Shown: positions 1 to 61,491, counted from the whole stretch's first letter. The stretch is DNA of 61,491 bases, filler included, from Catajapyx aquilonaris (GCA_000934665.2; 2 parts of 2 records of this genome joined end to end with filler, not necessarily neighbours in it), one strand, 5' to 3'. Numbers and translations: made by a program. The notes: a model not told the origin generated them from the letters alone.

Positions 1-821
1 GCTCTAATGAGTGTCACTACCTTCAGGTGGAAGGACATCATTATCAGCCCACGCCATCTACCTTAGGCTCAGAACTTATTGGACGACCCTCGTATGTAAA
101 ATAAAACAAAAAAATAACTTGATCAGGTAAGTTACGAACTGACCTTGCCAAATAGGCCTAATGGGGGCAATCTAAAGTTCAAGTCCTGGCTGTTGCATCA
201 AACCAAACAGCCAAATGCTTTCACAGCAAGCACATTTTTTCACTCCACGCACAGTTCGAACTTAGCAGCATCCTTCGAACTCTAGATCAAATTCTCTCAA
301 ATTTTAGCATTCAATCTCTGGAATGTTCAAAGTTAGGGCCATTTGAAGTACCACTCTACAAATGCTTTTAATAACCATGATCTGATAAAGTACTTCACAG
401 TACAGGAAGTGATTAAAGACAGTTAATGAAAAAATGATCCTTAAATTATGATATAATAAAGTACTTTTATTGCTATAAATAAATTTGTGTTTTCTCAAAA
501 TTAACTATTAAGAGAGCCTGAAACTATTTTATTGGTTTCATTGTTGATTTTTTTTGTCAATTAGTTGGCAAATATTTCAATGTAAATGTCTCTCCGGACA
601 CTTAAATAGCTATGACTGAGGTGTACCCCCTGTATCCTCCACACACTATCTGTGAACTCACCTAAATGCCATGTAACCAGCCTCGCCTTTACCTGAACAA
701 AATCATTCTCTATGTTTCCACATTTCCACTAGTTGCTAACTTGCTATTATCATAGGACAACACTTCCACCTAAGCATAATTTGAGCAGCATTTTTACATA
801 ACGAGTCTCCACCTCCTCCAG

Positions 822-3800
822 CTTTTCTTTCACAGCCAGAACATAGTGAGCATGAAGCATTTCTTGAGAAAGGTTTATTCACTGATGGACAGCACTCCAG
901 ATGATGTTCACCCTCGGCGACATCTGCGACCTCGAAGGCTGGAACCCATTCCTTCTTCTTGTGGTTACCCTTACTTCAATGAGTATCCCAGGTATATTGT
1001 TGACTACCAAGCTAAGGAGAAGGAGAGGATTCGGAGGGAAGAAGTAGTGATCCTGAAGGAGCAAACAGTTTTGCTGGCAGCTGTTAAGGAGCAGCAGAAG
1101 AGGATTGAAGAGGAAAGCAAATGGGATGATAGGGCCTTTGACCTTAAGAGTAAGTGGCAAGGAATATACAGGGTGAAGGGAAACTTGCGGACAATCGCCA
1201 GGTAGACTGATAGTACTCATAAAGCTAATATAGGGCTGTGCAATTAATTTTTGGCTCCGTTGCCTAGTTGATGCATATGGTGCCGTCAAAGTTTCGTGAT
1301 GTCACATCCATTCCTGCAGCTTCTAAGAGGCAAGAGTCACTTCGAGGGTCTCCCTTGGTCCCCTAAACATTGTCCATGTGCAAAAGGCGATCAAATCCCG
1401 TCAGAGTAAGAATCCGGGTACGACACCCGTGCACTTTGTCGTTTTATCCTCATATTCCACCATCCGGCCCGCTACACTTTAAGGGCACCGTACGCATTAA
1501 CTATGCTACAGAGCCAAAAACGAATTGCACATTCCTATATTAGTTTTGCGAGTACTATAAGTTTACCTGGTGATTGTCCGCATGTTTCCCTTCACCCTGT
1601 ATGTTGCAATAATGGCAAAAGGTATTAAGCATGGTGTTAAGGTTACAACACTTCTATTTCAAGCTAGAACAAAATGTGTCGAGAAACTCCTCATTAAACT
1701 TGTAATTTTTTAAGATTCAGAACCTTTTCTATTGTGCACATTGTTATCCAGAGGCCGAAGAAGCAAGAAAACGGGAGCTTCGTGAAGAGGAGGACAAACT
1801 TGCAGAGCACCGCAGGCAATTTTCCGTGCTGCGAAGAGAGATGAGGACAAAGCAATTGCAACTTCTGGAGCTCACGCGAGTCAAGCTATTGAGGGAAAAG
1901 CAATTGAAGCGGGAAATGGAGGCAAGCAGGCTACAGGAGGATATAAATAGGAAGGTCAGGCATCCTGATTGTATTTAGCAATGAAGTTAAACCTGTTTTT
2001 GCTTAGGGCCAGGCAATATTTCCGTGCATTTTATTTGGAATTTAGATTTCATTTGTATCATAATATTATTGATACATTTTAGACACTCATGTACTACATG
2101 CTTTGATTCTAAAGTCATTGTGCATATTTTTCAAGTCAAAAACGGTCACATGTAGATAGATACCTTTGCTAACATAAGTTTTGAAACTCTGGTTATTACA
2201 ATTTGGTCTGGTAGTATATCGATGGGTCCCAAATTGCATGGGGAGGGGAGGGGGGAGGGGGGGGGCAGAAGACAAAGAGAGATCATGACCCCACCCCCAC
2301 CCCCACCCCCACCATCGCCCTAAGATGGCTCAACCCTGATGCGTGTAGAGCTGTTGAACATTGCAATACCTTATTATTATCTGACAGGTCAGCAACAGTT
2401 CCTTACAACAATCGTAATGCTGTACAGGATTTGCAGCATTATGTGTATATTTGCTACCTGTGTTTTTTTGTCACTTTCAGTCCACAATCAATACATTTCG
2501 ATATGTAGTGAAATATTTGAAGACCTTGGGGAAGAACTATCAAGGTTAACTTTATGTCAAAAATTAGTCACATAATTATCTCAGAAGATAGTTTCACTAA
2601 TGTAAAATATGATGATTTGGCCGTGGTTGTGGAGTAATGACCATAGGTATGGAAGGCCCCGAAAATAGAATTTACAAGAGAACCTCATGGGCCTTCGAAA
2701 TTTGAAATGGTAATCTCTCAGTTTCACATGAGGTGGACCTTGATCGTTCTTCCCCCGAGGTCTTTATTTATGCCACATAGATTTTCTCTTTGAAAATCCT
2801 GATGTTATACAGCCCTGCCTATGGTTGCGTCAGTGACCCTATGTGGTTGGCACAGTCCAGTTGTACCAACTTAGAATGACAGACTGCTCTTTTGAGGTAT
2901 TGCCTATAATTAGATTTATAATTGGTTAACCAGAATTCCAAAGGAATACTCAAGTTGTACAGTACAAAGTGCTGGTCAGCATTTGCATTATTACGGTTCA
3001 TTTTATTCATAGCATTGAATTTTTTAGTGAAGTAATAATGTCACAGAATACTTTTCAATAGAAGTTTTAAGAAGAGGAGCAGAGTGGGATGCCACAACAT
3101 TTAAATATATGGTATTGTAAATTCCACTCTGCTCCTCTTTCAGTGATTTCAGCAATAGCAATAATTATTGGTCATGGAATGAGGAACAGGGGAGATGTTG
3201 CATTAATATATTTGCCTTGTGGTTTAGTAGTCCGGGCAGTCCTCCAGGCATGGCACAATACACATATGCTGGGACAGGCCTAGACAGAATTCTGGCGCCC
3301 CAAGCAAAAGCCCTGTATGTGTGATTTTTGTCACTTCGAGATAATCGCATTTGAAGTTCCCGTGCCTGCCTTACATACTTATACTTTCATGGTTTTACTA
3401 TGCCCCTAACTTTGCAATGGAGGCTCGTAGAGATAATAGGTTTCTACCATTACGTGGGCACCATAAAGAGGAGTCCAGTGGTGTGCTTAGCTGAACATAC
3501 ATGGTTTTTGCATGTACAGAGTTTTTGCTTGGGGCGTCAGAATTGCTCTCTTCCCCGAGACATTGTGATAGTGTGCGGTAGTGGTGATAGTAATGTATAT
3601 GCCATCCTGTTTTTTTTGGGAAAAATTATTATGCCCAAGTGATTCTTACTTTTGATACACAGTAATAATTTGCCAACAGGGTTTATTGTTAGTGGCTATT
3701 TGTGCATGCATTGGGTGTGGATTCCTTATATCTGATGAAGATATATCCAATATCTGTGAATGGAAGATTCACGTAAGAATTTTGGTAATTTTGATGTGCT

Positions 3801-6800
3801 ATATATTTCAGAAAGCAGAGTATGCAGACGAAGTGGGACTAACAGTAGATGAACTGTATGATTATTATCTTGAACTTCTAACCAAGAAGCAAGAACTGGA
3901 AACCCAACTGGGCATAAAAGAAGACGAAGGTACCTTTGCAAGAAAAGACGGAGTCAAGATCAAAACTAGAGGATCATCAGATCATCCTGAAAAGAGATCG
4001 AAGACCAAACAGCATAGGGCAGAGAGACTTGAACATCTTGAGGACAAATTGCACACTGTTTGTGACAAGTTGGACAGGATCAAGGCATGGCGGAAGGGAG
4101 TGGAAAATGAAGAAGAGATTGGGTCACTATCAAGGAGTGTGGCCTTGTCCAGGTGTCATGGGTGGACTGGTTGGGTTGACCAGAGAGATGTGAAGGCTAG
4201 TGGTGATAGAAGAAAGGATAGTAGTGGAGAGGAAGAACATTACCACTTAGATGGTGAGTCACAGTTGAATTTTAATTCCCTACTGACCTTCACATAGACA
4301 TTTTTGAAGAGTTGCAGTGGTCAATCGTAACATCGGAAGGTAATATTAATTTTCAACAATGTTTTATTGATCACTATGACTGCTTTTTCTGGCTCTCCAA
4401 CTTAAAGGGACACTTCGCTCCTTCAACAAATTGAGCTCTAAAAGTAACGCAAAATGTCTTGATTCTGATTAATTTTTTAAAAAATAACTTAAAGGAAAGC
4501 CCAAGACAAGATGTCAAAAGTCAGAGGAAAAAACATACCACATGCTACAATTTAGTTAAGGAAAGACCGAAGCAGGTTGGTAGTGCAGCGGTTCTTAACC
4601 TGTGGTGCGAGGTGGCTCCCCTGGGGGTGCGAGCAAGGTGCACCTCTGGACTGAGTCTAACTATGAACGTAATCAATCACCCCTGGTATAGGGGGTGCGA
4701 CAAGGACTAACTGTCTTCAAAGGGGTGCGGAGGCACGAAAAGGTTAAGAACAGCTGGTGTAGTGGTTAAGGAGTCCGACTGCTAATCGGGAGGTCCTGGG
4801 TTCGATACCCGGGGTCAGAAATCCTGCCCATGGTTTTCTGTGGTTTTCCATGGTCCCCCCAGGATAATTCTGGGGTTGCTTCTGTACAACCACAGCCACA
4901 GCTGCTTCCTTCCTTCCCTATCCTTGGCCCCATCCATGTGTGAAGAAATATTTCAGAAGAATTGAGTGCCAAAATGGTGGTATTCCACCCCCCTAATGGA
5001 GCGGCGATTCTCCCAATGAGGTAACACAGGTAAAATCTCGTTACAACAAAACCGGCAGGACAGGGCAAATGTTTTTGTAATAACGGAATTACGTTAAATC
5101 GAGACTGGTTATTTTTATTTCCCCTGCAAGTATGTCCGAATCTGTCAACTCCTGGCACACATGTACGTCGTCATCTGCCGCTACAAAATCGTGGAAGGTA
5201 ACTTCATCCGGCACACCGGTGCTTTCAGAGACGGATCTCCACACAGACAGGTACTCAGGGTCATCTGAGTTTTCGGTGTCCTGGACACTCCCCAAAACAG
5301 ACACTGCCGACCCCTTGATGCAACTTTTACCCCAACATTTCACGATTGTTGACAGTGTTACGCACGACCACACACTCGCTTATCGCTAGACACTGCTGGA
5401 GCACGTGTGGCAGAGCGTTGCACTAGTGCATATTTCGTTATATCGCCGAAGCAGTTTGGTGGAGTGGATAAGGTGTTCGACTGCTAATTGGGAGGTCCTG
5501 GGTTCGAGTCCTGGGGCTGGCAAACCTAACCGTGGTTTTCTGTGGTTTCCCACGGTCCCCCAGGAGAATTCTGGGACTGCTTCCTAAATAATTAGGCCAC
5601 AGCCACTTCCTTCCGTCCCTATCCTATCTCAAAAAGCAAAGTAAAAATGAAAGCAAAGAGTTCCAGTTAAAACAAAAATTGGGAGGAACTCCCCCCCTGA
5701 AGAGCCGCCGGCTGATAATGGGTATGAATTATTATAATATTTCGTTATATCAGGTTCAATACTAGCTGGTGAACCACCTTTCGTATTTGTTGGACTGAAA
5801 ACTTTGTAGCAGCGCATTTCGTAATAATGTGATTACAAGTACATTGGTCTTAGGGCTGGCCAACCAAAGTCATTATTTTTCTTAGTTCTATTGAATTTCA
5901 TTGTATTGGTATTCGCTAAAACGAGATTTTACTGTATAAATTAAAAATTTAAATTAAATAAAAATAAGTTAAAGGAAAGGGGATAGGCCGAAAACCACTG
6001 CAAAAATCACGAATGAAACATGATTGGTCGGGCGGCATGGTTCCCTAGCGGTTACACTGCTGGCCAGCCAAGCGGGAGGCCGGGGTTCAAATCCCGTCCC
6101 CGTCACCTCTGCTTGGCCGGGTCTTTTTCCGCTTTTCACCCGACATGCCGGGGCAGAATTGCACTCCCTACTCTGCCCGGGGCCAGCAGAAAAGGTCTGG
6201 TGTATTTCACAGTCAGAAATGACTAAAAATTACAGCGCCCTCCCTTGGGAACCTCCCCTTCCCCCTGAAGAGTGCCACGAGCTCTATCACGGGGTATTAA
6301 AAATAAAATTTATACATTAATAATAATAATAATAATAATAAAACATGATTGGTAGGGAAAAAACAGTCCTGAATGTATGTAGGTAGTTGAATCTCAATTC
6401 TCTCCCTGGAGCAAGAGTTGCCAGAGGTAATATATCAAGTGTGTGATCAAGAAATATTACTTTTTTGCCACATCCCAAATGATGATGCCCCTAAAAAGCA
6501 GGCACCAACTTTTTGGCTGACTTTGACCTCTTGCCCTGGATTCACTTTTCAATTCTGAGAAAAATATATTGCACCTTCAGAATTGTGGTTTTTCTCCTGA
6601 CGTCAGAGGAGAGCAGAATTTCTTTAACCTTCAACTTGTAGGTTTGGAGCTTTGGGCAAGACTTAGACTTAGACAGTAATAGAGAATTGAGAATGTCAAG
6701 TATAATATTCCTACTACATAGTCATTGAAAAAGAATGTACCAATTTTAAAATCCTGTGACTCGAAAACTTGCAGACATATCTAAATGATTTAAGTTTTGA

Positions 6801-7798
6801 AATTCTAAGAAATATCAAATGTTTTGGTCTTGCCATAGTTTGTTTCGATATGAGCTTCATTTGTCGCTCGGAAAATGTAAATACGGTAATCGGTGTCTTG
6901 TCTATCCTGCTCAGGCATGTCTGGCATTACCATTGCAATTTTTTCCTGTTTGGTGCTGGAGATGCTAAATCTTTTCACCATACATGTATCTCTTGAAAAA
7001 GTCCAACAGGGTCAGATCTGGGCTTCTGAGGGGGGATAAGCATGGAGAAACGTGTCATTTAAGACTTCGCACACTGGGAGGCTGAACAAATGAAACTTTT
7101 CTATGCTAGGTTTGTTTCATAGATGAGCAGACATCATCAACTACATTATCAAGAACAAGGTGTATGGTGTAAAGACCCGTCATCTCCAGCACCTACGGGA
7201 TAGGATCACAGATATGATTGAGAAGGTTTGGTTCGAGATGAATACCATCTTTTTTACATGCTGAGAAATAAATGAAGCTCATATCAAAACAAACTAAGGT
7301 GACACCAAAACTTTAGATATTTCTTAGAATTTCAAAACTTACGGTACATTATTTAGATATGACTAGAAGTTTTCGAGTGATGGGGGTTTATTTAAAATTG
7401 GGACATTCTTTTTCAATGACCCTGTATTAGGAGCATGCAACAGTTATACTCGTAGTATATTCATACTATTTTATATCTGATATCTGAAAAATAGTATTAC
7501 CTGAAGAGTTATGACTGTCATCTTATATCTGTTACCTTCACAGGCATGCGCAATCAAAGAGTCAGACGGAGCCAAAGACGTCATGAAGGTGCCTCTTCCT
7601 GTGAGAGATCATGTGAGTTGATATACATTTTCTTACTGCTGTTAGGCACAAGTGTGACCTTTCACAATCAATTTAGCATTGGGTGACATAGGAGACTTTG
7701 TATCTAGTGGAAGGAGGGCTGTTACTGCTGCAATGAAGATCAGAGAGAGGATTGCCAGTCAGACAAATTGCTGGGCTAGCCTGCAGTCCTTGTCATGA
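822..7798 (+). CDS. TBC1D31: TBC1 domain family member 31 (WDR67), 3' part; the 5' exons lie upstream of or at the window edge
   Basis: Phase-consistent GT-AG exons 822-1149, 1752-1954, 3812-4253, 7544-7612 and 7677-7798 (TGA 7796-7798). The translation LFFHSQN...KVYSLMDSTPDDVHP...YPYFNEYPRYIVDYQAKEKERIRREE...KAEEARKRELREEEDKL...SRLQEDINRK matches the post-TBC and coiled-coil region of TBC1D31 as I recall it. The last two exons rest mainly on splice signals and frame, so they are less certain. Confidence 0.85.
1169..1599. mobile_element. Tc1/mariner-type MITE in a TBC1D31 intron
   Basis: Imperfect terminal inverted repeats over 100 bp long (CAGGGTGAAGGGAAAC... / ...GTTTCCCTTCACCCTG), with TA on both sides (1167-68, 1600-01) and no recognisable transposase. 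Confidence 0.85.
4586..4756. mobile_element. hAT (Charlie-like) MITE
   Basis: TIRs CAGCGGTTCTTAACCT / AGGTTAAGAACAGCTG and an approximately 8-bp target duplication TGGTAGTG / GTGTAGTG. It sits in the SINE A box. Confidence 0.8.
5027..5934 (-). mobile_element. pogo/Tigger-like element, internally deleted, with a transposase C-terminal remnant
   Basis: TIRs CAGGTAAAATCTCGTT / AACGAGATTTTACTG followed by TA. The minus ORF 5089-5373 (TIVKCWGKSC...VTFHDFVAADDDVHVCQELTDSDILA) resembles the acidic C-terminus of Tigger/TIGD proteins. Confidence 0.7.
5445..5736 (+). mobile_element. tRNA-derived SINE, same family as 4566
   Basis: A box TGGTGGAGTGG and B box GGTTCGAGTCC, with a perfect 15-bp TSD ATATTTCGTTATATC (5430-5444, 5737-5751). 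Confidence 0.85.
6029..6340 (+). mobile_element. tRNA-derived SINE with (TAA)n tail
   Basis: B box GGTTCAAATCCC, a 3' stem-loop CCCCTGAAGAG...CTCTATCACGGGG, a (TAA)n tail and a perfect 13-bp TSD AAACATGATTGGT (6016-6028, 6341-6353). Confidence 0.85.
6717..7424 (+). mobile_element. Degenerate Tc1/mariner element with long TIRs and a transposase remnant
   Basis: Imperfect TIRs of about 115 bp (GTCATTGAAAAAGAATGT... / ...ACATTCTTTTTCAATGACCCTG) with TA flanks. About 7140-7235 translates as IKNKVYGVKTRHLQHLRDRITDMIEKVW, typical of the C-terminus of mariner-like transposases. Confidence 0.8.
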
Positions 7799-7864
7799 AC
7801 TACACTGTTACACTGGAGTTTGGGCTCAATGGACTGCAATGGTAAGGATGTACATTTACATACC

Positions 7865-7870
7865 AATAAA
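7865..7870 (+). promoter_or_regulatory. Candidate polyadenylation signal of TBC1D31
   Basis: AATAAA starting 67 nt after the predicted stop codon. Confidence 0.45.
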
Positions 7871-8409
7871 AGATGAGTTTTGAAAACTCAACTTAAAGAG
7901 GAAATAACAACCACAACTTTCAGCCTGACCTCCATGCATTATTATGAGGTATTTTAAGATTTTGAATTGGGATATATGTTGCATGTGTGCCAAGAAGAAT
8001 TCATCAAGGAAGAAGCAGACATCCAAGGCAGACTAGAGTTTGTAATAGAATTTTGCAGTGTAGTCACTCCATCCCACAAAATGTATCCAAAATGAACAGG
8101 TTTGGTAAATGTGTTTCTCTTGATCCATGATTACTGAAAATCAGTGTCTTTTACCCGTATAATAGCTAGTGTGTGAGGAATTGGAAGGACTATTTTGGCT
8201 TGTAATTCAATATAGATGGGGTATTTGTGGCAACTAAAACCTGCTTCAATTTCAGGTGAATAGGCTTGCTGTGACTATTATCCGGTAAATATAATAAAAT
8301 TATCACAGCAACCCAGGGTGACTCAGAGCATATCCAATTGGGATTAGAAATATCTTTATATGGAAATTGCTGTAATATGCCTACTCAACTTGACTCCCAC
8401 TTTCCGGTA

Positions 8410-8770
8410 TTATATTATTTTGTTTAAGTTTTTTTATTCATGTTACCCCGTGATATGGCCAGATGTCCTCTTAGGAGGAGGGAATACCACCATTTTTTCA
8501 GCAATTTTCTGTATTTTTTCTTTGGTCACTGTGCGAGGATTAAAGGACATGAGGTAGGGAAAGGGCTTTTTGGAGAGGGGAGACAGGTGCAGGTCCAATG
8601 TTGGAAAATGGGTCATGTGCAGCCTCCCTGGAGGTTAGGTTGCCAGACGCCTCCAAGCCACGGGTCAGAGACCTTCCTGACGCAGGCGAAAGGAAACTCA
8701 CCAGCGGGGTTCGAACCCGGGACCTTTCGCACAGCAAGCCAAGAGGTTACCATCTCGGCCACCATGCCTT
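8410..8770 (-). mobile_element. tRNA-derived SINE
   Basis: Minus-strand head GGCATGGTGGCCGAGATGG...GGTTCGAACCCC. The 3' end ...TATCACGGGGTA...AATAAAA is shared with the 6029 SINE. TSD CCACTTTCCGGTA / CCACATTCTGGTA (8397-8409, 8771-8783). Confidence 0.8.
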
Positions 8771-10267
8771 CCACATTCTGGTACTAAATTGCCTTACTGC
8801 CACATTTTGGGTGTCGGACTATATGGCACTAGCACGAGTCATAAAATGTGCAGATTTACAGTAATTGTGTCTTAGTATAAGAGCAGACAGTTGCTCAGGT
8901 TTTTGTAGTAATGACAGGATAATAAAATTGTATGCCTGATTTACTATGGTCATCGATCTAGGATCTCATATTTATGTGCATAGTAAATGTAGTTCATAAG
9001 GCTCTTGTTATTTTGTGTTTGTCATTTTTATATCCAGCCACTGTGATATTTACGTGTTTTATCACGTAGTACAAAAATAACAAAATATCGCATACCCTGC
9101 ATTTCTGAGGGCTTTTGGGGGAAGGTGGAGTGTCCTGAAGCCCAGCCTTCAGGAGTTCCCTCCTTTGTCCCTCCAGCAGGCTTACCTGCCTTAGCTGTCC
9201 CCATCTCCAACCAGTTGGTGTGGGCCAGTAGGCCCAATATTTACAAGCAGTGCTTCAAAATCATGGCAGTGTGGTTGAAGAATCCATGGTAAGCTGTGTG
9301 TCTCATGACATATCATAAATGGTAACTCCTTATTTACAGAGGATACTTGTAATATAATCTAGTCCTCTAGTAACCACTCAATTCCTGGGCAAAACAAGGC
9401 AATGCTAATTGTAAGACAAAAAAGTCAAGGCACCAACCATAATTATGATGGCAAGCATTTCAGTTCTCAAAAGACATAACAGTTATAACCTCTGTTGAGG
9501 GCCACTTTTTAAAAGCATTGTTTACCTTTCGTTGACATACAGTTTTGCCAGTGTGGGCATCTTTTTTCCCCCCCCATTGATTAATATGTAGCATTTTCAT
9601 ATATGGTACTTGTTATTTTGATATTTTGTCAGCAGAAATGCACTGTACCTAATTGCAACGCAATGATCATTGAAAAGTTAATTTTGCTAGTGAATAACAA
9701 ACCATCATATTAATGATTATGCACCCTGCATCAAAAGTAATTTATAATTTATATTCTCATTTGAACCACAGAGAGCTTATTCCAAAGAAATGAGCATTAC
9801 ATTATTTATTCTCGCACATTTGCACTCACCTTGTGCATTCACTCTGCATAGTGCATACATATTGGGCTCCCCCATTTCATAGCGAATAATTTTGGCCAGC
9901 TGCTTGGAAAGGAAAGCCGAGAAACGCTCCCTATTAATTGGGTGTTATATCACCAGGAAAACATGACGGGATGGATCGATGCCCATTTCCTTGGTAGGCT
10001 CTAAAAGAAGCCCAGAGCCGGCACCAATTAGCATGAGGAAGTAACCCAAGTGCCTCAGATGGGATTTGAGGAGGCTTCCCATTCCTCTCATTTGTGCCAC
10101 TACAGGCATGTCCCGGAGATGATATATCCTGGAGCCTCCTCCCCTCTTCTGTTGACTTTCTTCCAAGGTTTGGGATTACGTTGGACAACCACCATCTCAA
10201 GGAATGCAGGGTTTGGGATAACTTGTGACTGAGACTCAGCATGTTGGAAACCACCTTTATCACACTT

Positions 10268-10297
10268 TTTTGTTGTTGTTGTTGTTGTTGTTGTTGT
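10268..10297. repeat. (TTG)n microsatellite
   Basis: Direct inspection. Confidence 0.9.
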
Positions 10298-11017
10298 TTT
10301 TTTTGTTTTGTTTTTTTGGCCCTGGGAAATAATTCTACCACTGTGGAACGATATATGCTCACGCTTTATCCAGAAAAGAGAACCCGTACTGTGTAAGAAT
10401 TTTGCTTAACAAACCGACAAGCAACGACAATTGAAAGCACTAGACATGGGGCTGGTTCTGTGCGTTGTTGTGCAGCCTCCATCGTACTGCATTTTATTCA
10501 GAGTCAGGTAATACCAATACTGGTCATATCTTGCCGTCTATACAGCCGAAATAATCCGGGATGCTTGATTGATATTTTTTGAAGTCTTGATAATACACGA
10601 TTATTATCCTGGTAATATCCTGTATTGAATATCAAGCTGATTTATTTCTGGGCGTCACAGGACGCGCGTAGAATGTGATGGTTTCGGGACTATCACTGTA
10701 CAAAAATGCCAGTCCGAATAAATACTTCGCAGAATTACAACATAATATTATGGCGCATGATTCCGGCATTTTTCCAAATCGATGTAAGCAACTCTTCCAG
10801 GCTGTTTTGGTCCCTTTCTTGTAACCAGCACAAGATGGCCGCGGCCTACTAACTCGAAAGCACATGTATGATAACCAGGACATCACTTGGGAAAAGATTT
10901 GTGTTCTTTTTTCATTTTTTAAATAATAATTATTAGGGACCGGGGGATCGGGTGGGAAACTGTTGAACTATACAACCACGGCTACTCGGTGTGTCCTGTT
11001 GATGATGGTTGGAGATG

Positions 11018-12318
11018 TCACAGAAAGCCATGAGACTGCATGAGAAGTGCGGCTTCGTAAGAAGGTAGTCCTTGAGGGTCAAAAGAACTGTTGCTCTTTG
11101 ACCCAACCACAGAGTCGTATGCTGGCGGGGGCGATGGCATCGGGCTGCAGGGTATCACGAAGGTCAAGGGGTCACTGGGGTGGGGCTGGCACATGGAAGG
11201 GTAAAGAAACGGTGGGCTGCCAGATCGCACCTGAAATATTTAATAACAGGGTCAAATCTTTGCTCTGGATTATCTCAGATCTGTTTTTCAATAGTTGATT
11301 TCTCCTGCATGCAGACAAAATAATGTAGCGTACATGATACAAGAGAAGCCTTGATTAGCATAACTGATCAGTCACATTTTGGTTGAAATTTAGTTAAGCA
11401 TTGCCTAAGGTGGTCCTTGGTGTGTGCTTTCTGGCGAGGTTTGTTTTAGGCTAGAGTAATTACAGCTCTTTAGATAAATGTTTGAACAAAAATGTGTTCA
11501 GTAAAGAATAATCATGACACTGCAAACTCTCATCTGAAAATAATTCCAGTATGATTAATATTTCGCATTTGAGGTCTTCCGTTGTAATACTCAGCACTTT
11601 GGCGTTATTATTTCTTGTCAAAAATACGTAGAGGGCAATTTACTCTTCGTAACTTGTCAAGTTAGCATGACATCCCATTCCATAAGCTGCTGATCCCGTG
11701 GGAAAGTGCTTTCCGCACAACGCGGCTTATACTGTATTCCCGCATCTGTGTAGGCCTATCAGGAAAATATTGCCCACACTGATGCTGATGAAAATTTATA
11801 TCGCGCCAATAAATAATACTTAATAATTTTGTGCTAAAAAACCAAGAATGGTAAAGAGTTTTAATCCCCCTTCTTTCGCTTTGATCTGTCTTTTTCTTTT
11901 ACAGTATATATCATCACCCATACCCATTCTATGGAACGGAGTTTAGTGTGCGTGAGTGAGCAGAAGCAGGATTTAGGTTTTTTTATTGCTGATGAATCTG
12001 CTTTCAATTTGACATTAGTTAGCCAAAAGTTTGCAAGTGCGTAAATTGTAGCTGTGATATTAAACATAGGTCAAAGGTACTGATCAAATGAATCTAAAAC
12101 ACTCGGAATATTTGGTGAAGTACAGTTGTACGTGACAGGTTCTGACATGTAATCGTACCTGCGAATGGACGGTAAAAACTTCGTGTGGTGAGGATTCTTC
12201 CTGAAGACCTATTTCTTCTTGGCAGTAGTCGGAGAAGGAGCAAGCACTTTTCTTCATGTTTCTATGGCAGCAGTAGCACATCAGAAACACTACCAGAACC
12301 AACCCACCAAACATAGAC
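11018..12318 (-). CDS. Small single-pass membrane protein with PPxY and LPxY (WW-binding) motifs; Commissureless/PRRG/WBP1-like Nedd4 adaptor candidate
   Basis: Exons 12318-12159 and 11230-11018 join in phase 0 with GT-AG sites. The product is 122 aa from ATG 12314: hydrophobic FGGLVLVVFLM, juxtamembrane CYCCHRNMKK, PPPAY and GLPSYEAAL. An acceptor precedes 12318, so an upstream exon exists; one phase-compatible candidate is 18192-18143 (MKAELGIAHLLSWISDR), which is unproven. Confidence 0.75.
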
Positions 12319-15300
12319 CTGAAATGAAATCGGAACAATTTCCCACTTAACACTTACTTTTCCTATATTTAAAATGCGAGATTTATTAAATGGTGACATG
12401 AATCCAACTCCAGCAACACAAAGCCTGATGCAGAATGATATTGGGCAGGCCAGGGCTCGGAAGTTCAGAATTTCCACAACGAGTATGTGTCACGACTTTG
12501 ACCACGTCACTTGGTAATAGCCACTATTCAGTGCCTCAGTCGATTGTTCGAACCTTTAGTAACACACGCACACCCCCAGTCCCAGACTGGAATATACTGT
12601 ATTTCGAATTTACGATGGTTCCATTTCCATGTAGTAATTGAAGCGGGACAACTTTCATTGCACTACCGAACGACTCATTTTCAATTTACCCCTTCCTCTT
12701 TCCGTCCTTACTGCTCATTTTCGACGGCAGTAAATCATTGATAGGCTTGATTTCACTAGGTTAAACTTTAACACTTTGAGCTAAACTGTTTCAAGGCATT
12801 AGTACTAATTCCACGAAACATTTAGTATTCACTGCCTGCCATTGCGTACAGTTTTCCTTCTGCCAAATCAGACGAAATCTAACCTGCTAGGTCTCTCAAA
12901 TTTTTAGAATGATTTATGATGAAACATTATTGTCTCTTGATCAGTGAACAATATGAAATTATGTGAAATGCAAAGATTCAATATTATTCCTATCGAGTAT
13001 GCTTCTTTGTTCTTTGGGTTCTTTTGTTCATTATTTCTCAGTGATAATATTGTTAAATGGCCAAACACGTATTATTAAGGTAGACTACTATGTAAGAATG
13101 GCAGTGACCCATATCTTTGAGTGTCTTAAATCGCATCTTCCCATTGACATCATCATTAATATTTTTCCACGTTGTTGACAAACATTCTGGCGAGACACCT
13201 GACGAGAGCCAACTTCCGCATATATCTCACGAAGGCTTTTGTGGGGAAACCCGGTTGTCCCAGACAGCTGAGACGTCACATCCTCCTCCCTCCCATTGGC
13301 TGCAGTATACTTTGTGGGGAGGGATACAAGTTTGGCGGCTATCCCGCTCCTTCCCCTTCCGTGATGGGTTGTTCCCATTTCCACTGATGCTCTGGGCCCT
13401 GCCTGTACGTAGTGAACCACAGATCAATAGCAGCATGGGGGTTAGCAGAACAGACCTGGGGAAAAAGGAGGAAGGAAATAAAAGGAAGGAAGAGGAGAAA
13501 AGGGAGACACCTAATTGAATGAAGGATCCCCTCCACTTGATCGTACTGATGGAAGAATCATGTTGCCTAAACAAGGCAGGCCTTGTCCCGATGGTAGATC
13601 ACGGAAGGGTGTGCAGTTGCCGGTACATTCATAAATGAGTATATGTGCATGTCATTTACACTGCACAATACACTGGTCTTTAACTGCATGTTAAAAGTTC
13701 TCATTGGAACACCTGTTACTAGAGAGAAAGAATATTGCAACTGGATCATGATTTAATTTTCTCATACACTGCATATAAACTGTATACTGTACAGTATAAC
13801 CCTAAGCTATTTAGTTTAAGCCTACAGTATACTGCAGTTTGCTTTACGAGGTAAATGATGGAGGAGGAAGTCAGCATTTCAACAGTGTTTTATCTCAGAA
13901 AACTATTTCGGAGCGCGAAACACTACATCAATCACTCTGACACTTCTGCAGCATACTAACGACTGCTAGGAAATATACTAAACTCCCGAGATAAAACGTC
14001 GCGAATAAGATTCTGCAATGCAATTACATTATACGGGCCGGACGCATTAATTCTTGACTTGCTGCATGAACCATGGGGTTGTAATTGTCGCTGTGATCAT
14101 ACAACTTTTTGAAAACTTTTACAACTAGTTTTTACTGGGATAATTACAGGGAAAATACTTATTACTGCGCTGAACGGAAAAATCACGTATATCACATCAA
14201 GAGATAATAACGTTGTTAGGTCATGCATGAGCATGTGGGTAACATGGAAGAAAAGCTGGAGACAAATCTTTGGCCAAAATTATAGGGAACATTTCCCAGC
14301 ATTTCAAGAGACCAGCAAGCAGATTCTAACTACCTTTTCTTGTTCCTCTGATTGCATGAAAATAATACTATAGAAAATGTTACACCAATGCATTCACAGC
14401 AACTGTTATGATTAATGGAATTTTCTCGATTGTGGGAAAACTACGTTTATAGCGTCTGGATATGAGACGCTGCCATTCATGACGTTAGAGACCGCAATAA
14501 GCTAACCAAATAGTTATTTAAAATTCACTGGAATTACAAATGCACTCAGCGCTTATCCCTTCTTAGGCAAGTTTTCATAATCCTCAAACTAATGCACGAC
14601 AGCTGCAGACAGATCTTAACAAACGTTGTTCAATAATAGCAAAGCTGGGGACAATATTGTCTTCATCTCAAAGACTCTTGGAGTAAGTCGCATTAATGAG
14701 GCTAACTTGGGAGCTCCTGTTTAAATGAAAGGACTAAAAATCGATAGGTATTGCATTTAAGTAAGGTTTAATTAATGTTATAAACTATACAATCTCTTGA
14801 CAGTCAATACTGCAATTTGTAAGTATTACTGTCATGGGGAAAGTGGGACATTTTTTATTGACTCTCTATTGCAGGTCCTTATATGCAAAGTAGCTTTCAA
14901 ATAAAAGCTAGAGAGAGAAAAATAAGAACGAGAAAATGAGAATATGGCACCTGCATATCATCTGCGAGAAGTCCGCTTACTTTTGTGCCGCGACAGCAGG
15001 ACTTTGTGGTAATGTAAAATGCCTAATAAGGCAATGACAAATGGTGGATGAATATTCATTTGTGGGACCATCTTGGGAAGGGTTCCACTCCACACGAATG
15101 CAAATGCATGCAGGTGGTTCAGCGTTTCGTAATGGGCGGAGGGTAATTTCGCATTTACAGCGTGCCTCATGTGTAGCCAGGGATTTGTGGGCCTGTTTGT
15201 GAGCTGCTCGGTGGAAAACTGCAAGCGCAATAATGGTTATTGCTTAGTGAACTTGTCATGCACACGTGAGCATGTAAGAAAGAACATGCGGCGCAGATTC

Positions 15301-15496
15301 TGAATGTGGAGGTGTCAGCATAATTGCGCCCTTTTTAGTGAAATCAGGGCTCTGGAAAGAGAAAAATTCTGCCAGAGAGTTATGCCTGCAGTCCATGTCA
15401 TTTGCAGGCCGTGGCTTACTTTTTTGCGACCTATGCACAAGATCACTGTTTATTTACGGCATGAGCACTTCTTTCCACATACATTTCTAAAAAGAC

Positions 15497-15498
<2 letters not shown>

Positions 15499-15580
<82 letters not shown>

Positions 15581-15603
15581 TAATAATAATAATAATAATA
15601 AAT
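15499..15603. repeat. (AAT)n microsatellite
   Basis: Direct inspection; one interruption by an A run. Confidence 0.95.
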
Positions 15604-18600
15604 GTTAATCAGAATAGTCAGGTTTTCCTTCTTTTCTGTACAGCTGCTTGCAATTCAAATTTTTCATCTAATAGCACGTTTTGATGAAGTACCAGTACTG
15701 TAGTAGCCTACTTGGCAAAGTTCATTGCTTACTTAGTGTTTCCCACGCTCCCGAATGGCAAAATTAACAGAGCGGTACTTCCCAAAAACAAAAATATAGA
15801 AACAACGTACTTTCTGCCAACATAGTTTAACAACAACAACAATGCATGTAATTGAATATTACATATTAGATATTACACAAATATTGTGTACAGCTCTAAC
15901 GCTAGAATCGTATACAGAAGAAAAACCCTCCGTGAAACTAGTGTGTACTGTACTGTATTTTGTTTTCCAGCGAAACCACTCAATTGCCAGTAACTTACCG
16001 CCAATCCCATCACATTTGCTGAAGTACCCTCCGGAGCAACAGATGGGGCACTCACTTTTAAGGGAGATACTGCTGTATATCGAGCGTATCACGCAGTACA
16101 CTGCGCTTTGGCGCCGATGTGATTTTACACACTCAGCGCTGTTCATAATGCCGCGACGAAAGTTTGCATGCCTATAAGTAGCTAATCCAGTAGTTCAAGT
16201 CAATTTTATAAATATTATCGAACCATGGAATAGGAAAACAGGCTAAGTCGACTCCAAAATGACTTGGCACGTATGCACTTGTTGCTCTGAGCATCGCTGT
16301 ACGCAAAAAAACAAACAAAAAAACTCCAAAAATACGGTATATTACGAACATGTACAAGTACATTTAAATGTTTGTCAATAACGGACAGTAAATGGACGAT
16401 CTCAAACTACACAAGAAATCTATACCATCAAATTACACATCAGAAAAATGCATGAACTTGTAACATTAGTATACAGTGTCTTCCAATTGAAATCTCTTTA
16501 GCGGTTTCCGATTTTTCGGCACTGACTTGTAAGCTGCTATTTATAAGCTGTTACATTTCCGTATTTACTTTTATCGTAATCAAAAGTATTACATACTAAC
16601 ATCAAGCCGAATCGAATCATCTACCCAATTTACGAATTGAGATGAATTTCCGATTGAATAATTTTTTAATAAAAATTTTCCTAAAAATAAGCAGCTTTAT
16701 TGCCAAAAGTCTTTGACCACTGCGGAATAATTGGAATACCTTGCATAAAGGTCTATGTAATGGACTGACCCGGTGAGTGCCAGGTTGAAGTTACCGAAGA
16801 GAACGGTCTCCACCTTTCCAGGCATGCTAACTGTTTCGCAGAAATTGTTGCTATGACTGTGCTGCGTTGCTGTCCATGGAGCCCAGGGGATCGTCCACGG
16901 AGTCCATGTGAGGATCGGCAGTGCTGAGCAGCATTGCAGTTGGCTCCATGCCGCCCCGACCGGCGGCCTTCACCCACAGACCCACACTGTGATCCGATGC
17001 AGGCCTCGCAGTCTGCTGGCTGCCTAAGCCACCCCACCCACCCACCCTGGCTCTCCTCCCCCGAAACCCTCCCTGCTCTACTAAACCCCGCAGCATTCGG
17101 TCCATCTCACATTTCTCGATACTTGTTCGATTGTCACCATATATCGAATGAAAATATTTCTTCTTAGTCAATACTTGGGGCTGCTACTCATTGCACTGAA
17201 TTATTATAAATATATGTTGCTTATTTATCAAAGGTATGACAGTTACCCTTTTGGTAATCAAGATGGCTATGATTTTAGTTCTGTAAGTCTTGGAAACATC
17301 AAAGAGGTGTTTTTACGGTTATTAACTAGATATCGATTCTTTCAAAGCTAACTGTATTTTATTTTCGATCCGATAGGCTCTCCATCACTTGAACTCCACT
17401 TCGGGTGGTATAAAAGATGCGTCTTACTGTGGCTCTCTCAAATTCCTGTTTTAATTAATTTAATTTTTGGTTCAGTTCGTCAGTTGACCTATAGGATTGC
17501 ATGGTTCACTTATTCATTAAGTTGCCACCATAATCAGGAAGGTTCAAATCCGGCTACGGATTATCTGAAATTATTCATTCCACTAACAGTAAGAAGCTTT
17601 ATAATGTAGTGATTGGGCTAGGACTCTTCCTCCTGGATAGAAAAATATGCCTGTGTCACTCTTGACCCTGGAATTGCGCACAAGAAACACATGCTGCTGA
17701 AATATGCACACCATGGTCCATCTATAAATAAATCAGAAAAAAATTTCCTGGCGTGTAAAATCTATTCTACTGTATAAACATTCTGTCCCATGACTCCCAT
17801 CATACCAAACTGATTTTGCGCAAAAACATGCATAATATGCGAACTTCACGCCCATTTCTTAAAATGAAACATAGTTGTCTCTAGTCGTATTCCTGCTGAG
17901 TTGTGAGATTTCGTTTCACTTCGGCATTCAAGTTATGTAGTATTTTGTGCATAACTAGCAAAAACTATAGCATATATACGCTGCCCCACAATTTGGCCTG
18001 GACCGACTATTCGTATGGGCGGCTGTGAGCCTTTCACGCCAAACCCCGTTCCATTTTTTTTCCCCACACCAAAAGGACAGGTCCAAAAGCAGGAAGCTTC
18101 CCCTGACAAGAGTTTCCGAATTGATGTTCAAAATTGCCTTACCTGTCAGAAATCCATGAAAGAAGGTGCGCTATACCAAGCTCGGCTTTCATTACCAGCA
18201 GGATATGTCCCTGGAAGCATGTCGTTTCCAATAGAACAAGTGCACAGGGTGTACACTGGCCAAGTCCCCAGTTCAGAAGAACAAATTAACCAATGTCAGT
18301 ACCGTTTCACCTTCCTCCTGCAGGTTATGGCTTCCGTTGTACAAGGGTGCGGTGGCCTGCAAGCCAGGATGAAGCAACTCAAGACGGTAAGTCTGAAATG
18401 CAATTAAATCTAGACTATCAATAGCATGATCTGATGTTTTAGTAATCGTAGCTTACAGATACGGTGAGACATGTCGAAGTTCCTGGTAAATAAATCGACG
18501 TTTTTTTAGTGAACTGTTGTAGTAGTTTGATACGTGGCCACGTTGACGCTGTGTTGTGGTATTCTCGCCATGTGATTCAATGGGTGGCACGTTCAGCGCC

Positions 18601-19378
18601 ACGTTGGTCTCTTGGAGAAACACATGATCTGTTGTGCTGCTGGAAGGGCTGTTTACAAAGTGCAGCGGGAGTCTCCGAAAACCGATATCAGCAGTGACTA
18701 TTTTGCGAATGGTTAATATCACCAACCACTAATTTGTGTTTTTATGTTACAGACTCTCATTTTAAGTTACTGAGAAGAGAATGTTTCTAGTAAAAGTGGC
18801 CTCTTTACGTAATATTAGTACACCTGGCTCACTGTGTAAGTGTAGTCATAGGCGTTACTTCCTTCAAAATAGCGTGTAGTACATTTCTACGTACTGTATG
18901 CCCATTTTAAAAGTTAAATCTGATGCCAGCGCCTCCAATATTCATGCCCCTGGAAGTATATCATTGACAATAACGTTGCATCAAAAATGAATTGCGGGAT
19001 GTAATTTTCTCTGACGATGGCAATTTTTGCGTGAATTCCCTCGAAAGAGTGGTTGGAAACCTCGTGAAAAAAAAATTAAATACACCAAATGTTCCGATAG
19101 CGTAATACCCGCTAATCAAAATTGAGCAAAGCAACGTATCCGATAATTAAAATGCAACAATTGAGCTTATTATGTCACCATATCACTTTCCTTCTGCATG
19201 GCCTTCCGAAAATAGTGCACAAAAACATGGAACTTTATAACAATAGGGGTAGGCCTATAGTTGTTATATTGTTCGACACTATGCGATCAAAAATGGACAT
19301 CATCAATAAACAATTAATTTCGGTAACCTAGAAAACGAAGAATGAAGAAAATGACATTGACAAAAAATACTCATATCG

Positions 19379-22300
19379 ATGCCACCGTCGAGGGATTCGA
19401 ACGCTTTAAGGTAGCCCTTGCTCTGATGACATTCTACTGTTACAATAACGAACACTATTCATTAATATAAGTTACAGAAACCAATTAGAGATTGTCGAAA
19501 CGGGCCATGGCAGAAGAAGGGTCAGAAGAATCACGTGGTCTCAACTTTTTACAACCATATTCAGTAAGTCCATATAAAGATTAATGGCTGCTACAAATAG
19601 TGTCTTTGGGTTCTACAAAAGTCAAAAAAACTTGTACTATATTGACATTATAAAATGAGAGAAATTAATGGTTTATTTATTGAAGCGTCCGATTCAATAT
19701 TTTACCATATTGAGATTATTGTGGCATATTTGAAGTACTCACATTTGGCACCGCTTCATACATGTATGTACATTACATTGGAGTATCACACGTCTCCTTC
19801 CAAATCCAGGTTCACAAGGAGGTCTTGTTGTGGGCAGTATCATGTGGTGGCCCATGGTTTCCAAAGAGAGTAGGAATGAGAGTAAAAATCAAATCCCTGA
19901 TCTGACCGAGGAGGAAGATCAATGGGAGCACTTGGCCGGTCCAATTGCGGCAATACCAGGGGCGATTCTGATGGCGATCTGCATGAACTGTATGGGAAGA
20001 AAGTACAGCCTCCTGTCATTCACTATACCATCGCTAATAGGATGGCTCATGCTGGGATTCGCCAACACTTCCTGGCTCGTGATTACTGGTTGCTCTCTCA
20101 ACGGCATTTACATGGGAGCTTTTTCTCTTGGAGTGCCAGTGTACTTATCGGAAATAGCTGACACCCACTGGTAAGGAATCTATCTTCTGACCAGTTTCTT
20201 GTTATAACTAGTGCTAATGTCATAAGTGGTCAGCTAAATTGAAAGTCATTCAATACGAAAGCTTCTTCCTTTTTATGTTTCCTTGAGAAAAGGGGAAGCA
20301 AAATTGAAAATTTAAAGATGTTGTAACATCGCTCGACAGAGACGAACACTGCGGCGGTACAAAATTTACATGAAGCTGGCCGAATTAATTTGACTGGCTT
20401 TGTACTGATTGTTTCAAGCCTGCAATACTTTGAGGCAAAATGTAACTTGAGAGGGTCGTGAAATTTTAAGTGCCCTATAGGTCTATTCTACCAGGCAGGA
20501 CTGGTATGTTTTTCACCGTTACGAGCGCTGTGCACGGTTTCAAATTTAATTATTTGCTCGCTTTCCATAAAATGCCTGTTCAGACAAATGCATAAGGTTG
20601 GCATGCAGTAGGCGAGCATATTTTGTGAAGCAATTATTTTACCAGAAACCTTTAACAAGATATAACAGAAGACTGCAAACACAATACACCTGTGAAAAAT
20701 TAGTTTGCTGCTGTAATAAGTTATACATAAAAATAATTTCCTCTACTATTATTTCCAACTCTTTCAAACTAGTTTATTTAGTATATGACCATGATTGTAT
20801 TGTACCGTAGGTCTTGAGTGGAAATGTCAATAATTTATCAATATGGTATGCATAAGTTATAGTGTATAACATTTTGTCTCCACATATAGTGTTTCTTATT
20901 TTGAAACCAGAAAGTTGCATTCTAACTCTCTCCAAATTGCAGGCGAGGAAGATTAGTATCTACGTTCTACTTGATGATATGGATTGGAATTATGATCGTC
21001 GCCGTCCTTTTAAAAGAAACAGCATTGACTACGTCCGAAATCTGCTACGTGTGCTGTGGAATTGTGGGTTTTTCAGCACTGACTCTCATGTTCATCCCCG
21101 AATCCCCTATTTTTCTCCTGAATAATAGGAAATATCAGGATGGTCGGGCTGCTCTAAGATGGCTCAGAGGAAATGGAGTCAGTATTCCTCCCGATGTCAT
21201 CATTGTCAGAGAACCTTCTCTATCGGTAAGACCTATAGCTCATTCAAAAAATTTCATTCACGTTATCTGTATAGGCTGTTGCCAGAATCGCTGACTTTTA
21301 GTTTATATTCCTGAGTTACCATTACGCCGGGCAAGAATTCAAATGCAAATATTTTCATACTCTATACTGGTAGTAACGCACATTCTGTGATTTTTTTTAC
21401 ACATTACAGACATACAGCAATCAAGCTTATTACCTGATTTCCGCATTCCACATGAAGCGGTTTTTTCTTTTCCTGGCCCTGCTCATATTTCAACAGATGA
21501 CCGGATTCGTAGTCTTACAGTTTTTGAACAAGATTTGCTATTCCAAGTGCGAAAAGAACTTTGTTCCTGTAATCTACGACCTCCTAAGACCTGGGATTGC
21601 AATAGGCGCAGTCGTCTTGTTCATCCTTCTAGTGGACAGCCTAGGACGACGCGTTCTGATGATTCTGTCCGGACTTGTCATGGTCATGCCTCTCATGATC
21701 CTGGCGATTTATTTCAACTTATGTGAGGTAGGTTCTTGTCAGGTATTGCGAAGCTTCGAAAGGAAGTGTCGGTATCATCGATATTATACTTTGCACGAGG
21801 CGTCTGTCCATTTCTTCTGTAAAGCGAATATGCCAGTATACCATGCAGGATCGATTCTGTGTTCCATATTGTTACTTTACATGGCAGAACTTTTTTGTCA
21901 AGCCTGCATTATTGACAGGCTTCTTTTCACAAGTCAGCCGTGTGAGGTGAGGCACAGTTTGTTTCGTAAGCCTCTACAAAAATGGGAAGCAAACTATGTT
22001 TGAAATATTATGGGCCTGCATAACTATTCCTTCAGTTAGTTACTCATGACTGGTCGCAATGAAGAGCCATAAATGATATAGCTCTAACTACTTCAAAGTA
22101 GCATTTCATTTGGTTTTCGCAGGAAAGTGCAGCGTCTGTGACCTGGCTACCAGCTGCTGCATACCTAACACACATAGCAGCTTTCTGCATAGGATGGGGT
22201 CCTGGTCTGTGGCTGTACATGGTGGAGCTTGTACCCATTGGAGTCAAGCCTCTGGGATGCTGCACTGTTGTAGTCACCTACTGGGCACTATTTGCCTGTG

Positions 22301-22506
22301 TCATAGGCCTATTTAATGAAGTAGAGAAGAAGTTTGGAGCAGGATCCGTCTTTGGCACCTATGCTGCCTGCACCGTCCTGGCAATCCTCTTTGTAGTATA
22401 TTTTCTACCGGAAACCAAGGCTGAACCGATGGAGAGTGTCACAATAGGAGCCAAAGAAACTGCGTCTGACTCAACGTCACCTCAAATAGGCAATGACGAC
22501 TTTTGA
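19379..22506 (+). CDS. MFS sugar porter (Tret1/GLUT8-like facilitated sugar transporter), divergent, about 487 aa
   Basis: Phase-consistent exons 19379-19410, 19478-19563, 19810-20170, 20943-21225, 21410-21727 and 22123-22506 (1464 nt). Motifs include MGRK, YLSEIA..WRGRL, PESP, QQMTG, DSLGRR, GWGP and PETK, plus multiple hydrophobic helices. Confidence 0.9.
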
Positions 22507-23736
22507 AATGTTCATAAACCCAAAGTTGTTGAACCGAGCGATCTTATGAGATATGAAATATTCATATATGTATGGGGCTTACTAAAGACCATTTACTTTA
22601 CAGATGCCGCATCCTGATCACAACTATGATACGTCATTATGATGCAGCAGCAGACAACTTGTAAAAAGCTCAATATAAGGAACAAAGGGACCCTTACGAA
22701 CATAATAAAAGTTTTTTTTTTTAGTGTGGTATAAGCCTAGTAACTTTGAAATGGGAAGATTGCCTCTAATTACGCAGACGTACAGTACTTGGCTAATAAG
22801 ACACTGGGGCGAATGTTATTATTTCTTTCAGTACTCGTAAAAATTGGAATAGAAATCTCAATAATTCATATTCGAGTTCTATATAGAGCTTCCAATATTC
22901 ACCTTAGTGGCGAATAACCGCAGTTCGCGAACGAAATCGCGACGAATTTGGTTGGCCAACGACACCTTGAGTTAGAGGTGAGAAGAGTGGCTTGATTTGT
23001 GTCGCATGCAGTGCGCGCTCAGTAGTACTGCTCCGTCTGCGGGCATTCCCCCACTTCGGTGCCAAAACCACCGTAACGAACCCAACCAAAGTAGACTTTC
23101 CAGCATGTTCTGCGCTGGATCCCGCTTGCACCAAATCATTAGACCGCAAAATCAATCACACTCTCGACTAACAAGATTCAACTCAAAGGGGCAAAAATTT
23201 TAATCAACCTCAGATAGTCAACGGAATCGTGCATTGCGTGCAAGGGGTAGCGATGTACAATAATTTATGGTCGGAAATGCTTCATTGGAAACGATTTTTT
23301 ATTGCTTTCATACACTAATTTGAACAGTAATTCTGAGAATAATTGTGAGGAAACATTGAACATTGCTCTATATTTGAATATTTTTTTAAAAAAAATTGAA
23401 GTATCATTTATTGCATTATAGAACACATTATAATCCACATGATGATATCTACGTATAGTTGACTCCGAAGAAAGTGCAACTCAAGGCTTTGCCATCTATT
23501 CACTAACAATAACAGCTTAAAATGTCTCAAACTAATCGTCTAAATTAGTTAATACGTATTTTCCAGGGCCAAACGTGTCGCAGACAACATAAATGGATCA
23601 ATTGACATTATTGTAGCATATTTTAAAACCATACAATAATTATGGTTTCGCCATAACTTGGATTTTTATAATATCAAAAACCACGTTAAATATTTCATTT
23701 TAATTTATAATTATGATGCCATAAATTTAATGAGCC

Positions 23737-26446
23737 TTAAAACAGTACATTCACAGTTCGTGTTTTAAACCTCCCCATGAGTAACTCTCCACTCAGAACA
23801 ATGCAGCTGAACAATAGCCCCAAAACCCATGCCGCAAATATAGCGGCCATATCATTCAACCCAAATACATCTTCATTGAGAAGCCTTCGATTGCTGGGAA
23901 AAGAGGACTCCCTTCTTACCTTGAACAAGTTGGTAATAAAGTACGAAAAGTGATCATCTGCTTCCCACTTGGACAGTAATCCAGATTGAAAAAACCCATC
24001 AGCAATGTTATGAAGCCTGGCAGAGTAAACACTACTTCTACTAATTGCAGGACTCGAGTAGAAGGACATCATAAAATTAGGAGCCATGGTAAACAATGGT
24101 CGTCCCCTGCCATCAACTGTCCCCACCTGAAACCTTCGCACTATGTATTCTACACTGATGCAGGCATAGTGACGCCGAAGGGATTCTTCAAAGCAGTCTT
24201 CAATAGTGTAGACAGATTGTGACTTGTTCAGTATGTCATCATAAAGTTGTCTCCCATGAGCCTCTTTGATGACAGCGTCAAAAATTAAGGAGGTGAAGTA
24301 AGAGAAGCCCCAGCTAAACTTGGATGTGAGAAGATTCTGAAATGTTTCAGGAATATCTTCCTGAGGAGGAGAGGTCAAGCATGCCATAAGCTTCGATTTG
24401 TAACCACAAACAACGACAATGGAAAAAAGGAGGAGACATCCCGAGATGTATCTCGGAGATGACTTGTTCGTGGTTAATGGTAGTGGCTGCTCAACATAAA
24501 GACGTAGCACATGTTGTATGCACCACAGGAGAGAACTGTCTGAAACACGATGTAATGCTATTGCGGATATGAGCGAGCAAAGGATGAGAATCCACCAAAA
24601 TATTCTGTCAAATGGTTTGAAAACTACTCTCCAGCCAATCAGCAGTCGAGGTGCTCTGGTTAAGAAGCCAAATCGAATGAACATCATAGGATTTGTGATA
24701 AGGGTATATTTGACAGACTCATCAGTTGGAAAAGAGACAATCGAGAAATCAGCTCTTCCGGCCAGTATCTCTCCTGCTGTTCCTATCCAAGTGCCATTAG
24801 GCAATCTAGATTCCACACCTAAGTTGACATTGCTAGGAAAATCTACATCAAGTCGAGCATCCAGAGCATCTTCTATATTCAGCAGGATACTTTCGTGAAA
24901 AAGTAGCGAGAAGCTTCCCATGACATCTTTGCGTCGACGTATTGCTTCCATGTTCAAATCCACCAGAAATGTGACCTTTAATCGGCGACCGTTGAGGACA
25001 CTTGCAGTGTCCTGGTATACTTCTTCAGGAAGATGTTTCTGGATGCTTCCATAATTATGCTTCTCACTATATTGAAAAGTATTTGTAGTCTCGTGATTTT
25101 TAAGTGCTCCAATACGCGAGACAATAGGCTGACCTTTGTTGCAAAAGAAGCACACGTCGTAGAGAACTATGTGTCGGTAGATGTTTTCGTACACTGTCAG
25201 AACTTTATTTCGTATACCATCACAAGGTGGATCTAGTAGCAATTTTTTGATATCAGATGCCTTCTTCAAGTGCACCCATACATAGTCGTGTATGTTTCTC
25301 AGGGAAACCTGGTGAGCTATATGTATCAAGAGTTGTCTCAGTGTATTCCTATCGCTAGTGGTCAAGGCAATAAGGGAACAGCCACTATACCCTGCAGGAA
25401 CAGTTGACTTTAGTTCAGGAGGCATGGTGCGGAAAGAGAACATCTCCTCTTCTCGTTGAATTCCCGGATAATTTTTCCAGGAGAAATTGAATGAAGTCAT
25501 CTTTGAGGTCACCAGTGGTTGATAAGATCGGTCAGTTTCGTGAATAATGGAGGCTACCTGCGAACATTAAATTTCCACATTGCAAATTATCACTTCAGTT
25601 CAAGCAAAAGTAACATTTAAAATATTAGTACAGTTGAATCCGGATGTACCAGACTTCAAGACCGCGGAAATAAGCATGTTATAACCTAGGTCTGTTATAG
25701 CCGAATACACATGCCATATACCATGTTGTGACCGACCCTTCGAGTCTGTCATAACCAAAAATCTATTATAACCGAGGTTATATCCGGATTCAACTGCATA
25801 ATGAAAGTAATGCTAATTCCATTTACAATTGGTAATTGAAATGAATAAAAATGTAATTCATTCAATTTCGTCATTTTCAATGATGTTTCTTCAGTCCACA
25901 TAGAAGTTGTCTAAATTTTAATTGCAGTACTCGTTTGGTTTCAGCAGTAATAGTACCTTACGAAAACCAAAATTAAATGGGTTATTATTTCGATTACATT
26001 CTTTAAACAATATATCCACCATGCAGTATGGCAAAAAGTAGAATATTTCAAATTTGCCTATATTTAATACCATAAATTATTTCACTGCTATTTTATGATA
26101 TATTGTGTAAAATTGGTACCATGTGTGTACTTACGTATTTGGTTTCTTAATCATGCCTCACTCACAACACTTATGTTATGTTATGTTAAGCACTTACCTT
26201 CAGTGACACCATTTCTTGACTAGTGCCAACCACAAGAGAACAAGGGCGGATCTTGTCATCCAGAAGCAGTAGCTTTAGGAAGTGGTTAGTTAACAAATCT
26301 TCGGAATCTTCCGGCGAAAGGGTCACATTCGTCACTTTTGGACTAGTCGTGTTACACACCTTGACCACGAAGAAAACCAAAAGCACCCACATCATGGATG
26401 ATTTCAAAATAACCCTCCTGGCGATATCCACTTTCTCGCACCCCAT
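23737..26446 (-). CDS. Divergent ionotropic receptor (IR; chemosensory iGluR variant), up to about 689 aa
   Basis: Exons 26446-26198 and 25557-23737 join in phase 0. Signal-like MMWVLLVFFVV; S1 NGTWIGTAGEILAGRADFSI; pre-M1 FKPFDRIFW; M3-like GYKSKLMACLTSP; S2 FQSGLLSKW; M4 LNDMAAIFAAW. Confidence 0.9.
25631..25796. mobile_element. pogo/Tigger-type MITE in the IR intron
   Basis: TIRs TA-CAGTTGAATCCGGAT / ATCCGGATTCAACTG with internal GTTATAACC subrepeats. Confidence 0.75.
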
Positions 26447-29400
26447 ATTCGTGTCACGATCGTTTATTGAACATAATTTTTTGCACGTCCATTAATCATC
26501 CGTTTTCCACATGTCTAAACTGTAATGGAAATGTTCACCGAATAAATGGATCCCATCTCAATTTGCGCAGCAGTTATCTTTTGTCCAGACATTAGTAGTG
26601 GCATAGTGACACTTAAGAAAGATTCTTGTTGAGCCAAAATAACCTTGAAATCTTACGAATGCCTTGTCGCAGGTGTTTCGCAATGACAACAAACATCAGA
26701 ATTTCTGATCACAATAATAATGAGAATTTTTATGTTTAGATATCATTTGGCCCTCATGTTAAAGACCTACATTTCATTATATGAATTGGAGCAGTACAAA
26801 ATCATATTTTGAAAAGTACAGCATAATGGTGGCCACATGAGGTATTATAGTTGAGGCGTAGTTCTTCATAGAGCTTTGTACGCTCGAAACAAAATCGAAA
26901 TTCGGTCATCCTCACAGCATATAATGCATAGGTGGGCTATAACCAGCACATATCGTGTTTACCCACCCTCGAGTGAATTTTACCTGCACAAAGGGCCAAC
27001 ACATTGTTTTACGCCTCCGAAACAGGCGCGATTCAGCAGGAGCGAATAGTACAGCGATGCAGCCAGCAGAGGCAGATTGACCCTTACTGAGAGGGGCCAT
27101 TGACCGCCCCTCCCATCAGATACTCCCTTAGAGAACGGGAGCGGAAATTTCACCCAGTTGGCTTTGTGCAAGTTGGGAAAATTATGACAGGGTTCAGTTT
27201 CTGCATATATATTCGGCATATGAAGCAGCATTGCCATATTACTTCTGTGCAGTAATTCACACCCAGTTGACTTCCCTGGACGAATGCGTCTCAGCACAAA
27301 AATGGGGCATCTTTGTTTACGGCAATACGAATGAAACCGCATGAGGAACTGACTTTGATTAACTACAGACAACAGTCTATGATTTGGAGTGCTCCATTAT
27401 CAAGCAGGTAGAATTGCAACGCAATTTGCAAGTGCCCTTCCCCTGTGTTTACCACTCCTGGTGTCAAGAGAAACACTCCGCTTTCAATCAGCCAGATTGT
27501 AAAGGGAAAAAAGTGACGTGATTGCAAATTGGGGTTACCTGAATGAAATTCAGGACAAAAGTGGTAATTTGAAAGTAGTCTTCTTGAATACCGCCCAGCT
27601 CGTTATTTTGAACGAGACTAAAAGCCGGACCTAGGAAGTGTGTTTAGTTCGATGCTGCTACGCAATAATCACTGTAATGGAAAAATGTCGCAGAAGTTTT
27701 ATACTTACTCCTGCGACATATACTACGCAGTGGTCCCCTTTCACGATTCAAGGAAACATTATAATTATTATACCTCTGCATAATTGCGCAGCATATACAT
27801 CTTCCAGGTATAGTAGAAGATAGTAGTGATCACTCACACCTCGAGGCCATTTATACGGTTTTAATTAACTCGAGTTTACAATTTCAGTGCCTTTTTCCAT
27901 TTTTAATGTTAAAAAATGGCTGCTACGCAACACCCGGGTTCCAATTATCAAAGAATAGCTGGAATCGCATGGGACTCGACTTCATTTTAAAACTGTAATT
28001 ACACACGCCTACAGATTAATGGAAATGAGCCGAAGAGGAATCCTTCTGGTGTATAAATGGTTCCGAACTTTCACCCTTGGTATGCGCATTGATCTGCTCC
28101 ATTATTCGTACAATTCCACGGCATGTTTTTGGCGTCATTCAACATTGGCAAACTCATGCTGATCAATGTTTATTCATTGTCAGGCAGTTGTGTATTTATT
28201 TACCGGCAACAAATGTTACTGATGATTGGAATTCTAATTCACGTTGTGGCTATTGGATGGTAAGCAATGGACAGGTTAATGAGTAATTACTATCTGGAAG
28301 TATTGTTGTCCCTTTTGGAAGTGAATCCTGAAGCCGCCTTCCGAAATGCACACATCTGCATCTGCACACATCTTATTTGAGAGTAATTTGCGTAAATGAA
28401 AGTTCATAAGAGAAACAAGATAGTACAACAAGGGTTAGTAAACTGATGTCCCAAATGAATCGTGTGCCTTAAGTAGCTCATTACAGATAACTCACAGAAA
28501 TAATAATCAGATAAGCCATAATGAATGCAGGAAATCCTGAGAGGACGAGGTCATGCCTCGGTTCGTCAGGGGATATTTTGGTATTAGTCCTATTCTCTCT
28601 AACGCCTCTGAGATGAAGCAATAAGCCCGTGGCATTTCCAAAGCTATACTGTAAGCGGATATCCAGAATCATACTTTGTGCGCTCCGTAAAAGTTTTTCG
28701 AGTTGTTAAGTCCTTTTTACTATAGATGTGGCTCATCATTATAATTAATTACTGCTGCAGATATTCGGCTGGATAGTCAACGGCACAGTTCACTACTTAC
28801 CTTTCATCAAAAAGCTTTGCCTTTTTTCAAAGTGTGGAAAAATTCGTCGTAGTAATTTTTTGTTCGGTTCTCTCTTGCGCAGGAATTTGGGAATTTGGTT
28901 TAACTGGAGTGCCTTTATTGCCGCGTTTAACTCAATCTCCTCATCCTTTTATGGCGATGGTAAAGTAGATGCTGATAGTAAAAGCCTGCCGCTGCTTAGT
29001 TCTCATGTAAGGAAGTATGTGGGACAATATTAATTTTAGTTAAATTTATTGCCATAGCTCATTTGCAACCAATTACATTTCTTTCAACGCACCTTCGCAA
29101 TGATGTTTCTTACTGCACCACCCCATCCCTATATGGGAAGACCTATTGCATGAAATAAAATTTCTTGGCCTTCTTTGCCATAAAATGTCTGCACCATTCC
29201 AGCTATCACGCCCCAATCCCTACAACTGCTGCTTTTCTCGTGCCTGATTTCCTCCACTCAAGCTGGAAATGTATATTGTCATGGACAGAGCTACAGCGAC
29301 ATGCAGCATATTCTTTCCTGGGAGGCAGATTTGTCGGTTGTATACAGTAGAATTCGAATAGACTATACAGTAAAATTGCAAGCGGGCAAGTTAATAACTG

Positions 29401-30638
29401 AGTGTCTCTGTGTGGTTTTCCGTTGTCGAAATGAAATGCCCCAAGCAACATTCCGTAATACCCTACAGCATTTATGTGCACTGTATTTGCGTGTGTGAAT
29501 TATTTTTTCATTGCCACTCAGCACTCTCCTGGGCTGACGGTATACTGTGCTGTTTATATGGAGCCATCCAAAGCCTGAGAGCTAGGAGAAATGTCCCACC
29601 TTCACCGTGCCATCCAGACCAGACATGCACTGTACTAAATGACCACCACATAGGCTACTTGCAAAGTCGAAAAAAATAGCATGTGTTATATTCTCGTTAG
29701 ATGAAATTCAATCACAGGTGAATTTACAGCGGCTTACTTGACAAGGGCATGAAAAAAATTTGTCTAACGGTGAGAGACGGGCGAAATGTTTCCAGATCTT
29801 CATTTACAAAATAATATCGGCAACAAAATGCAGGCAGTTTCAGCATTTTAAAAACAATTTAAGTACTTACGACTTACCATCATAATTTTGTCCAATTAAC
29901 AGGTGCGATCAGTTCATGATAATTATGATTCTAAAATATGGTCTGGTGGACAGCAGTAATAATGTAGCATTTCGTCATAATGAGTCACAAGGGACTAAAG
30001 ACTCTATAGTGCTACGATAGTCCAGGACCAAAAATTTCGCCTGCTGTACACTATGTGCAAAATAAATTGTGTAGTTACCACGAGCTTAAATTATCATTTC
30101 ATTCTGAGGTGAATTACTAATATCTTTAAGCACAGCTGGTTGTATATAGCTTTTTTGTTGCCTCAGTTATAGTTTCACGTATCATTTCTCCCGGCTTTTG
30201 TCTCGCAGCAAATGGTCTTCGACGAGGGCTTTGCTGCATTATCGTCGCGGTGTCGGCGTCGCGCGTTTATGACGGCCCTTTTTTCCCTCCTTTTTGAGCA
30301 CATCACGACCACCTGTTGTTGGCAGTCTTATAACTTTGCAAAATGCAGCCACCCAACATGAAGCGGGATCATTTTGGGTCGGCAGCGGGAGATGTAGGAG
30401 TTATTGGGGCTTTTTTTCCTGAAAAACATTGCAACATGTTTGCGTATAGTGTAGAATGGACGTTGAGCATATCAACTGTACAGTGTTGGACATTAATCGC
30501 GTCATACTGCTAGCGACATTTGCTGATACGGCAGACGCGCAGATGGAAGTGATCGAGTGCGAGCCATGCGAATCAGAAGAGGTAGGCCTTGGGTGACGTC
30601 ACCGGCTGGGGGCAATAGAGAAAAGGCTTGTCCCCCAG

Positions 30639-30738
30639 NNNNNNNNNNNNNNNNNNNNNNNNNNNNNNNNNNNNNNNNNNNNTTAATTAATTAANNNNNN
30701 NNNNNNNNNNNNNNNNNNNNNNNNNNNNNNNNNNNNNN
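30639..30738. other. Assembly gap with artificial six-frame-stop linker
   Basis: Exactly 44 N, then TTAATTAATTAA, then 44 N (100 nt). The 12-mer places TAA in all six frames. Confidence 0.95.
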
Positions 30739-30923
30739 TGCGAGCTCACATTTTGCGATGTACAACCTAGCTGCCAGGTCGCAATTTGCGAGGTCCTGCG
30801 ACCTCGCCACGAGGTCGCGAGAATTTTGGTAAGGGATAGGCTAATAACATATATCATAACCATAACCATAACCATAACATAATAACAACATATATCTCTA
30901 GCTCAACCGACTTCCGTTTTCAG

Positions 30924-31032
30924 GAATACTCCAAGGAATGATTATGCTGCACAGGAGGCAAATATCATTGTAGAGCATCGTCTTTTGCTTCATTGGACAC
31001 GCCTTTAAACCTGGAGATAATTTGAACAAGAG
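30924..31032 (+). other. Putative 5'UTR exon A of TRPA copy 1
   Basis: Acceptor TTTTCAG and donor AG|GTAATT; homologous to 39006-39088 and 47512-47644 with conserved splice sites. Confidence 0.55.
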
Positions 31033-31261
31033 GTAATTATATTGCGAAAACATAATATCTAATCGGCAGTGACAGCCACGAGGTTGATGATGAGGAATAT
31101 GATGTATATAATATTATCTGAATACACGCAAACTGGGAAACTTTTTTCTTGCCTTATAATTCTTATCAGTCGTTATTTACACTCTCCGCTATGACGCAGT
31201 AATGTTGTAACATGGTAATGCAAGTTTCGCTCAAAATTGATATCAATTTTGTTACCTGCAG

Positions 31262-31336
31262 GTTGTTGGACGGGCTGAAATGTAGAAGACAATCATATCG
31301 GACGCCAGAGACCAAGTAAACTCGAGTAAACTGTAG
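31262..31336 (+). other. Putative 5'UTR exon B of TRPA copy 1
   Basis: Acceptor TTTTGTTACCTGCAG and donor AG|GTAAGT; a homologue with the same splice sites lies at 38260-38339. Confidence 0.5.
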
Positions 31337-31529
31337 GTAAGTGCATGGAGGAAAAATCAGAAATTTTGAGTTTGAATACCTGGCTATTGCCAACACAAAA
31401 TTTTGTTAGTACACTCTCAAGCTGTACACAAAAATAATAATGTTAATCATGCTACTTATGCATTCACATGGGGATAAATTCTACTTAGTAATTAGTAATT
31501 AATTCCAATTAAAGGTGTACCATCCGAGT

Positions 31530-34500
31530 ATGAAAATGGATCATTACAATCAACAGCAGGAGCGTATAGGCCTAAATATTCCGAATGACGAGACACCCAT
31601 AACACCTGGTGCCAATCAAGAAAGGACAGAATGTGGTGAGCCCGTGACCATGGCAGAGACAGGCCCAGAAGAAGATGAGATAAAAACAGTCATCACCAGA
31701 GCAAAAAGGCTCTTAGATCAAGAACCTAGAGACATCGAGAAAATGTCTCGAATGTTGTTTGAAGTCATTAGAGTGGCGGATGAACCAGAACTAGTGGAGA
31801 GGTTCCTCACAGTCAAGTATGGAGTCGATGTTAATGCTCGAGGTGACAAGGGATGGACACTGCTCCATGAAGCAAGTAATTTCTCTTGTGACAAAACACT
31901 AGGCAAGTTGCTGGAGAGGAAAGCCAGTGTGACTGTCACAGACGATGAAGGTGGCACAGCACTTCATTACGTCCGGACTAAGGAAAGTGCCATGCTGTTG
32001 ATTGGTGCAGGCGCGTCTGTCCATTCGAAGAACCTACACGGTGAAACACCGATTTTTGTTGCTGCGCGATCAAAGAATGTCGATGTTGCAAAGGTCTACC
32101 TGGATGTAGATGCGTTATGTGCCAATGGCGTGAACAAAAACGGCATGACTTCACGTTGCTGGGAAGGAATGTAGGAGATGGAAAGGTGAAAGGCAAAAGG
32201 ATTTGGGAGAAGAAGGGGAAACAAAGGAACAAGAGAGATTGAAACGGGAAGATGAGAGAGAAAGGCAAGAAAAAGAGAAGGAAACTGGCATGATAGACTT
32301 ACTCTTGGGGACACATTCTACTGGAGGAAAATACTGCTGCAGAAACATGTCTGCTATTCAGAATGAGGCTGGAAATACTCCAGTACATCTGGCTGCTGCA
32401 TTAGGAAGGAAGGACATCCTCGAGAAACTTCTGTTGTCCAACGCAACAAACTATTACAAAGCTCTGTGGACTCACAGCAATTCAGGAAGGACACCTCTAC
32501 ATCTAGCCGCAATAAGTGGCAATTTGGACCTTCTGGATTTGTGGGAGAAATGTCCTCGTCCTTTCGTCATGGCCAAAAAATATCGGTGGTTAGAAGCCAG
32601 GTTTGGCATTAGCTTTAATATGCATTCCCTCACTAGTCATGAAGAAGACATTGCGTCTCGTTTGGCAGGATGGAGAGAGGAAAAGGAATTATACGATCGC
32701 CTGATACAGGAAAATAATTCTAAATGTACTGAGTTGAAAGTTAAGTTAACTGCATTGGATGTTGATGTGGTGACTGAGTTGAACAGTGCGTTTGTAACTG
32801 AGTTGCTAACTGAGTTGAAAACAGCGTTGAAAACGAAGATAACTGGGTTGCAGCTTGAGGTTGCAAATGATTTGCTGAGTGAGTTGAACATCGAGTTGTT
32901 AACTAAGTCAACCGAGTGGAGGTCATCTAGAAATGAGGTCATTAAGTCAATTCGCAGCGTATGGTATGCAGGCAAAGATTTGGAAGGAAACACTGCTCTT
33001 CACATGGCAGTCAGACACTGTCAGAAGGATATGGCGTTGGAGCTTCTGTCAAGAGGCATGAAGGACATTCCAAATAAGCATGGTGACCGGGCCTTACACG
33101 TGGCGGTCACTGAAGGACACTTGGACGTCATGGAAGGATTGTTGGATGTCCAGGTTGGGACTGACTACCAGTACCGCCATAATGCTCGTAATAGAGAAGG
33201 ATGCACCCCTCTCCACATTGCAGCCCGATATGGGAGAAATGACATTGTGGAAGTCCTTCTAAGACTGGAAAACGTCATGATAAACGCAAAGAATTGGAAA
33301 GGGGAGACACCACTCCACGAAGCGGTGGTCAACAAGCACGAAGATGTCGTCAGAATTCTCATTCAGCACTGGGGAGATTTGGAGTGCAGAGTGGAAGATT
33401 TCTCGACTGGAGATCTCATCAAGAAACAATTTCCGGGACTGCTAGATTCGATCACACAACACAGTTTTGATAGACTCTGTCCACCATATGACTTGACCGC
33501 AGCACTTTATACAGAAAGGCCAGATGTATTAAAAGAAATACTGGAAACAAGGAAAAAACAACTGTCAAATAAAAAACGACGGGTGGACGTAGAAGAACAA
33601 TTGGTCAAGGTAGAACAACAACTGATAGAGGGAAAACGTCAACTGGAAAAGGAAGCGGAACTACAGGAAGAGGAGGAACGACTGAAAAAGCAAAAAGAAC
33701 TACAGGAGAAGGAAGAACAATTAGAAAAGGAAAAGGAACTACTGAGGAAGAAGATGCACCAACAAGAGAGAGAAGATTCCGAGAGATATCTTCTTGAACG
33801 AGCATGTGTCCTTGGACTTGAAAATTGTGCAGAGGAACTTCGCTGCAGCTCACACATTATTAAAAATGTTTACGAAAGGGGTAACAAATGGTTGATTCAA
33901 GCAGCAACATGGGGACGACTTGACATTTGGATGAGGCACAAAACCAGTCTGACAGATCTGAGAACCAATCAAAAAGAATGTGTGCTCCATCTTCTCGCTA
34001 AGGGAATTGACAAGATAGACACAGACGTTGTTGAATGTTGTTCTCAGGTGAACGAAAATAGTCAGACCCAAAGGTATGACGCCTGTATCGTAGAATTGCT
34101 GAAATATTTCGAGATAGACGAATCTACTAATCACTTGATCAACTCTGAAGACACTGAGGGAAGGACTCCTCTCCACTACTGCATTAAAAACCGAAGTGAA
34201 GACACCACTGTTGAGATGCTCTTGCACGGGGCCGATCCATGGATTGTAGATAAGGACACAGGCCAGCCACTGATAAATAACATTTCGGAATCAACATTGA
34301 ATAAATATTTCGACAGATGCATTAGACTGAGATCCAAATCATGCGACAACAACCAGAAAGCCCTGTTTAACTACCAGTTAATGAGGCCAACAAGAAATGC
34401 GACTGAATTCGAAATTCTCAAATATTTCAGCCAGACCAAGAAGCACGAGACTCTCCTGAATCATCCAGTTCTGTCTACGTTTCTCTACTTCAAATGGAAG

Positions 34501-35715
34501 AGTGTTCAGTGGTTGTTCTGGGCTAATTTTATCATACAATTTATATTTGTCGTGGTTTGGACAATTTACGTAACTCGGTCATCTTCGCCTGAAGACGATC
34601 ATTTTGTCAAAATACCTGCCATGGTGTGTGTGATTGCTTCCTCTTTTTGGCGTGAATTAGCATTCAGAGAATTGCGCCATATGGTACTAATTAAACGTTT
34701 TTATCGGTCCATAAGTGCCTTTGAATTTGGTATATTTGTACAATTTCCCTTACTATGGGTTAGCCTCTCATTGCCTCCCAGGTTAACATATCAAAACCTG
34801 GTAATAGTCACATTATATATTTGGTTGGAGCTTGTACTCATGATAGGCAGGCTCCCTAGCAAGCAAGGCATTACTGTAAAAATGTTTTGCTTTGTAGCAA
34901 AAAGATACGCTCATGGTATCCTGCCATTTATTTTCATGATTGCTGGCTTTTTCTTCGCTTTCCACCTCTTGGACCGTTTGCACACTGCCGGGTCCATATT
35001 CTCAACTGTGAATGGATCACTCACACTGATGGCTTCTCTCATTCTTGGGACAAAAGACTTTAAGGACTTGCCATTTGCTAATATGACGATATTTGGCCAA
35101 GTCATGTACATATCCTTCTTTATCATGGTTGTTTTAGTTTTGATGATTCTTGTTGCCCTCGCCGTCAACGAGACCCAGTCTATCATAAATGAGACAGAAC
35201 TTCATAGCAATAGATCAATGATTGAACTAATTTGTCATGTTGAATCCATCATTCGCTCCCTTGACCTTTTAAAAAATGCCTTTTCACGTCCATCAAGTAG
35301 CATAGAGATGTTTTTCAAGCTATTCGAGGAGCTGAATTTCGTGCTCATCCTCTCCGACAAATTTCATGGAGATGTGGTGGTGGATCTGTCCCCTGGAAAG
35401 GTTGTCCTTGAAATGGCAGATGGAGACGAGCCTAACTTTACTTGGAACCTGCCTCTCGAGAAATTGGAACCGCTGAAAAAATGCGTGAATAGAAATGGAG
35501 AAGGAAGCGATGTCATTTGCGTGAGTAGGCCTGCTGGTGAATCAGATGGAGATGACCGAAACTCGAAATTGCAGTTTTCAATAAAGCAGTTGAAGGATAA
35601 CTTGAGTAAAGAGACATTAGCACTGAAACAAGACATGTTAGAACTAAAACACAGTATTAGGGTGTTAACAGAAGCTGTAATGGCCATAAATGAGAAAAAT
35701 GTTTTTCCTAAGTGA
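31530..35715 (+). pseudogene. TRPA-family (painless-like) channel, copy 1; single coding exon, frameshifted
   Basis: ORFs 31515-32174 and 32203-35715 are the N- and C-terminal parts of one protein. Relative to copies 2 and 3 (ATGACTGTACTTCAC), 5 nt are missing at 32150/32151 (ATGACTTCAC). It has ankyrin repeats, LLNHPVLSTFLYFKW and a multi-pass TM region. It could instead be an assembly error or a null allele. Confidence 0.75.
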
Positions 35716-37576
35716 AGAAGAGTCTATACAATAACATATTAAAGCACTTACATGTGCTAGAGCAGGGGTGATAGCCTACATGAAAATAAATTATGACTAA
35801 AATTAATTCTTACATCGTCCTATACTCCCAATCCACATCAGCACGGTTTTTTTCCGCAGTATCATCCAGCCTGTTCCACCCCCCCCCCCCCAAAAAAAAA
35901 AACACTAACCTCTCAAAATAGCATTTTTCAAACGTAACGTGGCTTGGTATTTAAGGAAGAAAACATTTGCTATCCTATGTCAAGAATTGGCCCGAATTCG
36001 TCACGCCCTATGCTCAACAATGATGTATTCAGTAGGACCCAAATTAGACGTATTATCTTCACTTTCAGTTTTTGCTTCCACAATCAGCACCGGCAACACT
36101 TTTGGAACTCTCTGTATCCAGTATAACTGGAGGTAAGTCCTCAAGGCTGTATCAGACATTTTGAGTTCCATTTACCGCATGTTTCAAATGACAAAATGTT
36201 ATGAGAAAACTGTAGCTATCAACGGGATTTTAAAATTTATACATGGTTAACTATCTTCCTATATGTACATTTAAGTGTTTATGGGACTTTCCAACAATTA
36301 AGGTTCCCAAGCCCTTACACTGAACTACTAAAAGCAATACACAAAATCAACTACAACAATAAATATATTTTAAAACATTGGTAATCATGCGTCGAGCTTC
36401 CGCAGTCAAGTCATCGAGTCAACCAGTCCACGAACCTCCAGTCATTAAACAATCAGGCCACCAGTCATCCAAAAAAGTACATTTTGATGTGTAATCATAT
36501 GCCGTAATATACGAGTCAGAATGGAGGAATAGTTAGACTGTGGAGAGAATGAATTCACACTGTTCATTGATATTAATTTCTTGTGTTAATCAAATTAAAG
36601 ACAAATCCGAGAGTTTATTTTGATGTAATCATATAACATCAAGTGATGTATTCTTTTAATTTCCAATGGTAGTCGTGTCTTTGGTACTGATGAACTTCCT
36701 TATCTTTCACTGCCACAGATAATTTTTGTATTTCTTAGCCAAATGGTAATTTGCTGTTATAAATTTTTGAATAAACATAGATTAAAATGTTTTCCCCTCT
36801 AGTCAGTTCATAACTTCATTGATGTGTCTGTGTCAGCCTGATCCCCAAATACTGATGTGTAGGCAGGCAGCACCCTTTTCATACACTGGGTTGCATCCAA
36901 CATACACAATCATCACGGCATAGTCCCATGATGAGGTATAGTCAGCGATGACCAGGTCATACCCAGCCATCTCAATCGACCAATACATGAGAATCCTCTG
37001 ATAACTGGTCAGTGTCATGATATGTCTCGTTTTAATTATGTGCGCCCTGAAGTGGTAAAACATCTCACAAATACTACCCGTGAAAAGGATCCGAACAGTG
37101 GAAAATCGCCCGCCTTGGTTCGTGACTTTTTTTCTTGGTTCGTTACGGAGAGTTTTGTTGCGCTACGATGCAAAGAAAAGCAGATATCGGTACGTCAAGG
37201 GGACCAATGGATTCCTCACACTTTTCTTCTCTAGAGCATCTCTACACTGCCATCACAATCACTTAGAATTCGCAGACATACGCAAAGTTTTCGGCTTATA
37301 TTCCTATACTAATTAATGAAACTATCCACGAAAATGCAACATTATCTCACCCATAACTTAGACAGAACCCCAAAAAATTCGTCTTTTTCTTGTGCCGTCT
37401 TGTTCTTGCCATGTACATACCAGAAGTGTGTTTTTGACCTTTTCTGCAAGCTTAGATCAGTGACAGGTGGGAAAATCACCCTGCTCCAGTTACCTCGCGT
37501 GGAATATAAATCTGATTAATCAAAACCGGTATATTATTTTCCACATAGAGGCCAAGAAAATGGTCATGTATAGACT

Positions 37577-37726
37577 AAGTTATAACCGAGGTGAGCTGAA
37601 AATGAGTCTGCAATATCAAGAGTAAAAATACACAGGGTCTTATGAAAATATGGCGTGACCGGCCTTTCGAGACTGTTATAACCGAAAGTCCCTTATAGCT
37701 GAGGCTGTTATATCCGGATTCCACTG
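37577..37726. mobile_element. Partial MITE of the 25631 family
   Basis: Ends GTTATATCCGGATTCCACTG-TA with GTTATAACCGA subrepeats; a paralogous copy ends at 45350. Confidence 0.6.
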
Positions 37727-39005
37727 TAGGCTATAATCATATTGACATGACACGAGCTATTTATTAAATCACTGCTCTATTTAATAGGAGACATTTGTAA
37801 CTCTACAAATTAATATTATTTGAATCTGGACAAGATACGCCCATTGCAACTGTGGCCACTGTCTCTAACAGTCAGAAGTACCGTAACTGATACATTATAA
37901 TTATGGTCCCATTTCATTACCAAAGTACGCGTATGTGACCAATAATTATGGTCTATACTCTTCGGGGATTTCCCTCGCCCTTCTGAGACCTCTGGGCATG
38001 CATCCAAGTGTTGGAACATTTTATGGCCATGTTTTCATTTACACCAGTAGTGTCGGACAAAATTAGAAAACCGCAATTTAGAGAGCAGGGAGGTCAAGAT
38101 TATTATGATAGTCAAGAACTGATAAGACAGGACATGTTAAACTTTTTCCTTGTATATTACCAGTCGTTATTGACTGTATCTACTGTGCTGCAGCAATAAC
38201 AGAGGTAACATTGAGGTATATAAGTTTAGCTAGAAATTGATGACTTTTGTTACCTGCAGGTTGTGAAACGAGCTGAAATGTAGCAGCTACATCCGACGTT
38301 ACTGTAGGTCAAAGACACAGCATATAGTTGAGACTGTAGGTAAGTTGAGGCGAATATTATGGCATTTTGAGTTGGATTTAGGTAGAAGGTATTGCCAATG
38401 ACAATTATTTTGTGAGGTAATGGTATCGGGAGTTGGTGCATCGCACGTCCAAAAATTGGTTCTTGGAGGAACTGGGGATGTCACACCCGTGTTGCCAGTA
38501 CATTCGGCTCCAGGAAGATTCTCTTGATATTACGTGCCCATCCGCCTACCTGTGAGACCCCTGTACTTTTGGCCCCCAAAAAATTGCAAATCATTTTCGT
38601 ATAGCCCTCGTAGATGGTTTATAGTCCTGCGGGTTATTGAAAATGTGCACTTCGTGTCAAAAGCAATTTTAAATAATGCAGACACACAGTCAGATTATAG
38701 CTCAATTGGGTCATCAGCTCACTCAGCTGCAAAATTCATTTATTTGAAGATGAAATGTTGTAAAGGACTTGGGCTCCTTATGTAAAAGTTGCGCAGATGG
38801 ATTATGCTGAAACTTGATCAGTTCATGAAGCTCGACCCCAGGGTCAAATGTTGTAAGTTGATGCAATAGTATATCACCATTTACAGCACCGGGACGGATA
38901 TTATATGCAATGACCTATAAGTGTAGGTGTAATATTCATGACAATAAGACTATACTAAGATATGAGTAGAAGTACATTTTCAGCTCAACTGATTTCCATT
39001 TCTAG

Positions 39006-39088
39006 GTATAGAGTCGCAATGAAGAGTAGAGCGCCATCTCCGGTTAAATTGGACACACCTTTAAATCTACAGTTTATTTGACCACAAG
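39006..39088 (+). other. Putative 5'UTR exon A of TRPA copy 2
   Basis: TTTCTAG acceptor and AAG|GTAGGT donor; the next acceptor is at 39359, just before ATG 39383. Confidence 0.55.
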
Positions 39089-39382
39089 GTAGGTAAAGGT
39101 CCTGCTTCATGCATTAGGAACTGAATCAGCACTTTCAAATTGTAAGATATATTACGTATTACAATCATCAGATCGAATGCTGTTGTGATTTCAAGTCCAC
39201 AATGTACTCGTGAGTCAAGGAATTTAGCCACATATTTCGCTGTTTTAACAGAAAAAGAGTGACAGCAGTATACATACAGCAACCATAGTTTCAGTTTTAG
39301 TACAAGTGTGTTTTGCTAAAAAATTAGAATTACTTAAAAGCAGTTAATTCAATTCACAGGGATACCATCCGAATATACGACG

Positions 39383-42300
39383 ATGGATCCTTCGAAGCAA
39401 CCACAGGATATAGAACTGAAGGATATGAGTGGACGGGAACCCGTAAAGTCTGGTGCCCCCCAAGTCAAGGACGAGACAATAATTATCCCAATCGAAACAC
39501 AACAGGGTGAAGAAGATGAGAGCATGAAAATTATCAACGAAGCTACAAGGCTCTTAGATCAAGGTTTTCAAGACAAAAAAGAATTGACTGAGATGTTGTT
39601 TGAAGTGATTAGAGTGGCGGATAAACCAGAACTAGTGGAGAAGTTTCTTAAAATCAAGGATGGGGTCGATGTTAATGCTGTAGGCGACAAGGGATGGACA
39701 TTGCTCCATGCAACAAGCAATTTCTGTCGTGACAAAGCACTACACAAGCTGCTGGAAATGAAGGCCGATGTGAATGCCAGAGACAATGAAGATTGCACAG
39801 CACTTCATTACATCGGGACAAAGGAAGGCGCCGAGTCTCTGATCAAGGCAAAGGCGTCCGTCCACGCCAAAGACCGATGCGGTGAAACCCCTCTTTTTGT
39901 TGCTGTTCGATCAAAAAACTGGGAAGTTGCAAAGGTTTTCCTGGATACAGATGCGACATGTATTGATGAAGTCAACAGAGACGGAATGACTGTACTTCAC
40001 GTTGCTGTGAAAGAATGTCGAGGATGGAGAACGATAGACAGATTGAAACGGGAAGGGGAAACAGAGGCTGATCAACAAGAAAGCTTGAAACAGGAACAGG
40101 AAAAATTTAAAAAGGAAAATGAAGTGATAGATCGACTACTGGGGATTCAGAATGACGGGGAAATATTAATACGCTACTGCAGAAACATGTCTGTCATTCA
40201 GAATGAGGCTGGTAATACTGCAGTCCACCTGGCAGCTGCATTAGGAAGGAAGGACATCTTGGAGAAACTGCTGTCGTACAGCGCACCTAACTATTACTAC
40301 GTTGCTCTGTGGATTCACAACAATGCAGGAAGAACTCCTCTACATCTAGCGGCAATGAGTGGCAATCCCGACCTTCTGGACTTGTGGGAAAATTGTCCTC
40401 GTCCTTCCGTCATGACCGGAATGTCCCGATGGTTCGGCCTTGGTACTTTGCTTTCCCTTACTAGCCACGAAGAAGACATTGGGTATAGTTTGGCAGGCTG
40501 GAGCGCGGTAAAAAAGAAATGTGATTTTCTCATACACGAAAATTATCCTACACACACTGAGTTGAAAATTGTCGTAACTAAGTTAACTGAGTTGAAAATT
40601 GCCGTAACTAAGTTGTTCACTGAGTTGAAAACTGAGGTAACTCATATCGAAACTGAGTCGATAATTGAGTTACCTAAATTGAAAACTGAGATAAATGAAT
40701 GGAAAAAGAAGGTAATTACATTAGAAACCAAGTTGAAAACTAAGTTAACACGGTTCAAAACTCAGATACATGATTTGAAAACTGAAGTAAGTAATAAGTT
40801 GAAATCTGAATTGCAAACAGGGGCAACTGAATTGGTAACCGAGTTGTCGACTGCGTTAACTAAGTTTAAAACTGAGGTTACTGTTTTGGAAACTGAGTTG
40901 GAAATTGAAGTAACTAATTTGGAAAAAGATATGTTGACTGAGATAACTGAGTTGATAAGTGAGGGATCTCAGTTAGGAACTGAGTTTACAAGGAAGTTAC
41001 TTAAGTTGAAAGACAGTGTAACTGAGTTGGAAACTAAGTGCAAATCTAAGATAACTGAGTTGGAAACTAAGTGCAAATCTAAGATAACTGAGTTGGAAAC
41101 TAAGTGCAAAACTAAGTTAACTAAGTTGGAAAATAAGTTACTTGAGCTCGAAAGATGTAGAGATAATGCTAAAGAATCAATGCGCAACATATGGTATCCA
41201 GCCAAGGACTTGGAAGGTAACACTGCCCTCCATTTGGCAGTCAGACACGGTCAGAAGGATATGGCGCAAGAGCTGATGACCAGAGGGATGAAGGACGCCC
41301 CAAATAAGCATGGTGACCGGGCATTGCACGTGGCGGTCTCTGAAGGACACTTTAGTGTTATGATGATGTTGTTGTATGTAATCGTTACCCGTGACTTCCA
41401 GTACCATCACAATGCCCGTAATATAGAAGGATGCACCCCTCTGCACATTGCAGCCCGATCTGGAAGGAAGGACATGGTGGAAGTCCTTTTAAGACAGAAA
41501 TGTGTCATGATAAATGCAAAGAATTGGAAAGGGGCAACCCCACTCCACGAAGCGGTGGTCAACAAGCACGAAGATGTCGCCAGAGTACTCATTCAGCACT
41601 GGGGAGATTTGGAGTGCATAGTGGACGGTGTCTCGACTGAAGATCTCATCATGAAGCAATTTCCGGGCTTGCTAGATTCTATCACACAACATACTTTTGA
41701 CAAACTATGTCCACGTAATGACTTGACTGCAGCACTTTATATAGAGAGGCCACATGTATTGAAACTAGTAATGGAAACAAGTAAAAAAACACTGAACGAG
41801 GTAAAAGAACAACTGGAAAAGGTAAAACTTCAACTGGCTGATGATACGGAACAACTGGAAAAGGAGGAACTACTGAAAAAACAAAAAGAACTGCAGGAGA
41901 AGGAAAAGGAAATTCACCAACCATTGAGTTACCTTCTTGAACGAGCATCTGTCCTTGGACTGGAAAGTTGCGTTGAGGAACTTCGCAGCAACTCCCACAT
42001 TATTAAAAATGTTAACGAAAGGGGTAACAAGTGGTTGACTCAAGCAGCATCGTGGGGACGTTACGAAATATTGATGAGGTACAAGAGCGGTCTGATGTAT
42101 TTGCGCACCAAACGAAAAAAAGACGGGGTACTCCACCTTCTATCTCAGGGACTTGACAATAGAGGGACAGACGCAGTTGAATGTTGTTCTCAGGTGAACG
42201 AAAATAATCAGACCCAAAGGTATGACGCCTGTATCGTTGAATTGCTGAAACATTTCAAGTCAGACGAATCTTCGAATCAATTAATCAACTCTGAAAACAC

Positions 42301-43963
42301 TGATGGAAGAACGCCTCTCTACTACTGCATCACAAACAGAAGTGAAGACACCACTGTTGAGATGCTCTTGCACGGGGCCGATCCATGGAAATTAGACAAG
42401 GACACAGGCCGGCCACTGATAAATAAGATTTCGGAATCAACTCTGAAAAAATATTTTGACAGATGCATTACACTGAGATCCAAGTCCGGCGACAATAACC
42501 TGAAAGCCTGCGTTAATTACCAGTTGATGAAGCCAAGAAGAAATGCGGCCGAATTTGAGATTCTGGAACATTTCAGCCAGACAGAGAAGCACAGGCCTCT
42601 CCTGAATCATCCAGTTCTCTCAACGTTCCTCTACTTCAAGATGAAGAATGTTGAGCTGTTGTTCTGGATTAATTTTATCATGTATGCTACATTTGTCGCG
42701 TCATGGACAATCACTGTGATTTTACCGTTGTTCTTGCCGGAAGACGAACATTTTCCAATAATTCTTAGAGTTTTCTGGTTGATTTCTTTCGATTTGTGGG
42801 TTGTCATGATTATCAGAGAATTTCTTCAAATGCGTCCAGATTTCAAGAAATATGTTCATCACTGGGAAAATATTACTGAAATTGGTATAATTTTTACATG
42901 TCTCCCTACTTTTTTTGGTTGGCCAAAACCTTCTTGGTTCATACATCACAGCCAGGCATTAGCCACACTCTTGATTTGGATGGAACTTGTAATGATGATG
43001 GGCAGGATCCCATACAAACGTGGCAATTTTGTGCAAATATTTTTCGCCGTAGCTAAAAGGTACGGTACGGGTTTCCTGGCACTTGGTGTCTTGATTGTTG
43101 GTTTTTGGTTCACTTTCATACTCCTGGACCATTTGTACCCTAAACCAGGTTTTGAACTTGGGGGGTCCTTATTCTCGAGTATGAATGGATCATTCTCACT
43201 GATGGCTTCTCTTATTCGAGGGGGAACCGACTTTCAGGACTTACCGTTTGCATACCTGACGATATTTGGCCAGATGATGTACATATCCTTCCTTCTCTTC
43301 GTTGTTTTAGTTTTCATGAATCTTCTTAATGCCTTAGCCTTCAACGAAACGCAAATTATCACAAATGAGGCAGAACTACACAGCAAGATATCAACTATTC
43401 GGCTAATTTGTCACATAGAATTAATTTTTTGGTCCAGGGCCTTTTCTACAAAATCTTATTCAAGTCAGTCAAGTATCATGTATAAGTTTTTGAAAAGGTT
43501 AGAGTGGCTGAGGCAACTGGTCATTCTCTCTCCCAAATTAAAGGACGATGTAGTGGTGGACTTGTCCACTGGAAAGGTCATGTTTGAAATGGCGGACGGA
43601 GAGGAACGCAACTTTCCTTGGGAGCTGCCTCGTGACAAATTGGAACCCCTGAAGGAATGGGTTAATCGCAATAAAGAAACAAGCGATTACATGGGCGTGA
43701 GCACTGGTGTATCAGCGGGAGAAGACAGTAAATCGAAATTACAAGAATTGCAGTGTTCAATAGAGCAGTTGAAATATAATTTGAAGAAAGAGACGTCAAC
43801 GCTGAAAGATGATTTGTTCGAACTAAGATGTGATTTGTTCCAACTGAAAGATGATTTGTCAGAACAACATGGCAGGATGAGGGTGATGTTAACAGAAGCT
43901 GTAATGGCGATAAATGAGAAAATGCCCAGAAGTGAAGAAGGACCTGTACAAAGCACAAGTTAA
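39383..43963 (+). CDS. TRPA-family (painless-like) ankyrin-repeat cation channel, copy 2, 1526 aa, single coding exon
   Basis: Uninterrupted ORF with about 12 ankyrin repeats (GWTLLH, GETPLF, GRTPLH, GNTALH, GCTPLH, GATPLH...), ISESTLKKYFDRCI, LLNHPVLSTFLYFK, a six-TM-like region, S6 MNLLNALA and a C-terminal coiled coil. The subfamily (painless versus wtrw/pyx/TRPA5) is an inference. Confidence 0.9.
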   Translation: MDPSKQPQDIELKDMSGREPVKSGAPQVKDETIIIPIETQQGEEDESMKIINEATRLLDQGFQDKKELTEMLFEVIRVADKPELVEKFLKIKDGVDVNAVGDKGWTLLHATSNFCRDKALHKLLEMKADVNARDNEDCTALHYIGTKEGAESLIKAKASVHAKDRCGETPLFVAVRSKNWEVAKVFLDTDATCIDEVNRDGMTVLHVAVKECRGWRTIDRLKREGETEADQQESLKQEQEKFKKENEVIDRLLGIQNDGEILIRYCRNMSVIQNEAGNTAVHLAAALGRKDILEKLLSYSAPNYYYVALWIHNNAGRTPLHLAAMSGNPDLLDLWENCPRPSVMTGMSRWFGLGTLLSLTSHEEDIGYSLAGWSAVKKKCDFLIHENYPTHTELKIVVTKLTELKIAVTKLFTELKTEVTHIETESIIELPKLKTEINEWKKKVITLETKLKTKLTRFKTQIHDLKTEVSNKLKSELQTGATELVTELSTALTKFKTEVTVLETELEIEVTNLEKDMLTEITELISEGSQLGTEFTRKLLKLKDSVTELETKCKSKITELETKCKSKITELETKCKTKLTKLENKLLELERCRDNAKESMRNIWYPAKDLEGNTALHLAVRHGQKDMAQELMTRGMKDAPNKHGDRALHVAVSEGHFSVMMMLLYVIVTRDFQYHHNARNIEGCTPLHIAARSGRKDMVEVLLRQKCVMINAKNWKGATPLHEAVVNKHEDVARVLIQHWGDLECIVDGVSTEDLIMKQFPGLLDSITQHTFDKLCPRNDLTAALYIERPHVLKLVMETSKKTLNEVKEQLEKVKLQLADDTEQLEKEELLKKQKELQEKEKEIHQPLSYLLERASVLGLESCVEELRSNSHIIKNVNERGNKWLTQAASWGRYEILMRYKSGLMYLRTKRKKDGVLHLLSQGLDNRGTDAVECCSQVNENNQTQRYDACIVELLKHFKSDESSNQLINSENTDGRTPLYYCITNRSEDTTVEMLLHGADPWKLDKDTGRPLINKISESTLKKYFDRCITLRSKSGDNNLKACVNYQLMKPRRNAAEFEILEHFSQTEKHRPLLNHPVLSTFLYFKMKNVELLFWINFIMYATFVASWTITVILPLFLPEDEHFPIILRVFWLISFDLWVVMIIREFLQMRPDFKKYVHHWENITEIGIIFTCLPTFFGWPKPSWFIHHSQALATLLIWMELVMMMGRIPYKRGNFVQIFFAVAKRYGTGFLALGVLIVGFWFTFILLDHLYPKPGFELGGSLFSSMNGSFSLMASLIRGGTDFQDLPFAYLTIFGQMMYISFLLFVVLVFMNLLNALAFNETQIITNEAELHSKISTIRLICHIELIFWSRAFSTKSYSSQSSIMYKFLKRLEWLRQLVILSPKLKDDVVVDLSTGKVMFEMADGEERNFPWELPRDKLEPLKEWVNRNKETSDYMGVSTGVSAGEDSKSKLQELQCSIEQLKYNLKKETSTLKDDLFELRCDLFQLKDDLSEQHGRMRVMLTEAVMAINEKMPRSEEGPVQSTS
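41018..41120 (+). repeat. 33-bp coding tandem repeat, about 3 copies (ITELETKCKSK)
   Basis: ATAACTGAGTTGGAAACTAAGTGCAAATCTAAG is repeated within TRPA copy 2. Confidence 0.9.
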
Positions 43964-44861
43964 AGCAAGTTACTTACAAGTTAGAATAGGGGTGATACAT
44001 GAAAATAAAATATTACTAAAATAAATTGTTGACATATACCTGCACCAAATCCTTACATACTGTGCCTATACGTATGCCCCCAATCCAAATCAGCACATTT
44101 GGACTTCCTTATCTCCACATCGTCCAACAAGTTCCACCACGAAAACTGGCCAGCACTCGTGTCCATCAATAAGCAAAGGTTAACCCACATTCTGCAGGAA
44201 ACACTTAAGTAAACTATGACAGAAAAGGGTCGAAAATTCAACAGAATCTCTGTCTTCCCAGCCCTTTTTCCTTGATTTCCCAGTTGATATTCCCCTCTGT
44301 GGGATGCATGCCTGGATATCACTGGTGAGTTTCCATTACAAAATACGTATCATTCGTTCCAGTTGTTGCTGATGAGTTACCCAAACTTGTCAAAATATTA
44401 TTTTGCAGTTCGCATTATACTTTGCACTTTTATTGTTAGGCTTCTGCCAAGTCAATTGTCATTTCGGAGAGTTAGACATTGTGCTGGATTATTGTCCTAC
44501 TTCTAAGGTTGGTGAAGGCAAAATAATAGGTCCGGTGCAACATCTGTGCAGATAAACCCCAGCAAGGAGATAACTGGAATGTCAATCGGCAAGGTAAAGG
44601 CACCAAGGTAATCTAACTCGAATGCACACCATTTTAACTATGATTAGCTATAAGTGTAATGTGGGTAAATTGTTTTGTAGGTTTTTGACATGTTTTTGTT
44701 ACACAAAAATTTGATAACAGACTACCAGAAGTTAGCTTCTTGCTATCTCATCTATCTTCGGGGTTGACCATTTGGGTGTGGTGGCCACCTGGGGTATATT
44801 GGACAAGATGATTCTGCTATATCAAGAGTAAAAATGCACAGGGCCATATAGAAATATGGCG

Positions 44862-45198
44862 AAGGAGGCGAAGTGGCGCTGCCGCTGCGGTAACGACGCA
44901 CGCGCCCACAGATGTTAATGTCCCGGGTTCGATCCCAGCCCGGGGTTCCCCCCTTCATCTCGTACAGAGTTGGGGCCATCTCTGGCTTCGTCTCGGGTGG
45001 ATTTTCTTAGACTAACCGCCCGGGGGAGTTCACAAAATGACCTCACCCACGACGTAGCACTGCACTTTGCACATCCCCCCTTCGCTCGCGGTACCCGGGC
45101 GTTACGCCTAAGGACCAAAAATGTTAGCTTGTACATCTTAAGCAAAATAAAGGTACCGTGCCAGATGTGCCTCGTTGGGCGGTGCACTAAACTCAATG

Positions 45199-45256
<58 letters not shown>

Positions 45257-45259
45257 ATA
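44862..45259 (+). mobile_element. tRNA-derived SINE with (TTG)n tail
   Basis: B box GGTTCGATCCC, a (TTG)n tail at about 45198-45256 and a 16-bp TSD ATATAGAAATATGGCG / ATATGGAAATATGGCG. The empty site is present at about 37642-37656. Confidence 0.85.
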
Positions 45260-45699
45260 ATATGGAAATATGGCGGGGCCGGCCTTTCAAGCCTAGCTGT
45301 TACAACCGAAAGTCCCTTATAGCTGAGGCTGTTATATCCGGATTCTACTGTAGGCTGTAATCATATTGACATGGCACGAGCTGCTCTAGGGGACATACCT
45401 GTAAGGTTGCAACTCCAGAATTTGAATCTGGATAAGAGACGCCCAGCAACTGCGCCCACTCTCTCTAACAATCAGACGTTACGGATATATTGTATGGTCC
45501 TATTTCATTACCAAAATATATTATGAAATTTTCAATATGGTGTGTATTCTTCGGGGATTCCCTCGCCCTTCTGAGAGCTCTCGGCACGCATCCAAGTGCG
45601 TAGCACGTGTTATTCGGTACTGCCATGCCGTCGCGTCGCCTATTTAGAAGCTCACGCAGAGCTCACGTGTCCGCAATTTGTACTGCCAGCATGTGAATG

Positions 45700-45752
<53 letters not shown>

Positions 45753-46246
45753 GGGTAGTGCCGCTTTCACCATACGTTACCGCAACGCCTCCCCAGAGTC
45801 CAGACTGCCAGCATGTCAATGTAAATGTCAACACACTCTCTGCAGGGATTTACCTCGTCCTTCGGGCTACCCTCGGCACAAGTCCAAGTATGTAAACTCT
45901 TCGCAGCATCCGTTTTAGACTAGTATGCGCAATCTCAGCTGTGGCCAGAAGTGGTCCAGTAAACGTTCATCGGGTATTTCCCAGTCAGAATCCTTAGCTT
46001 TCATCCAAGGGCTCATGTACTATAGGCATTTTATGTCCTGCTGGGAGCCAGAAATACCCCTCGAACTTGAGAAGCAGCATCCGGCCACAGTAGTCCCCGC
46101 GTTAGTTCATTTGGCTTCTGGACGTGGTAAAGATTGTGTGCGGGTTCATATTTCTCTGAACCAAACGTTAGACTTGGTCACAACTTTGCCAGTGAGGCCT
46201 ACACCAGCAGTGCCTCCGAGAATACTGCCTTCGCCTTTGTTTCAGT
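45700..46246 (-). mobile_element. Probable 5'-truncated non-LTR retroelement with (GAT)n tail
   Basis: A (CAT)n run at 45700-45750 is followed by a GC-richer body, with a possible TSD GTGAATGC / GTGAGTGC. It lies within an approximately 835-bp segment absent from the paralogous site at about 38010. Confidence 0.45.
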
Positions 46247-47511
46247 GAGTGCTCATTATTAAGGTGCATATTGCTGCATGTTAATATTAACAATTTTTAT
46301 TGTTCAAATAAAGGGGAAGTAACATTATCATGCATTAATTTTATTCATATTGCGATAATAGACTGTCTTTGTTATCTGAAACAGACCCTTCAATTTTTGG
46401 AACATTAGCAAAATCTTGGAAATAGGCATAAACATTGGAACATTATATGCCCTTGTTTTTATTTACAACAGTACTCTTCTTGTAGTGTCGGACAAAATTA
46501 GAAAACCGTAATAGAGAGGGCAAGGAGGTCAAGATATGAGCTAGCTAAATTACCTGATGAGGTAGGACTGTGTTATTTGCCAAAAATACATGCACACATT
46601 ATCGAGAGATTCCTCCTGGAGCCGAATGCATGCACTGGCAACCTCTCCAGGCCCTTCAAGAACCACTTTTTGCAGGTACTGCGCACCCACTCCTGGAGGA
46701 ATTGTAGAGAAAAACGTGTGGCATTCCATCTGTGATCGGTCGCATATCTCAGAATTTTCTCAGCAAATTAGTGATGAATCTGCAAAACATCCCTCATATT
46801 TTCTCGCAAGCCATGCATTAGCATACCTGGTTTCAAATTGAACATATTATTTAACCTTATGTGGGTCACAACTTATGATTGTCACCAAATATGACTGGCG
46901 TTACGCAAGCACATCACTAATTATATCGGAGTCCAAATTCATGGACATGTGGCTGAGCATGTGACGAATAGTACGAATGGTAGACGTTCTTCTGCTTACA
47001 TTTTTGAGGAGAATGTATTAATTTCATAGTTGCATTTTTCTAGCCTTATTTACTTCATTTGATATCTATGTTTACTGGGTTTTGACCAATTCCACTAACC
47101 GAAAAAGTTCTTCCAAAAAAAGGACTCATTTGTACAGCATTTGTAGCCATTTTAGCAAAATATGCAGACATGTTTAAAGGTATTTATTTATTCACTTATT
47201 TTAACCAAAATGGCAAACATCGCTAATATGAAATGTGGCATATTTGTAAATTTTGCAATTTTTTTTTACAAAATTCAATCAGAATTAATTTCCAATATTA
47301 TAACTTCATTATATGCCTTAGACTGTAGAAGATTAACTGAAGCATAGTTTATGCAATATTATATCACCATTTACAGCACTGGGACAGAATATTATGTGAT
47401 GACATATTAAAGTGTAGGTATTTGTATAATATTCATGACAATAAGGCTATACTAAGATATGAGTTTTAGTCCATCGAGTACATCCTCAGCTCAACTGATT
47501 TCCATTTCCAG

Positions 47512-47644
47512 GGAGACTCGGAATGATGCGTCATGAAATACTAATTATTCTGGACAGAAGGCACAGCAGCCAACAAATATTGTAGAGCGCCATCTTCTCT
47601 TTCATCGGACAACCATTTAAATCTATAGCTTATTTGATCACAAG
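47512..47644 (+). other. Putative 5'UTR exon A of TRPA copy 3
   Basis: TTTCCAG acceptor and AAG|GTAGGT donor; the next acceptor is at 47941, before ATG 47961. Confidence 0.55.
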
Positions 47645-47960
47645 GTAGGTAAAGGTCCTGCTTCATGCATTAGGAACTGAATAAGCACATTCAGAAATTA
47701 AGATATGACAGCTCTTGATATCACATATTACAATCATCGATGATTGTAATATGATTGTGATCTGATCAGATCGAATGCTGTTGTGATTCCAAGTCCACAG
47801 TGTACTCGTGAGTCAAGGAATTTACGGACATATTTAGCTGTTGTGACAGAAAAAGAGCGACAGCAATCATAGCTTTAGTTTTAGTACAAGTAGTGGTGTA
47901 TAAAAATGAGAATTAATTACAAGCAGTTAATTCAATTCAAGGGCATCCGAGTATACGACG

Positions 47961-50900
47961 ATGAATACTTCGAAGCAACCACAGAGTGAGGATATGGAAC
48001 TGAAGGATTTGAGTGAAAGGGCATCCTTAAAGTCTGATGATGTCCCCCAAGGCAAGGACGATACAATAATTATCCCAATCGAAACACAACAAGGTGAAGA
48101 TGATGAGAGAGAGATTATCAAGGAAGCTACAAGGCTCTTAAAACAAGGTTTTAAAGACAGAAAAGAATTGACTGAGATGTTGTTTGAAGTGATTAGAGTG
48201 GCGGATGAACCAGAACTAGTGGAGGAGTTTCTTACAATCAAGGATGGAGTTGATGTTAATGCTGTAGGCGACAAGGGATGGACACTGCTCCATGCAACAG
48301 GCCATTTCTCTCGTGACCAAACACAAAACATGTTGCTCGACAGGAAAGCCAGTGTGAATGTCACAAACGATGACGGTTGCACAGCACTTCATTACATCGG
48401 GACAAAGGAAGGCGCCGAGTCTCTGATCAAGGCAAAGGCGTCCGTCCACGCCAAAGACCGATGCGGTGAAACCCCTCTTTTTGTTGCTGTTCGATCAAAA
48501 AACTGGGAAGTTGCAAAGGTTTTCCTGGATACAGATGCGACATGTATTGAAGAAGTCAACAGAGACGGAATGACTGTACTTCACGTTGCTGTGAAAGAAT
48601 GTCGAGGATGGACAGATGAACGGCTAATAGACAGATTGAAACGGGGAGGGGAAACAGAGGATGAGAAACAAGAAAGATTGAAACGGGAACAGGAACATTT
48701 TAAGAAGGAAAATTATATGATAAAATTATTAATACGCTACTGCAGAAACATGTCTGTCATTCAGAATGAGGCTGGTAATACTCCAGTCCACCTGGCAGCT
48801 GCATTAGGAAGGAAGGACATCATGGAGAAACTGCTGTCGTCCAGCGCACCTAACAACTATTACGTTGCTCTGTGGACTCACAACAATGCAGGAAGAACGC
48901 CTCTACATCTAGCCGCAATGAGTGGCAATCTCGACCTTCTGGACTTGTGGGAAAATTGTCCTCGTCCTTCCGTCACGACCAGAATGTCTCGATGGTTCGG
49001 CATTGGTACTCTGCATTCCCTTACTAGCCACGAAGAAGACATTGCGTCTAGTTTGGCAGGCTGGAGCGCGGAAAAGAAGAAATGTGATTTTCTCATACAA
49101 GAAAATGATCCTACTCACACTGAATTAAAAACTAAGTTAACTGAGTTGAAAATTGCAGTAGCTGAGTTGTTCACTGAGTTGAAAACTGAGGTAACTCATA
49201 CCGACAATGAAACAATGATAACTGAGTTACCTAAATTGAGAACTGAGATAAGTGAACGTGAAAAGAAACTAACTACATTACAAACCGAGTTGAAAACTAA
49301 GCTAACTGAGTTCAAAACTAAGATAACTAAGTTGAAAACTGAAGTGCAAACAGGGGCAACTGAAGTGCAAACAGGGGCATCTGAAGTGCAAACAGGGGCA
49401 ACTGAAGTGCAAACAGGGGCAACTGAAGCGCAGACAGGGGCAACTGAAGTGCAAACAGGGGCAACTGAAGTGCAAACAGGGGCAACTGAAGTGCAAACAG
49501 GGGCATCTGAAGTGCAAACAGGGGCATCTGAAGTGCAAACAGGGGCAACTGAAGTGCAATTCTGTTGCTCCTGTTTGCAATTCTGTTGCCCCTGTTTGAA
49601 AACAGGGGCAAATGAATTGCAAACAGTGGTAACTGCATTGCAAACAGGGGCAACTGAAATGGTTTCCGAGTTGGCGACTGCGTTAACTAAGTTTAAAACT
49701 GAGATTACTGATTTGGAAACTGAGTTGGAAACTGAGGTAACTAATTTGGAAAAAGTGTTGACTGCGTCAACTGAGTTGTTAAGTGAGGGATCTATGTTGG
49801 AAACTGAGATTATAAGCAATTATAAGTCAACGTTGAAAGCCAACGTAACTGAGTTGGAAGCTAAGTGCGTAACTAAGTTAACTGAGTTGGACAATAAGTT
49901 ACTTGAGCCCGAAAGATGTACAGATAATGCTAAAGAATCAATGCGAAACCTGTGGTATCCAGCCAAGGACTTGGAAGGTAACACTGCCCTCCATTTGGCA
50001 GTCAGACACGGTCAGAAGGATATGGCGCAAGAGCTGATGACCAGAGGCATGAAGGACACCCCAAATAAGCATGGTGACCGGGCATTGCACGTGGCGGTCA
50101 CTGAGGGACACTTGGACGTCGTGCAGGGATTGTTGGAATTCCAGGTTGGGACTGATAACCAGCAGTACCGTCACAATGCTCGTAATACAGACGGATGCAC
50201 CCCTCTGCACATTGCAGCCCGATCTGGGAGGAAGGACATGGTGGAAGTCCTTTTAAGACAGAAGTATGTAATGATAAACGCAAAGAATTGGAATGGGGCA
50301 ACCCCACTCCACGAAGCGGTGGTCAACAAGCACGAAGATGTCGCCAGAGTACTCATTCAGCACTGGGGAGATTTGGAGTGCAGAGTGGATGGTATCTCGA
50401 CTGAATATCTCATCATGGAACAATTTTCGGGCTTGCTAGATTCTATCACACAACTTACCTTTGACAAACTGTGTCCACGTAATGACTTGACTGCAGCACT
50501 TTATATAGAGAGGCCACATGTATTGAAGGAAATACTGGAAACAAGTAAAAAATCACTGGACGAGATAAAAGAACACCTGGCAAAGGTAAAACTTCAACTG
50601 GCAGAAGAAACGGAACAACTGGAAGATGAGGAACTACTGAAAAAGCAAAAAGAACTGCAGGAGAAGGAAAAGGAGATTCACCAACAACTAAATAGAGACA
50701 TTTCTTCGAGTTACCTTCTTGAACGAGCATCTGTTCTTGGACTGGAAAGTTGTGTTGAGGAACTTCGCAGCAACTCACACATTATTAAAAATGTTAACGA
50801 AAGGGGTAACAAGTGGTTGACTCAAGCAGCATCGTGGGGACGTTACGAAATATTGATGAGGGACATGAAAGGTCTGAAGGATTTGTGCACCAAACGAAAA

Positions 50901-52700
50901 CAAGACGGCGTGCTCCACCTTCTATCGCAGGGACTTGACAATAGAGACGCAGACGCTGTTGCATGTTGTTCTCAAGTGAACGAAAATAGCCAGACCCAAA
51001 GGTACGACGCCTGCATCGTAGAATTGCTGAAATATTTCGAGTTAGACGAATCTACTAATCATTTGATCAACTCCGAAAACACTGATGGAAGAACGCCTCT
51101 GTACTACTGCATCACAAACAGAAGTGAAGACACCACTGTTGAGATGCTCTTGCACGGGGCCGATCCATGGAGAATAGACAAGGACACAGGACAGGCACTG
51201 ATAAATAACATTTCGGAATCAACATTGAATAAATATTTTGACAGATGCATTACACTGAGATCCAAATCCGGCCACAATAACCTGAAAGCCTGCGTTAATT
51301 ACCAGTTGATGAAGCCAAGAAGAAATGCGGCCGAATTCGAGATTCTGGAACATTTCAGCCAGACAAAGAAGCACAGGCCTCTCCTGAATCATCCAGTTCT
51401 CTCAACGTTCCTCTACTTCAAGATGAAGAATGTTGAGTGGTCGTTCTGGCTTAATTTTATCATGTATGCTACATTTGTCGCGTCATGGACAATCACTGTG
51501 ATTTTCCCGTTGTTCTTGCCGGAAGACGAGCAGTTTCCAATAATTCTTCGAGTTTTCTGGTGGATTTCTTTCAATTTGTGGGTTGTCATGATTATCAGAG
51601 AATTTCTTCAAATGAGTTCAGATGTTTATAGATATGTTCGTCAATGGGAAAATTTTCGTGAAACTGTTATAATTTTTACCTGTCTCCCGACTTTTTTTGG
51701 TTGGCTAAAACCTTCTTGGTTCATACATCACAGCCAGGCATTAGCCACACTCTTGATTTGGACGGAACTTGCAATGATCATGGGCAGGATGTCATACGAA
51801 TATGGCAGTTTTATGAAAATGTTTTTCGCTGCAGCGAAAAGGTACTGCACGGGTTTCCTGACACTTGGTGTCTTGATTGTTGGTTTTTGGTTCTCTTTCA
51901 TACTCCTGGACCATATGTACCCTAAACCAGGTTTTCAACGTGGCGGCTCCTTATTCTCGAGTATGGATGGATCATTCTCACTGATGGCTTCTCTTATTCG
52001 AGGGGGAACCGACTTTCAGGACTTACCATTTGCATACCTGACGATATTTGGCCTGATGTACGTATCCTTACTTATCTTCGTTGTTTTAGTTTTCATGAAT
52101 ATTCTTAATGCCTTAGCCTGCCAGGAAGCCCAAAATATCTCAAGTGAGGCAGAACTGCACAGCAAGATATCAACCATTCGGCTAATTTGTTACATAGAAG
52201 TAATGTTTTGGACCAGGTCCTTTTCTAAAAAATCGTATTCAAGTCAGTCAAATATCATACAGAAGTTTTTGAAAAAGTTAGAATGGCTGAGGCAACAGGT
52301 CATCTTCTCTCCCAAATTAAAGGGAGATGTAGTGGTGGACCTGTCCACTAGAAAGGTCACGTTTGAAATGGCGGACGGAGAGGAACGCAACTTTCCTTGG
52401 AAGCTGCCTCGTGACAAATTTGACGACCTGAAGGAATGGGTTAATCGCAATAAAGAAATAAGCGACTACATGATGGGCGTGAGCACTGGTGTATCAGCGG
52501 GAGAAGACAGTAAATCGAAATTACAAGAATTACAGTTTTCGATAGAGCAGTTGAAATATAATTTGAAGAAAGAGACGTCAACGATGAAAGATGAATTGTT
52601 CGAACTAAAAGACAGTATGAGGGTGTTAACAGAAGCTGTAATGGCCATAAATGAGAAAATGTCCAGAAGTGAAGAAGGACCTGTACAAAGCACAAGTTAA
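47961..52700 (+). CDS. TRPA-family (painless-like) ankyrin-repeat cation channel, copy 3, 1579 aa, single coding exon
   Basis: Uninterrupted ORF, collinear with and highly similar to copy 2, with the same ankyrin, pre-S1, TM and coiled-coil features. Confidence 0.9.
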   Translation: MNTSKQPQSEDMELKDLSERASLKSDDVPQGKDDTIIIPIETQQGEDDEREIIKEATRLLKQGFKDRKELTEMLFEVIRVADEPELVEEFLTIKDGVDVNAVGDKGWTLLHATGHFSRDQTQNMLLDRKASVNVTNDDGCTALHYIGTKEGAESLIKAKASVHAKDRCGETPLFVAVRSKNWEVAKVFLDTDATCIEEVNRDGMTVLHVAVKECRGWTDERLIDRLKRGGETEDEKQERLKREQEHFKKENYMIKLLIRYCRNMSVIQNEAGNTPVHLAAALGRKDIMEKLLSSSAPNNYYVALWTHNNAGRTPLHLAAMSGNLDLLDLWENCPRPSVTTRMSRWFGIGTLHSLTSHEEDIASSLAGWSAEKKKCDFLIQENDPTHTELKTKLTELKIAVAELFTELKTEVTHTDNETMITELPKLRTEISEREKKLTTLQTELKTKLTEFKTKITKLKTEVQTGATEVQTGASEVQTGATEVQTGATEAQTGATEVQTGATEVQTGATEVQTGASEVQTGASEVQTGATEVQFCCSCLQFCCPCLKTGANELQTVVTALQTGATEMVSELATALTKFKTEITDLETELETEVTNLEKVLTASTELLSEGSMLETEIISNYKSTLKANVTELEAKCVTKLTELDNKLLEPERCTDNAKESMRNLWYPAKDLEGNTALHLAVRHGQKDMAQELMTRGMKDTPNKHGDRALHVAVTEGHLDVVQGLLEFQVGTDNQQYRHNARNTDGCTPLHIAARSGRKDMVEVLLRQKYVMINAKNWNGATPLHEAVVNKHEDVARVLIQHWGDLECRVDGISTEYLIMEQFSGLLDSITQLTFDKLCPRNDLTAALYIERPHVLKEILETSKKSLDEIKEHLAKVKLQLAEETEQLEDEELLKKQKELQEKEKEIHQQLNRDISSSYLLERASVLGLESCVEELRSNSHIIKNVNERGNKWLTQAASWGRYEILMRDMKGLKDLCTKRKQDGVLHLLSQGLDNRDADAVACCSQVNENSQTQRYDACIVELLKYFELDESTNHLINSENTDGRTPLYYCITNRSEDTTVEMLLHGADPWRIDKDTGQALINNISESTLNKYFDRCITLRSKSGHNNLKACVNYQLMKPRRNAAEFEILEHFSQTKKHRPLLNHPVLSTFLYFKMKNVEWSFWLNFIMYATFVASWTITVIFPLFLPEDEQFPIILRVFWWISFNLWVVMIIREFLQMSSDVYRYVRQWENFRETVIIFTCLPTFFGWLKPSWFIHHSQALATLLIWTELAMIMGRMSYEYGSFMKMFFAAAKRYCTGFLTLGVLIVGFWFSFILLDHMYPKPGFQRGGSLFSSMDGSFSLMASLIRGGTDFQDLPFAYLTIFGLMYVSLLIFVVLVFMNILNALACQEAQNISSEAELHSKISTIRLICYIEVMFWTRSFSKKSYSSQSNIIQKFLKKLEWLRQQVIFSPKLKGDVVVDLSTRKVTFEMADGEERNFPWKLPRDKFDDLKEWVNRNKEISDYMMGVSTGVSAGEDSKSKLQELQFSIEQLKYNLKKETSTMKDELFELKDSMRVLTEAVMAINEKMSRSEEGPVQSTS
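49338..49559 (+). repeat. 21-bp coding minisatellite, about 10.5 copies ([T/S]EVQTGA)
   Basis: Tandem ACTGAAGTGCAAACAGGGGCA units, followed by two inverted units. Confidence 0.95.
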
Positions 52701-52724
52701 AGCAAGTTACTTACAAGTTAGAGT

Positions 52725-53282
52725 AGGGGGTGATACAGGAAAATGAAATATTACTAAAATTTAATTTGACATTTACCTGCACCAAATCCTTACATATACC
52801 TGTGCCCCCAATCCAAATCAGCACATTTCGAATTATTTTTCTCCACAGTATCATCCAGCAAGTTCAACCACGAAAACTGGCCAGCATTCGCTTCCATTAA
52901 TAAGCAAATTATTAAAAAATTATAAAATGTTAACCTATACAGGGATAATAACCTATTAATACAGTACAGTATATGGAAATAAAATGTGACTAAAAATTCA
53001 ATTTAACATTTATCTTCACCAAATCCTTACAATCATGTTGTACCTATGCCTCCAATCCACCTCTGCACGTTTGGAATACCCTAGTTGTTTTTATGCATTA
53101 CAGTATCACCGAGAAAATTTATACCAAAAAACCGGCCAGCACTCATGTCCGTCAATAGCCGGAGGCAACCATTATTCTGCAGGAAACTTTTAAGTCAACT
53201 GCCTTAGAAAAAGGGGTTGAAAATCCAGCAGAATTTCGATGTACTCCCAGTCTTTTTTCTTTGCTTTCTCGGTTGATATTCC
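52725..53282 (+). repeat. Local duplication of the TRPA 3' flank
   Basis: About 52725-52910 and about 52940-53160 repeat the same GAAATAAAA...CACCAAATCCTTAC...GGCCAGCA block. The block is homologous to 43987-44292 and 35762-35880. Confidence 0.7.
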
Positions 53283-55511
53283 GAAAGGGTTACGATTTTA
53301 CGCCCTTTTGCCTCCACTTTAATAATTCAGGAAGAAAAAAGGGAAGTCCATCTGGAATGTAACTCACTTTTTCTACGGGGGAAAAATGCCTGATAAATTT
53401 TTCCGCCGAAAAAATAAGGCATTACAGGTCACCCAAATCTATTTATCTAATGTTTCTCTCCCAAAAAATCAATGCACTGAGAGTTAAAAACTAATTCACT
53501 ATCGGCTTTCCGGTGTATTTAATAAACCACAATATTACTGATAGCCATAATAATTCACTAATGTTGATATATATTCAGCAGATAATATTTCTCTGGCAGT
53601 CAAGCAATCTATTTCATATAAATCGCAATTAAATTGCCCCAAACAGTTTGTGTTATTATAAATCAGACTGGATAATTACGTGTCACATAGCTGCCCGTGT
53701 TAGTTTTCAATAATTATAAACCCTGACCTCGATTATGTATAGATCCATGTCTCCAATTTGCCAAACTCTTTCTCCAGACATGCTCTACACCGAATAGAAA
53801 GCTGGTAGCTTTAGGTTAATTAGATTACCCCATTCCACCCCACCCCATCCTCCCACCCTCTCTTTGGTCTTGTAATTAAGGCCATGTTGAAACTGTGGCT
53901 TCTCAAAAAAAGAACGTCTGTTTGGAACGTGCTCTGACCCTTCAATGTGTCTCTGGTCTTAATGGCTGCCTCGATTTGCACCTAAGTCCCTCTAGAATTC
54001 CTCTTTTCTACTTTTAATTCTCTTGCTTCAGCTTCCCTCCGGAGAGAAGACCATTTTGTCTCTGAGGAATTTGGTAAAAGTTAAAAATTGGAAAATGGCG
54101 AATGAGAAAAAGAAACTGCTTATTCATGAAACAATCATATCCTTAGTTGGATTGCGACCTAATGAGCAACTTAACCCTATTTAAAATGAAGATGAGTGTA
54201 ACGACATCTGTTATCGACACCTTCTAAAAGAGTTGTTCCACATTTCAAAAAAACAAGCCCTGTTACTTAGACGCAAAACCGGAGCCTAAACTCTGTCAGA
54301 ACCAGGAAATATTCATCGGCATTTCTCACGCCTCGCTTCACCGCCAAGTGTTTGAAAGCCTCCGAGTAAAAGCCCGTTAATTAATCAAATATTCCCTCCC
54401 TCCTCCTCCTCCATACCCTCCTCCCTCCAAACTGCCAGCAAAGTGGCTGAATATTCACTGGAGCCGGCAGCTAAGTGTTAGGCAAGACGAATTCCTCCGT
54501 CAATAAAGGCAGGTTAAGTTTGCCTCGATGTCACGAGGTGTCCCTGAGAAGGACTCTGTTTGGGAATAATTAGACTGAGAGAGGGCGATGTCGTACTAAT
54601 AAATTTTGGAAAATGATGACGTCAGGATGATCTCTTGGAAAATGATGATTGTCATTATTGATTCTTTTTAAACACATTATTGTACAGTACAATACGTTTT
54701 AAAATTGGAGCATGTTGATTAATGCACAACCTGTGTCAAAAATAAATAAATTCAAAACCAGTTTTTGATAAGCAGAATTAATTATCCGATCAGAGTTGCG
54801 TCACGATCGTTATCAAAGTTATTCCCTGCCTAATTGACACCTAATAATTTAAAACGGCCTCGTTGGCCAAAAACGCATCAGCATAGTGCCGCGTTAAAAT
54901 GCGATTAATTTACATCGGCTAGCGTAATTGTTTCTGTCATCGCGTTTTCATGCCCTCTCACAACCAATGGGGGTGGCCTAAGTAAATAAATGAACATCCA
55001 AGCATGTCTAACGCACTGAATAGTGTAATAAACTGGATCTAATCAATGAGGTGATTAATCTACATTCATTTTAAAACCGCCCCTGTTTGCAAAACTATCG
55101 CTGGATGGGTGTGGACATCCAAGCGGTCAGGAATGTACGCATAATAATTCGCCTCCCGGTTTTACCTGCACCCATGAAGTGTCCTAATTGCAAACGCGAT
55201 GAAACCCTTGATGAATAGCCTAAGTGATGGGCTCGTGTAGTACATGAAAGTGCTCTCGGCTACACGGAAACAAGCGACTCATGACGTTGATGCATAATCA
55301 GTGCAGAGGGAGCTTGCCAACAAACTACACACAGCAACAGCACAGAGTAGTTAGAGTCAAGTTTATATAGTATAGTTTGTTAAATTTTGCCCATTTATAG
55401 TGATTTTCCTATCTTTAAATTAAGATCGCCATTTTTTCAGGCCGCCTAACCTAACATAACCCTAACCGAACCAACTCAATACAACATAATTATGAAGGAT
55501 TCGCTGGGATG

Positions 55512-55566
55512 GGTTAGGTTAGGTTAGGTTAGGTTAGGTTAGGTTAGGTTAGGTTAGGTTAGGTTA
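55512..55566. repeat. Interstitial (TTAGG)n tract, 11 units
   Basis: Perfect (GGTTA)11; TTAGG is the widespread arthropod telomere repeat. Degenerate CCTAA units lie at 55445-55472. Confidence 0.9.
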
Positions 55567-55907
55567 CCATCCCTGCGAATCCTCCAAACATTAGCATATA
55601 ACCTGTTCTGGCACTAAGCTTAATCAACCCAACCAATTTCCTTTGATCCGAACTGGGCGTATCTTAACCTCGAATCTGGCGGTTTCAAGATTATAGTCCC
55701 AACTTCCAACCCACGAAGGAAGTTGAGGGTGACAAAGAGTAATGAGGGCAGACGGAAGTGGCCACTACTACATCCTTTTGAATCTTCCAATTTACAATCT
55801 GGGTCTACACTATCACACTTCCGACAACTACTTTTTTTGCCCTCTGCTTCCAAACCGAGATATAGCAAGGTGGGTTAGAGGTTGACAATAGTGTTGGACT
55901 TGGAAGT

Positions 55908-58900
55908 ATGGCTTACACTAGTTACAGCGAGTATTACAAGGATTTGTTGGCATTGTTGCGAAGAGAGCCTGATGCCAAGTGGAAGGAAGAAGACACACCA
56001 GATGGTGCAGGTGAAGGTAATTATTGTTGTATTTTTTCGCAATTTAATTGAATTAATAACCGAAATTAAGTTTAATTATTTATTAATTAAGCCTTTTGAA
56101 ACATTTACATTGTTGAATATTAACTAGTTTCAGGCCAGTTCTACCCAATCACATCTGATTTGGGAACCTTCAAGACTAATTCAATTACACGGTTTTAATA
56201 ACCCCCAGCGTCATCATATCACATGATTTATCTAGCCCTGACCTTTTTCCATCCTCCATTTTTGATATTCCATTTCAAACCCACGTACTTTGAACTCTGG
56301 CGGACTTAATTATTAATTCCTCATATCAGCAATGTCGTGTAGTTAGGCTAGGGGGGTGTCTATGTACAGTGGCTGGAAGGTCGTAAAATAGCAGGAAAGC
56401 CCAGAGTTTGTAGCTCCCTAGAGGTCTACATCTAGAGCCCGATAGTCTGCTCGTAAAGGGACTATTGCATCGCCTTACTCACCGCCGGCCCAATTATTAA
56501 GTGAATTATAGACCCAGCGCCTATCAGGTATGCACAAGTCGTAATGCAGGGAGGGCCTAAGAGTGTGTGTAGGAAATTAAGGGACGGGCTTTAACGAGTT
56601 GGTTCAACCCAAGCCCAACCAGGCAAAGGCAGGTCCGGGGGGCAACTCCAGGAAAAATTAAATAATAAAGGTTAGCACGCCTGACTAATTTCGACTGGAA
56701 AGCTGGAGGAAATTATTGCATTTCAGAGGAGATTAATTGTTGAAAATACTATTATGTTCAGCAGAAAATATATAAAAATTAATATTATCATAGTTTATAA
56801 AAGGCAAAGTTTGTTTGTTTAATGTTTGAATATTTTCAGAGCCCGATTCGTCATCTGAGAATGACCTACAAGTGGATGTGGTCCATTTCTATCCTGTAGA
56901 AAACGCTCGTCGCCACAAGACATCTAAGTTTGAACTGGTCCAGGATACGAACCCGGTACCGATCTTCCGGAGAGGAAATCCTTTCTACGTAGTCATTCGC
57001 TTCAAGACTCGAAACTACGACTCTTCGAAGGATCATCTCCGCATATTTTTTGATTACGGTATATACATTTCAACCATTGATTTCCCCTTCCTTTGAAATG
57101 GTGGGGGGAAGGAGAGAATAAATAAATATGGAGAAGTGGGAGGAGAAAAAGACGCTTCGTCTTGCCAGAACATTTGCGGATGTCAACCGCAGATAAAAAT
57201 TTGAAATTCTTCCAAAAAAAAAAAAACATTTTCTTCCCTAACACCCATTCAAGTTTTCATCTTACCCTCCATTTCACTTTTCGTTTTCTTAAAGGACGAA
57301 GATAGTTTGGTTGGATTTCCCTCGAGTCCCATTCCTTCCATTTCCCACCATATTTGCTGAGAATGTTTGTCTCTGATCTGAATGCGGAAGTGGAATCAAA
57401 ATCCCATTTTTTTTTACCCCAAATGTTTGTATTCAAACCAATATGGCCGCTTTTTGTTCCAGGAGCAACACCAAGTCCAATCAAGGGCACCAGAGCTGCT
57501 TTAAAAGTCACTGGAAGCTTCACATTTCCGAGGGATGATGGGAAATGGGCTGTTCGTCAACATGGATCCGGTTCTAACACCACCACATTGGAGGTCAGTG
57601 AAAAAACTGGTCGTAAAGTCGCGGAAAAGAACTCAGGAACTTCGCGGAAATGAGTAAGGTAGCAGACCCGCTATAATTAGTCTCCAAGAGAGGTTCGCCC
57701 TGGAGCTTCAAGTCCGCTACCATACTCCTTGGAGTACTGAGAGTACATTACCCTCATGATTACCTCATTCATGTCATCCACCTGCAGTCGCAGAAATGAG
57801 TAAGGTGGCAGAAATGAGTAAGACCTTACTCATTTCTGCCAACAAATGAGTAAGGTAGCAGACCTGAAGCTCAAATTAGCCTCCAACAGAGGCGATCATC
57901 CATCTACCTCACTAGCTATAGGCTAAATTGATCTTCAGGTCTGCTACCTTACTCATTTGGTAGCAGAAGTGACTAAGGTTTTACTCATTTAGGCCACCTT
58001 ACTATTTTTTTTCTAACTTACTCATTGTTGGAGGCTAATTTGAGCTTCAGGTCTGCTACTTACTGACTCATTTCCGCGACTGCAGGTGGATGTAGTGAAT
58101 GAGGCAATCTTGAGGGTAAGGTCTAGAGAGGGGATAGCCTCTCTTGGAGGCTAATTTGAGCTTCAGGTCTGCTACCTTACTCATGTCCACGCGACTGTAC
58201 ATGGTTAAAGGGTGTTCCACCTTTAAGAAGAACAGTTCAATTTTTCTTCCTCCGTCTTCCAAGCGCTACAAAAAAAATGGTGTCAAGTATGTACCTCCAC
58301 TCTTTTGGCTCCCTCGTTTCTATCTCGAAAATCCTGTCTCCTCACGCCTTCGGATCTGATCACATCGACACGATATTGTCCTCGACAAAAGCTTGGATCG
58401 ATTCTCTACAAAAAAAAAAAAAAAAAAAAAANAAAAAAAAAAAACGGAAAAAAAAGAAAAAAGGCCGAGAAAGTACAAGAGGAGGAAGAAAAGGAACGAT
58501 GAATCCGGTTCCAAATATGGAGGAGCTTTTCCATGTTTGTGTTTGTAAATCCGACCATTTTTTCCCCCAGGTCCGAATCCCGGCCGATACGATGGTTGGA
58601 GTATGGCGATGCAAAGTTGAGACTGGTCGTAAAGATGGAGGATCTGAGAAAAAGATGCGGTTTCATAGTTGTCCCGAGGTTATTTACGTGCTGTTTAACC
58701 CATGGAGCAGAGGTAATCTAGACGATAAGGAGGTTTAATAATAAATCGCTTTACAACAATATTGGCTTCAGAGTGATCCAGTTAAAAATAAATCACTGAA
58801 CAATAATGCGCTTCTAATTTCCACTAGATGACCTGGTGTTCATGGAAGAGGAAAAACTTCTGGATGAATACCTTTTGTCTGACGTGGGAAAGATATGGGT

Positions 58901-61154
58901 CGGACCACATGGGTCATCTCGAGGTCGACAGTGGATCTACGGTCAGTACGACGACGACGCCCTTCCGACGACCATGCTTCTATTGGAAAACTCGTTCCTT
59001 CCCTTCGACGCCAGAGGAAACCCGGTGCAAATCGTGCGAGCCTTGACCCGTGTGGTCAACTCACCTGACGACAACGGTGTTGTCGAAGGTCGTTGGGACG
59101 GCGAGTACGATGACGGTACGGCCCCTGCTGCCTGGACAGGAAGCGCGCCCATACTGGAAGAATACCTGAAGACAGAAAAGCCGGTCAAGTACGGCCAATG
59201 TTGGGTATTCGCTGGTGTTCTAACTACAGGTTAGTAACGAAACGTGACCGATAACGCGAAACTTACGCATATTTAATTTGCTTGGAAGCGGTACGTTTAT
59301 GCCTCGCCTCCGACAGATGTCTCTCTCGGGAAATGCCTCTAAACCCCGATTCCTCCAGTTTAATACCATGGCAACCGCCGTAGTGTAATTTCCTCTCGGT
59401 ATTTTCGCAATTTTTTTTCGCAAGAAGCGCAATAAACAGCCGCAGTCGTTCAATCTTGGCCTGGACTATTTTATGGCGCGCAATATTGTGTTTAGCTAAG
59501 TTGAAGGAGGCTGCGAATGACTCGTTACCTCCCGGTTCATGTCCAGTCGTAAACTCAGCTCTTGCCACTTGATTCGATATGGGAGGGGCTTGTTTACTCG
59601 GAATAACTTGAGCATGACGTCACTGTAACCAACGCGCACATGGCAGCCATCTTGGTGTCAGATTACGCGACGCGCTCCCCGATGATTGCATGGCATTAGG
59701 AGTCCAAAAATGACTTTCGGACGCTTTTGGAGCCGAAAAATGACGAGAGTGATTCGAGTCGACTTTTTTTCTCATTGCCAAATTAAAATCGGACAACAAC
59801 GACATAGAATGTTAGTCTCACTTCCTGTTGCCTGTAAACGTGACCCGCCGGAAAACCGGACGTTTACCATGAAACATATTTGGGCCACACTGAATCCGAA
59901 TCAGAAAACCGTTTGTCGCTTGCGGCTGAGGCCCTGATACCTGTCCATAGAGCAATTCTATGACTGTTTTTTGTATAGAAAATGCCTAAAATGACCTGCT
60001 TATTCCAGTGTGTCGTGCTTTGGGCATACCGTCCCGTACGGTGTCCAACCTGGTGTCCGCCCATGATGCCAACCTGTCCCTGACTGTGGACAAGTATTTC
60101 GACATATTCAGCGAAGAGCTTGATTTTGACCCACACAATCCGCACTATAACAAGGACTCCATATGGAACTTCCATGTGTGGTCAGAGGTTTACATGGCTC
60201 GACCTGACCTCCCAAAAGGTTACGGAGGTTGGCAGTGTATCGATGCAACTCCTCAGGAGCAAAGTGAGGGTTTCTACCAATGTGGACCTGCATCGGTGGA
60301 GGCGGTCAAACGAGGTGAGGTCGGATTAGTATACGACGTGCCCTTTGTACTAGCGGAGGTCAACGCTGACCTGGTCAGATGGAAGGAAGACCCTGAGTCG
60401 GATCTAGGCTTCAGCAAAATGGACAGTAACAAATACCAGTCAGTACATTTTGTAATTGGTAATTTTGACCAAAATTTGACCCCATATGATTTTCAGCATT
60501 GGCCGGATGATTTTGACCAAAAAACCTGGGGTATTCGACGCACGGGGTGAGAACGACCGTGAAGACATTACGGATAACTACAAAGGCAAAGAAGGTCAGT
60601 TTGAATTGTTGAATAATAAAGGTCATATTTAACCATCCAACAATATAACAGGAACCCATACTGAACGACTGGCTCTGTATAATGCCGTGAAAGGAACAGC
60701 TCGAGCGAAGCGATTCTTCGAGTTCCCTTCGTCCATTGAAAAGGACGTGGACTTTGACCTTTTGGACATCGACCGAATCCCTCTGGGCCAACCCTTTTAC
60801 ATAGTGGTCGACATTCATGTAAGCTATAAATGAGAGCGAAGCGAGTGATTCTCTATGCCCGAGAATAGACAAATGAGAGCGAAGCGAGGGGGGTTTTCTG
60901 GTAGAAAATTTTATACTAGAAAAACCCTCGCTTCGCTCTCATTTGTCTAGTTCTCATGTATAGAAAATCACTCGCTTCGCTCCCGTTCTTTGATACGATA
61001 TGACGATGATGACATTTTGTTTCATTGCAGAACCAGTCACCGTCGTCTCGTAAGGTGCATGTTGACATGGTTGCAAAAAGTGTGTACTACACTGGTGTCA
61101 AAGGTAATTCCATCAAAAGGCAGCATGGAGACTTCACTATTGGAGCTAATTCAC
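55908..61154 (+). CDS. Tg: Transglutaminase (hemocyte protein-glutamine gamma-glutamyltransferase/annulin family); continues beyond the window
   Basis: Phase-consistent exons 55908-56016, 56840-57058, 57463-57593, 58571-58712, 58828-59229, 60009-60438, 60497-60594, 60652-60818 and 61031-61154. Motifs include FRRG, LFNPW, catalytic Cys in YGQCWVFAGV, His in WNFHVW and Asp in WQCIDATPQE. The first exon is less certain. Confidence 0.93.
57617..58197. mobile_element. Foldback-like palindromic element in transglutaminase intron 3
   Basis: Multiple ATGAGTAAGGTAGCAGACC units on the left and their reverse complements on the right; the right end is CGCGACTG-TA. Confidence 0.7.
60829..60987. repeat. 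Palindromic MITE-like element in transglutaminase intron 8
   Basis: Two GAGAGCGAAGCGAG units are mirrored by two CTCGCTTCGCTC units; arms of about 75 bp pair nearly end to end. Confidence 0.8.
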
Positions 61155-61399
61155 GTGAGTTGGGCCAGGTGGCAGCATCTTCTTTTAACCCTCCTCTTCC
61201 GGGCAGCCCGGAAACACTCTCCAGATAATTTGCGTGCCCCGCATCGATTCAAACCCAGAAGACATCAGAGATCAGATAGTCTATATAGAGAACAAGGATG
61301 CATCGGGGTGTCCTAAATGGGCAAACAAACAAACAAATTATACACATACAGTATATATATATATCCCCATATATATATAAAGCTCAAAATTTATATATA

Positions 61400-61491
61400 C
61401 AGGGTGTTTATTGTAACTCTGCAAAGACTTTCAGGGGTAATAGAGGGGACCAATACAAGTATTTTTGACATAGGAACCCGTGTCCGGAAAC
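61400..61491. mobile_element. Left end of a Tc1/mariner-type element, truncated by the window
   Basis: TA-CAGGGTG terminus after a TA-rich run, the same terminus type as 1169; the other end is not visible. Confidence 0.5.

Follow-up and report, generated by a model that had tools for sequence, protein, structure and literature searches.

A helical insert of graded length at one site of the ankyrin domain in Painless-like TRPA genes of Catajapyx aquilonaris

On the plus strand of the window, the whole stretch of 61,491 nucleotides of Catajapyx aquilonaris DNA analysed here, three long reading frames each encode ankyrin repeats and a TRP-type membrane domain, and all three carry, at one and the same site of the ankyrin domain, a coiled-coil-type insert whose length differs from copy to copy. 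The architecture is real and apparently undescribed, is so far known from a young subclade of a single genome, has an origin that can be traced well, and shows weak signs of function. We favour, at a probability of roughly 0.55, a reading in which the insert would be a tolerated intramolecular hairpin that grows because the motifs at its core positions are slippage substrates. The genes and their features outside the main insert are the following.

31305..31514, plus strand: end of the copy 1 5'-UTR exon (to 31336) and intron 31337-31514 (GTAAGT..AG)
31530..35715, plus strand: copy 1, Painless-like TRPA gene, frameshifted; frame one ends at the stop at 32174
32140..32155, plus strand: copy 1 frameshift, a 5-nt deletion near 32149
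ATG 32290, plus strand: start of copy 1 frame two, 1141 aa, lacking the first four repeats
32170..32340, plus strand: copy 1 charged helical insertion in repeat 4, 57 aa versus 12 in paralogues L024 and L025
33535..33786, plus strand: copy 1 second E/K/Q-rich helix, 84 aa versus 14-16 in L021, L024 and L025
39383..43963, plus strand: copy 2, Painless-like TRPA, single intact open reading frame, 1526 aa
40016..40180, plus strand: copy 2 charged helical insertion in repeat 4, 55 aa
41765..41929, plus strand: copy 2 second E/K/Q-rich helix, 55 aa
46245..47511, plus strand: GT..AG intron 5' of copy 3, probably in the 5' UTR (X5 joint 46244 -> 47512; consensus sites)
47961..52700, plus strand: copy 3, Painless-like TRPA, single intact open reading frame, 1579 aa
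48600..48743, plus strand: copy 3 charged helical insertion in repeat 4, 48 aa
50529..50711, plus strand: copy 3 second E/K/Q-rich helix, 61 aa

An earlier note on this DNA described three paralogues, of which copies 2 and 3 are intact; it missed the 5-nt deletion of copy 1. Contigs of the DNA runs X1 and X2, which represent one sample and possibly the source of the assembly itself, show 0 differences over 31770-33305 (copy 1 frameshift and insert) and over 49530-49982 (an inversion in copy 3), and an RNA-like X5 contig carries the copy 1 frameshift with 0 differences over 31977-32492. The copy 1 frameshift, its insert and the copy 3 inversion are thus not consensus errors, and an assembly artefact was rejected as their explanation. 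A 1141-aa product could be made from the copy 1 ATG at 32290; N-terminally shortened isoforms exist for Drosophila painless, as excerpts of PMC3266251 describe. The long-insert genes have at least 11 recognisable ankyrin repeat motifs, matched by Pfam Ank_2 at E 5e-57 in copy 2 and 4e-60 in copy 3. The second E/K/Q-rich helix of variable length that the earlier note described is present in all three copies, and a further charged insertion within repeat 4 (48-57 aa versus 12) had been overlooked, so that the ankyrin domain of copies 1-3 bears three separate helical insertions within one subclade.

The assignment to the TRPA family stands on the ankyrin array (Ank_2, gankyrin fold) and on transmembrane (TM) profile matches to TRPA proteins. 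Searching 1.84 billion proteins with the TM profile gave 1951 hits, with TRPA proteins down to E 1e-50; the 150 best hits (103-189 bits) are mostly Painless-like, and the named ones among 20 hits checked by name carry Painless-like, pyrexia-like or TRPA1-homolog labels. Human TRPA1 appears at E 5e-7 and 32 bits, a score that, set against 103-189 bits for the best hits, would argue against a grouping with TRPA1. Copies 2 and 3 have no match to Pfam Ion_trans, so that the TM domain is divergent; the TM region brought up 2 hits in a word-index search and, used as a query against the organism's own genome, 52 matches, fragments included. A TM-domain phylogeny, the check proposed earlier, puts the genes on the Painless side: in an IQ-TREE reconstruction of 42 rows and 378 columns (no TRPA1 row, and the named TRPA5 rows P0192 and P0221 left out), 12 of the 13 paralogues from this genome fall into a single clade (100/99), which groups with Painless-like rows and apart from pyrexia/water witch and TRPA5 by a split of 100/100. 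At a support of 72/74, this clade may be nested within the other Painless rows or sister to them; a first tree, for which 9 outside proteins were dropped, and FastTree did not settle the deep placement. Most group labels in the tree were assigned from the S6 motif and tree position; P0017, named pyrexia-like by its source, groups with Painless. The genes do not belong to TRPA5, since P0140 (54% identical to Heliconius TRPA5) and P0220 lie across the 100/100 branch, nor to Pyrexia/Water witch, by tree grouping and by the S6 motif of that group (N-L-L-V-G-L-A-V-S-D-I). Of the Painless S6 motif N-L-L-N-[GA]-L-A-V-S-D-T-Q, copies 2 and 3 keep N-L/I-L-N-A-L-A and drift afterwards, and copy 1 lacks the first S6 Asn, present in 142 of 142 homologues.

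In keeping with this placement, the TM region groups with Gryllus painless (P0006) and barnacle painless-like (P0007), and the proteins share with Painless the N-L-L-N-[GA]-L-A type of S6, ankyrin repeats, six TM helices and a C-terminal coil. They differ in their size (1526-1579 aa for copies 2 and 3 versus mostly 900-1000), in the three helical ankyrin insertions and the loss of the filter G-E/D acid in the long-insert genes, and in the number of repeats, at least 11 motifs here versus 8 in Drosophila Painless (excerpts of PMC3266251). Painless-like TRPA genes have undergone a large expansion in this one arthropod genome, and the three copies are young and rapidly evolving products of it, subject to gene birth and death; the stem branch of the core subclade measures 0.70, compared with 0.26 and 0.31 for the sister tip branches. 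The pore helix and filter of the three copies read as follows.

35029..35061, plus strand: copy 1, MASLILGTKDF, without the G-E/D acid
43202..43234, plus strand: copy 2, MASLIRGGTDF, without the G-E/D acid
51984..52016, plus strand: copy 3, MASLIRGGTDF, without the G-E/D acid

Within the Painless filter M-x-x-G-[ED], the G-[ED] pair is found in 139 of 142 outside rows and in 15 of 17 other paralogues of this genome, including L025, and in none of the six core-subclade genes (copies 1-3, L021, L022 and L023). The missing acid is therefore best read as a derived loss inside the Painless clade, which would lower functional likeness, not descent. The equivalent acid governs Ca2+ permeability in mammalian TRPA1, and the pore of copies 2 and 3 would probably be weaker in Ca2+ selectivity or conductance. 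RpTRPA5B, a TRPA5 channel, conducts though it lacks the filter glycine (excerpts of PMC10993193), which makes altered selectivity likelier than certain death of the channel.

In all three copies the insert follows LAGW and precedes WY, between the repeats GRTPLH and GNTALH, exactly as first noted, and its variable part has precisely the coordinates and lengths given at the time (96, 230 and 296 aa). The boundaries need correcting: by comparison with the insert-free paralogue L024, the full insertion begins about 36-41 aa before LAGW, at CPRP, and amounts to 135, 264 and 330 aa.

32551..32961, plus strand: main insert of copy 1; 135 aa longer than L024 here, including the 96-aa variable stretch 32674-32961
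40394..41191, plus strand: main insert of copy 2; 264 aa longer than L024 here, including the 230-aa variable stretch 40502-41191
48957..49952, plus strand: main insert of copy 3; 330 aa longer than L024 here, including the 296-aa variable stretch 49065-49952
40556-40642, plus strand: copy 2 30-bp repeat (TRF)
40811..40825, plus strand: LQTGA of copy 2, central helix break in the model and putative hairpin tip; unit amplified in copy 3
41019-41138, plus strand: copy 2 33-bp array, 3.6 copies (TRF)
49337..49658, plus strand: copy 3 21-bp (EVQTGAT) array (TRF), 15.3 copies in the assembly, a count beyond what the contigs can check
about 49555-49598, plus strand: copy 3 in-frame micro-inversion of about 40 bp inside the 21-bp array, reading FCCSCLQFCCPCL

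The inserts are built from recurring units, as had been proposed: all 18 matches to ACTGAGTTG in the window fall inside the three inserts, with 0 on the minus strand. TRF recovers both the 33-bp and the 21-bp arrays reported before, with the qualifications that the former covers only 120 of the 690 nt of the copy 2 insert, which also holds a 30-bp repeat, and that the inverted segment within the latter had gone unnoticed. The insert frame is open and the other two plus frames hold 13-50 stops; among 20,000 shuffled inserts each, 7, 0 and 0 were open for copies 1, 2 and 3, respectively.

How the insert came to its present lengths can be followed across paralogues. Measured from repeat to repeat, the site spans 32 aa in L024, 89 aa in L025, 107 aa in L021, 108 aa in L022, 167 aa in both copy 1 and L023, 277 aa in L042, 296 aa in copy 2 and 362 aa in copy 3, from which the true insertion is 0, 57, 75, 76, 135, 135, 245, 264 or 330 aa. 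Such a graded series at one site, in genes nested in a clade supported at 100/99, indicates stepwise growth by slippage. The short inserts of L021, L022 and L025 are helix-turn-helix-like and occupy the same site, and a genome search with the start of the insert found 7 places, all within this subclade. In contig C5948, copy 1, the spacer and the first part of copy 2 have collinear counterparts that are 92-97% identical. Contig C13205, which carries L042, has 44 differing sites out of 1608 when set against copy 2, along with indels of 4, 24 and 33 nt; the two contigs probably represent the other haplotype, with recent duplication as the alternative. The L042 insert measures 211 aa versus 230 in copy 2, being shorter by 8 residues in one half and by 11 in the other half, and the deleted relic L045 has about five QTGATE-type units, two observations by which slippage is still active. 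The earlier proposal that insert length evolves by slippage is thus borne out, both by the graded series and by the difference between near-identical copies. The paralogues show that the ancestral insert, a helix-turn-helix of about 55-75 aa, entered behind the outer helix of recognisable repeat six; in-frame slippage between TEL/TKL-coding motifs then lengthened it, as several indels show. As these motifs appear to sit at the hydrophobic seam, duplications would stay amphipathic with no need for selection.

That the insert is a helix of the coiled-coil type agrees with its hydrophobic period, which is 3.63 for the complete inserts of copies 2 and 3, and 3.78 for that of copy 1 (0/300 shuffles each), and with models that are all-helical; on sequence and model grounds the inserts show the heptad/hendecad amphipathic period of a coiled coil. 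AlphaFold models computed from 8-row alignments place helices at residues 97-156, 169-212, 218-262 and 267-340 in copy 2 (insert pLDDT blocks 37-74) and at 97-154, 160-257 and 263-406 in copy 3 (insert pLDDT 49-72), and most flanking repeats reach a pLDDT near 90 in both. The copy 2 helix breaks centrally at LQTGA and again 44 and 45 residues on either side, and the central break of copy 3 falls within the array. The repeats that flank the insert superpose as one stack on gankyrin over 214 and 215 of 224 residues (rmsd 2.2 A; Z 22.9 and 24.8 for the two models). In these models the ankyrin domain is therefore not structurally split, contrary to what was first thought, and since a continuous stack brings the ends of the insert together, the rod must fold back on itself. 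Arm lengths are 117/123 aa in copy 2, 109/112 in L042 and 107/101 in copy 3, where the arms surround the 102-aa array. At a helix rise of 0.1485 nm per residue, the arms would extend about 16-18 nm, and those of copy 3 about 22 nm if the array self-folds. With low to moderate confidence, drawn from the predicted helix breaks and stack continuity, we therefore describe the insert as an antiparallel helical hairpin of about 16-22 nm, which would self-fold into an intramolecular coiled coil pointing off the continuous stack.

Selection appears to act on the reading frame of this hairpin more than on its sequence. Copies 2 and 3 differ by 403 substitutions and 18 indels, all 18 of them multiples of 3, with no stop or frameshift; the frame stayed open in none of 1000 neutral simulations of the entire gene and in 1% of 5000 for the insert alone. 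By this comparison the open frame of copies 2 and 3 is still under selection, and the insert is very probably translated. Amino-acid changes in the insert are as many as expected from neutrality (57 observed versus 59.8), as are hydrophobic-to-polar ones (8 versus 7.3), and its dN/dS is 0.76 (0.47-1.39). The post-insert ankyrin blocks have dN/dS values of 0.43 and 0.29 and 61 changes versus 81.4 neutral, so that, as judged from sequence change between copies 2 and 3, only these repeats are clearly constrained. The same pair gives 1.02 for the TM domain and 1.2 for the N-terminal repeats, estimates based on few synonymous sites; the neutral-looking rate is thus not specific to the insert, and it may hide positive selection. 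In deeper pairs the TM domain falls to 0.48-0.78 and the post-insert ankyrin repeats to 0.29-0.34, and the short ancestral insert of L021 and L022 is constrained (0.40; 0.15-0.81). Copy 1 and L023 give 1.19, with 3 synonymous changes and 1 replacement in the insert. Taken together, selection would keep the insert translatable and probably roughly balanced while fixing neither its sequence nor its length, as befits a tolerated appendage; gating in copies 2 and 3, if retained, would run via the conserved membrane-proximal repeats.

The same data bear on the possibility, which we consider unlikely, that selection maintains the hairpin as a spacer, tether or docking rod, in which the four rods of a channel would reach a partner (the cytoskeleton, a second membrane or a signalling protein) and rod length would set reach or leverage, so that paralogues differ in tuning. 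In its favour, the arms are balanced and expansion falls at the predicted tip, the amphipathic period is unbroken, one subclade has three separate helical insertions, the long stem branch with its changed filter is compatible with a new role, and the frame of copies 2 and 3 is under selection. Arm balance over independent indels could indeed mean a selected shape, in a sample of three that are not independent of one another. Against a selected rod, core and other positions are both unconserved beyond the neutral expectation, length varies between near-identical copies (230 versus 211 aa), and a Cys- and Pro-bearing inversion is tolerated. In Drosophila, moreover, ankyrin repeats of Painless matter for thermal, not mechanical, nociception, and an isoform nearly devoid of them rescues mechanical nociception whereas the full-length protein does not (excerpts of PMC3266251), which weakens the case for an ankyrin tether in the Painless clade. 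The "tunable rod or tether" of the earlier note consequently finds no positive evidence here, given neutral-rate drift, several broken copies and a degenerate pore filter.

A more pessimistic account would have the whole long-insert subclade decaying, its members recent pseudogenes or non-conducting relics and the inserts mutational by-products with no function at the protein level. Three of the five long-insert copies are indeed frameshifted (copy 1, L023, which also has a TAG after S6, and L042), L045 is a deleted relic, the filter acid is gone, copy 1 has lost its S6 Asn as well, and the TM domain of copies 2 and 3 evolves at a dN/dS near 1. We nevertheless regard general decay as rather improbable, because copies 2 and 3 have accumulated all their substitutions and indels with neither stop nor frameshift, the post-insert repeats are conserved, and the deeper pairs show constraint in both the TM domain and the post-insert repeats.

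A true split of the domain, with a four-subunit parallel coiled-coil stalk keeping the first six repeats at a distance of about 30-45 nm from the channel, would make use of a hydrophobic phase that stays coherent over 230 aa at the hendecad-like value of 3.63, and hendecad-like periods are found in parallel tetramers. It is very unlikely all the same, as the stack is continuous in both models, the helix is broken in mid-insert, and L021, L022 and L025 have helix-turn-helix-like inserts at the site.

Run X5, from a second study, contains the canonical GT..AG joint 46244 -> 47512 and a loose end at 31513 that matches 31305-31334 of the copy 1 upstream exon exactly, directly 5' of a consensus donor; with these two spliced 5' junctions X5 must be RNA, even though it is absent from the records labelled as such. 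The six X5 variants listed at 41170-41569 all match L042, from which the best-covered transcripts are those of the broken copy 1 and an L042-like copy. Among the listed X5 pieces, the inserts are partly covered or uncovered, none is bridged, and the copy 3 open reading frame is uncovered; one piece reaches 22 nt into the copy 2 insert, below the 31-nt rule. The listed X5 joints, from pieces that do not bridge the inserts, include no insert-skipping one. Removal of the insert from the mRNA, or its disorder, either of which would leave an ordinary Painless-like channel, could draw on the single GTRAG-type donor inside each insert and on parts of the copy 2 model with pLDDT below 50, and is nonetheless hardly credible given an open frame kept against chance and through all indels, purine-rich inserts with no polypyrimidine acceptor near the 3' end, and strong helical periodicity.

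Beyond this genome, no comparable long insert was found among 148 outside homologues in a coiled-coil scan (maximum 0.70 versus 2.46 and 3.21), a scan that left out the named TRPA5 proteins and misses even the 96-aa insert of copy 1, so that short inserts may exist elsewhere. With the insert region as query, the word index yielded 1204 hits; the 120 listed are all generic ankyrin proteins, none with Ion_trans, and the matches in the ESM Atlas were likewise confined to generic ankyrin clusters (at most 0.85). The profile search, the word-index searches and the 148-protein scan thus brought up no outside example, in agreement with the earlier idea that the insert may be undescribed, and a long TRPA insert of this kind is undescribed in the titles and abstract openings searched, a body of text that mostly excludes subscription papers. 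The term "subfamily" is an overstatement, as the insert is known only from a subclade of one genome.

Among known systems, the TRPA5 family (RpTRPA5B; Lienard et al. 2024) resembles these genes in its lineage-specific tandem expansions, extra repeats, longer inter-repeat loops and deviant filter, yet forms a separate clade for which excerpts of PMC10993193 report longer loops and no coiled-coil hairpin of 100-300 aa. The same excerpts report clade-specific stacking breaks and longer loops in TRPA proteins, with no long coiled-coil insert, and include a break between repeats 5 and 6 of Painless that is seen at the level of models and is given with no mention of a long insert. TRPA1 of human and Drosophila also has a long ankyrin domain, with a C-terminal four-helix coil wrapped by the repeats (excerpts of PMC10073219, which describe the dTRPA1 repeats and coil); that coil is C-terminal and intermolecular and lies outside the ankyrin stack, unlike the insert. 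In ankyrin solenoids generally, unit-specific insertions and deletions are common, often serving protein interactions (excerpts of PMC11514114), but the case described here differs in its size of up to 330 aa, its repeat-driven growth and its graded series within one family.

TRPA ankyrin arms are thought to aid heat and chemical gating and subunit contacts (excerpts of PMC10073219 and PMC10993193). Against this background, it is conceivable, though we think it doubtful, that copies 2 and 3 function as sensors built on a novel TRPA plan, in which each subunit would project a 16-22 nm hairpin from an intact ankyrin stack, slippage at the tip would set rod length and with it reach or leverage, and the altered filter would yield low-Ca2+ or non-conducting regulatory subunits. 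The weight of the finding is limited by its occurrence in one genome as far as searched, by several broken copies and by a channel activity that is putative. The genes clearly exemplify how slippage can build a long coiled coil from nothing, with several stages still visible, and a single site of the ankyrin arm takes up to 330 extra residues with the stack remaining whole in the models. The graded inserts and the insert-free relative provide natural material for swap experiments, and should copies 2 and 3 prove to be working sensors, the natural series from 0 to 330 aa would serve as a ruler for the coupling between ankyrin arm and gating.

A polypyrimidine-plus-AG motif is common to the three Painless-like genes of the window (32636, 40464 and 49027 in copies 1-3), in each of which it marks the start of the insert's first long helix, and no donor matching the motif was found. 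Within the 21-bp EVQTGAT-unit array of copy 3, two repeat units (about 49555-49598) form an in-frame micro-inversion of the type expected from template switching; by chance, the inverted units still place hydrophobic residues 7 residues apart.

Elsewhere in the genome, locus L045 holds a relic of a copy 3-like gene (1353-1607), whose N-terminus runs directly into a short QTGATE array. At L021, the region upstream of the ORF (2500-3560) lacks a coding match to the first four ankyrin repeats, so that the paralogue is either truncated or has those repeats spliced from a distant exon. The two L032 genes, close relatives of the insert-carrying subclade in the FastTree run, have G-Q at the pore-filter site, a second change at this position.

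The genes and paralogues have the following surroundings:

Window 19734-22506, +, multi-exon sugar transporter gene (weak Sugar_tr match)
Window 23737-25566, -, ionotropic-receptor-like ORF (no Pfam match)
Window 55512-55566, (GGTTA)11 repeat
Window 58160-60550, +, multi-exon transglutaminase gene (Transglut_core match)
L025 6723-7499, -, ionotropic-receptor-like ORF
L047 723-2657, -, ionotropic-receptor-like ORF
L027 68-2131, -, ionotropic-receptor-like ORF
L048 4226-4984, -, Helitron-like helicase fragment

The transporter and transglutaminase genes flank the Painless-like genes, and the GGTTA unit, here interstitial, is the telomere-type repeat of arthropods. The helicase fragment, recognized by eye, lies between paralogues L022 and L021. 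The ionotropic-receptor-like ORFs, also identified by eye, are all intronless; those of L025, L047 and L027 lie antisense and close to Painless-like genes, and the window ORF is separated from such genes by the assembly gap (30639-30738).

The Painless-like family has few copies as a rule. A whole-genome search with the TM region returned 52 matches, fragments included, many of them in tandem clusters and many of them single ORFs; the family has thus undergone a very large expansion in Catajapyx aquilonaris.
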